Positions 1 through 64,000 of a DNA stretch of 64,000 nucleotides are shown in pieces. Both the position numbers and the translations under genes were made by a program. This DNA is from Raja brachyura (taxonomy: Eukaryota). The number at the start of each line of letters is the position of its first letter. Position 1 is the first letter of the stretch. The notes under the pieces are model-generated. The model had not been told where the DNA came from, searched no databases, and worked only from the letters and a program-made list of their open reading frames with translations. The DNA is taken from assembly GCA_963514005.1 (NCBI GenBank), contig OY740811.1, positions 28,086,001 through 28,150,000 on the forward strand. The letters run 5' to 3'.

Positions 1-2239
1 AATAAATTAATACTCTAAGTCTAATCTAGCTTGCTGCATGTTGTAGCAGCAGTCAGCGAACGTGCTGCACTTCATGTCACTCCCTTCTGCGTGACTCCCT
101 TCAGCACTCCAGTAGATTGATATAATCTGCACAATCCCTCTATTGTTTAAACTCCTGGTGTTGGTTCTTTTTCAATTTATGGACATATTATTTTAATTTC
201 AGTTTTAACAATGAGTTTCTATTTAAAGGAGAGGGAATGAAATATGACACAGCTGGAACCAGATGCAAATATTATTTAAAAACATAGTACCACTTGGTTG
301 TGATCTTGTCTGTTAGAAAGTTATGGGCTCAAGAGACATGAGCAACATGAGCAATCTCTCCAGAGACATGAGCAATATAATCTGGATTAACATTCCAGTG
401 CTGTTGTAAGGGACATTCTGTTGTCATTTTCTTTCAGATTAGACAATAAATGCAGCTTCTGTCTCGTATCTCAGGTGGATATAAATATTCCCAAGGTATT
501 AATTGGAAGAAGCACAATTGCCCTCATTGCCCTGACCTATAATTATAATTATTTCCCACACAACATAATTTAAAATCTGGTTTGCTCATATCACAATGTG
601 TTTATAGAAGCTTGCCACTTAGTTAGCTGCTCTAATCCTACAGTAGCAACTGGATGTCAAAAACACTTAATTGCTATTAAACACGTTTGAATGTTCTGAG
701 AGCAGAAGTTAATACAAGGCCATTGGTTTAACCGTTTCAAGACATGCTTAAGTATAAACGCATCAAGGTGCAGAGAATAAGACAATGTTCCTGGATTGAA
801 ACAAAATAAATTGGTGAACAATTGTAGGAAACACCATTGAGACCTAACATCAGACTAGAGCTTTGAATTCCTACAGCTCTTTCACTTAAGTACTGATTTA
901 CCAATTAAAGCACTGACCCTCTAATTTGAAAAGAACTGAATAGATTCCTTGGGTACACAAAATGCTGGATAAACTCAGCGGGTGCAGCAGCATCTATGGA
1001 GTGAAGGAGATAGGCAACGTTTCGGGCCAAAACCCTTCTTCAAAGCTCTAGTCTGATGTGTACCCTCGATTTTCCTGCATCTGCAGTTCCTTCTTTAACA
1101 CTGAGTAGATTCCTTGACAGGTAGGTGCTAATCATTGTATTTTTCTGACTTTTGGGAACATTTAAATATGTTTTACTATTTATGTAAATAAATGCTTTTG
1201 TTGTTTATTGTTATTGGTGGATTTATCCTCTGCATATTTTTGGTTATTCCGTCTTGTGTTCTCCATCATAATCTCTGTGCAATTGTTCATGTATTTTTTA
1301 TTTCCGTTCTCCCTCAGCTTCTCTCTATTTCAGTTATCCTCACTCTCTGTATCTCCTACTTTTTCACAATCTCTCCATATCTTATACCCTAGTCCTTTTG
1401 TCCTTTTCTGTGTATTTTCCTAATTTCCATCACTGATTGTTTTCTATTATTTCTTCTCATTATTTGCTCCATTTTCTTTTGTTGGTATTTTTTCTCATTT
1501 TCTGATACTTTTGTTGCAGGTATTTTTGTCTGTCACTATCTCTGTTCCTATCAGTCCTTCCTCTCCTTAAACCAGTTGTACCAGTCCACTCCCTCTCCTG
1601 CCTTTGAGCTGCCCTAAGCAAAACCCAGTAACAGCCTCACACCTTCCTTTTTTTTTAGGACATAATGTTCTGCCTGCTTTTGTTAGGTTTGTCCTTAAAG
1701 GAATCACTAATACTCCAATCAACTATATTGACTTTATATTCAGGAGTGAACTAATGCTGTTATGGAGAAAGGTTTTTGTCAATCTTTGGCTCTCAATTCC
1801 CTTGCAACACAAGTCCAGCCTTTAACCCTTTTGCTGCTGTATTTCATAAGAACTGTGATTTCAGTCATACTTCTATTTCTGTGATGTCTGTAAACCTCTG
1901 TTTTAAATCTGCACATTAAACTAGGTCCCAATTCTGAATGCTTGATTGGTTTTTAAAATCCAAAGCAGCTGCAGAAGCATAACTAAAAAGTTGGAAGTGT
2001 AGTTCAACATGTTTTTAAGTATTGCTCAAAACAGCTGTGAATTCCCATCAAAATTCATTGAAGTTCTGGCAGCCAGAGGGTGGGAAAAGGTAATCAATTT
2101 CTCCACTGCATTGTAACGAAATGTGAATCCTCCTCTGCCCCCACTATTTAAAGCAGTGGCTGGGTTGGGCATTAGTGCTTTAGTACATCTGTACACAAAC
2201 ATTCTTCTGGAATATTAAAGCATGACTGTGGCTATTTTA

Positions 2240-2920
2240 AAAACATAAAACATGGAACCATACAGCACAAGAGCAGGCCCTTTGACCCACAATGTCTTTG
2301 CTGAACGTGATGCTAAGACCATCATTTACCGACCTGCATATAATACATATCCCCTCCATTCCCTGCATATCCAAAGTCCCTTAAATGCCACTATCGTATA
2401 TGCCCCAACCACCAACCTCAGCAGTGCGTGCCAGGCATTCATCGTCCTCTGTGGGGGGAACAAAGCTTGCCCAGCACAATTCCTTTCAATATTACCCTCT
2501 CATCTTAAAACTATGTCCTCTATTATTTAATTTATCCATCCTGGGAAAAAGGTTCTGACTGTCTACCCTATCTACGCCTTTTAGAATTTTATGTATTTCG
2601 ATCAGGTCTCCGCGCAACATCCAGCATTCCAGAGAAAATAATCTGTCTGTCCAACCTCTCCCTGTGCTAATACCCCCTAATCCAGTCATCATTCTGGTAA
2701 ACCTCTGCACTCTTTCCAAAGCCTCCACATCCTTCCTGTAACGGAGCTATCAAAATTGCACGCAATGTTCCAAAAGTAGCCTAACCAAAATCCTATAACA
2801 CGACATCACGACTTCCTGACTTTTATACTCAATGCATGCCATATGCCTTCTTTATGATTCTATCTACTTGTGCTGCCACTTTCTGGGAATTATGGACTTG
2901 GACCTCAAGTTCCCTCTGTA
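2240..2920 (-). mobile_element. CR1-type LINE 3' fragment
   Basis: ALERVQRFTRM...LRGDLIE...RGHSFK; 3' UTR shared with other copies in the window. Confidence 0.85.
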
Positions 2921-5239
2921 TAAAAGTGGGACAACTCATGAAAGAAAGGAAGCAAAAAGAAAGGAGAAAATGTAATAGTTATCAATTGCAAACACATATA
3001 TTTGACAAGCAAAACAAAATTACCATCTTAACCAGTTAATTCCTTGTAGGCCATCAGTAGTTTTACTGTGGATAAGTCCAAGTTAGGCATTTGGCACATG
3101 CAAGACTGACATCAGAGAGAATATGAGGCCAACTGGACTCATTGTTTGTTGATGGTTAAGCTTAATCTCAGCCTGCGGATCATGCTCAACATTTATTGGG
3201 TTATAGAATAAAAATATTATACATTCAGGATTAATTGCCAACCTCATTCAGAGAAGACGCAAACATAAATGGAGTAGGAAAAGGAAATGTTAAAATTACC
3301 TGGTATCCATTGATTTGATGAAAGTTAGATATAAAGCACATTTTTAAAGCGAGGAAAGGGAGCATCTAGCCTGGGCCATGGCTGACTTGGAAATGTTTAA
3401 TGATGAAGTTGCTTTTGCACCAAGAGTGACATCTATCACTCAAATGAAAGCAAGCACAAGCCTAAATTCTGAATTCTATAATCTATTATATACTACTAAC
3501 TCCCACGCTTTAGTTTGTAGCTTCTATATTGTTCTTCTTCGGTCTCTTCAACAATTTTCTTCAGAGCAGACCAATAAAATGTTGTTCCTCTTCAGTTTAT
3601 TTTTTTTTTTAAATCATATATTCATATATTACTCAAAATAGATAACTGACCAATTAGGGGTAATAATGAAACGTGTTTCATTTGCAAACAGCATTGCAAA
3701 AGCCACCGAAAACTATTCACTGGGTATAAAACATGTTTATAAATCCATCAGGTCATATTTGTATGACGTTACACATTACAATTGTATTTTTAGAAATGTA
3801 ACTAATATTCTGTGCACTAATTAATTTGTCGATTTTTATTTATTTTCCATGGCAAACCTTGACAAACAACCATGTTTCTTTCCCTCCTTCTTTAGAATCA
3901 CTGATTCTTCTTAGGATACCCATGACATGTGTCTCTCATACCTTATGCAGGAAGCCAAGCTATGGCTGCTCATGTAAACAAACTTTTTTGTATGGTCTAT
4001 CCATACCTGGATTGTGCTTGAGAAATGCTACATAATGTTTGCCAGGATTGGAAGGTTTGCTAGACAAAGAAAAATAGTATTACTATTGCAAGCTTCTAAT
4101 CAGTGAGAAAAAAGTAGGCGTTGACATGTAGGCTTACGCATACACAACAATTATGCAGATACAGAGATATACACACAAGCACAGATACACAGACCCACAC
4201 ACAATCTGATATGAAATGCATTTATTTTAGTGACAAGCTTGCCCATATACTCTTCACATTCATCCAGGTTGTTAAAGATAGAGAAGGTGGGGAGGATTTA
4301 GAAAATGGTTTGTTGTACAAAATAGCCAGGGAGAGTGAAGACATACATTTATTTACATGCAAATACCTATACAAATACATGTCAATGTACCCGCTCCTGA
4401 AGGCAATACTGCACGCCAAGATTATTTTTTTCTGGAGGAACTCAGGGGGTCAGGCAGCATCGATGGAGTGAAATGGACAGATGGGATTTTGGGTCAGGAC
4501 TCTTCCTCTGACAGTTTAAAAACTTTTGCATTCATTTTTGCAAATTTTAAAGTAACCTTTTATGGCCTATACCTTTTATGCATAGAATTGTTAATATCTA
4601 GAATGTGCTGCCAAAGGAGGTGTGGTGTCAGATACAATTACTACCTTTGCAGGCATTTAAGAAAGACATTTAAGTAGGCAAGGCATAAACGCACACAGTT
4701 CTAGTATAGATGGGCAAAGAGATCAGCATCGACATGGTTGGCCGAAAGGCCCCTTTCTCTGCTATAAACCTCTGTTACAAAACTAGATGAACGGACCAAA
4801 CGTTTAAATGCTCCTCTGGCACGTTGTGTCTTCTTTTGTATCTACATTTCCTTGTTTCTACTTTAAACATTTAAACGTACTGATACATGAGTCTTGTACC
4901 AATCTAAAAGCCACATTGCCAGGCAACATAAAACAGAAGACATGGACACAAGGAACTGCAGATGCTGGTTAATTAAAAAAACTTAAGATCGATGTTGTTT
5001 CAATTTGCCTTTGTACATTGGCTTCTGCAAGGCTTAAGTTATTTTGATGGACATGGTGGACCCCACTAAATTAAATTCACAATAAAACTGGCTTCACTTA
5101 TCTCTTCATTGCTACTTTTTCAGGTTAGTGTTAAATGAGGATAAAGGACGAGTAGTCACAATTTTTAATTTGTGGTTTATATTTTCCCTTTTTGTAGATA
5201 ATTCCTCTTTAAGGCAGAGGTAAGTAAGTGTGCTGACTG

Positions 5240-5330
5240 TAAGCCGTGGGCGGGAGGAAGACGTCCTGATAATGACATCAGAATTCAGAGCCCGCCTTTA
5301 TTAAGCAAACTGCGGAGCATATTGCAACAG
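5240..5330 (+). promoter_or_regulatory. Probable ERRFI1 core promoter
   Basis: Local CpG enrichment; GC boxes GGGCGG 5248-5253 and CCCGCC 5291-5296; CRE/ATF-like TGACATCA 5273-5280; TATA-like TTTATTAA 5297-5304; C/EBP-like ATTGCAAC 5321-5328; strong splice donor about 170 nt downstream. Confidence 0.6.
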
Positions 5331-5479
5331 AGAAACATTTAATTAGACTGAGGAGCTAGACCGAGGAAGAGATGAAAAGCAGCCTGCAGAAATGTTGATG
5401 TATTCACTGCTGTACTGAGCCGGGACGATTGAAGAATTTACGCCGGATTTCCTGCCCCATGAAATCCATCAAGAGGTAG
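5330..5479 (+). other. ERRFI1: Probable non-coding exon 1 of ERRFI1 (start approximate)
   Basis: Follows the promoter motifs and ends at tandem donors AG|GTAG|GTAAGT (GT at 5476 and 5480); vertebrate ERRFI1 has a non-coding first exon and a long first intron. Confidence 0.55.
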
Positions 5480-7982
5480 GTAAGTTTCTCGCCATTCACT
5501 GTTCTCCGTTGTCTCAGTTCGCTCGTTCCGAATATATTTGATCGGGAAAGCTCGCTCACAAATTCCATATTAAAATTATTTCTCATTATTTTATCTAAAT
5601 CATTCCGGCTTCTGATTAGTTTGCTGCAAATTCCTTTGTTAAAACTGCAATATTTTCCAAGTAACTCGACACGATATCGTGTTTATTGCGCTGCCAAATG
5701 AACAAAATGCCCTATAAATCATTAGCCTTGAGCTACTCCGATCTGTTTAATATATAACCCGAACTTGCAAGTGTTATACACCATTTCAAAATTGGTTCCA
5801 AAATAATTGTTATTGCAAAAATGTTGCAAGAGAATGGTTAAAATTAACTTTATTAAACTTGGTGTAGTATTAATTACGAGACCTTTTGTAAAAATAAAAA
5901 TATTACTACAATATTACCGACCTTAAGATGTGTGCATCGGATAAAATACGTGTTTCTGAGTTAGAGAGTAGAATGACTTGACCGGTACCTGGAGTTGGAC
6001 AGACACTGGCCTCCAGGTCTGTCTAACTTAATCTATATGCTTCCTCCTCAACTGATTGCTTTCAACCAGCAAATGGTAGAGATAATGTTCAAATCTATCT
6101 GCGATTGCGATAGATTTGTTATTAAAGGTCAGTGAAATTCACAACTCGATTCTTCCTTCTCATGTATGCTGTGGCATTGTAAATCTTTTTCCGCCTCTCC
6201 AGTAGCAAGCCATCCAGGTTTGGAAACAGTCCAGTGAATAAAGATTTAAAGTGACATACTCGCCTCTGTCCGTTTCCTGCAGTTGCCCCCTTTTTAAAGC
6301 AGTTTGTTTACAAGAGGCAAACGATACAGTCTAAACCGTCTGCACTATGCTTTTCTTGGATTTGTTCCAAAATACTCAAATGCATTACATTTTCAGATGG
6401 TAACTAATTTTTCTAATCCCCTGAAACACACACTAGCTTTGAACACATGGCACAAACACATTTTTAAAACTGAAGACAACTATATATGATGCTCCTGGGT
6501 TGCCCCGAAGAAATGCTCCAGTACTAATTGGATGAGAAAATATTTAGATAGCAACTTAAAGCATGTGTAGGAAGGAACTGCGGATGCTGGTTTAAACCGA
6601 AGATAGACACAAAATGCTGGAGTCACTCAGCAGGACAGGCAGAACACTTAAAACATTTGTTCTGGTAGTGGCATGGTGCCTGACTATCCTACAAACATAT
6701 CTGTTTTCCTGCCGGATACAGTTCTCCAGTTGCTTACTGCCCCAATATCCCAAATGAGTCATTGATTTTCATGTGGGAATTTAAACAGGAAAGCTCATCA
6801 GGGGTCCAACTGGTGGAGTGCGCATAGCATCCCGACTTGTGTAACTAACACTTTTTAAAGAAGGTTGCAGGATAGTAATACAATGTAGGTACGTTGACTA
6901 ATTTCTATCACCCTTCTCTAACCTCAAAACTTTTTGGATGTGCAGTTGCAGGAATAATTACCCAGATAACACAAATTCAAATTACTTTACTCAAGGTAGC
7001 TTGAGCATTTTCTTTTAAATTAAGTTTGTTTCAAATTAAAATAATGTAATCATAAATGACAAAATACTGTACTCTGGGGAGAGGGGAATGCAGTATTTAA
7101 TTGACCACAGGGGAGTGTATCATTGAATAGAACACCATAAAAAGGCACTGTTTACCTTGCCATGTTTGTAACAAATCTTCGAGCTATCCAATTAATATCA
7201 CTCTTAATATTTTACTTGAGCACTGCAAATTTTTTCTTTGTAATTAAATTTTTAACCAACATCTTGTTGAAGTGCATTATTATATTTCAATCTTTCTGTT
7301 TAAAAAATAAAAAAATAAAAAACATTTTGAGAAGAAATATCACTTATGGATATGTTCAGCAGTTCTGAGTTTGTGTCATCTGCATTTTGTTTTTCCTATT
7401 GGTATCAATAAACTGCAACACCCCAAATCAGTAATGTAAAACATTATTGGTGTTATTACTCATACTCTGACTGGTCTTGCAACAATAACATAGGAAAGCT
7501 CTGCTCTGCTAACATAATGGAGATTGAAAAGATGTATTCAATACTAAGATGCTGCAAGCTTCTTTCTCGCCCGGGTGTAACATATCACCTGGAATCAGCA
7601 TTTCTTTCTCCTCTGATGGCTCATCATGTGTTTGATTTAATGGATACAAGCACGTTAATCCAACTGAAGTAGCTTCTGGGATGCACAAAGCCTTGCTTCC
7701 ATGGTGCTTTAAAATGAGGGGAGAGGATGTAAAATTTGAGGGTTTTTCTGAACCTTTAATTAATAAAGCTAAACCTATTGCTGGCAGCAGCTCGGCTCCA
7801 GAATTAAGCATTGTGTGTTTTGCCTAGAATTATATTTCTAAACTGAGTAGCTGCTGTCAGCATTAGAGATCTTTTCCTGTTGGGTTGTACTGACTTTGAT
7901 TTTGGTGAAATGATTGCAAATGTGGCATTACTGTCTGGCAGTTTTGGTAATAATATAATGTATAAAGAGAGGATGCGTGTTT

Positions 7983-8375
7983 AAGAACATCAAAACAGTA
8001 CAGCACAGGAACAGGCCCTTCAGCCCACAATATCCATGTCGATCATGATGCTAAATTAAGCTAGTCTCCTCTGCCTGCACGCAATCCTTAGCCCTCCATC
8101 TCTATATATCCATGTGCCTATCCAAAAGCCTCTTTAATTTCACTATTGTATCTGCATCCACCACCACGGCCTCTGTAAAATTATGCCTAAACCTATGTCC
8201 TCTGGTCTTTGATATTTCCACTCTGGGGAAAAGGGTTCTGACTTTCTACCCCATCCATACCTATTCTGGCAGTATTCTGGTGAACCTCTTCTGCACCCTC
8301 CACATCCTTCCTGCAATAGGGTGACCAGAATTGTACGCATTATTCAAAATATGGCCTAACCAAAATACTATAAAG
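7983..8375 (-). mobile_element. CR1-type LINE 3' fragment
   Basis: Colinear similarity to the 2240-2920 copy. Confidence 0.75.
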
Positions 8376-10054
8376 TTTGTTTAGTTAGATTAAAGGTATG
8401 TATATGGATCCTTGGTATCCTCTTTGGATGTGTTTTAAACTTGTGGCAGTTTTCTCCTCTCCCATTTTATCTCCTACAATCTCAGATTGCTGCTTGCTCT
8501 CCTCAGGAACTTTGCCCATGTAAGACATATTTACCATGTATACTTGAGATGCTGTGACAAGCGATTTAATCATTTTAGACCATGTTTTCTTTCACCTGAA
8601 ATTCAATAAGATCACGATCAAACATGGAACAAGAACCCTGACTGAGAATTCTTCCCTTTCCTAGCTCATACTGGTTGTTTGTTACGCTATCTAATATACA
8701 AGAATCGGCTAATTAAATTATAAATTCAAGAGGAACGAGGCAGGTGGCTTAAAGCCAGATTGTAAAAAGCATTTGTCAGGCAGCATCCATGGAGGAGATG
8801 GATATTTGACACTTTGGGTCGGGACTCTTGTTCAGACTGATGGACCCGCTGAGTTCTTCCAGCAGCTTGTTTTTCTTGCCCAAGATTCCAGCATCTGTTG
8901 TCTCTTGTGAATCTAGTTAACCTTGATCTCTGTTTAAAGCATATTGGGTTCAAAAAGGTTTAAATAATTAACGATAGAACCAGGAAAATATATAATTCAT
9001 CTGATTCCGTTTGGTGATAATGCAGTGTTTAACTAGTTTGAGGATGTTCATTTAACCCACTGGGGTCCTCATTGTGTTCCACTGTGCAGAAAGGGAATAG
9101 CATCCTGAGAATCATAATGCTGTGTTTCCGTCCTCTGCATTTTCCTGTAGAGGTTCATCTATATTTCATGGTGAGTTGCCATACTGGCTCAGTGCATTGG
9201 ACTTGGTCTGTTAAGGTAGCGTGACTGGAAGGTCTGGGTAGTCAATTGTGCAGTGTGCTCTCTAAGTTTCTAAATTGTGCACAGCACATGCAGAAACTCT
9301 CTATAAGTTTTCTTGACTAGTGATATTGCTCTTCATCTTTAACTCTATTTACGGATAGCAATCTCTTCCCCCCCCCCCCCCCCCCCCCCCGGCATCCATC
9401 TGAATGTTCCACATGCTCTCTGCATCTTCATTTCTAGCTGGTATAGTTTTCCTGTGTAACTGATGGAGAGGAAGTGAAGTCACTACTTGTGTGTTGATGA
9501 GTAGAGTTACTGTAATCTGCCACTCCCTTTGACATCATTCCCCTTTCTACCAAAAGGTTACACACTGTCCTTTAAAAAGTAGAATTCTAAAATTTGTGCC
9601 TCTGCCTAGAAAGGAGGCCTGGTCCTTTTGTAACTGAGGATCCCAGAGACTTCTATTTAAAGCCGAGGCGATCAAATATCTGGATAATATAGGAAAGCGT
9701 ATTAACGTAGTTATCGAAAGTAGCACCAGATTATTTAAACCATTGAAATATGGGCTTTAGCAATCCACATCAGAAATGAACCTTGTTTCATGTCGTGGAC
9801 ATGTCAGGAAAAAGCAGTGAGGTTGCTTCTTACCTTTTTTCTATTCCCTCTTTTTGTATCAATATTATCATGGTCAGTGCTGATTTGCCCCTTTCCTGAG
9901 ATCCAAATCCATTTGTTTATCGTAATCATAGCTAATTTCTTCTACATTTTCCAGGATCTCAAACGTAATTTAATTTTGGAGAAGGATTTTTCCATACCAG
10001 ATGCTAATTTAAAAGGAGCATGAAGCCTCACTCTAAATATTTTACTGTACCAAT

Positions 10055-10345
10055 CTTAAGTTTAAGGTGAAAGGGAAAAGATTTGGCAGGAATCTGAGGA
10101 GTAACTTTTTCACACAAAGGGTGGTGGGTGCATGGAACAAGCTGCCAGAGCAGGTAGTTGAAGCAGGGACTATCCCAATGTTTAAGAAACAGTTAGACAG
10201 ATACAGTGCATGGATAGGGCAGGTTTTGACGGATATGGATCAAGCTTGCGGGCAGATAGGACTAGTGTAGCTGGGGCAAGTTGGCCGGTGTAGGCAAGTT
10301 GGGCCATAGGGCCTGTTTCCACTCTGAATCACTACAACTCTATGG
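10055..10345 (+). mobile_element. CR1-type LINE 3' end
   Basis: RSNFFTQRVVGAWNKLPEQVVEAGT...FKKQLD. Confidence 0.85.
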
Positions 10346-11859
10346 CTCTAATCTTCTAACTGTAATTCACTTTATCTGTTTTCCATTTTCAGTTCTTCAA
10401 TGACCAATATAAATTTTGGTCAAAGGGTGCCATTGGAGGCACATATTGGGCTACAAAATGAGCAGTATAGTTAAAAGAAAGCCCACCCCTCTGCCCCATG
10501 TGGGTATACAGGGTTGTTGAATTCTTGCCTATGTCCTGTCTCCCTCCCCCCCCCCCCCCCCCCCCCCCAGCAAAATACAAATTAAAAATGTAAATGCTTA
10601 GTCCTTCAAATAAAACAGAAAATTGTGGATTTAAAGCACAGGTTAGTTAGTACCTATTATAAGTAAGGTGTGTTTTGGCTATGTCTGTAGATTTTTTTTT
10701 TATCAGAACCCACTCGAGGAAATTCCAACCATTCGAGAGTTTTTGTTACAAGGCACAGAAACTGGTCTTTTTAACCATTGAGATTGTGCAGGCCATCGTG
10801 CACCCATTTATACTGATCCCATGCATGTCCCTTTTTTAAACCATTTTCTTCTTGCACTTGGGCAATTAACCTCCAAACTGCATGTCTTTGGGATGTATGT
10901 TGGTTTATGAGATCACTTGGTTCTATTGCATTCTGTTTTTGCTATTTAGCAAAAAACAGTCCAGTGTTGTAGTTTTAAATGTGCCTGGTTCTACACGCAG
11001 CATGTCCTTGTGTATTCTTTAAACCAGGGTTGGGCCTCTGGCTTGATGGAAATGATGGTGTGAGGATGTGGTAAACTGTGAGATTACAGATTATGATTAC
11101 CCATTTATCCCAGTTTATCCCATTTAACGTGATTTTAATGCTACACAACATTGTCGAGATACAAGGAACTGCGGACGCTGGTTTGTGAAAAAGACACAAT
11201 GTGCTGGAATAACTCAGTGGGCCAGGCAGCATCAACATCCCCCTCCCTCCCCCCCTCGCATGTATCCACCCATCAACACTTGCCAGGCTTTGTTTTGCCC
11301 CACCTCTTTGCCAGCATTCTTCCTCCCACCCCCCCCCCCCCCCCCCCCACCATAACCACAATCAGTCTCAGGAAGAATCGCGATACATAACGTCTCCTAT
11401 CCATGTTCTCCAGACATGCCGGCAGACCCGCTGAGTTACTCCAGGACTTTGCTTTTGATAGAGTTTGCCCTGAGAATGTGGACATGGGGGCTTTGTTTCC
11501 ACAAGGACTAAGTTATGGTCACTTCTGCCAATACTGTCATTGACAAATACATTCTTTGAGATAAATTGCTGAGGATAAAAGCAAGATTATTCCTTGTGTT
11601 GATTTCATCTGATTACCAGACATGTCTTTTCTCAAATCAGAAAAATCTTAGATTATTGATAAAGTACTATACCTCAGGATTTCCTCAAGAGCTCTACCTT
11701 GATAGTGTGAAGAGAGTACTGCAGCTATTGGTTGTGACTACAGAATAATGATTGGATGAATAATTCAAGACTTGTTTTTTGTCAAGGAATGCAAGACTCT
11801 GTTAACTTGAAGAGAGCACACAGACTTTAAAGGATTGGTGTCTTCTCTAAATTGCCAAC

Positions 11860-11981
11860 ATGTCGAGTGCTGGACTAGCAGCGCAGGAGATCCACAGTCC
11901 ACTGAGTAATTGCTTCATGCATGGTACTCATGGTGTCATCAACAACAAAAGCTGCTGGAATCAGTCAAGTTCCTTGGACAA
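11860..11981 (+). CDS. ERRFI1: ERRFI1 (MIG6) first coding exon
   Basis: MSSAGLAAQEIHSPLSNCFMHG...CWNQSSSLD resembles the MIG6 N-terminus (human MSIAGVAAQEIRVPL); acceptor AG 11785-11786; donor GTAAGT at 11982; phase 2. Confidence 0.93.
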
Positions 11982-12599
11982 GTAAGTCGCTCAACAGGGT
12001 ACCATTTGGTTTTGGAGGTGGTATCTTCATTGATGAGGAAGGTAGTATGATGTAGTGTGGTGCGGTTTTACCTTCAAACGCCTTTCTGTGAAAGCATATG
12101 AGGTTTCATTGCAAACATATTGGGTAATTATCATGCTAAGGCCTGAGTTTGGTGGTGTTGGGATCGGGGCTGATCTAGAGTAAATTAAATTCACTGTAAT
12201 TGCTGAAACTAATACACTGAATGGGAAGCATGACCTTCCACAAAAAGCCATTGGGAAAATGGAGAGGACTAGACTTGATTCATCAATCACATAATAAACA
12301 ATGCACAATAAGATTATATTGTCATGTCAGTTGTGCTGATACTTTAAAGGACCTCCATCAGGGTTCAGACTGGTAAATTAAGATCTTGTTACATCAATAT
12401 GGGATTTTGCTGTGCAGAGTAAAATAATAAGGCTGATACCTAAGATGAGAGGTGGGTGGGGTAGAATTAGTTGTGAATGTGTTTTGGGACTTTCAAGCCC
12501 TTTTCAAGTATTTTTTTTAACAGCTTTGAAAAAGTAACAGTCATCAGTACCATCAGGTTTCCCAGGACTCATTTGAGGAATAATTTTGATATAATGGAA

Positions 12600-12787
12600 A
12601 GAGAGGGTTCAGTGGATTTAAGAGAGAGCTGGATAGAGCTCTAGGGGCTAGTGGAGTCAAGGGATATAGGGAGAAGGCAGGCACAGGTTATTGATAGCAG
12701 ACGATCAGCCATGATCACAATGAATGGCGGTGCTGGCTCGAAGGGCCGATTGGCCTCCTGCACCTATTGTCTATGTCTATGTTTCTA
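12600..12787 (+). mobile_element. CR1-type LINE 3' tail
   Basis: Same tail as 27553-27725, 59640-59825 and, inverted, 17110-17280. Confidence 0.75.
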
Positions 12788-12909
12788 AGGCTGCTGTCTT
12801 GGAAGGATGGGATCAGAAGAGATCAAAAGGGAAAACCATTTGTGTTTTACTGATGGGCAGTTCATGCGGATATTTGAAAAACCTTTTTTCTGTGATTTTT
12901 ATTTTTTAG

Positions 12910-12995
12910 CACCTTCTTTGCAGACACCACGGCCATGACCTGTGCTCTGAATGCTGCTCCCCATAAACGGCCATACATTGTACCTTCAACCAACC
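12910..12995 (+). CDS. ERRFI1: ERRFI1 second coding exon
   Basis: ttttttag acceptor, GTACGT donor at 12996; (N)TFFADTTAMTCALNAAPHKRPYIVPSTN; phases 2/1 join the flanking exons in frame. Confidence 0.85.
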
Positions 12996-13567
12996 GTACG
13001 TATCTCACTTGAGTAGGGTAAATGTCTGAGAGTTTCTGTTTTATACATAAATTACTTTTGATAAAGTCTGTGAAGGTTTATTTTTTAATTATTTGAACAT
13101 GGGAGGGTGGGGGGGGGGGGGGGTTGTGGCTGCTATTGACAATGCCAACATTTATTGTACATTTTCAAATGGCCCTGCTCTAAGGAAGTAGTTGGGAGTC
13201 ACTCTGATTGTTGTGAGAAAAATTCACAGTTCAATAACCTGTGGGGGGGCTCAGGAAGACTCCTTATAACGATCATTAGTAGGCAATAAGCACCAGCCAA
13301 TAATGACAATTATTTTTGTTCCTCTGTGTTTGTTTGGTAAACTTTTTCTCCTACTTGTTATGATACTGTGAAACTATTTCACACAAACTGAGACAATCTC
13401 AGGCTCTGAGACCAACTCTTGGTTGGTCTTCAAAAGAATTATTGAGAGGGATGCTGATTAACCAGTGGCACTGGACCTCCGAACTCTGCAAAATGCAGAA
13501 GGATAGAGAGAAAGCTGTGACAGATTTTTAACATTTTAAAATAAAATCTTTTCCTCCCATTAAATAG

Positions 13568-14724
13568 GACAAGACGAGGAGCCATTCGGACTGAATAGAT
13601 ACTGCTGCTTTGGAAGATCATCCTTCCACAAGATACGACCACCACCTCTGAAAATGCAAAACTCTGAGGAATCATTTGTACAGCTGGAAAAGGATCAGGT
13701 TTTGTCTCATTTTAAGAAACTCTCAGTGAACACCACAGTGTTGTCACCACCTCTAACACCAGTGAGGGGAGCAACTGCACTAATTAATTTTGGATGTTCC
13801 AGTGACCGAAGCTCTAAGCCACTCCCCCCACTGCCTTTCCCTTGTGATGAGTTATTCGATGATGTTGACAGTGAGGTTGAGTCCATTACGAGCTCTGAAA
13901 CTGACTTGCTCTTGCATGATAACCGACCATTGAGCTTCAGATATGGTGCTCCGAGCAGAAGGAGTTTCCGTGGATGTGGGCAGACCAACTATGCCTACTC
14001 TGAGAGTATCAGTCACACTAGATTACCAGAGAGTTGCCATGTTATAAAAGATACTTGCCTGGAAAATAAAGAGGTCACTGTACAACCTGTTAAGCCCCAC
14101 CGCAAATTACGGCGTTCGCATTCAGGCCCAGCTGGATCCTACAACAAGCCTACCATACAGAAAAATGCAAGTTGCCTATCAAACTCATTGACAAATACCA
14201 GCGAGGTAAAGCCTGAGATTCCCCCTCGAGTACCCATACCCCCACGGCCAGTGAAACATGACTACCGGAGATGGTCTGCAGAGGTTATGTCAGCCATGCA
14301 CTGTGATGAGGACAAACCACCAAAGGTTCCTCCAAGGGAACCTATGTCCAGAAGCAATTCACGCACCCCAAGTCCCAAAAGTCTCCCGGCCTACCTCAAT
14401 GGGGTGATGCCACCAACACGAAGCTTTGCACCTGATCCCAAATATGTCAGCAACAAAGTCCTCCAACGGCAAGCAAGTGATGGGGCAACGACACGGGTAC
14501 CATGTATTTTGCCAATCATTGAAGATGGGAAGAAGGTGAGCTCGACACACTACTACTTGCTTCCTGAGAGACCTCCATACCTTGACAAATTTGAGAAATA
14601 TTTTGTAGAGGCCCAGGCCTCAGAGGAATCAAATGATTGCACAACAGAGAGCTTCAAGACATGTGCTTTGAGCAAACCAGTAACAATTAAACAGAAATAC
14701 GTTTCCAATGTGGACGCTCCTTAG
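13568..14724 (+). CDS. ERRFI1: ERRFI1 last coding exon (14-3-3 site, proline-rich region, EGFR-binding region)
   Basis: Motifs RRSFRGCGQTNYAY, LRRSHSGPAGS, DYRRWSAEV, KSLPAYLNGVMPPTRSFAPDPKYVS and PCILPIIEDGKKVSSTHYYLLPERP are diagnostic of MIG6; acceptor AG 13566-13567; spliced CDS 1365 nt = 454 aa. Confidence 0.97.
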
Positions 14725-17109
14725 TAACAACAAAAAAGCATCAAGGAACGATCCCTAAGTCTCCTGGTTTACAGGACCAACAGAAGAAAATAAAGAGTTA
14801 TAGAATGTGATTCGAATATCTCAGCAAAACTCTATAAAGTATGCGCAATATGACTTGACCATTATCTATAAACCCGATTTCCTTAAACAAGCCACAGGAA
14901 ACAGGATGCCCAGTTTTGCTGTATAATTGTTTTATGATATTTTCATCAGGTTCTCTCAGTTATTTTTATTGCACTTTATCTACTTTTGGACCTTTGCAAC
15001 AGTGAAGTAGACATCGGGCATGGTTAAAATACTCATTATATTTTGCCAGGTGCAGTACACAGTAAATCTCACTGTGTTTCTTAACTAGCACAACAAACTC
15101 AAGATTAGTTTCTCTGGCCAAAACCCTTGATATCTAATTGTTCAGAGACGCTTGAGGTTGAGAAATTGCAACAATTGTTGCTGGGCAGTGTGTCATGCTT
15201 GGTATTAATTCACCTCAGGAATGCTCAATGAAGGTCACCTCTCACTTAATGGCTATTTAAGTTTAAAAAAAGTATTATGTTCAAGTGAAGGGATAGAATT
15301 AAAATAACTTTTAAGCACAGAACTGCCACAAGTTCATATCTCTGTCTCTTTCTCCCTGCCAACCCACCTAACAATTTGTAGCATTTGTGTTATGATATTG
15401 GAAAATCCTGAAGTTGGGAAGGAATGGAGTCGGCTAATCTAGAAAGTTAGCAATCTATCTGCTGCTCTTTCGTCTTTATTTCCTCCCCGCTTTGAATAGA
15501 ACAGAAGTAATAGTCATGAATGTGGTTGGAGGAAGAGGAGAATATGCTGTGGGTAGGGGCTGGTGGTGGGAAGTCTTCTACAATGTGGACATCTACTCGT
15601 AATCTGTCATTCACAACATATCATCACTGTTCTAACATTAACGCACAATATTATCTACACTCATTCAAAAAAATGTGCAGATGATTACTGGCAATTTAAC
15701 AAGATTTGTTGCAGTCAAAGCCCTTTTGGGTTCAAGACTGAAGTCTGGTTCTGACTAACTACCCTATGATATCCAAATGCTCATTCTAAGTGATGATAAA
15801 AATGGTTCATGAAAGGTATCAGAGTACAGCCCACTTTTGCCCTTGTGTACATATCTACATGGTGGGCTGGGGCCAGACACCAGATTTCAAATGAGAGCCA
15901 TCAATGTCAATGATAGCTACTTTCCCAGAGTTCTATCCATCAAAAAAGAATGCTGTTTGCAGAGGAATATAATGATTCCTATCTTTTGGATTGTGTGGCC
16001 CCTTAGTAAGATCAAACCTGGTGCTTAGCAACCAGGTGCTTAGCAACACTCGATCAACTGGAATTGGGGGAGGATGAAGGATAATCAAGAGAAACCATTC
16101 TGGAACGAGGTGGCAGAAGAGTGTTGGGCCGTTCTCACAAAGCTCCCTGTGGAATACCTGTGAAAAGGGAGTTTCAACTAGTTTTTGACTTGGAAATAAA
16201 ACATTCTTCATTCCTTCTCCCTTCCCCCCCCCCCCCCCCCCCCACTCCCACTCCCTTGTATATGAATGCAAGCGTATTGATGAAAATTAGAAAATTCAGA
16301 GATAAACTGTTGTGCTCTAAAACAAAACAAGATAGGGTTGTGTAAAGGGGACTATGGTAAGAGGCTTGATATTAACCCACAAGCTTGTTTACATGATAAA
16401 GGACTGGACTAGGGACCTACATGAAGAATCTTGCAGTTACTTGTTTAGGAGGTTTTACATGTTAGAAACCAATTAACTGCATGTAACATAAATGAAGGCC
16501 TATATTTCTGCTATTGTATACTCACTGGCTGTAACATATTTTGTTTCTATAATATTTGTTGAAAAGCTACAGAATAATGTTTCTGTGGTTCTGTGCAGTA
16601 TTATTACATTTATTTTTCAAAAAAATCTTGGCTCTTTTAAATTGTGTTGTCAGAGCTTTTGATTTCTATCTATATGTGCCCCTCTCCCAACACTATTGAA
16701 TGATAATTTTGTTACTGTGACAATGTAATGTAAAGTCAATGAATGATCAGCAATACACCTACACACTGTTCAAGCTTGACCTACAAGTAATTCACAAAAA
16801 GTATCTGCCTTGGGGCATGTTATAGACTTTTTGTTCTCCTGTAAACGAGAGCAATAAGTTACAGATGTTATGCTAGGGTGGGCCCTATAAAACAACCCAG
16901 CTGCACAGGAGTCAATTGTACCCTCTTGTTTGGCGTCTATAGACGTACAGGAACTGAGATTGGAATGCACACACATGCGCAGAACATAATAGAAACAATT
17001 AATTATTCTCTTTCACTTGGTGTATACTGTGTGAAAAGAAAAAACATATGTAGTATTGTTCACTACCACAGGCTGTTCTAAATGCTTTACAGTCGGTGTG
17101 AAATATGGT

Positions 17110-18970
17110 TGACAATAGACAATAGGTGCAGGAGTAGGCCATTCGGCCCTTCGAGCCAGCACCGCCATTCAATGTGATCATGGCTGATCATCCCCAATCA
17201 GTACCCCGTCCCTGCCTTCTCTCCATATCCCCTGACTGCTAACTTTAAAAGCCCTATCTAGCTCTCTCTTGAAAGTATCCAGAGAACCGCCCTCTGAGGC
17301 AGAGAATTCCACAGACTGCCAACTATCTGTGAGAAAAAGTGTTTCTTCGTCTCCATTCTAAATGGCTTACCCCTTATTCTTAAACTGTGGCCCCTGGTTC
17401 TGGATTCCCCCAACATCGGGAACATGTTTCAATGAGATATCCTCTCATCCTTCTAAACTCCAGAGTGTGCAAGCCCAGCCGCTCCATTCTCAGCATACGA
17501 CAGTCCCGCCATCCCTGGAATTAACCTTGTAAAGCTACGCTGCACTCAATACCAAGAATGTCCTTCCGCAAATTAGGGGACCAAAACTGCACACAATACT
17601 CCAGGTGTGGTCTCACTGGGGCCCTGTACAACTGAAGAAGGACCTCTGCTCCTATACTCGACTCCTCTTGTCATAAAGACCAACATGCCATTCGCTTTCT
17701 TCACTGCCTGCTGCGTACTTAGTTTCATAGACTGATGAACAAGGACCCCCAGATCCCGTTGTACTTCCCCTTTTCCCAACTTGACGCCATTTAGATAGTA
17801 ATCTGCCTTCCTGTTTTTGATATCAAAGTGAATAACTTCACATTTATCTGCATTAAACTTCACCTGCCATGCATCTGCCCACTCCCCCCAACCTGTCCAA
17901 GTCACCTTGCATTCTCATAGCATCCTCCTCATAGTTCACACTGCCACCCAGCTTTGTGTCATCTGCAAATTTGCTAATGTTACTTTGAATCCCTTCATCC
18001 AAATCTTTGATGTATATTGTAAATAGCTGCGGTCCTAGCACCGAGCCTTGCTGTACCCCACTAGTCACTGCCTGCCATTCTGATAGGGACCCGTTAATCC
18101 CTACTCTTTGTTTCCTGTCTGCCAACCAATTTTTTATCCATGTCAGCAATCTACCCCTAATACCATGTGCCCTAATTTTGCCCACTAATTTCCCATGTGA
18201 GACCTTATCAAATGCTTTCTGAAAGTCCAGGTACACTACATCCACTGGCTCTCCCTTGTCCATTTTCCTAGTTACATCCTCAAAAAGTTTAGTCAAGCAT
18301 GATTTCCTCTTCGTAAATCCATGCTGACTCGGACCGTTCCTGTTTCTGCTATCCAAATGTGCGGCTATTTCATCTTTTATAGTTAACTCCAGCATCTTCC
18401 CCACCACCGATGTCAGGCTAACTGGTCTATAATTCCCTGTTTTCTCTCTCCTGCCTTTCATTAGCTACCCTCCAATCTAGCTAACATTAGCTACCCTCCA
18501 ATCTACAGGAACTGATCCTGAGACTATAGAACATTGGAAAATTATCACCAATGCATCCCCGATTTCTAGAGCCACTTCCTTAAGTACCCTGGGAAACAGA
18601 CCATCACGCCCTGGGGATTTATCAGCCTTCATTCCCATCAGTCTACCCAACATCATTTCCTGCCTAATGTAGATTTCCCTCAGTTCCTCCGTCACCCCAG
18701 ATCCTCTGGCCACTACTATATCAGGAAGATTGTTTGTGGCCTCCTTAGTGAAGATGGATCCAAAGTACCTGTTCAACTCATCTGCCATTTCCTTGTTCCC
18801 CATAATAAATTCATCTTTTTCGGTCTTCAAGGGTCCAACTTTGGTCTTAACTAATTTTTTCCTCTTCACATACGTAAAGAAGCTTTTACTATCCTCCTTT
18901 ATATTCTTGGCTAGCTTATCTTCGTACCTCATCTTTTCTCCCCGTATTGTCTTTTTAGTTATCTTCTGGT
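17110..18970 (-). mobile_element. CR1-type LINE ORF2 (reverse transcriptase) fragment
   Basis: [39 protein letters not shown]; frameshifted. Confidence 0.93.
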
Positions 18971-19849
18971 ATAAAGTGGAAGCCAATTTGTGCATCGCAA
19001 ACTCTCTGACAGATATGTGGAAAAAAAACCTCAATTCCCTCTCTTGGTCCAATTCCAGCTTTCAGTCTCTCTCATTCCCCCAAGCTGATTCAGTAACACA
19101 AAGCCAGAGTTCGTAGAGCTTAATACGTAACGGCTTAAATCAGGTGGTTAGACGCATCTCATAATATATCATTCAACTCTGAGGATCATCGGAGGATTTA
19201 CTTTTCACCCAAAGGAACATGAGAAATTGCATCATGCTGTTGCAGATGTTCGTTCTTCAAGTATTCAAATTCTAATTCTGCTATTGTCACTGGAGAATAT
19301 TTGTGCCAAAGTGAAGAAAACATCAGGAATTTGGTAAGTACAGGAACATTCTGATATTCCAATAAAAATCCCTAGCACTTGGACTGACAGTTTTTCAGGA
19401 TTATTGATTGCTATTCCTGTTAATACCCAAATATACTTATATTTTACTTGATACACAGTAGTAAAACACATTTTTCAGTGAGTTTAAAGGAAATGGAAAA
19501 TACACAAGCAGACTAAGGAGTGAACCAGATGTTCAACCATTGGATTCAGGATTTCTGCAAAAAAACTTGATACTGATTATCAAGAGTTTTATCAGATGGG
19601 AATGCAGTTTAGAAGTAGTTCTGTGTCGGCAAGTATTGCCCTGAAAGCTGTGTTGCCTAACCAACTTCATGGTTATGGGAATCTCATCAGGATTACAGAG
19701 GGTCTGAAGAAGGGTTTCGGCCCAAAACGTTGCCTATCTCCTTCGCTCCTTAGATGCTGCTGCACCCGCTGAATTTCTCCAGCCTTTTGTGTACCCAGGA
19801 TTACAGAGGGATTTGGAGTGGGATGAAGAGGATCCAGTTGTTCTCTTGA

Positions 19850-21500
19850 GGATTTTGCAGGAAAAGAAATACATTCATTTGGAAATACAGGGGTTGATGA
19901 AATTTAGTAAGCATGGCTTTGTGCATGGAAGATCATGTTTCATGAATTTGATTTGAGTTTTTTGAAGTACTCATGAAGGTTGATGAGGGCAGGGTTGCAG
20001 ACATGTTATATTGACTTCAGCAAGCCTTTTGATAATATTTCGCATTGTAGCCTGTTCTAGAAGGATAGATTGCACAGATCCAGGGAGAACTAACTGGATA
20101 CAGAATTTGGCTTAATGGTAGGAAGCAGGGTGTGCTGGTGGAAGGTTGTTTCATGGCCTTTTGACTATTGCTGTTATTCATCTATATCAACAATATGGAT
20201 GAGATTGGCAAATTTGCAGATGACACTAGATGGTATTGCGGACGGTGAATATGGTTATCAAAAATTACAGCAGAATCTTGATCAGCTGAGCAAGTGGGCC
20301 AAGGAATGGCAAACAGAGTTTAAATCAGACATGGCAGCACCTTTACAGTGAACTGTAGGGTCCTGGTGAGTGTTGCAGAGCAGGGATAATCATATAGAAG
20401 TAAATAAAATCATGAAGGCAATAGATAGGATGAATGCACAATTTTACCAGGTTAGAGGAATCACCAACTAGAGGGCATAGGTTTCAACTGAGAGAGGAAA
20501 GATTTAATGGGAACCTGAATGGAAGGTTTTTCATACAGAGGCTGGTGGGTACATGGAACCTGCCAGAGGAAGTATTTGAGGCAGGTACAATAACAACATT
20601 TGGGCAGGTACATGAATTGGAAATATTTGGAGGAATGTGGGCCAAACATGAACAAAGAGACGAGCTTAGATAGGGCTTATTGGGCCACTGATGAGTTGAG
20701 CCAAAGAGCCTGTTACCATGCTAGGACTTAAAGTCAACAAGCGAAACCATGACACATCTATGAATCAACCTTGGAGTTACATGCATATTGTTTGCGGATG
20801 ACACAAAGCTGGGTGGCAGTGTGAGGTGCGAGGCGGATGCTATGAGGCTGCAGGATAAGGTTGGGTGAGTGGGCAGATGCATGGCAGATGCAGTATAATG
20901 TGGATAAATGTGAGGTTATCCACTTTGGTGGCAAGAACAAGAAGGCAGATTATTATCTGAATGGTGTCAGATTAGGAAAAGGGGGGGTGTAACAAGACCT
21001 CGGTGTCCTTGTACATCAGTCACTGAAAGAAGGTCCTACAGCAGTTGTATAGGGCCCTGGTGAGACCACACCTGGAGTATTGTGTGCAGTTTTGTTTTCC
21101 TAATTTAAGGAAGGACACTCTTGCTATTGACGGAGTGCAGCATAGATTCACCAGGTTAATCCCCGGGACTGACATGATGAAAAAATGGATCGACTGGATT
21201 CACTGGAATTTAGAAGGTAGAGAGAGGATCTTATAGAAACATAAAATGTTTAAGGGATTGGACAGGCTAGATACAGATTCCTGATGTTGGGGGAGCAGAA
21301 CCAGAGGTCACAGTTTAAGAATAAGGTGTAGGCCATTTAGGACTGAGATGAGGAAAAACAAGGGTGATGGAGTCCAGTTCACTGGATGTATTCAAGAGAG
21401 AGTTAGATATAGCTCTTTGGGTAACAGAATCAAGGGATATGGGGAGAAAGCAGGAACAGGGTACTGATTTTTGATGATCAGCCATGATCATATTGAATGG
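19850..21500 (+). mobile_element. Two adjacent degraded CR1-type LINE fragments
   Basis: FADDT relics, LYRALVRPHLEYCVQF, two separate 3' tails (about 20720 and 21500). Confidence 0.85.
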
Positions 21501-22119
21501 AGGAGGTTAAGATCAGGCAGATCAGTATGGGAAGGTGAATTCTACTGGTTAGACATTTTCTGCTTTGTGATATTGCAGCATCCCCTACTGTCCAGTATCT
21601 GCATCATGTCCACAACAACTTAATCTTTACAAAATTGTACTGCATTAAAAAAATCTACATGAACACGATACTCAGTCAAACAAAAGTCAGAATCCAGGAA
21701 AACGCAGTAGATCCATAAGGTTAAACTGGTGATCGTATAGAGCAGATTCTCATTTTTACAACCCAAAGCAAGAGTTATGTCTGGAATCCTGTTTTGTACA
21801 GCAATGGCAAGTTAGAGACATGCAGAGTGGCTTTCAAGTGATGGTCAGAGTAGCATGCAAACCAGGACAACATTACTTTTGGATTCTCCACAAAGATGAG
21901 GAAAGCCGCAGGGGAGAAGATGAGAGCACCTTCCAGGGTCATACAACTGCTATACTCTAATCTTTAGTGTTAAATAAAAATATCCTATTTCTAGTTTTCT
22001 TCAAGATTTTGTAAGTGATTATCTGATTGATAATAGGCACAATATTGATGATTCCTGTACCTACATACTATCTCGGAATCAAATATGAGGGGAGATCACA
22101 GTTGTCAATATTCCCCACT

Positions 22120-23790
22120 ATTTAACAAAGAAGGAGTGTGAAACTGCGGAACTACAGACCAGTTAGTCTGACATGATTAGTGGGTAAAATGCTATAAGCT
22201 ATTATTAAGTTGTACGTGGAATTTTAGAAAACATAGAAATGGCCAGAATTAACAAGAATTTATGAAAGGGATATCATATTTTTTGGATTAGAACTTGCAG
22301 AATACATAAGGGATAAACCAGTGAACATATACTTTATATGAACTTTCAAAAGACATTTGATAAGGTGGCAAGGAGGATATTAAACAAGATAAGAACACCT
22401 GGAATTGGGGATAAGACAACTGCATAGATTTTGAGCTGATTAACAGAAATAAATCAGACTGCAGAAAAAACAACACTTTTCAGACTGGGAGGTTGCAACT
22501 AAGGCATAGAGCTGGGCCCAGCTGTTGACTTTCTACATCAAAGCTTTAGGTGATATGATAACTTTTATCCAAATTGGCTGATAATACAAGGATGGCTAGT
22601 TATGAGTTAGAAAGAGAGTGCACAGATGTCAACAATGGGATATGGTAAAGCTGAATGAATAGATAGGCAAGGACATAGTAATTAAAATATGTTGTGAAAA
22701 ATATGAAGTCATCCATGTTACGAGCAGAATTGGGATGTACTCAACTCCCTCTAATCTTACTACAAATTGCTCTAGTTATTATTCCGCAGGGGTCGGTGCT
22801 GGGAAAGCTACTCTTCACGTTGTATATTATTGATTTGGACAAGGGGATTGAAGGCTTTGTGGCCCAGTTTGCGGATTATACGAAAATAGGTGGAAGGGTG
22901 GGTAGTGTAGAGAAAGCAGAGACTCTGCAGAAGGAGTTGGACAGGTTGGAGAGTGACAGAGAAGAGGCAGATGGAATATATTGTAGCAAAGTGCGGAGGC
23001 ATGCTTTTTGGTAGTAGGAATAAAGGAGTAGGCTATTTTCTAAATGGGGAGAGAATCCAGAAATCAGAGGTGCAAAGGGACTTGGGAATGCTGGTGCAGG
23101 ATTCCCAAATAGTTAATCTGCAAGTTGAATCGTTAGTAAAGAAAGACAACTCAATGCAAGCATTTATTTCAAGAGGGCTTGTATACAAAAACAGGGATGT
23201 AATGCTGAGGCTCTATAAGGCCCTGGTAAGGCCATATTTGGAATATTGTGAACCATTTTTGGCAGCATATCTGAGGAAGCATGTGCTGGCACTGGAGAGG
23301 GTCCAGAAGAGGATTACAAGAATGATCCCATGAATGAGTAGGTTAAGCGATGATGAGCGTTTGTTGGCACTGGGCCTGTACTCGCTGGAGTTTAGAAGAA
23401 TAAGGGGGGAGCTCATTGAAACAAACAGAATACTGAAAAGCTTGGATAGTGGATGTGGAGAGGATATTTCCACTAGTGGGAAAGTCTAGGATTAGAGGTC
23501 ATAGCCTCAGAATGAAAGGACGTTCTTTTAGGAAGGAGATGAGGAGAAATATCTTTAGACAGTGGGTGATTTATACATGGAATTCTTTACCACAGAAGGC
23601 TGTGGAGGCTGTCAGTGTATATTTTTAAGGCATATGTAGACAGATTCTTGATTAGTACGGGTGTCAGAAGTTATGGAGAGAAGGCAGGAGAATGGGGTTA
23701 GGAGGGAGAGATAGATCAGTCATGATAGAATGTTGGAGTAGACTCGATGGACTGAATGGCCTATTTCTACTCCTACCACATGAATTTATG
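22120..23790 (+). mobile_element. CR1-type LINE fragments (one old, one younger)
   Basis: PQGSVLG...FADYTK, LYKALVRPYLEYC, ALERVQKRITRMIP. Confidence 0.85.
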
Positions 23791-25029
23791 ACCTAGTTAT
23801 TGACCCCTCTGCTAAGGAAATGTCTCACTTTCTAAGTATCTCATAATTTTTAGATCCAGCATTTGGTCTCAAAATTAACATGATCCCTGGATTAACTCTT
23901 CGAGTTTGGTTCCCAAATTTAACTTCAGAAAATAAGCATTTCCAAGATTTGGTTCCAGCAAATATACAGTATATTGATTTGGACTAAGAATGTAAGTGGT
24001 TGTGAATGTGGTCTGTTAGGCGAAAAGATCTCTGGATCTTTGGCATAGGTGGTCCCTGAATTAGAGCTCGTGGTCCCAGGATTTGGTAATTCAGAAAACA
24101 TGGCACTTTGTTTCAATTTCTCGTGATAATTGACCTCAGGATTTGTTCCTCTGTGTTACTGGTCCACAAATTTGATGACAGAGCACACACACTCTTGCTA
24201 TCTTGATGCAACCTAGATTTGGTTTCTCAGTTTAAATCAGGGATGCATAACTATTCGTAGAAGGCAAGATTTACAATCTAAACCATTTCTGAGGGCCATA
24301 CACAAGAAACAGATGTTTTGTAATAAGCCATTCAGTAAAATACATAAGAGCTAAATGTTTTCTTCAAAACGCTAATTGTTCATATTGAACACATTAATCT
24401 GGGATAGATTACAGGTTAAAATGGTAGAGTTGTAGTGGTAATCATATAAGGTGATATTTCATAAATCTCATCATTGGTATATTTCAGTGAGACAAAGGTT
24501 CCATAAGAACGATGAGCCAAATTCTCTAAATTTGAACAATGGTGTCAAATTTAGAGAATTATGCAGCTCATTGTGTCTGTGCCATCTTTTTAAGATAACT
24601 TAAAATATATATATTTTTGGCAACTAAGAGTGCTTGCACACCTCTGCCATATGTTATCCGACCTACTGTATGCACACACTAGTTCTGTATCGCAATATTA
24701 TATAATAACAGACTATCTGTTGAAGGAACTTGGGGGATTAGGCAGCAGCTATGGAGAAAATGGATAGGCACATTTTGAGTTTGCTAGTATAAGAGATGAG
24801 GGGGAGAGGTGGACAAGAACTGGCAACCGATAGGTGGATTCAGATGAGGAGGTGTTGAATGTCAAATGTTCACTATATGGTGACAAGCTGCTTGTCATCA
24901 GTACTATTATGCTCACCATGGTCCTTGGCACAAGGTTTGATGTAGGTAGACTTGGGATTTGGACTAAACAGACTTAGACTTGGATCAAACTCAGATTTGG
25001 GACTTGGCTTCATGGAAGGAATGAGAGGG

Positions 25030-26085
25030 TGAAGGTAGAAGGTTGTTTTTCCAACGGGAGACTTGTGACTAGTCTGTTATCAGTCTGAAGAAGGGTCTCG
25101 ACCAAAAACATCACCCATCCCTTCTCTCGAGAGATACTGCCCGTCCCGCTGAGTTACTCCAGCATTTTGTGTCTACCTGTGACTAGTGGTGTATCTCAGG
25201 GATCAAAGCTAGGGCTATTGTTGTTTGTGGTTTATATCACATCAATGACTTGGATGAAAATGTACAAGGCATGATCGGTAAGTTTGCAGATGACACTAAA
25301 TTGGTGATATCATAGATAGCGAAGAAGGTTATCAAAAATACACCAGGATCTTGATCAGTTGGATAAGTGGACTGAGGAAGGGTGTTTAATTCAGATCAGT
25401 GCAAGGTTTTGCATTTTGGGGAGTCAAATCAGGGAAGAACCTTCACAATGGATGACAGGACGTTGGGGAGTGTTGTTCAGCAGAGATCTAGGAGTGCAGG
25501 TACATAGTTCCTTGAAAGTGACATCACACGTAGATTTTTTGGTGGGGTATTGAGCACAGTTGGGATGTTATGTCACAGTTGTACTAGATATTTGGAGTAT
25601 TGTGCTCAGTTTTGGTCACCCTGCTATAGCATGTTACTAAGTTGGAAATAGTGCAAGAGAAGATTTACGAGGATGAAGCCCCAAGCTATAGAGAGAGGTT
25701 GGGCAGGCTAGCACTTCATTCATTAGAGCCCAGCAGATGAGGGGTGATCTTATAAGATCATAAGGGGAATAGATTGGGTAGATACAGTCTTTCACTCAGA
25801 GTAGAGGAATCAAGAATAAGAGGACTTAGAATTAAGGTGAGTTGGGAAAGATTTAATAGGTACCTGAGGGGCAACATTTTCACACAGAGGCTTGTGGGTT
25901 ATGGAATGAACTGCCGGAAGAGGTAGTTGAGGCAGGTACTGTAGAAATTTGGACTAGTACACCGATCGGAAAGAGTTAGAGGGATATGGTCCAAATCTTG
26001 GCATTTGGAACTAGTGTACATGGAGAATCTTGGTCAGCATGGGCAAGTTTGGCCAAAGGGCCCATTTCCATGCGGCTTGACTCTA
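25030..26085 (+). mobile_element. CR1-type LINE fragment with nested Penelope-derived repeat (about 25081-25177)
   Basis: KFADDTKL relic and 3' tail; the insert is flanked by the repeat TGTGACTAGT. Confidence 0.8.
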
Positions 26086-27049
26086 TGAACACCCGAAATC
26101 AGGTGAATCTGGGGTGATTGTGCTCTATCTCTGTAATGCAATTGCGGCCAGATCATTCTTCCACACAAGTGCTCATGTGTTTTTGGTAGGGAATGCCAGT
26201 CTGCTCCTTTTATGAAGTTAGGTAGTCCAGGGAATTTCTTGGAACTGTGGATAACACTATGGCCACAGCAGCTAGTGCGATGACTTAGCATGTGGGACAG
26301 AAGCAATCCTCTTGGATTAGACTATTGCTGGTGGACGACACAAGCTCATCTAGCCCACAAGCTTTTATGGTTCATCACTGAGTTACATGAGTATAGACCT
26401 CAGTGCAAGTGATCGCTGATTTGGTTTAAATGAAAATTCTTGCTGCTCTCACCTCCTCCTTGTAGCTCACTTCATTTAATAACTTACATTTTCACACCTC
26501 TTTATTTCAGCTTCATGCTATTCCCTTCAATGTAAGAGAACGCTGGTTCTTTTCGATTAGATTGGATTCTTCCTTATTTTACAGACCAGTAACTTGGTTG
26601 TGGGGTTGGGAGATATGGTTGAGTATTGGTCTTTTGCATTTTGTACATATGCACACAATGTGGCCACTGTGCTTTGGTGGGAGTTAATGTTTTAGGCGTT
26701 GGACAAATTGCCAGTCTAGTAAATAGGTTTGTCCTTGATGGCTTTTTGAGTACTGTTGGTTTTGGAGAAACAAGCGTGTAGTGTTCCTTTACAATCCTTA
26801 TGTGCCATGTGAAGAGTGGAAATTCTTTCAGGACTGGGGAGGTGATCTCTGACTTGCTTTTAAAAATCATAGCATTCTTGATGATGTTCCCGTTAATTTC
26901 CAAATAAATGGCGACTCCCCAGGATGCTGACGGTGGTTAACGTCGACAATGATGATGGCACAGACCGTCAAGAAGATGTGTGACGATTCTTGGACAGGGT
27001 CATTTGGACAGTGCGAATGTTAGTGGTCACTTTTCAACAAATGTCTACA

Positions 27050-27400
27050 TATTATCGATGTCCTCCTTTTTGTATTGACGGCCAAAACTCGTTTTAGACG
27101 ATGTTTCTCTCCGTCTCCAAGGCCAATCGTCGAGCGACCGACATCCCCGCGCCCTCATCAACGCTTGGAAGCTTCAAACGCCAACCGTTAGGTCGCGAGA
27201 GGCTGGTGGGCGGGAACCGCGGAGGCTGCGCGCGAACAGCGAGCAGCGAGCGGGCGCCATGTGTGACTGGTCCATACAGCTCGGACAACGGCATGTGGCG
27301 GGCTCAGTCGTCCTTAAACCCACTTTTAATTTTTATTCTCATCATAATTGGGCATCGAATGTTGATATTGACCGCCGTTACTCTCGCCCATCCTACCTCA
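27050..27400. promoter_or_regulatory. CpG island with housekeeping-promoter motifs
   Basis: Highest CpG density in the window; CCAAT, GGGCGG, TGCGCGCG and CGCCATG motifs. Confidence 0.6.
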
Positions 27401-27744
27401 TGATCGTTCTGATTTTCAAATAATTTCTTCACATACACTTACTCTCATTCCTATTCTCATATATTTTTCCTTTAATGATTCTCTTACTACTCTGCATGGT
27501 GAATTTGACATCTCGGCAGCGTGACCCTCAGACTATAATACTGTTGTGTAGCTATATTTAAGAGGGAGTTAGATGTGGCCCTTGTGGCTAAGGGGATCAG
27601 AGGGTATGGAGAGAAGGCAGGTACGGGATACTGAGTTGGATGATCAGCCATGATCATATTAAATGGCGGTGCAGGCTGGAAGGGCCGAATGGCCTACTCC
27701 TGCACCTAATTTCTATGTTTCTATCTCCAATTGACCTGCCTTCT

Positions 27745-28200
27745 CTGTGGAGTTTGCACGCTCCAGCTGTGGCGCGCAGGTTTCCTTTAGACTTTAGAGA
27801 TACAGAAACAGGTCCTTCGGTCTACCGAGTCCTCGCCGACGAAAGACCACCAATAATACAGTAACCTACATGCACTAGAGACAATTTTACAGCTCAGGAA
27901 GCCAGTTAACCTCCAAGCCAGTGTATCTTTGGAGTGTGGGAGGAAACCAGAGCACCCGGAGAAAACCCACGTGGTCATAGGGAGAACGTACGGAAAGTAC
28001 AAACCTCCTCCTTGGGATTCTGGTTCCTCCCACATACCAAGAACGTACAGTGGGATTTTACAATAGAAGACTAGTGTTGGAGGAATTGCTAGATGTGGAA
28101 AGAGAGCAGATTACAGGGAAATAAGTGGAGAGATGCCGCTGATGAGATTGCTCTGGGCTGGCATAGAGGATGAGCTGTATGGTTCCCTGCACTATATGGA
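27745..28200. mobile_element. SINE fragments in both orientations (HE1-like)
   Basis: GGAGTGTGGGAGGAAACCAGAGCACCCGGAGAAAACCCACG core, a partial inverted copy, and a LINE-derived tail. Confidence 0.6.
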
Positions 28201-28599
28201 AATATGGGTAACTTGGCCTTGGACATAATAGTGTAAAGTGCAATAAAGTCCCAATGGTTATTTCTTGGGAAATTTAATTACTGTATAGCTGAAATGTAAA
28301 CACTGTAATATATTGCATGTAGTTATAGCTACTAATTAACCACTGAACAAATAAAGTCAAAACATATTTAAAGTTACAAGCAACCAACCATGTCTTGCAG
28401 CTAGGCCCACATCAATCTAAAAAAAGACATTTCCATTAAACTTTAAATGCTAAATGCATTCAGCTTCCTTCCTCTCTTGAAGGTCCTGTTGTTTGCAGAT
28501 GCTCGACATTCAATACGATTTGGTCCTGCTCTCTGAAGTTGATTCTTATTGGAAATGGAGTGCACTGATTTATTTTCCAGTACATCTCACTGTGTTAGA

Positions 28600-29030
28600 G
28601 TCATAAAATTGTACAGCATAGTAACAGGCCATTGGGACCGCTGTGTCTGTGCCAATCATCATTCCTACTAATTCAATTTACTAAACCTGTTTACCTGGAT
28701 TAATTCCATATCCTTTATGGCCTTTTTTTAAGTACATGTCCAAATGCCTCTTAAATGCTGTTATTATTTTCTCCCTCCACCACATCCTCTGGTCATTCAT
28801 TTGAGATACTACGTTTCCTTTGTATGACAAATTTACCCCTCTGATCCCATTTAAACCTTTCACCTTAAAGCTGTGCCCTCTAGTTTTAGACATGTCTACC
28901 ATGAGAAACAAACTAGCTATCTTTCTTATCTATGCCTCTCATTATTTTATACACCTTTATCACGTCACCTCTTTGCTGAAGGGATCCAGCCTACCCATTA
29001 TCTTCTTATAACTCAAGCCCTCCAATCCAG
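28600..29030 (-). mobile_element. CR1-type LINE 3' fragment
   Basis: KTRGHSFKVKG...AFKRHLD. Confidence 0.8.
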
Positions 29031-30187
29031 GGTGTTCTTATGTAAAACCTAGATATTAAGGACTGCCATGTTAAATACATGGAAGAAAAGATCCATCCCC
29101 AATGTCCATTAATTTCAGTGTTAGATTAGATACGGAGAAAAGCCTCACTGTTTACTGCTTGCTTTATGGACAACTGTCTTACTGAGTATTTGCAACATAT
29201 TTTGGCATGTAGATGAGCATGTAGATGCTATGAAGTCATGCACTGGACACATGGCCATTCCGGCAAATATCTTGACTGAGATTCCAAAGGTAGACTACTG
29301 GCTTAGAGTGGATTTCTGCTCACTGAATACATTTAAGTTACGAATAAACAAGGAAATGCAGGTGCCGGTTACAAAGAAATGACATAAAGTGCTGGAGTAA
29401 CTCAGCGGATGGAGAACATGGATTGGTGACGTTGAAGATACTAGAAGATCTTTCTGTAATGAAGAAGAATTAGTGTTCTCTAATCCTGCATAATGAAGTC
29501 ATCCCAACAACAGTGGGAAGCAAGTGATGAATTTGGGATTCTACTCTTCATGAAGAATCAGCCCCTTTAAATAATAAAATGCAACATGTCTTGTTTTATT
29601 TTTCACACATATTTTCCATGAATTGCAGAGATCCAACACAACGTAAATTACTGAAATCAGTCATCATTGCAAATGAAACAATTGAGAATCTCAACAAGGT
29701 GACATATAGCTGTAACAATATTATCAACATGTCTCTAACTTCCTTGTTATCACAGTGCAGATTCGAATTTCAGGCCTAATTCTCTTCTACGACAGGAAAT
29801 ACCATTCATTTCCAGCATTTGCAGTACTTTGCATCTGAACTACTGCAGAACCTTTAACAAAAGAAGATACCAACATGTTTCATTTGGACATTATCAGAAA
29901 AAAACGATACTGAGCCAAGAGGAGATATTTGACCAAAGAAATGGTTAAAGTAGTAGAATTTTAAGAGGTATTATTTTAAAGAAAGGAGTCCTCTGCGAGA
30001 ACATCAGATTTTTTTTAAGGTGACAAACTGTAGCATGCATGGATTTTAGCAGGATGCTTGACAAAGTCAAGATTGAACAAAAAAAGAAGGGTCCTATAGA
30101 ATCCAAGGGAAGAATAACATGTTGGACTTGTTTCTGCTACACTGTAAACACTAAAAGCTAAAGGACCAGGTAAGGGACTGAAGCAAT

Positions 30188-31119
30188 TTAATTTGCATCA
30201 TTCTGCCTCTTCGTGTAATCCTGAATGCAGGATTGGAAATAAACCATGGTGTTCTTCTGCGGCATAAACAAAATGATGTAACATTTTGGAACAAAATAGC
30301 CCAGAGCAATACTAAAGGCACCAGTGACAGTTAGGAAAGTCTGTATGTATGAGGTGTACCTTTCCTGATTGGGGGTGACCATTGATGTCATATACAGAAT
30401 GTAATACACAAAACAGATCATCATACTGAAGGCAATGAACTTAGCCTCATTGTAATTTTTTGGTAGGTCTCTTCCCATATAAGCAAAGATGAAACATGCT
30501 CCTGTTAGAAAAACAGTGTAAAGAAAACTGAGAGAGAAGGCAATGGTGTTACCAATGTTGCAGTCCAGGACAATTAATTTTGTAATGATATGTCCATGAG
30601 TGCTGGGTGGGCCTGTAATCAGCCACACAGTGCAAATGATGATTTGGATGAAGGTGCTTAAAAAGATGAATATGTACTGTCCATTATATTTAACCCAATA
30701 TTCGTGGGCCTTGGGCAACTTGGCGGCCAGTTTAAATATACAGACAATTTGAAATGACCTAACCAAGATACAGGACAGGCAGATTGTGAAGCTGACTGTG
30801 AAAAACAACTGTCTCATTTGGCAGAATACTTTGCTTGGTTTGTCAATGTAGAAAAACACACAGGAAAAGCTACAGATCATTGTTGCAAGCATGAGAAAAC
30901 ACATTCTGCCACCAGCAGACCTGACAACTGGAGTGTTGTAATTAAGTATAAAGATGATTGCTATGATAATGGTCAGCAAAAGTCCACCATTTGCCAACAT
31001 CAATAGAAATATAGAAAAAGGTGCATGCCATTCCAGATAGTTTAGCTCCCGTTCCAGGCATTGATGGCTCCTTGGAGGTGACCACTGTTGCCGGAGACAA
31101 TCCACACAACTGTAGGGAT
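30188..31119 (-). CDS. TAS1R6: TAS1R gene A exon 6 (7TM domain)
   Basis: NTPVVRSAGGRMC, MGRDLPKNYNEAKFI, YFVPKCYIIL and FQSCIQDYT resemble the TAS1R1/2 side of the family; total CDS 2514 nt = 837 aa; AATAAA on - at 29595-29600. Confidence 0.93.
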
Positions 31120-32384
31120 CTGCAACAAATTTCATTATGATTAATTCACATGGAGGACAAGGATACTTTAAAGAAACTGTGTTGTGCACATTGGATATGG
31201 CAGAGCACCAGATTTGACCCAATTTTGGCCTGAAGAAGGGTTCCGAGCCAAAGGTCATCTGCACATTCCCTCTACAGATGCTGCCTAACAAGTTGAGTTC
31301 CTTCAGCACTTTCTTCGACTTTAACAATTTATTGAAAACCTCCCACTCCTTTCAGCAATATTGTCAACCACTTCTTTGAATGTTATACTGTATTGAAATC
31401 TGTTATAATCCTTAACTTCAGCCATGCTCATGTTGATTTTCCAGGGGAGACTATCTCATAGATATGAATGACATATAGAGCAAATTTCCTTATACACTCT
31501 TGGTAAAAAGTCCTCTGGGAGTCCTAGAATACAAAGAACAGGGTGAAAGAACAGTGATTGGGGGAAGATTACATGTTGAACTACCCTTGGACTGTAAACT
31601 GGTAAGTGTTCCGGTATTCATTGATGATGGTAACTACATTTGGTTTACCTCATAGCTGCCCACTATAGGATTTGCTACATTATTCCTGATGAACAGACCT
31701 TAAACAGATAGATACAAGAAACTGCACATGCTGGTTTACGAAAGAAAAAAGACGCAGAGTACTGGAGCAACACTGTGGGTTAGGAAATATCGCTGGAGAA
31801 CATGGATAAAAGGCCAGGACCTTTCTTCAGAGCATCTTAAAGAGGTGCTAGGCATATGCTACAGCACATTCTTGGCTAATATAGTAAGTTGCAGACTTCT
31901 ATTCACAGTGCGTTTGTGTTTTCATGTAACCTTTTAAGGGATTTAATAGGTCAATCACCTACTGAAAAACAGAGGCACTTTGTAGGCTTCCAATTAAAAA
32001 ATGTTATTTTTAACTCTTTTCTCATCAGTTTCAGAGTGTGAAGCAACCAATTGCCCACAAATGAGATTCTCTCATCACATTACTGAACATAATTCTAGAT
32101 CCAAAGTTATAGTAATGAATAGTTTTTGTTCCATTTTAATAACCCATCAATTCCCCTCCCCCCACACATGTGGAGTTAACTAGTGGCTGGTTTTCTGCAG
32201 AAAGAAAGGTCTCTGGTTGACTCAACCAATGAGACAAGAGAGGAAATACGAGCTATTTTTAACAGATTTTCCTATTAGAGGTAAGGAGTTGCAGATGGTG
32301 TGATATTTTACAATTTACAATGAGATCAAGGAAAAAGTAAATCAAAAACTAGCGGAGGAATAGTGCATAAAGACACGCACTGAC

Positions 32385-32505
32385 CACTTTGATTCAGGAA
32401 TGTTCCGGAGGGACAATCTTCACAGTTGTAGCAGCAAGGAAAAATTCCTCTTGGGACTTTCTTCTGTCCAGGTTCACACATCGTTGAACAATTAGAAAAT
32501 GGAAT
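32385..32505 (-). CDS. TAS1R6: TAS1R gene A exon 5 (cysteine-rich domain)
   Basis: IPFSNCSTMCEPGQKK...CCYNCEDCPSGTFLNQS; 121 nt, the same length as exon 5 of gene B. Confidence 0.92.
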
Positions 32506-33099
32506 CTGGTGGATAAAATACACAAGATCTCTCTAAGCTTCACAAAGAGACCTAGCTATCATTTGTAGAAATTAATTTTGCTGTGGAGTGGGGTTGGAAG
32601 GGGAAGCTAGGGTAGGTGTCTTCCCCATCCAAAGGCAAAAACAGTGGGGGTTTTCTCTGGAGCTTCGGAACAGTTCCACAAGAACAAACGAGACATGAAC
32701 TCCTTATAAATTTCTTACCTCCTCCTCAGTTTAGGTATTTGTCAATGAGAGCTGTGAATGATACAAGTTAACACACAATCTGTCACTTCGCACTAAGAGT
32801 GGGAAGGGGTTGAGGTCTAGAAATTGAATGGAAACCATTTGGACGCATTTAGTAGTGCACCAAACAAATTGAGAGCTCACCATTGCAAAGATCAGAAACG
32901 TACACGTCTCATGTTTTCATGGGTTACTGATTAGGTCTTGCACATGGAATTATCTTTCCGGTAAATCTGGTGCAGATTGAAGTGGGATTTACAAAGGATA
33001 AAAACTTGTGAAAAGGTTGAAGTTGGCATATCTGAGGAGAGGAACAGTGAGCATCTCAAGAATCTGTTAGAGTTTGAGGGGAAGAGTGGGGGAGGAAAC

Positions 33100-35240
33100 A
33101 TAGAGATTTAGAAAATAGGTGCAGGAGTAGGCCATTCGGCCCCGAGCCAGCACTGCAATTCAATATGATATTTGCTGATCATCCAACATCAGTACCCCGT
33201 TCCTGCATTTTTTACCATAGGCCATGAGTCCGTTAGCCCCGAGCTAATTACAACTCTCTCTTGAAAACATCCAGTGACTTGCCTGTGGCAGAGAATTCTA
33301 CAGATTCACAACTCTGGCTGAAAAAGATTTTCTTCATCTCAGTCCTAAATGCCCTACCCCATATTCTTAAACTGTGACCCCTGGTTCTGGGCTCCCCCAA
33401 AATCGGGAACATTTTTCCTGCATCTAGCTTGTCCAATCCCTTAAGAATTGTATATGTTTCTGTAACTGTGTCCAAGGTGATTTGTATAGGGTGGACAACA
33501 TTGAATGATTCAATGGTGATTATATCACATGAGGACAAGCTGTCCAACAACAAAGCAAGTGGCTTAGATCATATTTCTGCTGAACATCTTAAGTGGATAG
33601 CTTATGAGGATAGCTCCTCTCCTTTCTATTGTTTCACTGGCTTTATGATTCATGGCTTGTTACCAGACTCAATGTTGTCTGTTCTGCTTGTCATTAAGGA
33701 CAAAGTTGGTAAAGTAGGCAGCCTAAATAATTACAGGCCCATAGCTTTAGCCAGCATATTGTCAAAAGTCCTAGAAAGAAGGGGTGCCTAAATACATTGT
33801 GAGAATTTGGGCTTACTGGTATGCCCATCAAACTATGCAAGTAAAATGGGGCAATAGGGTCTCAGCCCCATTTGGGGTTAACAATGGTGTTAGACAAGGG
33901 GGAATTTTTATTGATGATTGTAATCTTTATATTGATGATCTGCCAAGCAATTGAAAGCCTGTAATACTGGGTGCATGATTGGTCATACTTTAGTGAACCA
34001 TATTATGTATGCAGTTGATCTTGTGGTCTTTAGTCCATCTAGCACTGGGCTCCATCAGCTCCTTACTATATGTTCTGTGTATGGTGTGGAACATGATATC
34101 AAATATAATGCTGGTAAGAGTGTTGTTATAATCTGTAGAATCCAAAGAGGATAAATATCAAACATTTCCTGATTTTAAATTTTCTGACAATAATCTTAGT
34201 GTCTGTAATAAGATAAAATATCTTGGACATTTTATTACAGAACAAATGACAGATGATGAGGATATTTATAGGCAATGCCGTATGCTGTATGTACAAGCGA
34301 ATATTCTCTTACGCAAGTTTGGGGCGTGCACAGATGTAGTGAAGTTGTCTTTGTTCAGAGCACATTGTATACCTGTGGTCAAACTACAGAAAAACAAGTT
34401 TTCAGAGACTTAAAGTAGCTTATAATGATGCCATGAGAATACTACTAAAGAAACCTAGATGGTGTAGTGCAAGTGAAATGTTTGTGTCTGCAGGAGTCAG
34501 TACTTTAGAAGCTATCCTAAGAAATCATATGTATACATTTATTTGCAGGATTAATTACTCTGAAAATGAAATTATCTTGGTCTTATCAAACATAAGGTTT
34601 AGCACTACACGCTACCAATCCCAGCTGTGAAGACATTCGTATAGTTGTCTCGTCTTTCTTTTTATTCTGGATTTTAAACATGCATTGTGTTTTTGTATAT
34701 CATTTATCATGCTCTTATAAGGAAATTACTAAGCTTTTATATGTATTTTATGGTGTTTTTATCTGCAATGTATTCCATGTAATGTCGTCTTTTATCTGTA
34801 CCTTGAATCTGAAGTAAAAGTTTAATGATAATAATAATAATAATAATATAAGAAACCCTCTCATCCTTCTAAATTCCAGTGAATACAAACCCAGTCGACT
34901 CATTCTTTCATCATATGTCAGTCCCGCCATCCCGGGGATTAACCTGGTGAACCTACGCTGCACTCCCTCAATAGCAAGAATATCCTTCCTCAAATTAGGA
35001 GACCAAAACTGCACACAATACTCCGGGTGTGGTCTCACCAGGGCCTTGTACAACTGCAGTAGGACCTCCTTGCTCCTAAACTCAAATCCTCTCACTATGG
35101 AGGCTAACATGCCATTAGCTTTATTCACTGCCTGCTGTACCTGCATGCTTACTTTCAGTGGCTGATGTACAAGGACACCCAGGTCTAGTTGCACCTCCCC
35201 TTTTCCTAATCTGACACCTTTCAGGTAAAAATCTGCCTGA
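33100..35240 (-). mobile_element. CR1-type LINE split by the RTEX-like insertion (33100-33465 and 34847-35240)
   Basis: LYKALVRPHPEYCVQFWSP...EFRRMRG continues as ETYTILKGLDKLDAGKMFP across the insert. Confidence 0.88.
33466..34846 (+). mobile_element. 5'-truncated RTEX-like LINE nested in a CR1 LINE
   Basis: RT relics NYRPIALASILSKVLE, NGVRQGG, NHIMYA(V)DL, KYLGHFI, LKVAYNDAMRILL; (TAA)n tail 34829-34846; the host CR1 resumes on both sides. Confidence 0.7.
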
Positions 35241-35900
35241 CAAATCCAGACAAGTCATTGTTGTCTGGTTAAAATAGATAGGTTAGATAAGAAATGTGGA
35301 AGGGTCAGAACAAAAATCAGGCCGGGGTGAAGAGGGAAAGTTGAACCGCAGATCAGAGGTTGGGGCCATGGGGTAAATTTAAGTATCTGTAAGTGGGCGT
35401 GAGCAGGGAGATGTGGGTTGTGACAAGGAGGGATATCCAGGGTGCAGGTGGTGGCTGCCAAGGAAGACAATTGCAATGGGAAGTATATTACTTAAAATGG
35501 ACCTGCCTGAGGTGAGTTTCCACCATAGGACTCCATAGACGGGTAGAGCTAATGTCCTAAAACTGCAATATCCCATAAACATCAGGAGGTAAACAACCTG
35601 ATCATGTTCGACTGTTATTGGTTGAAGAGCACAGCACTTCTCTCAATGGTGTCGCAAATTCACCAGAGAGGGCAGATAATTCCATATTTGAAGGTCTCAT
35701 TCAAAGGGCAGTATGTCCAACCTCTCAGATTCCCTCAGTGTCAGTCTGAATTCTGATCTTGAATCCATACCGACTCAAGAGGTAAGATTGCAACCACTGA
35801 GCCAAGCAAAACACCTCTGGGTCAAGACATCGTGTTAATATGGATAAGTACAAGCCTTTCTGACTAGCATAAAAGTATTACATTTTTACAGAGTTCTCAC

Positions 35901-36113
35901 CAAGTTATCTTCCAAATTCCACTGGATTAAGGATGGATTGATGCTGATCTTTCCTGTAGCTGGCATGTACGAACCAATAGTCTTAAAGTAGACTCCGACT
36001 CTCGTCCAATCCCATAAAACAATGTCATAGCCAACTGGTGGGTCTCCGTTCTCATCAAAATAGAGAGTGTAATCGTGAAGGTTAAATTTCACCGTCTTTA
36101 ATCTGCTGAGTAA
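35901..36113 (-). CDS. TAS1R6: TAS1R gene A exon 4
   Basis: LLSRLKTVKFNL...FDENGDPPVGYDIVLWDW...IQW; AG/GT boundaries; 213 nt. Confidence 0.92.
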
Positions 36114-37003
36114 CTGTCACACAAATAATTTAATGCAAATACATGATATCAACATTGAGATTGGGCAGTTCAACCAGTAGGTTTGACATTGTTTATAATT
36201 CATTCAGTCATCATTGAAATTCTAAATATCACCGGTGTTTGGCTCAAATTCTTTAATTGTTCTTGACCGGCTTTCCTTACTACTATTTGAGTTTGATTTT
36301 TGCCTTAATTATCTTGGGTTATTTCTGTTTTTGTTGAATTAATTATTGAAAGTTGAGCATTTGGATGTTAAATGTATTAATTGTGATTACGTTTCAGGTT
36401 AGATTAGGGGCAAATTCTGAGATTTAATGATTTACATGTCAAGGGCAAGTCTTAAGATCAATTGCTAGGTAATGGCTCACAGTTAAATCTTAAAATTCAA
36501 GTTTAAAATATGTCTTGCGGTTCGTTATGCATTCAGTTTTAGGATGTAGACACAGGAACTGCAGATGCTAGTTTACAAAAAAAAACACGGCAGTCTGAAG
36601 AAGGGTCTCGACCCAAAACATCACCCATTCCTTCTCTCCAGAGATGCTGCCTGTCCCGCTGAGTTACTCCAGCATTTTGTGTCTACCTTCGATTTAAACC
36701 AGCATCTGCTGTTCTTTCCTACACAAAGAGGAGATTGGAGAGTTGGGGATTTGGGGCAAGGGATATCAGGATTGGATGAAGTTCAGGAAGATGATGAGGT
36801 GAAATTGAGGGATATGGGTAGTAAACAATTTTGGGGGGGATGGGGACAAGATAAAGCTGAGGGAAAAGTGAGTGTGAATTGGATGGATGTGTTAAAAAAC
36901 AAACAGGTTTGTTGTGCACGAAGGGCTTCTCCGATTTCCATTAATTTTTACGCTCTCATACATCTACCTAGATATGAATCACACTGGATGGGCATACACC
37001 TAC

Positions 37004-37762
37004 CTGCCATGGGAGGAAGCTTTGTGTTCTATCACACTGTGTCGCATTACATTGGAGTAGATCGTGCAATGCATGGGCCACAGCATACACAGCTGCGTAT
37101 ACATTGTGTGAGATTCTCTTCTCCAGGCTGGGTGATGAAGAGTTTAAATGCTTAGCCTTCAGCCAATTACATTCTTGATCACAGGTGCCTCTGTTATTGG
37201 TATACTCTCCCAATCCCGGGTCTGGCACGATCCCTGAGTAAATGTGCTTCAGAGGTTTCTCTAGGAATTCCTTAAAGTGTGTCAACTCCCCTTCCTTAAC
37301 CGCTATGCCTATAACAGCCCCAATACTCTCAATTCTTGGTATTTTTGTTATCTCCTCCGATAATGAAATGGCTTCACTTACGATCCACACTTTGGAAACA
37401 AGATTTTGAGCCACAACAAAACTGAAAAATACTTGTGCTATTAACTTATTGGAAAAGAGAATTGTAACATTGACAGTGCTGCTGATGTTGTTAATGACTT
37501 GCATGATAATCTCGGGGGAAGTAGAGATGATACCCTGATACGCAATGCAAGTCCCCAATGCCGAGGCCATTTCCACCACTTTGGTTAGTCCATTGCGTCC
37601 ATATTCATTGTCACTGCCAACAACAGCAATCCAGTTCCAACGGAATTCCTGGATCAGTAAAGCCATGGCTTCTACTTGATTCTTGTCACTTGGAATAGTC
37701 CGGAAAAATGACGGGAAACGTATTTTATCACTCAGAATCTCACCAGATGCCAGGTAGCTAAT
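37004..37762 (-). CDS. TAS1R6: TAS1R gene A exon 3
   Basis: ISYLASGEILSDKIRFPSFFRTIPSD...WNWIAVVGSDNEYG...VYAVAHALHDLLQC...PWQ; Venus-flytrap domain; 759 nt. Confidence 0.93.
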
Positions 37763-38308
37763 CTGCAGAAGCGGAAAAAATACCTGTGTTAATGCAGAAT
37801 TTCACAAACAATGAGGTATCTTCATGTGCATTTACTGTCAACTCATAGTAAGACAATCTGTGTAAGATTCCATAAAAAGCAATAAAAGGAATAAAAATGA
37901 ACAAATGATCTGCCAATAATTGACACGAACACCAGGAAGAATTCCCTTACTCTTTATCACATATTATGTGCCATAGTATCTTTCACATTCACCTGTGAGG
38001 GCAGAAGTGGCCTTACCTGAAAGGTAGTTATCTGACAGTGCAGCTACCCATATTGCTGCATTGCTCTCCCAGTAGGGATTCTTATGTTCAAGTCCATTTT
38101 GGTTTGGAGATGTGCCACCACTGAGAAATATACTCATCCAGAGTAAATTAACTTTCCTTCAGGTCGTTCCATCCAGAGTATAATATGGGGTTTACTGATA
38201 AAAGTGTTAGGATTCCTAGCTGCCCTCTAGTTCAGGTGATGAACGAACTGCCCGCAATAACATCTCACAGTGTTTTAATACACCGTTGGCCTAGTCTAAT
38301 CAGAACAA

Positions 38309-38475
38309 GCTGGAGTAACTCAGCGGGACAGGCAGCATCTCTGGAGAGATGAGCGGGTGACGTTTCGGGTCGAGACCCTTCTTTCTCTCCAGAGATGTTG
38401 CCTGTCCTGCTGAGTTACTCGAGCTTATTGCGTCTATCTTCAGTGTAAACCAGCATCCGCAGTTCCTTCCTAAAC
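38309..38475. repeat. Palindromic Penelope-derived short repeat (family also at about 953, 4430, 6565, 8780, 11160, 19700, 29350, 31230, 36545, 40860, 42610, 54520, 62870)
   Basis: Arm CTGGAGTAACTCAGCGGGACAGGCAGCATCTCTGGAGAGA and its reverse complement flank a hammerhead remnant. Confidence 0.8.
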
Positions 38476-38789
38476 AATATTGCCATACCAAAGGAAATAA
38501 CAGGAGTGACCAAAAAATTGAATTTTAACAAAGCTGTGGAAGGATAAGAGCCACATGGAGGTCGTAGAATGCAGAGGTAAAGGAAAGGGGTGTTTTAGAA
38601 GTTAGAAACTGACTAAGAGAACATTCGAGCATGGTGAAGTTTGGATGTAATGGGACAGAAGGTATTTTCAAGATTATGGAGGATGAGACATTAAAGTATT
38701 TAAACCCAAGGACAACAATTTAACTTTTGATTAAGGAACCATAAACATATGTAGATTATCATGAACAGTGGGAATAAATAAATTGGGCT

Positions 38790-39370
38790 TGGTACAGGAT
38801 AGCTAACAAAAAATAGTTACAGTTGTACAAGACTTTGCTGAAGCCACATTTTGAGTATTGTGTTCGGTTTTGTTCACCCTACTAAAGGGACAATGTCATT
38901 ATGCTGGAATGACTGCAGAGACGATTCACAAAGGTATTGCCAGGAATCAAGGGCCTGGGCCATCGGAGGAGATTGGAGAAGCTAGGATTTTATTCCTTTG
39001 AGGGTGTGAGGCTAAGAGGTTACAGGAGTGATCTTATAGAGGTGTATAAAATTGTGAGGGGAATTGATAGGGCGAATGCACAGAGACTTTTACCTTGGAG
39101 AAACGGAGAACATAGGTTTAAGGTGATAGGTGCCTGAGAGGCAACTTTTTCAGAGGGATGTGGATATAGGGAATAAGCTGCCAGATGAGGTAGTTGAGGC
39201 AGGTACAATAACAACATTTAAAAGATAGATATATAGGAACATGGATAGGAAAGGTTTAGAAGGATATGGGCCAAATGCATGCAAATGGGATAAGCTGTAA
39301 TGGGGAGAAGCTGTACTTGGTCGGCATGGACAAATTGGGTGAAGGGTGTTTCTGCATTGTATGACTATGA
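38790..39370 (+). mobile_element. CR1-type LINE 3' fragment
   Basis: LYKTLLKPHFEYC relic, DLIEVYKIVRGIDR, 3' tail. Confidence 0.82.
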
Positions 39371-40195
39371 CTCAATATGATTACCTAAAATTTACAAATG
39401 TAAAAGTATAGGAAGGTGACCAACAGAAGATTGTAGTAGGAGGTAGGGCCATTAGCTGTGTTAAAAATAGAAATTAGGCTTGGTTGCCTTATGAATTTAA
39501 AGCTTAAACAGGAGCAAAAGAAGTTTACTGGCTCAGCCAAAGGTAGGCGACATAAAAAGAGGTGAGGTATCGAGAAGGTATAAAACATGTAATCTTGTAG
39601 ACAGCAGCTTCCATAGTCCAAATGTTGATATTAAATAATTTACAAATGTATTCAAAACTGGATGTCAGAATAGTCGACGAACTGGTGGTATTTGGAAAGA
39701 TAGTACAGACATGAAACTGGATATAATACAGTGGAATATTTTGCATAAATAACACTAGTACTTTTAAGCCTTGTCGACAGATGTCACTGCCAAGGGCAGC
39801 CTATTTCATTTCTGGTATGTCATGAATTTGCTGCTCATGACCTGGGCAGAGGAAAATCAACCATTTCTAGATCCAATAACTGTCCAGTGACACAGTGATC
39901 CATGATCATAGCGTCCAATATCGTTTGCTAAAGTATGCAAACAAATTATGCAAACATTCAGTACCTAATTTCTTTAACATATTTATGGGCGTTTACTGAG
40001 AATCCAGAGGCCTTAGACATCTTCAGAAGACCTGATCCTTCTGAAAGCCTTCAACAGAGAATGGTGGCAGTGATTTTAAATTAGACCGTGACAACAAAGC
40101 CAATTTGAGCATTATGGTAAATGAAGAGAACTGAAACCTGGACAAACTGCATCTACTGCAGCTCAGACGTTAACAAGAATCATGATTAAACTTAC

Positions 40196-40499
40196 CTGAG
40201 GAATGAGGAAGAAACCTGAAACTCTAGCAATGGTAATTGCTATTTCGCTTGAAGCTGGCCCAATAATAGCGATCACACTGGGCTGATAGGATGTATAATT
40301 GTTTAATATCTTCACTTCTGTTCCTTGCTTGCCTGACAGGAATCTGAACATGGTCCGAATGTCCACAACTTCAGAGCCACTGACAGCAATATCATAGCCC
40401 AGAATAACGCCTGGCAACAGCGCAGTTGAGTTATTAATTTCCTCAAGGGCAAATCTCATTGCTTGGAAATAGATGAACATGTCTGTCTTGAAGATTGAC
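40196..40499 (-). CDS. TAS1R6: TAS1R gene A exon 2
   Basis: FQAMRFALEEINNSTALLPGVILGY...AIIGPASSE...FLIPQ; AG/GT boundaries; 304 nt. Confidence 0.92.
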
Positions 40500-42049
40500 C
40501 TAAGAAGACATCATTTATTTAAATTAAACTTTTACGGGCAGGAAATTTACTGTGTAGTTCAAGAATAACATGGTAGGTAATTTTCACAGGTGTCAGACAT
40601 TTGGACAAACATAGGAAAGTGACAATTGCGAGACAGAAAAACGACCTATCCATTTCACTTACAGATCATTGAAAATAAAAAAGATGTTCCTGACTAACAT
40701 TGGTAAATTATCTCTTCTGATGCGTTGAACAGATACAGACATGAGTTGGGAAAATCACTGTGTTGAGGAGCTTTGTGAACCAAAGGTCCGAAGTCATAGA
40801 CACACACCACTCGTCGTCAGATGTTTCAGAGTATCAAGTAGACATTTTCCTAAACAAAACACAAAATGGTGGAGGAACTCAGCGGATCAGGCAGCATCTG
40901 TGGAAGGAATGCATAGACAGTTTCAAGTTGGGACGCTTCTTCAGAATGATAGGTGCAGAGGGGAGAAAGCTGAAAAAGTGGTGGACAAAACCTCGACCCG
41001 AAACGTCACTCATTCCTTCTCTCCAGAGATGCTGCCTGTCCCGCTGAGTTACTCCAGCTTTTTGTGTCGATCTTCGAGCCACAGGTGAATATAGGTGAGG
41101 AGGGCTTTTGATTGGCAAATGGGTGGAGTAAATGACAAAGATTAGAGGTGAAAAGGAGACAAAGGTGTCAGACAAGGAAAGGAATGAAATTTAAAGTAGG
41201 AAAAGAGCTGTGGGTGGAAAGGGATGGGAGCCTCAGTTGGTGAGTGTACATTTCCCTGAGTTGCCCAAACAATGAGTATATTATATCTGACCACGTTTTA
41301 ACCTGAGATCCCACTTCCAGCAGCTGGATACAATACTCATTGAGATTTATGGCATGCATTCAAGAAATATGAAAAAAAACATTCAGATGGAGAGCTACTC
41401 CACGGGAACACATCCACATTGTGAGGCTGGCACCTGCCAAACCCAACGTGCAACTCCGTAAAATCCAGGACAGCAATGTCAAAACATTACTGTCTCCATC
41501 TGGGCACTTCAGCTTGCTGTGAAAGTGTGATAGCAAGTTCAGATAGGGTGAAGGAGTCTCCTCAGATGTCAAACTAAGGAGTGAGATAAAAACACTAGTG
41601 GTAGAAAATATTATCATGACTAGAATCAGCAACAATTAGACCAATTACTGTGGAATTCTATGGTTTGAAACATGCAACTTGTTGGTTGATTCCCATTAAA
41701 TCTACACTTTTATTAGATCATGACAATGAAATGCCCCAGCTGTAACTCAGTTTTGGATATTTGTTGCACCACATATAAACCATCTGAATCACTTGACTAG
41801 AATGCAACTTATACCTCGATAATATGTATAAAAAACACCCGTACTTCTCAGCTGTAATTCCAGTCTGTAACTTTCTTGATGACTTCTAATATTCTATTTT
41901 TATAATTTATTAATTCACGGCAATTGGGCAAGACTGACAAGGTCAGCATTTATTACCCATTCCAAATTGTTCTTCAGAAGGTCATAATGAATACTTCAAA
42001 TACAAATAAGGCAATCACTATGTGTTGTGCCAGAGGTTAGTGGAGCAAT

Positions 42050-42540
42050 ATAGAAACAAAGGCAAGTTCGACTTGGATCGAATTGAAAAGTCAGAGGTTA
42101 GGCTTAAACTGTACCCAAGTTTGATTCAACCACGATCAGGGTAATGGACGCAGTTTTAATCTCTTTATTTTAAAGATGATTTTGAGATTATGGAGAAAGT
42201 GCAGAGAATTTTTACAAAGATGATACTAGAAATACGAGGGTATGAATATCACAAAAGGACAATGTGACTGGATGGCTATCCTCTTGGGCAAAGATTGAGC
42301 GGTGACCTAACTAAAGATGATGAAAGGTTTTAATTAAGTTAATACCCAGAGAATTTTTGTGGGGAGGAATCTAACCAGAGGCCATCAACATAAAACAGTC
42401 ACTAAGGCATTCAATAGGAAATTCAGAATTTCTTGACCAAAGGCGGTGAGAAAGTGGAATTTGGTACCACATGGGAGTGGTTCAAGCAGATTGTATTGAT
42501 TCATTTAAAGAAAGAAGGACAAGCATTTATGGAAGGGAAT
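42050..42540 (+). mobile_element. Old CR1-type LINE fragment
   Basis: Degenerate EKVQRIFTKMI, TRGHQ and RKWNLVP relics. Confidence 0.55.
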
Positions 42541-42699
42541 TATGCTGATCTAAGGAAAGACAGGAGAAGTGTACCAAAGGTGACAGCAAGAATTGGTTAT
42601 TAATACATGTGTAGGAAATAACTGCAGATGCTGGTTTAAATCAAAGGTAGATCACAAAATGCTTGAGTAACTCAGCATCTCTGGAGAGAAGGAATGGGT

Positions 42700-42727
42700 G
42701 ACGTTTCGGGTTGAGACCCTTCTTCAG
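42700..42727 (-). ncRNA. Penelope-type minimal hammerhead ribozyme core
   Basis: Minus strand CTGAAGA-A-GGGTCTCAACCC-GAAAC-GTC. Confidence 0.65.
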
Positions 42728-43034
42728 ATATACTGCCTGTTTCTGAGCTATGTATCCTATGTAATCCAACATATACCATGATTGATACAAACAAAACCTA
42801 TAATCATACATATAACATGACTGATACATGCAGGCCGTGCACTATTAGAAAACATTTAGCATATACCCATACCTTCAGTGTGACTAATACACACATAACT
42901 GTGCAAAGAACCTCTATACATAAAGTCACCAGCAACATACACATAGAGCACGTGCATGTATTAATGGTGTGAGAGTTATAATATCTCATCAAGGATTGGT
43001 TTTACGCACATAATTTTATTCAGCTGTTACTTAC

Positions 43035-43219
43035 TTCTCACAGCTGGGTACAACAGGCTCCGATCTATCAACATCTTCAAGTGAAGTAGTGTGAATAGAA
43101 AACAAGCCGCCAATCACATACTCTCCTGGTGAGGTTAATATCCCTGAGCATCCTTCTGAGACAACTCTAATTGGCCCCAATATTGTGGAGTAAATATACA
43201 AGAGCAGAAGGAAGTACAT
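43035..43219 (-). CDS. TAS1R6: Taste receptor type 1 gene A (TAS1R1/2-related clade, probably TAS1R6) exon 1
   Basis: Signal peptide MYFLLLLYIYS plus PGEYVIGGLFSIH...C; GTAAGT donor; phase 2. Subfamily name is inferred. Confidence 0.88.
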
Positions 43220-44593
43220 TTTGCTACAGAAATGAGATGGAGCTCTCTGTGCATGGAGGAAGTTGATTTTGCCATTTCAATTTATTTTAAAGAATGCAGT
43301 GTGAGGGATGGCTGAAGAGCCAAATGATTGTTTGCATAATATTTCCATAATATTACCTGTTCACTTAAGTTGGCTCTGATGCACATACATCCCCACATCA
43401 TCACACGGATCCCATTCCTCATCTTCAGCTTGTCCCATGGTTTAAGTCAAGACTGTTTAATTGTCATGGGTCCTGACTTGCAGCAGCTTAATAGACCCGT
43501 AAATGCAATACACACAAAATATATATATTTTTTTAATTCAGTAAATTAATAACTGTATTACCAGTGCAAACCCCCCCAAAGTTTTTAATACAAAGATAGC
43601 CCATAGAGGTTCATAGTTGCTGAGGTTAATGTTGTGTAATGTTCAAGATCCCGAAGGTTGTTGGGAGGATGCTATACTTGAACTTGGTGATCATAGTTTT
43701 TAGGCTCATGTACATTTTCCAGATGGTGGGAGCGAAATAATGCAACCATTCATTATGCTCTCTATCTTGTATCTGTAAAAGTCCAAAAGAATATTCATCG
43801 ACATACTGAATCTTGTCAACCTTCTAAGGAAGTATAGGCATTGATGATATTTAATGTGCTAGGCCCAGGGCAGATCTTCGAGATATGCATGCCCAGGAAC
43901 TTAAAACATGTTGACTCACTCAAATGCCATCTATCAATGAAGACAGGTTTGTGGATTGTTGGCTTTGCCCTCCTAAAATCAACAATCAGCTCTTTGGTTT
44001 TGCTGATGTTGAGGGCAAGATTATTGTTCAGGCACCATTCAATCGGATTTTCAATCTCCCTCCAAAATTCGAAATGGTTCCATGCTACTCAGGGTTGTTG
44101 CAATAATGCTGAGAGTTAATATGCAAATTAAAATGCCCCCCCCCCCCCCCCCCCACTGTTACCACCATCCTTCTAAGTGAAGGCACAATATTCCCCAAAA
44201 AGTCAGAGGCAGGATGAATGGGTTTGCTGGGTAGATAGATGGCTTTAAGGGATTTGATGTTGAAGTTGGAAGTTTGGATCGGTGGGTTTACCCTTTGCCT
44301 AAGGGACTTTCCTTGTTTCTACGTTTGTATCAAACGTTTGTGCCCTTTCTCTTGCTATGAACCAGGTTCATAAAAAACACTGACCTTGGATTACTTTTAA
44401 CCGGAAATATAATTCATTGGTTAGTTGAACATCATTCAGCATGTGTAATATATGCAAATATTCTCAAATTAGGTAACCTAATTATTTGATTACAAAGAAA
44501 ACAGATAAAAATGTCCACAAATAAAGTCGTGAATTTTCTGTTTGCACAGTAGGAAAAGACCAATTACTGTTGCGATACCTTTTGTCGGTTAAA
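43220..44593. promoter_or_regulatory. Divergent TAS1R promoter region with POU octamer motifs
   Basis: ATGCAAAT at 44452-44459 and 44121-44128; near-octamers ATGCAAAC (43330-43337) and ATGGAAAT (43341-43348) on -. Confidence 0.65.
43445..44070 (-). mobile_element. Degraded LINE 3' fragment (Rex1/L2-like) inside the divergent promoter
   Basis: Minus strand WCLNNNLALNISKTKELIVDFR...FKFLG. Confidence 0.65.
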
Positions 44594-44790
44594 ATGACTT
44601 GTTACATTTTGCAGCCGGGTTTCTATTTACTGCTGGCCGCGGCTTCTCTAACCGAGGCATCAGGAGTTCATGGAATCAATGCAGAGTACATGATGTCTGG
44701 AGACTACATCCTTGGAGCTCTGTTCCCTTTTCATGAGAATAGCATTGGTCTAGCTCATCGGCTGAAGCCTGAAAGGGTGACTTGCAACAG
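44594..44790 (+). CDS. TAS1R4: Taste receptor type 1 gene B (TAS1R3-related clade, probably TAS1R4) exon 1
   Basis: Signal peptide, SGDYILGALFPFH...VTCN; donor GTAGGA at 44791; phase 2. Subfamily name is inferred. Confidence 0.88.
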
Positions 44791-45598
44791 GTAGGAAACT
44801 ATCATCTTTAAATTCTCTCTTCACCTGAAGATGTGGACCTTCCACTCGAGTGGTAGCATCCACCTTCCCAGAAGGTGCTTTCCAGGGCTCAGTGCTCCCT
44901 GATTTTACCGGCACCCAAAGTGGCTAGCCTGCACATTTTCTTTCAAGCACTCTAGTTTTTTTTTTAAATCCAAGATTGAATCCACGACTGCCCCCTTTCC
45001 AGACCCTAACTACTCACTACATAAAAAGGGCTTATTTCGTTTTACATTTTGCCAATCACCTTCTTTCTCTGATCACTATGGTAGTGTAATGATTATGTTT
45101 CTGGACGAGCAGCCAGAGATTTGATTCTCACTGTGGCATTTAGAGAATTTAAATTGATTAAATGTCTGGAATTTCATAAAATCCAGACTTGGTAATGGTA
45201 ACCGTTGGATGGAACTATTGAAACTATTCAATAGTTCATGAAACTATGAGATTGTGCAAGAAACCTATTAGGTTCATTAATGCTTGTGATTAACTAGTCT
45301 GACCTACACATGACTCTAGACCTATCAATTAAATTGCAAAAGTAGTTAACTCTTCAATGTCCAGAAACCAACAATAAACAAGTCCAACAGTTTTATACAA
45401 TAATCAACATTAATTGTCCCATCAGATTCCTTATCTGAGTCCACTGAAGCAGTAGCAGTGAGGGACTCCCAGCAGTTGGCATGTGAGCCACTCTTTCCCC
45501 TGGGCCTGGCAGCAGTCCAGACGTGTCTGATGGCACATCATCCTCTAATCCAACTTCAACTGGATATATTTTTTCCATCGTATATTCTTCTGTCCGTG

Positions 45599-45601
<3 letters not shown>

Positions 45602-45660
<59 letters not shown>
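45602..45660. repeat. (CT)n microsatellite
   Basis: Seen directly in the sequence. Confidence 0.95.
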
Positions 45661-45712
45661 AATGCAATCATTAGGTTTTCTGAGCTGATACCTGGACCTG
45701 TTGTTTATCTCT

Positions 45713-46508
45713 TTTAAAATAAAAAAAAATTTTGTTTAAAATAAGTACAATGGTGTGGTACTTAAGTACCTAATACATACATACATATTTTCATTCTTGT
45801 ACAACTTCGTATTTTTAATTTAATAATAAAAGAACAGTGAAAGAATAAAGAAATAAAGAGTGTTGGAATAGATAGACAAGCGAGTAGAAACAGATAGCGA
45901 AAGAAATAAAGAACAGAGATGAAAAGCTAAAAAGATTGAAAGAAAAAGAGAAAGTGGAGAAAAGAGAGATTAGGAGAGATCTACCTATTTTGTATTTTTG
46001 CCCATCCGTCACCCGGTTCTGAACCATTTAATTTCTAAGGTTGTGTTATGTTGCACCATATGCTTGTAAAAAGTTGATAAAAGGAGGCCAAGTCTTTAAG
46101 AATTGGTCTACTTTGCCTAGTAGGAGGAATCTCATTTCTTCAAGATGTAGCGTTTCCGACATATTTGAAATCCACATTTTGAACGTTGGCGTCGTTGCGT
46201 TCTTCCAGAATTTGAGTATAGGTTTTTTTGCTGTTATTAAACCGTAATTAAGAAGAGCTTCTTGGAATATAGTTAGTTTACTTCCCTCTTCCATTGATCC
46301 AAAGACAATCAGTTCTGTATTAGGGTTCAATTTTGTGTTAAATAGTTTTGTAAAAGTTCCAAAAATTTCATTCCAAAATTTATGCAGTTTTGTACAAGAG
46401 ACAAAGAAATGTGCTATAGTGGCATTTTGAGTTAGACATTTGTCACAGATGGGGGAAACATTTGAAAATATTTTATTCGGTCTAGTTTTCGAATAATATA
46501 ATCTACTC
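45713..46508 (-). mobile_element. 5'-truncated L1-clade LINE
   Basis: ORF2 C-terminus with CCHC-type motif CDKC...HFFVSC...FW; TSD TTGTTTATCTCT at 45701-45712 and 46509-46520. Confidence 0.82.
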
Positions 46509-46527
46509 TTGTTTATCTCTGTTTCAG

Positions 46528-46828
46528 CTTTTACCCTTATGGTTATGGAATGTTTCTGGCAATGGCGTTTGCGATCGATGAGATAAATAACTCTACCTCC
46601 CTATTGCCGGGCATACATCTGGGTTATGAAATCCACGATGACTGTTTCGAGACACTGGCTTCCATCCTGCCAACTCTTCTATTTTTATCCAATGACAGAA
46701 GGAATGAGATTGATGTGCTCTGCAATTACACAGAGTACAGGGGCAGTGCAATAGCTCTGGTGGGACCATGGACTTCGGATCAGGCAATGATCACAGCCAA
46801 ATTGTTAAGCTTATTTTTATTTCCACAA
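46528..46828 (+). CDS. TAS1R4: TAS1R gene B exon 2
   Basis: FLAMAFAIDEINNSTSLLPGIHLGYEIHDDC...CNYTEY...LVGPWTSD...FPQ; AG/GTAAGT boundaries. Confidence 0.92.
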
Positions 46829-47238
46829 GTAAGTAATTCATGGTTTGCTATATGGTTGGAGACATCAGAAAACAAGCAGTAGTGAATCGGTACCAAGTTT
46901 TACATTCTGTTGAAATGTGTGGAAATGGAAACCAGGTTTAGTCTAAAATCTGCTGCTGTTGCGCTTTTTGCCTCTGTCAACCAACAATCGTTTATTGTGC
47001 TTTTTGCAAAGTGAATCTCCGCCAGTCTCCTATTAACCAGCTGCGTCCCAGGTTCAGCTCATTTGTGTTGACATGGTTGATTTCAAACAATAGTCTGGCT
47101 TCAGTTATCTTCAGTTTACAATCATGGCCAACTAACTCCTGGGGCGGGAATAGGGGAATCAGTTGAGTTGAAAGAAAGTTTGGGATAGGGAAGATGTAAC
47201 CTGTGAAGATATAATAATGGGAATCTCCTTCTTTCTAG

Positions 47239-48045
47239 GTCAGTTACGGGGCCTCCAGTGCCCAATTAAAAAATAAGAAGATCTTTCCATCGTTCCTGAG
47301 AATGATGCCTAGTGACGATGACCAAGCCATAGCCATTGTCTCTATTGTCAGGAAGTTCAAGTGGAATTGGATTGTTGGAATTGGGAGTGATGACGAATAT
47401 GGCCGACAGGGGATAGACCTGGTTCAGAGCTATGCAGCACTCGAAGGCATCTGTGTAGGCTTCATTGAGAAGATCCCTACCTACCTCAGTCTGCCCAGCA
47501 GCAGCCAGAAAATCTCAGAAATTGTGGACCATATCCGAAAAATCAATGTAAATGTCATCATTCTCTTCTCCAGTGAAGGGCCAGCTCATCAACTGCTCAA
47601 GCAGGCAATCAAGATGAACATCACCAGGAAAGTCTGGATTGCAAGTGAAGCCTGGGTTAAATCGGATGCTGTAATCCACATGCCAGGCATTGAGAGCATT
47701 GGCACAGTAATTGGTACAGTCATTAACAGCGGCAGCATGCCAGGTTTCGAAGGTTACGTTTTAAACCATCTCACCAATGTCATGGATTGGAGAGAAAAGA
47801 GATACGGTACAGAGTACCGTGGCAATCACACTGTTCCTTTTTGGCCATATCCCACTTCACATAAGCTCCTCAGTTCTGTTCAGCACCTGTCTCCTGATAA
47901 CCTGTCCATTGTGTTGGATCAGCCAGTAAGACGGGACACGTTCAGTGTGTACACGGCCGTGTACAGTATTGCACATGCACTACATACCCTGCTTGGGTGC
48001 CACACTGGAAGATGCCAAACTTCAACCAAATGGTACAACTGGCAG
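47239..48045 (+). CDS. TAS1R4: TAS1R gene B exon 3
   Basis: VSYGASS...FPSFLRMMPSD...WNWIVGIGSDDEYGRQG...WIASEAW...VYSIAHALHTLLGC; 807 nt. Confidence 0.93.
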
Positions 48046-48259
48046 GTACAAGTTTTTCCATGTTTGTGCACAGGGTTAAAAATAGCCCGAAGATCTGATT
48101 TGTTTCTGGACTATACGCCATCTGACCATAGGGTCTGACCACTGGATTCCTGTAACCATTTTCTTTGCCCTCAGGACTCCTCAAAAGTGATCATAAATTC
48201 CACAGTGGTGTGAGTTATTAATCTGTTGCATTAAACAATGACATGACACCCTTGCAATG

Positions 48260-48274
48260 TATATATATATATTA

Positions 48275-48353
<79 letters not shown>

Positions 48354-48355
48354 TA
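48260..48355. repeat. (TA)n(CA)n compound microsatellite
   Basis: Seen directly in the sequence. Confidence 0.95.
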
Positions 48356-49248
48356 CAAACTTAGTCCTGGGCTTGTCAAGAGATATGGCTGACTCCAGTA
48401 GCTCAGACCATCTGTGGATTGGATCAGTTCTGGCTAGTGTGGTGGAGAGACAGGACTCTCAGTGGTCTGAGGTTGAGCATCCTCATCCTTGATAAATTGC
48501 CAACATAAAACATAAAAAACGTTGAAACAGCCCAATTGGGGCTGGGGCAGTTGGGGCTGGGGTCTGTAGGCATGCAATAAGTGAGTGTTTGTCGATTATC
48601 AATGAAAACATTCGCTGGGAGAATGCTTCAGGAATACCTCCTGGATGACAAGATCTTAACTGCTCAATGAGAAAAAATCATGTTTTGAATCTGTCTTAAA
48701 TATAATACAAAATGCATTTATTTTCCAGAATTAATGGATTGCTGCTTGAATTTAATATATCTTCAAGAAAAGGGGAATGCGAGGATGGTGTTAAAAGAAT
48801 GATGTTAAAGATCAAAGAGTGAAAGCCTAGCTGGGTGCCCCTTTCTAACTAAGCTCACTTTAAAACCGTCACATTCATGAGGCAGGATTTAGGCCCAAAA
48901 TACTTATCATCTCTTCCTGCTGCTCCTAAACTACTTAAAAACCTGAGGCACTTGTTGTGCTAAATGCGGAATTTTATAGCCGTGTAATGTACAAAGAGCC
49001 CAGCAGAACGAATGAACCTCCTGAGCTCCTAATATAGCAGGCAGGAAATGCATGCAGATTGCTGGCTGGAAGTGTATCTCCTACCACATTATGTCTGGGT
49101 AGCACAAGCAGTATAGCTGCCCAAAGATGACATGCTAAGTGGGAACACTGCTAAGTGTAGTGCAGTGTTCCTGCTTTCAAGCTTGATTTGATTAGTAGGC
49201 CAACAATTTCTTGTCAGTATCACTTCTTGACTGATTTTCTTTTGACAG

Positions 49249-49452
49249 CTGTTGGAAGAGTTAAAGCGAGTTAACATCAGTATCCATGGCACTGCCATTT
49301 CTTTCAATGCTGAAGGAAATACACAGAGAGGTTATGACGTAATTACCTGGACCCAGCACTCAGGACAGTTCCAACTACCAGTGATTGGTAGTTACAACGA
49401 TGATTTGACAATCAATGCTTCTCAAATTCAGTGGAAGACAGACAATAATGAG
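49249..49452 (+). CDS. TAS1R4: TAS1R gene B exon 4
   Basis: LLEELKRVN...FNAEGNTQRGYDVITW...IQWKTDNNE; 204 nt. Confidence 0.92.
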
Positions 49453-49976
49453 GTAAAGTACAGTGACATGTATACTAAACATTGCCTATCCACCATTCTC
49501 TGTAGTCCATCTCTGCCTTCAGCTTGCTGGACCCTATGCTTTAAAATCACCTCCCTCAATCTCTTTGTTTTTCCTTAGTCATCTGTTCTATTTTTTGCTT
49601 CAATGTCTCTTGTTTGGCTCAATGTCAAAATTTTGGTCTCATGACATTGCTGCAAAATGCATTGGAATGTTTTATCATGGCAAAGTTGCTACATAAAGGC
49701 AAGCTGGAGCTGGAATCCCCCTCATGTAGTGGTCATCATTCCTGTTCTCAGTTTTGCCCCTATAAATCCAACTGACACACATTTATGTATGTCAGACAGT
49801 TGATTCATGCAGTCATTGCTTGGTTTGGCTGAAGAATGTCAAGCGCAACTGAATCTTGCTATCTTCTGCCAAAACTGCCCACTATGTCCCCTAATGGACT
49901 CCGATTCATCCATCTGGAATATTTTTCTCCTCCTCCCCTTCCACACTCACCTCCCACAACAAATAAGACTGAGAAT

Positions 49977-50004
49977 CTGAAGAGGGGTCTCGACCCGAAA
50001 CGTC
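49977..50004 (+). ncRNA. Penelope-type minimal hammerhead ribozyme core
   Basis: CTGAAGA-G-GGGTCTCGACCC-GAAAC-GTC; core and stem II intact, stem I weak. Confidence 0.65.
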
Positions 50005-51195
50005 ACCTACTCCTTTACTCTAGAAATGCTGCCTGGCCCGCTGAGTTACTCCAGCATTTTGTGTCTATCAACAAATGAATTTTGTAGAATTCATTGCTAC
50101 CAAGGTTGAATCACTGAGACATTCCCCCTCTTCTCCCACATCACAAAACCAAATGTCTTCCTTATCTTGGTCCTGAACCTTCATCTTTCTTGTCTCCCCT
50201 CATAACCTTCATCATGTATTGTCTATTGGTACTTATGTGACACATTATGAAATGCTTTATCTAAAAAATGCAAAATTACGCAAGTTATTGTTGTATTAGT
50301 CATATTTGTTTTCCAAGCAATTGGTGCTTTATTGACTTCATTAGGAACCTATCAACTGCAGTATAAACCTTCCTTCCACTGCAATGATCAGGGAGATCAT
50401 CCTACACTGGGGCACAGGTATTTATGACTCCCACAACTTATACCGTTTTATTACTAAAATGACAACCCACAATATTTGAGCCAGGGGTCAATAGTTTTAT
50501 GGTTCAAGCTTTGTTTGCACGTTTTTCTTGGATCCTATTAGATTACTTATGAAATGTTTTGTATCTGAGTTTATCTTTTGCTAATTAAGATTCCAATCAA
50601 TTACTTGTACCTTGGAATTTATATTCCATATGCAAATCACCATACCCCCTGTTAGAATTGAAATTCAGATGATTTATATATAAAGAATTCCCTTGTCTTG
50701 AATGAAGACTGGAATTTAATAACTGTTCAGCGATTCATGCAGTTTAGATATAGACGTTGATCATACTGAATAGCAGGGGGGATATGAGGGGCCGAGTGGC
50801 CTAACCCTACTTTTATGTATCTATTTCTTGTATCAAATGCTGATTACACGCAAACATTCAATAATACATTTTGGAAGGTTTCTCCAGGTCTGTTTGACAC
50901 TGGATTCTGACTACATTCTGATTCCAAGACAAGAACATTGCCACTGGGTCAAGGAGCTGTTCCAGTCACTAGGTTCATTTCAGTAATCCTTTTAACCATT
51001 GTCAGGCTCTTTGACCCAAATCAGTGGAGCAAATCTAAATGATATTTTAGTCAGTACCACTGGGCCATAAACACACTTAGATATTTGCTGTTTGCCTCAC
51101 AGAGAACCCATGAGCCCTGGTACTCCAGGTTGTTTACAAGCATCAATAGAACAGTGAGAGTAGGCAACTAACAAGCATGCTACCTATATCCACAG

Positions 51196-51316
51196 ATTCC
51201 TCAGTCATACTGTTCCAAGAGTTGTGGCCCAGGCCAGAAGAAAATTGTCGTCAGCCTTTACTCCTGCTGTTTTGAATGTGAAGACTGTCCAAGTGGATCC
51301 TTCCAGAACTCAACTG
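51196..51316 (+). CDS. TAS1R4: TAS1R gene B exon 5 (cysteine-rich domain)
   Basis: IPQSYCSKSCGPGQKKIVVSLYSCCFECEDCPSGSFQNST (not in the ORF track); 121 nt; AG/GTGAGA boundaries. Confidence 0.92.
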
Positions 51317-52217
51317 GTGAGACAAAATATTTATCTTCTGACACATGTGAACCACGAAAGATCAAAGGAATTGGAACAGATCATTCTCTGTGAACAGAAA
51401 ATCCATATTTATAGATATTGGGCGCATATGTCAAGAGTAAAAGGAGAGTAAATGGTGATATCTAATTGAGAGATTTCAATATTCTATATATAATAATGGA
51501 TACATAATCAAAGGGTTCAAGTACTGAGCACATGGGAGTGAATTATAGATGAAATATAATTTAGGGCTTTGGGGTCATATTAATGGACTAAGATTTACCA
51601 AGAGTGAGTTACAGTCCTGAATCCAATCAAGGAGTTATAAAGTCATAGAATCATAACAGCACGGAAGGAATAAAGTCCTATCCTGCCCAACCTCCCCCTG
51701 TAGCTCAGGCTCTCAAGTCCTGGCAACATCCTTGTAACTCTTCTCTGCAGTCTTTCCAGCCTAATGACCTCTTCCCTTCGGAAGGATGACCCAAACTGAT
51801 CACAATACTCAAAATGTGGCCTCATCAATGTCTTGTACAATTATAACATAACATCCCAACTTCTATACTCAATACCCTGACTGATGAAGGCCAATATACT
51901 TAAAGCTTCTTGAACACCCTATCTACCTGTGGTGCTACTTTCAAGGAACTATGTACCTACACTCCTAGGTCACTCTGCACTACACCTCCCCAGTGCCATG
52001 TCAGGGGCTGTGCAGGCCCTGCCCTAGTTTGACATCTCAAAATGCAACACCTCGCACTTATCTGCATTAAACTCCATTAACCATTCCTCAGCCCACTCGT
52101 CCAACTGATCAAGATCCTGTTGTGATTTTTGATAATCATCTTCACTCTCTACAGCAGCACCCGATGTTGACCTTATTGTCTGAGTGTCTAAAGTGTCTAA
52201 ATTGACCTAAAGTGTCT

Positions 52218-52357
52218 TCTTCTTCTTGCGTATGGCGTGTACAGCCTAAGGTTGTAGGACAACTTGTTCTATTTGATCTTATTTGATTGTGCACGCCGGG
52301 TTGATTGCATTCGTCGAAACAGGGTGGACCACGTGAAGGTTGCAATCTTCCACCCCG
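52218..52357 (-). mobile_element. Ribozyme-headed short non-autonomous retroposon (SINE-like) with (GAA)n tail
   Basis: TSD CCTAAA(G/C)TGTCT at 52206-52217 and 52358-52369; 3' GAAGAAGAA tail; 5' end coincides with the predicted cleavage site. Confidence 0.8.
52303..52356 (-). ncRNA. Minimal HDV-like (CPEB3-type) self-cleaving ribozyme motif
   Basis: P1 GGGGUGG/CCACCCU, P2 GAUUGCA/UGCAAUC, P3 ACC/GGU, L3 UUCACGU, J4/2 CGAA; nested double-pseudoknot order intact. Confidence 0.85.
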
Positions 52358-52367
52358 CCTAAACTGT

Positions 52368-52395
52368 CTGAAGAAGGTTCTCGACCAGAAACGTC
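52368..52395 (+). ncRNA. Penelope-type hammerhead ribozyme core (slightly degenerate)
   Basis: CTGAAGA-A-GGTTCTCGACC-A-GAAAC-GTC inside a fragment (52178-52499) flanked by the direct repeat TTGACCTTATT. Confidence 0.55.
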
Positions 52396-53563
52396 ACCTA
52401 TTCCTTTTCGCCAGAGATGCTGTCCGACCTGCTGAGCTACTCCAGCATTTTGTGTCTATCTTTGGTTTAAACCAACATCTGCAGTTTCTTCCAACATACT
52501 TGACCTTATTAGTCTTGCAGCTGCTTGCAACCTCCTGGCATATTTGTATTTTGGGGGCCTCTCAACAGTGCACTCTCAACAGCGTGATCATCCCCTTTTT
52601 ATTTCTCAGCTCCACTCAAATAGCTTCACTGGATGAACCATCAGTAATGTGATCTCAGACTACTGTCATGACATTCTCCTTAATCAATTAAGCAGCAACC
52701 ATTCCTCTTTTACCGCCACGTCTATCTCTCCTGTAGCATCTGTACCCTGGAACTTTTAGTTGCCAGTCCTGTCCATCTCTTAGACACGTGTCCATAATGG
52801 CTAAAACGTCCCAGTTGTATGTACCTATCCACGCCCTAGGTTCATCTGCCTCACCCTACAAGCCTCTTACATTAAAATCAATGCAATTCATACCAACAGT
52901 CCTTCCTCACTCCCAGTCATGCTCCTGCCTAGTCTATCCACTGAATGTTCGTTGATCACCTTCCATACTGACATCCAAGCCTCTCATTTGCCTCATTCCT
53001 GCATTGGATCCTGCCCCTTTGCCAATCCAGTTTAAACCCGACCATGTTGCACTAGCTAATCTGTTACAAAATTGGTTCCCCTCCAGTTCAGGATCAGCCC
53101 ATCCCTCTTGCACAGTTCATTGCTTCATATATAAGGCAAGGAATACCTGGCAGAAGTTTGCAGGCTGGAATATAATTTGGGTTCTTTATAAATGGAGTAT
53201 CACAAAACTGGACTGGGTTATAGGTTGGAATAAAATTAATGGTTTGGATTTATTCGTAGAACAATTGATGCACACTAAGATATCGTCACGAATTTTAGGT
53301 GTGACAGAAATTTAGTGTTGCAGAGACTGAGAGCACATTAAGGAAGGAATGGAATCAAGGGCTCAACTGATTAGAATATCAAAAGAGTAAGTTGAGTAAA
53401 TAGGCTGGAGTCTAATTAGGAAGTCTAGCAGTTTAAAAACATATATCTTAGAATGTGTTTTAGTTAGAGTATCATTGGTTGGAGAATGTGAGGACTTTTG
53501 TCATTCCTATACATAAGCATATTTATATGTTTTGAATGAGACTATTCTATTTTGTTGTTCCAG

Positions 53564-54471
53564 ATGGCTTTTCCTGCCATCTATGCCAACCTGATGAGTG
53601 GTCACCACCAAAAAGCCCTATCTGCTTTCAGAGAACTTTGCAATACCTGTCCATGTCCTCACCTCTTGGCGCGACTCAGCTCCTGTTCATGGTACTTGAG
53701 CTCACACTAATCTTGGCAGTCATGATGATCTTTCTAATGAATTCTGGTGCTCCGATCGTGGAGGGTACTGGAGGGAAAATGAACATAGTCATGCTCATCT
53801 CACTAGCTCTCTTATGCTGCAGCTTGTTGCTGTTCCTTGGAGAACCCACCGAACTCATCTGTAAATCACGCCAGCCAGCAACTGCTCTCAGCCTCACCAT
53901 CTGCACATCTATCCTTCTGATCAACTCAGTACACATCTTGCTGACCACTGAGCTCACCAATTTCAGCAAGACGTTCCTCTGTAGATACCAACAATGCGGA
54001 AGATACCTCACCCTTTGTGTCAGTCTCGGAGGGCAAGGAGCCCTTTGTTACTTGTGGCTGAATACGGATGGTGACTTTCTGATGAAGACTGTAGGTGATT
54101 CTGAAGAGGCTCTTTTCGTCTTCTGTAAGAGTGAATCAGAGCTAGTATTCTGGGTGATGTTGGGATACAGTGGCCTACAAGCACTGTCCTGCTTCATGTG
54201 TACCTTTCTGATCCAAACTCCAGCTCACACCTACAATCTGGCTCGGGAGATTAGTGCCTCCATGATCCTCTTTATCACTATCTGGATTTGCTTTGTCCCA
54301 ACATATACAGCTGTGAACAAGAACCATGCACCTGCTGTGCAGACCTCTGCCATGATCCTCAGTTCTTTAGCAATACTTGGTGCCTATTTCATACCCAAAT
54401 GTTTTGTCCTTTGGTTTAAGCCACAATACAACACCACTGATTACTTCCAGGTTTATAATCTAAAAATGTAA
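53564..54471 (+). CDS. TAS1R4: TAS1R gene B exon 6 (7TM domain)
   Basis: CQPDEWSP...CF, CFMCTFL...YNLAREIS, IWICFVP and YFIPKC resemble the TAS1R3 side of the family; total CDS 2538 nt = 845 aa; AATAAA 54898-54903. Confidence 0.93.
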
Positions 54472-55829
54472 ACAAAGGAGTATCAGTGATACGAAAACAC
54501 TCACATTTGCTTTAGAATAATACTGAAGAAGGATCTTGACCCAAGATGTCACCTATCCATGTTCTCCATGACCTACTGAGTTACTCAAGCAGTTGGTGTC
54601 TTTTTGAGAAACCAGCATCTACAGTTCTTTGTTTCTACTCTCTTCTAATAATTAGTCACCGTGCTTTGATATCACGATAGTTCCTGCTGCACTTATATTG
54701 TTTCGATAGATAATAATATTTCTCATTTTGTTCCAAACACTTCAATTTCCCATGAGACTATCTGAATGAGTTATTTCATTTTGTAGAGATATTTTACAAC
54801 CAGAGTAACTGTCCAAAGTGATTACACTCTTTGTTTGAACTAGCTTTAATGTTAGTTCAGCCCAATTGTTCAGTGATTTTACAAATATAAACTTCTCAAT
54901 AAAATGAATTACTCTAAGTAGACATTAAATAATTTATTCTTTAAGTGATGCCCAGTTTATTCATTTATATCTTTAAGCACTGAGTGATGAATTGTTGTTT
55001 TATTTTTTGCGACAGGTGCATGTAATGTTGTGATTCATGTTCCAGTGATTTTCTTATTAGAACATTATGGGCTCTAATGCTGGGGCTCTCAGATATCTTG
55101 CCCATGTATATGCCTGAGCATGCATAATACATTCTGTAAAAGACCTACGATGCTACATCTTGTCTTACGTATTACTGGTTCTACCCAGAGGTTCATATCA
55201 GAGCCTTCAAACAAATTCCAAGATCAAAGCGACTAGGGAATATATTCATTTTAATTATTTACTTATCTAGGCTCTTCCAATGGGCAAAGTTAAAATTGAC
55301 CCCAACATTTTCTGTGACATGAAACAAAACCTGCAGTGCGAATACATTTGAATCACATTGACATTTAGCTGAGATCAAGTGCACTGGTGTCTCATGAGAA
55401 ACCTGCTATTAGTGTTCAGGCATGAGGGTATGTGCTGAGAATCCTGTCACTTCCTGCTGTTCCCTCAGGCTGTGGATTGGTGTTAATTACTGACATCCTG
55501 ATGCTGATCAGGGACCAGTCTAACACCTTTTCCAGCAATAGTACTTGTTCTTTTAAAAGCAGCTGCATGAGGTTACTGCAGGTCTATGGAGGGGAAAAAA
55601 AGGGACAAGCACCACAATCATTCTAATGCAGAGGCTTCATCCACCTTCCTGACAAGTAGGGACCAGACTGTAATGATATCTTACTACATACCTCATGTTC
55701 TGAAGAGGGGGGAGGGGGAGAAGTTGACCTTCCCGGACAGATATGTTGAATGACAATAATGTTCCCAATATTCATATTCATTAGGTTCATGAATATGGGA
55801 ATAATTCGGAAGGTCGGAAGTGTGCTTAC

Positions 55830-57270
55830 TTCAATGAAAAGAGTATTGTGGGTAAAGCTGATGAACTTGAATCAATGCTTGGAATTATGATATCGTGACC
55901 ATTAAAGAAACTTGGTTGCAAGAGGGACATGCCTGGCACCTCAACATGCCTGGGTTTCGATGTTTCAGACGAGATAGAGGGGGTGGTAAAAGAGGAGGAG
56001 GAGTTGCTTTGTTAATCAGGGAGAATGTCACGGTGGTAACCAGAGTGGACATACTGGAGGGCAGGTCTACTGAGGCATAATGAGTTGAGCTCAAAAATAA
56101 GAAAGGAGTAATTACTCTAATGGGATTTTATTATAGGCCACCCAATAGTCAGCGGGAGATAATCAGATATGTATTATCAGATTACGGAAGGATGAAGAAC
56201 CACATGATTGGTGTAGTGGATGACTTTAACTTCCCCAATATAGATGGAGACTTACATTGGGCAAGAGGATTAGATGGGGCAAAAGTTGTTAAGTGCAGCT
56301 AAGAAGGTTTCCTTAAACAGTATGTGAATAGTCCGACGTGGAGAGGGACCATAGTGGACCTTGTATGGGAAAAGAACCTGGCCAGGTGCCTGGTGTTGCA
56401 GTGGAAGATTTTATGGATAGTGCACACAACTCCAAAAGTTTTAAGATTGTTTTGAATAGGGACATGTCTGGATGTTTTGGGCAAGGCAGATTACAATGTC
56501 ATTAGGAAGACGCTAAGTAGGGTAGATTGTTATTGGGTAAGTCTGCCGAGGACATGTGGGAGTCGTTTGAAGGCCAGCTGATTAAGGTGCAGGATCAGCA
56601 TGCTCCAGTAAGGAGGGGGGTAAAAGGGCTGTTCCACTGTGGCGACCTAATTGGCGAGTTTAGGAGAGTTTGAAAAAATGTCATGTTGAAGACCTCCTTC
56701 GACTATGTAGAAGACCTCCTTCAACTATGTTGAAGACTAGCTTTGGGAAAATTGGACACCGAATAGTGGAGAGTGAAGACGACATCCTTCGACCTCCCTT
56801 CGACTATGTTGAAGACTATCTACGATTACCTTCGGCTACCCTCGATTACCTACGGATAACATGCCGACCTACTACGACCTACTTCGACTAAACCTACCAG
56901 TAAAAAAAGTATCGTTTTTTTTCCTTGGCGACCTTTTTTTTACTCCTGGGCATTTTTCAACATGTTGAAAAATACGCCGCAACCTAGCTGAGGCCTCGAG
57001 TAAGTGGGGACTAGTCACGAGCATGAAGGAGAGTTATGAAGACCTCCTAGGACCTTGTGTCCACCATGCTGCGACTATGAGTCGAGGGCAAACTCGTCTG
57101 AACTTGCGAATTAGGTCTCCGCAGTGGGACAGCCCCTTAAGGATGGCAAAGTAAGGGAACTGTGGATGATCAAGGAGATTGGAAAAAAGCATGTCAGGTT
57201 TAAAAAGGTGGCATCAGACATTATGAGGAATGTAAAGCAAGTAGGAACGTACTCAAGAGGGCCTTCTTGA
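55830..57270 (+). mobile_element. CR1-type LINE endonuclease region, split by the MITE
   Basis: IKETWL...GGGVALLI, YYRPPNS, DFNFPNID. Confidence 0.85.
56624..57137. mobile_element. PIF/Harbinger-type MITE nested in a CR1 LINE
   Basis: Imperfect TIRs of about 38 bp (AAGGGCTGTTCCACTGTGGCGACCTAATT... / ...AATTAGGTCTCCGCAGTGGGACAGCCCCT); 3-bp TAA TSD at 56621-56623 and 57138-57140; internal GAAGACCTCCTTCGACTATGT repeats. Confidence 0.85.
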
Positions 57271-58494
57271 CATGTTTGAAGCTTCGTATATCTTTTAATC
57301 ATTCACATTTGTCTCCCACATTTCAATACTGTAAATCAAAGTCATTAATAGAAAGAGGAATCTATTCAACCGGTGTAGATCTTTCAAATGTCCCTTGTGA
57401 AGCCCAGCTACATTAATTACCACTTAAAATCAAAATAGCTGCAGATATTGAAATCAGCTTAGTCAAACACGTTATCTTTAACGGCTTTGAACTAACCTTT
57501 GTAAACATTACAAATATTACTTAGCTTGTGAGCTATAGCATGCGTTAGAGACTGCAAGGATCAAAATATATGGGGAGTCTGTAACAAGATACCTTACAGA
57601 GAGAGGCGCAGAACATAAGGTGTTATGAAGAGATTTTATCAGATACAAAATATATAATCTGTCAAATATAAAATATAAGGAAGATCATTTGTGCATCGGT
57701 GTTCTCTCTTTGGTGGAGCTAGTGATACTGATTACTCTTCATAGACCTTCTCTTCATCAAACAATACAAATATTCCTTTGGCCTGTTTGGTTAACCCAGT
57801 AGATTAATCCAAAATGTATTATGTCAGAGATAAATCAATTTTCAGGTTGGAAAAAAGCAAGTTTTATATCTGGAATTCTACATGCGATATTCCTCAGGGT
57901 TGCCAGCTAATCAAGGCACAGAATATAAAAGAATTGATGATAGCGAGCCTCTTCATATGCCTGGATACATGGTGACAGATGACTTGTGATCAACTCTTGT
58001 CATCATGTATGTCATCTGTGTCAGGTTCCCAGCAGATGGCAATATTGCATTGCATTCACTCAATTCTCATTGGTTCAATGGTGATGGTCATGGAGACTGT
58101 AACATATTGTCCCAATTTAACAGAACAACAATAATGATAATGACATTAACCCCAAACTGGCAAATATTCTTATGGGAATTTAACAATAAAAATAAAAATG
58201 GCATTAAACTGACAACAGCTTAATTAGTAACTGCAGAATTCTAACCTAATCTAATCCAAATCAAATCAACACAGACCTCTGTACTTAAAAAAATATATTA
58301 TATGAAGTGTACATTTGTACATAGTACCTTCAAACAGCTGTCAACAACCAGTTGATATCCTGACTAGAACACCATCTAATCTATGCAGTTTTCACCTATG
58401 AAGAATATTCATCTGTGTGAAATGTGAGCCGCACGATGGGGAATGGAACCACTCTGAGTTTTAAATAAGGGATAAATAACTAAGCATTTATACC

Positions 58495-58712
58495 CTGGTA
58501 TTTCACTCTGACACTAACACTCGTCACAATGGTCTTTCAGGTGTATTTTAGTGCTTTAATTATGGTTGCTACCAAAAGTAAAATAAAAAGAGTGATCATA
58601 ACCTAATTAGCACCCTTGTAGATCATCTCATTTCTATTCCTTGGAGAACCCACCAAACCCTGCGTCAGATGACACCAGTCAATCATTATCCTCAGTCTCA
58701 CCATATGCATCC
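58495..58712 (+). pseudogene. Eroded relic of a TAS1R4-like exon 6
   Basis: 18-nt identity TTCCTTGGAGAACCCACC (58637-58654 vs 53833-53850) and a 17/19 match at 58691-58709 vs 53887-53905 in the same register; translates with in-frame stops. Confidence 0.75.
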
Positions 58713-60505
58713 CGAAACAGAAACAAAATATATCACAAACGTAAGTCTGATCTGGGTATATACTGTCAAACAGAAGGCAGGACAGACTTAACCTAATTCA
58801 AATTGATTTGCAAGGCATGTATGCATTTACAATCCCCTACATCTCACATGCAAACAGGATGTCACACACAAATATAGCAAGAACCATGCTCACAGGTGTG
58901 CATAATAAACTTGACTTCTTTTGCATCACGGTTCATTGAAGAATGGTGGAACAGGCAACAAAATATCTATTCATAGCAATTTGTATGGAGCAAGGCTGCC
59001 TTAATATTCAAGGAATGTTGTTCTTCATTGGAATATAAAGGCATGAAATTCTATTAAAAAAAATCTGAACCTTATTCAGACTCTAGGAGTTCAGTTTTGG
59101 GCCATGACATTAAGGATATGCTAGCCTTGAAGGAGATGCAGCACGTGATCACTACATTTTACCAGAGACAGACATTATGCAGAAAATTTTATTGCGTTCT
59201 CGAGATTGGAAGACAGAGGTGATAGTTAGGGATCAAAATATATCTGAAGTAAAAAGAGGAAGCGCTGGATACACTCAGCAGTCAGGCAGCACCTGTGGTG
59301 TGGAAAACAGAATTAACATTTCAAGTTGAAGACTCTTTGTTGGAATGGGGAAACAGAAAATTAAAGTCAGTTTTAAGTTGTAGAGAATATTGGGGAGCGG
59401 AGGTGTACAGAACAAAAGGGAATATTTTTGATGTGGTTGGCTAATTTTGCTGTGGATAAACTGTACATTAAGTTGGCAAGTTAATGAGGGGAGTTGAAGA
59501 AAGTTATTGAAGGCATTGAAAGAGGAAGCACAAAGGATTGTGAAAGCTAAAACATGCAGTGCTGTGGGGAATACCCAGCAGATCAGACCATGCCAGTGGA
59601 GAGAAATAAAACGGAGCCAATATTATTTATGGAAGACAACACAGAAGGCAGTGGAGGACAATTCTCTGGAGGTTTTCAAGAGAGAGTTAGATAGATCTCT
59701 TAAAGACAGAGGAGTGAAGGGACATGGGAGAAGGCAGGAACTGATTGTGGATGACCAGCCATGATCACAGTGAATGGCGGTGCTGGCTCGAAGGGCCAAA
59801 TGGCCTACTCCTGCACCTATTGCCTATAAATGGCAATATACGTTTGGATGTGCGACCCTGGGCCACATGGGTACAATTCATCATTGGATTCAACAGGATT
59901 CGCGGGATTTGCACTTGCAGGTCTAAAATTTGCCACGTGTTGTGTCGCATGGTCAGAAGATTATGAATTAAACTTCCTTATTCTCTAGTTATTCTGAAAA
60001 AAACATTTAACCAATGCTTTGAAGGTTGAACCAGAATAGCTTCAGAAGTATATCAATAATCATCTGTCTCGTCTGGAGTGTTTGGTCAACACATGAATTA
60101 CATCTGAGAAGAAATACCTATTAGTTTTGATTTACATTCATATGCCCTTTTTCCTTCATTCCTTTACCTTCATTATCCTATGCATTTCGATCTTGAATCT
60201 ATCGCAACCAAAGCCTCACAACTCCGTGTCAAGCAGTTTCTCTTGATCATGTTCCAACTGCCTCAATGTAGCATTGTATTCCTAGATTATCAACTACTGA
60301 AAGCTGTAACTTTGAATAAAAAGTGTCCATATTTAAGTCTTATTTCATATCTAACTACAGTGTAACTACACATCCTAATTACAGTGTGGAGCCAAAATGC
60401 CTCATACTTATCCAGTCACATATGGTTGCATAATCTATAGCCACCATGAGCCCTGCCCATACTAGTCTTCCGTGAAATAAAGCCTTCTTTATACAAACTG
60501 GATAC

Positions 60506-61845
60506 CTGGAGAACATGGATAGATGATGTTTTGGTTTGGGATCCTTCTTCAGACTGATTGTGTTGTGGGGGGAGAAAGCTGAAAGAGAGGATCGGCAGGA
60601 CAATGTTTGGTAAGTGATAGGTGTCACAGGTGAGGGTTTTTTTCATGGGCAGATAGTTGGTCAAAGGGTGGAGATGAAAAGACAGGGATAAGGATATAAG
60701 AAGTGCAAATTGAAAAGCCAGAGGAAGGAATATAGGTGAGAGGTGAGGGCAAGGGGAATACTATCTTGTTTCATCTGAGGTGAGGGCGAGCGAGAGGAGA
60801 ACTACAGGTCACAGAAGAGATACAAGGATAGAAATCTCCTGGTCCTCCCTTTCACTCCATTAGCCTCTGCATCCAACAGATCATTCTGACATTTCCACCA
60901 CGTTCAGCATGATCTTATCAGAAGTCGCATCTTCCCATCCTCACCCCTTTCTGCATTCTGCAGAGATTGCTCCCTCCACCATGCCTTGATTCACCCATCC
61001 TTTCCCACCCAAACCACCCCCTCCCCTGGTACTTTCCCCCGCAACCACAGAGGATGTAACACATGTCCCTATACTTCCTACCTCACATCCATCCATGGAC
61101 CCCAGCAGTCCTTCCGGGGGAAGGCAGTGCACATGCACCTCCTCCAAACTGATCTATTGCATTCGATGTTCCTGATGTGGCCTCCTTTACATCAGGGAAA
61201 CCAAATGTAGACTCGATGACCGTTTCACTGAAAGGTTGCACTCGGTCCTCCAAAGCCTACTGGGTCTCCCGGTTGCTAGCCATTTTAATTCCGCTTCCCA
61301 TTCCCATACTGACCATTCTGTCCTGGGCCTCCCCCATTGCCATAGTGAGACCATACGCAAACTGGACGAACAGCATATTCTGCTTGCGTAGCTTATAACC
61401 TTATGGTATGAACATTGAATTCTCCAATTTATGGTAACTAACCCTTCTCTGCCCCCTCTTTTCCTCTCCGCCCTTTTTTCCCTCTTCCCTCTTTTCCCTG
61501 TGCCCCATCTGGATGTCACCCATTTCTCTCTTCCCCATCCCCTTCCACCTATTTACCTTCATCTGGCTACAGAATTTGCACTTACATAGCATCACACTTC
61601 TTCTATCCTTATCTCACACCTTTTGTCTTTTCATCACTGGCCTTTGTCCAACCATCTGCTTATCAAGCATCCCTCTTCACCTGTAACCACCTATCACTTA
61701 CCAGGGTTTGTCCCGCCCCTCCTCCTTCCAGCTTTTTCACTTCCATTACATTCAGTCTGAAGAAGGGTCCCGACTCCTGACCCGAAACATCACCTATCCA
61801 TCTTCTCCAAAAATGCTGCCTGACCCGCTGAGTTACTCCAGCCAC
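60506..61845 (+). mobile_element. Penelope-like element 3' part (GIY-YIG endonuclease relic) with inverted terminal copy
   Basis: PGTFPRNHRGCNTCPY, then LIYCIRCS*CGLLYIRETKCRLDDRF...VASHFNS...H; hammerhead-like terminus 61757-61791; 60506-60760 is an inverted copy of about 61530-61810. Confidence 0.85.
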
Positions 61846-61853
61846 TCTTTAAC

Positions 61854-62035
61854 ATGCTTCTCGTTTATTCCTGTCTGAATTCCCTTCCCATTGAAAATGT
61901 CCACTGTGGCAGTGCAATGCCTGGACCCCACAAAAAGCCGCTCCAACAGTTTCAGGCTAATGGGAATTACATCCTCTTTCCACTTTATGCCAGTAATGCA
62001 AACAGAATAAATTCAGACTCTGACAAGTGTAAAAG
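61854..62035 (+). pseudogene. TAS1R3: TAS1R3-like pseudogene exon 1
   Basis: QQFQANGNYIL---FPLY...DKCK matches family exon 1 but lacks the GG(L) tripeptide; phase-2 donor GTAAGT at 62036. Confidence 0.75.
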
Positions 62036-63044
62036 GTAAGTTTGTTCTGTCTTGCAGTTTGAACACCCCAGGCAGCTTGTTGTAGGACTGACTCATACAG
62101 ACTTGTGCAGTGCACATTTCCAACCTTGTTCCTTGAAGAGTTTATTGAGTAACTACACACCTTTCAACATTAAAAAAGTGTTCATAGATTATTCTTAGAA
62201 GCGGTATCAGTAACATTTGTGCAAGGTCCCACATAAAAGCGGTACCAGGTCAGATGATTGAAATCTTCACACAGGGGATAGGATTTAAGAGTGCTTAAAG
62301 AGCAGTAGGAAGTAGAGAGGCGGTTGAGGGAATTCCAGAGCTCAGAGCCATGACTGGAATTCATAGCTGTCCATGGTAGGGTGAAGGAAATCAAGAATGT
62401 TCAAGATGCTGGAACTGGAGCAGAAATATCTGGCATGGTTAAATCTGGAGAAGATTAAGGACAAGGACAGTGATTTAATTTTTAAATCATTGCAATAATG
62501 GGCTGGAAGCAAGTGCACTAGTGAACACTGGTGTGATGGGAATGTGTTACTTGATTTGAGATGGGATACAAATTTTGGATAATCACTTCATTTACAGGAA
62601 TGGAAGGGACTACAAAGAGCCTTGGCGTCTTAGGTTTCAGGAGGTAAAAATCAGCCAGTGATCGTAGCTGACATGTGAAAGTGGAAACGATTAGGCAGCA
62701 CTGAAAAATCTAGACCTGGTATAATAGTTTCAGGTGGAATAATAAAAGCGCAGCAGAGTGAGTGAACTGGAATAAAATTCTGCTGATAAATAGTGATGAC
62801 TGTTATCCACAATGCCTGCAAGATAATGTTTATCAATTCCTGATCCCGGCACCACTTGTCATTGAAGGACATAAAGTGCTGGAGTAACTATATGGATTAG
62901 GCAGCATCTCCAGAGAACATGGACAGGTGTCATTTCAGGTCGGACGCTACTTCAGACTGAGTTGTTGAGTTACTCCAGAACTTTGTACCCTTTTGTGTAA
63001 ACCAACATCTGCAATTCCTTGTTTCTACCTCTTGACCCAATTCC

Positions 63045-63680
63045 ACTGGGTGGCACCAGCAATGGCTGCCTCGCTAAGTCTGTCTGTCCCTTCCTTCTTT
63101 GTGATTTAATAGTTTGTGTTAAATGTATGTTTTTAGTGGTCTTTATCTTGTTTTATGTGGGGGGGTTGGAGGGGCGTGGGGGTTGGGGGAATTTTTTTCT
63201 AACCTCTTGCCTCGGCAGAGATGCCTTTTTTTTCCGTATTGTATCTCCGTCCGCATTGCAGCCGAACATCGAGGAGTTGCCGCCGGCCTTTGCTGGAGAC
63301 CGACTTTTGAGATCTCCCAGGAGGGGAGTCTATGGGACTTTAACATCAAGGAGCTCTCAATCCCTTTGCCAGGGATCGACCTTGGAGCACCAACCGTGAG
63401 AGCTTGCAGTGTTAACATTATGGAGCTCGCGGTCTCTCGTCAAAACTCGTGGGAGTTTCGATCGCCCCGATGCGGAGCTCTGACCGCGGGAGAATAAAGA
63501 GGAAGATTAGACTTTTTTGCCTTCGATCACAGTGAGGAATGTGGGGAATCCGCTGTTTATGTGGATGTGTATGTTAACTTTTATGTAGTTGTGTCTTGTT
63601 GCTTTTTTTTGGTATGGCTGTATGGTAATTAGTATATCACTGTACCTTAATTGGTACGTGACAATAAAAGACCTTTGAAA
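63045..63680 (+). mobile_element. Unclassified CpG-rich retroposon fragment
   Basis: CpG-rich body ending in the hairpin GTACCTTAATTGGTAC plus AATAAA, typical of LINE/SINE 3' ends. Confidence 0.5.
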
Positions 63681-63831
63681 CTGTGACACTGACTGTATTT
63701 CTACCGATCTTAAATCTTCACCGCCCAATTCGAAAATCCTTTCTTCCTTGTGACTTTGTGAATACAGACCTCTTTGGTAAGGGTGAATTTAGCCTGTGGT
63801 TATTGCTTGACAGTCCAATCTTTCTTTGCAG

Positions 63832-64000
63832 ATTCTAGCTTGATGGTTTCCTTTGGGTTCAAGCAATGAAGTTCGCTATTGAAGAGATCAATAACTCTCT
63901 AACACTCTCCTACCAAATGTGACGCTGGAGTATGACATCCAGGATACATGTCTCATGTCCTCAGTTGCAATGAGCTCAGCCATTTCCTATTTACCCATGA
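63832..64000 (+). pseudogene. TAS1R3: TAS1R3-like pseudogene exon 2 (cut off by the window end)
   Basis: RF*LDGFLWVQAMKFAIEEINNS / frameshift / TLLPNVTLEYDIQDTCLMSSVAM; TAG at 63836-63838; 2-nt insertion near 63897-63900. Confidence 0.88.

Follow-up and report, generated by a model that had tools for sequence, protein, structure and literature searches.

A minimal hammerhead repeat of the Raja brachyura genome is the pseudo-LTR of an autonomous Penelope-like retrotransposon

Hammerhead ribozymes have been known in the pseudo-LTRs of Penelope-like elements (PLEs) since 2014, so the motif itself is unsurprising here, and the present repeat is of this known kind (Cervera 2014; Frangieh 2024). 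The minimal hammerheads of metazoan PLEs combine a U-rich lead-in, CUGANGAH, a G10.1-C11.1 pair, GAAAN, a palindromic 15.2-16.2 and UH, lie in both pseudo-LTRs, and occur mostly as single dispersed motifs and in opposite-strand pairs (PMC4209133), features that all recur in the repeat described here. The published motif list includes no cartilaginous fish, and its 2-bp helices I are all G-C, whereas the 2-bp helix I found here closes with U-A or U-G (PMC4209133). In PAc, a Poseidon element from Anolis carolinensis, reverse transcription begins inside the RNA at two sites, both strands are cleaved and unprocessed RNA is used (Frangieh et al. 2024, PMC11167929). EN+ PLEs of the Neptune and Nematis types encode a reverse transcriptase (RT), a CX2-5CxxC linker and, at the C terminus, a GIY-YIG endonuclease, and share with our element partial tandems, an inverted 5′-truncated partner and a tail often present at a single insertion end (Craig et al. 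2021, PMC8557442). Non-LTR retrozymes are likewise small hammerhead repeats related to PLE pseudo-LTRs and present in huge numbers, including 126,247 motifs in the axolotl (PMC7229834; Li et al. 2026 preprint). Unlike the bulk of the copies here, which are single or inverted and carry a minimal motif, retrozymes are tandem, with canonical hammerheads and circular RNAs (PMC7229834); the only retrozyme-like forms here are rare, internally deleted tandem derivatives of 311 and 328 bp (L227, L228).

In the window, the whole 64-kb stretch of DNA analysed, nhmmer detected 27 fragments of one repeat, 19 of which include the core region, against none in 20 shuffled windows. All 14 sites listed in the first-pass annotation are copies of this repeat, its minus-strand numbers marking the cleavage-site end of the motif (for example, C3 at 42727 and C17 at 42700). 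Indeed, as that annotation stated, this is the most abundant short repeat of the window, with a self-BLAST depth of 19 compared with at most 6 for any other. The motif is also as described there, with CUGAAGA, an extra A, a GGGU-CUCG-ACCC stem II and GAAAC-GUC, and belongs to the Penelope-derived minimal type I class of Cervera and De la Pena. A search of Rfam returned no hammerhead family match at E ≤ 1, the matches obtained being chance ones to hairpins and microsatellites.

Among 77 ungapped copies, the CUGANGA and GAAA boxes, the UH triplet, the extra nucleotide after A9 and the G10.1-C11.1 pair are the majority base throughout. Helix III is a loopless ACGU palindrome, its CG kept in 38 of the 77 and mostly CpG-decayed in the rest. 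Three CpGs decay in dispersed copies, two of them coinciding with G12 and the palindrome, and the earlier statement that most copies have decayed at CpG sites holds in part: G12 (G in 46/77) and position 16.2 (kept in 47/77) have decayed, with non-CpG core positions kept in 65–76 of 77, but CpG change is not the sole damage, since 16 copies are intact, 18 are broken by CpG-type changes alone and 43 are broken otherwise. In the majority sequences of five subfamilies with at least six copies, the core boxes are the same except at G12, which CpG decay has turned into A in the oldest of them; pairing survives the variation seen in loop 2, at H17 and at position 1.1 (U-A to U-G at 2.1-1.1 and 10.4-11.4). 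Helix I, on whose pairability the first-pass annotation had staked its reading, is marginal: U-A or U-G and then G-C can pair (in 64 and 48 of the 77 copies), whereas the third position is an A-C mismatch (paired in 14), and a few older, decayed copies have a GUC/GAC-type or GUU/AAC-type helix I, a hint of compensatory change. In predicted folds of the monomer the pairing probability of helix I is 0.0001, partial double-hammerhead folds lie 7–10 kcal/mol above the best fold of the dimer, and folding z-scores of six copies (−1.56 to +0.19) indicate no unusual stability. A tail stem (AGAUGCUG with CAGCAUCU) is predicted in four of these six folds. The ribozyme is probably weak and dependent on a partner or on the element protein.

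Only three sites in the window pass a strict hammerhead descriptor, and only two of these have the CG palindrome. They are the intact cores, C3 to C17, at 49977..50004 (+; copy 49975-50081, which lies, in the sense orientation, between two exons belonging to a T1R-like gene) and at 42700..42727 (−; copy 42609-42728); in both, helix I is only 1 bp because the upstream flank is not element sequence. Complete hammerhead-plus-tail copies lie at 36592..36724 (+; G12 and 16.2 decayed, a short piece of inverted tail lying upstream) and 52365..52496 (+; with intact core boxes and palindrome but a broken 10.1-11.1 pair). Target-site duplications bracket three short copies: 19702-19797 (+; 15 bp, at 19688 and 19796, region 19688..19810, G12 decayed), 25082-25185 (+; 10 bp, at 25064 and 25178, region 25064..25187, core decayed) and 941-1042 (−), which together with a short inverted tail piece occupies 935..1115 between 16-bp duplications with one mismatch (935-950 and 1100-1115), one arm stopping at the first 3′ point described below and the other at the second. 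Further copies are decayed (31228..31333 and 54522..54634, both +, the latter about 50 nt beyond the plus-strand T1R-like gene's stop codon) or old and decayed (4432..4513, −), and other old or tail-only pieces lie at 6565-6642, 24709-24777, 29349-29433, 31715-31831 and 59259-59303, all on the minus strand.

An autonomous, endonuclease-positive PLE has this repeat, comprising hammerhead and tail, as its pseudo-LTR. The full unit runs from the hammerhead through a 5′ UTR of about 135 nt (the tail), the ATG, the ORF and a pyrimidine-rich 3′ UTR to a second hammerhead and tail, and two same-strand motifs about 3.96 kb apart flank the ORF in three natural copies (L229, L231, L232), placing a hammerhead in both pseudo-LTRs. 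In another natural copy (L233), a single open frame of 1191 aa encodes, in order, RT, Cys linker (CNRKRCYTC at residue 1058, of the CX2-5CxxC form) and GIY-YIG, with DKG, YIDD, CxxxxCxxC and YIGET motifs; its Pfam RVT_1 and GIY-YIG matches fall below the curated cut-offs, and it has 1226 homologues at E ≤ 1e-50, the best named ones being from shark (70% identity) and turtle. The N-terminal half of this 1191-aa ORF contains a long Pro/Ser-rich stretch, unlike the Neptune and Nematis elements (PMC8557442). The linker motif, which is common to Nematis, suggests a Neptune-type element, a clade assignment that comes from the motif and not from a tree. Partial tandems, inverted 5′-truncated partners and a 30–40 bp tail are further EN+ PLE traits. 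In the window itself, the copy reported to end a GIY-YIG element does so: 60824..61431 (+), a broken frame with frameshifts and stops that Pfam did not recognise, matches the Cys-rich linker and GIY-YIG C-terminus of the intact natural ORF in tblastn (46–63% identity, E 1e-38), and is followed at 61432..61843 (+) by its pseudo-LTR, consisting of pyrimidine-rich 3′ UTR, a decayed hammerhead (at 61757, with a 7-nt insertion and the palindrome lost) and tail. An inverted 5′-truncated partner with 3′ UTR, hammerhead (C3 at 60552) and part of the tail adjoins it at 60505..60745 (−), the upper bound being approximate.

The very high copy number proposed earlier is confirmed genome-wide, with 54,989 exact cores (a reversed control gave 0), compared with about 9,000 minimal hammerheads in Xenopus (PMC4209133), and by extrapolation about 1.2 million fragments make up about 4% of the DNA of this 2.7-Gb genome; most dispersed copies are probably dead. 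There are 48,590 exact tail anchors, and 616 exact matches continue beyond the second 3′ point into the 5′ UTR. At the other end, 11,573 exact matches to the junction carry on into 3′ UTR sequence, and a recognisable 3′ UTR lies upstream in only 10–12 of 110 core-bearing random matches.

The boundaries of the copies are sharp. An anchor lying 3′ of the cut site was the sole criterion for choosing 101 young copies, pair partners and duplicates among them, in the initial 4 Mb of a single contig; 64 are short and 37 extend into the 3′ UTR. Forty-nine begin at −7..0 relative to the core (mode −3) and a single one at the cut site, with a stop rate of 0.071 per nt at −7..0 against 0.004 at +13..+28. 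Near-full-length copies have a comparable start in 3 of 12 cases (−4, −3 and +2). No 5′ flank at the junction is common to the 35 non-inverted short copies, five BLAST pairs among them matching through offset stretches that belong to other repeats or to the element itself, and an untemplated cap-derived G at the 5′ junctions was rejected, as a G stands before 5 of the 12 ends at −3, not clearly above chance. At their 3′ side, copies stop at either of two fixed tail positions, about +66 (72/101) or about +101 nt (25/101) from the cut site. Target duplications of 9–17 bp were detected in 41 of the 64 short copies, and junctions show 1–4 nt of microhomology or short fillers. The two end points, about 35 nt apart and forming the tail, resemble those of PAc, as does the pseudo-LTR hammerhead, and insertion from uncut RNA would be a further likeness; unlike in PAc, it is the 5′ UTR (ATG 135 nt past the cut site), and not the ORF, that contains the hammerhead and the two end points, the protein has a Cys linker, and 5′ clustering ahead of the hammerhead is not among the features reported in the accessible part of the PAc description (PMC11167929).

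Frequent inverted pairs, also noted in the first-pass annotation, are borne out in head-to-head form by 39 in 380 kb where 7.8 are expected, and by five in the window: 38299..38475 (38299-38383 on the minus strand, without CUGA, and 38379-38475 on the plus), 40855..41084 (40855-40946, −, and 40970-41084, +; both decayed or truncated), 62859..63024 (62859-62958, −, and 62957-63024, +) and two older pairs missing from its list, 8775..8905 (8775-8838, −, and 8837-8905, +) and 11160..11455 (11160-11233, −, and 11364-11455, +). In 13 of 14 inverted events bracketed by target duplications there is one arm per 3′ point, whereas singles end at the first point in 49 of 65; the arms of a pair agree in the variant they carry in 26 of 27 rows, and several perfect pairs centre on the near-palindrome CAG-T-CTG. 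Cleavage as dimers does not apply to these pairs, whose antisense arm leaves them unable to form cis dimers. Neighbours on the same strand, counted within 300 nt, are not enriched (11 against 15.8 expected; none in the window).

We favour, at a probability of about 0.6, a model in which the repeat is the pseudo-LTR of the autonomous PLE and the short copies are dead by-products made from uncleaved RNA, running from an internal RT start to the 5′ end of the transcript. The element protein would nick both target strands and start reverse transcription within the RNA, at the two tail sites, as has been demonstrated in vitro for PAc (PMC11167929). Its template would be a linear RNA, uncut at its hammerhead, that starts just 5′ of the core, probably by transcription initiation at the initiator-like CAGT, and an internal start on such RNA would yield a copy of only 95–130 nt. 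Priming on both strands, one per tail site, would produce the inverted pairs. A second kind of template is needed because 37 of the 101 young copies and the 11,573 junction matches reach the 3′ UTR; these longer copies may have had as template either tandem read-through RNA or circles formed by cutting and rejoining. An internal promoter has been shown in the pseudo-LTR of D. virilis Penelope, but its start lies well upstream of the hammerhead, with an intron opening 46 nt after the start (PMC2377424) and terminating at helix I (PMC4209133). A spliced template, suggested here by a pyrimidine run and CAG before the core that resemble an acceptor and by AAG/GTATG at the start codon that resembles a donor, was rejected because the joined junction has no exact match in the genome. 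In an RNA survey of four runs of 24, all assembled contigs and two of them RNA by guess only, one library recorded as RNA gave a 484-nt contig spanning the cut site; such contigs show no ends, and DNA is possibly present.

The first-pass annotation had instead seen a separate non-autonomous family, which would here be a self-propagating SINE-like unit with its own promoter, mobilised by the PLE protein. The sharp 5′ and 3′ ends, the large excess over coding copies, the deleted tandem derivatives and the putatively non-autonomous PLEs known in Chlamydomonas (PMC8557442) would fit such a unit, yet autonomous elements carry this very sequence as their pseudo-LTR, each main tail type is also found behind a GIY-YIG frame, and short and long copies of one young subfamily share one majority sequence and one divergence (tail 1.2 against 1.3%, core 2.1 against 2.1%). 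Furthermore, by analogy with PAc, short copies stopping at the RT start points would be without the downstream RNA that PAc requires (PMC11167929). We therefore consider independent propagation unlikely. A candidate Pol III B-box within stem II was dropped, being a poor match to the consensus and wrongly positioned.

It is rather improbable that the 5′ clustering marks an RT or repair stop, caused by a bound protein or by annealing at CAG-T-CTG during resolution, and not an RNA start. The centring of perfect inverted pairs on that near-palindrome and the microhomology or fillers at junctions point in this direction, but 28 of the 35 non-inverted short copies likewise begin at −7..0, predicted folds have no stable hairpin directly upstream of the core, and few stops occur on the 3′ side of the hammerhead, which is where its folded form would be expected to halt RT. 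Very improbable, in our judgement, is a vestigial motif whose 2-bp helix I no longer cleaves and which is retained solely as promoter or protein-binding sequence. The sparse helix I pairing, the unfavourable monomer and double-hammerhead predictions, the near absence of cut-site starts and the failure of 8 of 9 Xenopus dimer elements to cleave (bioRxiv 10.64898/2026.07.22.740005) are in line with it; against it stand the constant core boxes of the five subfamilies save G12, the pairing kept at varying positions, the alternative helix I types of the few older copies, 2-bp helices I among published PLE hammerheads (PMC4209133), and the PAc hammerhead, which cleaves only with its protein (PMC11167929).

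Returning to the by-product model, a bolder joint reading, which we regard as doubtful, would take about one million micro-copies as a record of the PLE reaction, with transcription from the 5′ edge of the hammerhead, a protein dimer priming both strands from the two tail sites of one uncut RNA, and the hammerhead circularising a minority of transcripts for long copies. If true, one mechanism would account for the tail, for the inverted pairs and for why tiny copies are in such excess, and the ribozyme would gain a role left open by the PAc work. More speculatively still, the ACGU palindrome may dimerise RNAs rather than mainly cleave them.

The value of this repeat lies in scale and precision, one end module making up about 4% of the genome with more than 50,000 perfect cores, in a recently active element with a young subfamily at 1–2% divergence. 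Hammerhead scans of cartilaginous fishes will yield very many inert matches. The sharp copy boundaries allow tests of where PLE RNA starts, of whether cut or uncut RNA is the template, and of the one-sided tail of inverted pairs.

All 14 sites listed by the first-pass annotation belong to one repeat, which is real and was correctly recognized: nhmmer finds 27 fragments in the window (2,486 bp in total) against none in 20 shuffled windows, and by self-BLAST it is the most abundant short repeat there, the deepest of all repeats. A strict hammerhead descriptor passes three window sites, two of them with the CG palindrome (49977+ and 42727−). A set of 77 ungapped copies, drawn from both the window and a genome sample, comprises 16 intact copies, 18 with CpG-type damage only, and 43 with other damage; the proposed decay at CpG sites is confirmed, strikes G12 and the palindrome directly, and accounts for part of the damage.

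The motif agrees with the minimal-hammerhead consensus in the available text of PMC4209133. Helix I comprises 2 bp, paired in 64 and 48 of the 77 copies, with the third position paired in 14. Within the T1R-like gene on the plus strand, two sense copies, 49977(+) and 52368(+), lie between exons, 2.4 kb apart, with core boxes and ACGU palindrome both kept. A double hammerhead in this pre-mRNA is conceivable but unlikely, because one copy has a 1-bp helix I and the other a broken 10.1-11.1 pair. The gene, a class C GPCR (46502–54471, +) whose tested exon has T1R3 as its closest match among solved structures, stands head to head with another class C GPCR gene (30188–40510, −), and a Mig-6/ERRFI1 exon (13564–14724, +) adjoins the pair. 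The second most common repeat consists of LINE fragments with reverse transcriptase (RT) and a common 3′ end (17115–19061, −; 20245–21503, +; 22682–23333, +; 33113–35254), which we take to be probably CR1/L2-type; a 184-aa frame at 46046–46600 (−), which matches zf-RVT weakly, is likely the end of another LINE.

The very high copy number proposed from the window extends to the genome, where exact matches to the 28-letter core pattern number 54,989 (reversed control, 0). In one young subfamily, there are 48,590 exact tail anchors and 26,834 exact 39-mers spanning the whole core and cut site. Across 38 stretches of 10 kb, picked at round coordinates in the 2.70-Gb genome (two more of the 40 chosen coordinates do not exist in it), 163 matches occupy 4.1% of the DNA, 112 of them including the core region, with none in shuffled and reversed controls; the descriptor finds 30 sites versus 0.4 in shuffles, and 13 of these sites combine the palindrome with a helix I of 2 bp. 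By extrapolation, the genome would hold some 1.2 million repeat fragments and 90,000 palindrome/2-bp-helix-I motifs, totals that are rough because a 10-kb stretch may hold anywhere between 0 and 11 matches. These numbers exceed the approximately 9,000 Penelope-like element (PLE) hammerheads given for Xenopus in the available text of PMC4209133, and the density is well above that of the 126,247 canonical motifs reported for the 28-Gb axolotl genome (available portions of PMC7229834 and bioRxiv 10.64898/2026.07.22.740005).

An upstream walk from one young copy reached near-full elements, arranged as hammerhead, 5′ UTR, ATG (135 nt 3′ of the cut site), ORF, 3′ UTR, hammerhead, and tail. Three loci (L229, L231, and L232) have both hammerheads, ∼3.96 kb apart, and a further locus, L233, has an open 1191-aa frame with DKG and YIDD motifs, a linker reading CNRKRCYTC, and a GIY-YIG domain. 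On two other copies, Pfam gives weak but right matches to RVT_1 and GIY-YIG. The best named relative of the protein is from shark (70% identity), which points to a cartilaginous fish as the likely host. In the window, 60824–61431 matches the C terminus of the intact protein, which bears out the suspected GIY-YIG link, and next to it lies a truncated partner in inverted orientation, as is usual for PLEs. The short repeat is therefore the pseudo-LTR of an autonomous PLE that was active recently, and its proposed Penelope origin is upheld. The element works like an EN+ PLE that carries a minimal hammerhead, and the features tested identify it as one, a kind already described. The linker motif would place it in Neptune or Nematis, of which such a Cys linker is a mark in the available text of PMC8557442.

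In the intact ORF (L233:984–4556), the N-terminal half contains a long stretch rich in Pro and Ser; many copies share a second open frame (231 aa) in this region. Upstream of the core, 3′ UTR length differs widely by subfamily (about 80–440 nt; loci L051, L022, L052, and L040), and CAGT directly precedes the core in nearly all subfamilies, with CCCTGAC just upstream in several. Older related families of low copy number have N7 = U and different helix I letters (e.g., L098:5990(+) and L074:8664(−)), and some of them have A9 replaced by C. In contrast to the tandem units of non-LTR retrozymes (available text of PMC7229834), the repeat fails the tandem test. Two loci (L227:800–1700 and L228:760–1480) are head-to-tail tandems of internally deleted derivatives with 311 and 328 bp units, each with a hammerhead and the ORF start; these are retrozyme-like, natural dimer substrates.

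Copy boundaries were taken from the first 100 listed tail-anchor places on one contig (C1, 0.17–3.93 Mb), giving 101 entries that include pair partners and duplicates. The anchor sits 3′ of the cut site, so 5′ ends are unbiased by its choice. The 3′ ends fall at two points, 72 at about +56 to +69 and 25 at about +96 to +104 from the cut site, with 4 elsewhere. Counted from C3, the first core base, 37 copies reach into the 3′ UTR (26 to −145 or further), and 64 are short. Of the latter, 49 start at −7 to 0 (mode −3), including 28 of the 35 non-inverted ones, and a single copy, which is an inversion, begins at the cut site; 41 of the 64 have target-site duplications (TSDs) of 9–17 bp, a few doubtful. 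The stop rate per nt is 0.071 at −7 to 0 versus 0.004 at +13 to +28. Twelve of 20 near-full loci include the 5′ UTR; the starts of three among the twelve lie at −4, −3, and +2, one being a separate upstream piece. Literature searches yielded no description of this family or of 5′ clustering before the hammerhead.

The expectation of frequent inverted pairs was borne out (39 observed, 7.8 expected; same-strand neighbors, 11 versus 15.8). Of the 30 raw rows, 19 join the first 3′ point to the second and 5 join two first points; no row joins two second points, and 6 are of other types. Counting only distinct, TSD-bracketed events, 13 of 14 join first and second points and one ends slightly beyond the second, while 49 of 65 single copies end at the first. 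At one polymorphic site, the two arms carry identical variants in 26 of 27 rows; these rows are not independent of one another.

In the available text of PMC11167929, RT of the Anolis carolinensis Poseidon element (PAc) begins at two internal sites matching the genomic tail and needs RNA downstream of the start, the main substrate is uncut RNA, and both target strands are cut and extended; the pseudo-LTR of D. virilis Penelope holds an internal promoter (available text of PMC2377424). By analogy, a PAc-type internal RT start combined with a transcript start before the hammerhead would explain short copies and pairs, a reading to which we give a probability of roughly 0.6. Most transcripts would start just 5′ of the hammerhead, where the CAGT before the core may serve as an initiator, and the RT start near the RNA 5′ end would be the only one with its downstream RNA, so that the usual product would be a 95–130 nt copy; priming on both strands would yield inverted pairs. 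Long copies may derive from tandem read-through RNA or from RNA cut and rejoined into a circle, a route that Cervera and De la Pena put forward (PMC4209133, available text).

A rival account makes the short unit a true SINE-like family, close to the separate non-autonomous family of the first-pass annotation. That claim was not supported in one young subfamily: the separate-lineage test failed there, short (47) and long (34) copies are alike in majority sequence and divergence, no junction flank common to the 35 non-inverted short copies was found, and every main tail type occurs behind a GIY-YIG frame (66 loci). Only 616 exact matches continue into the 5′ UTR, while 11,573 cross the 3′ UTR junction. 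With lower probability than the favored reading, the 5′ ends might instead cluster through a stall just before the core.

The putative ribozyme might instead, with low probability, be vestigial. The active form is disfavored in predicted folds of both monomer and dimer; published minimal hammerheads cleave poorly, dimers included (available text of PMC4209133 and PMC6765202), and eight of nine Xenopus dimers are reported without cleavage (bioRxiv 10.64898/2026.07.22.740005, available portion). The PAc hammerhead is described as cleaving only when protein is present (PMC11167929, available text). Linear RNA cut by a 5′ hammerhead would give copies beginning at +28, which are almost absent. With these boundary statistics, a unified model of PLE transposition, itself less likely than not, becomes testable.
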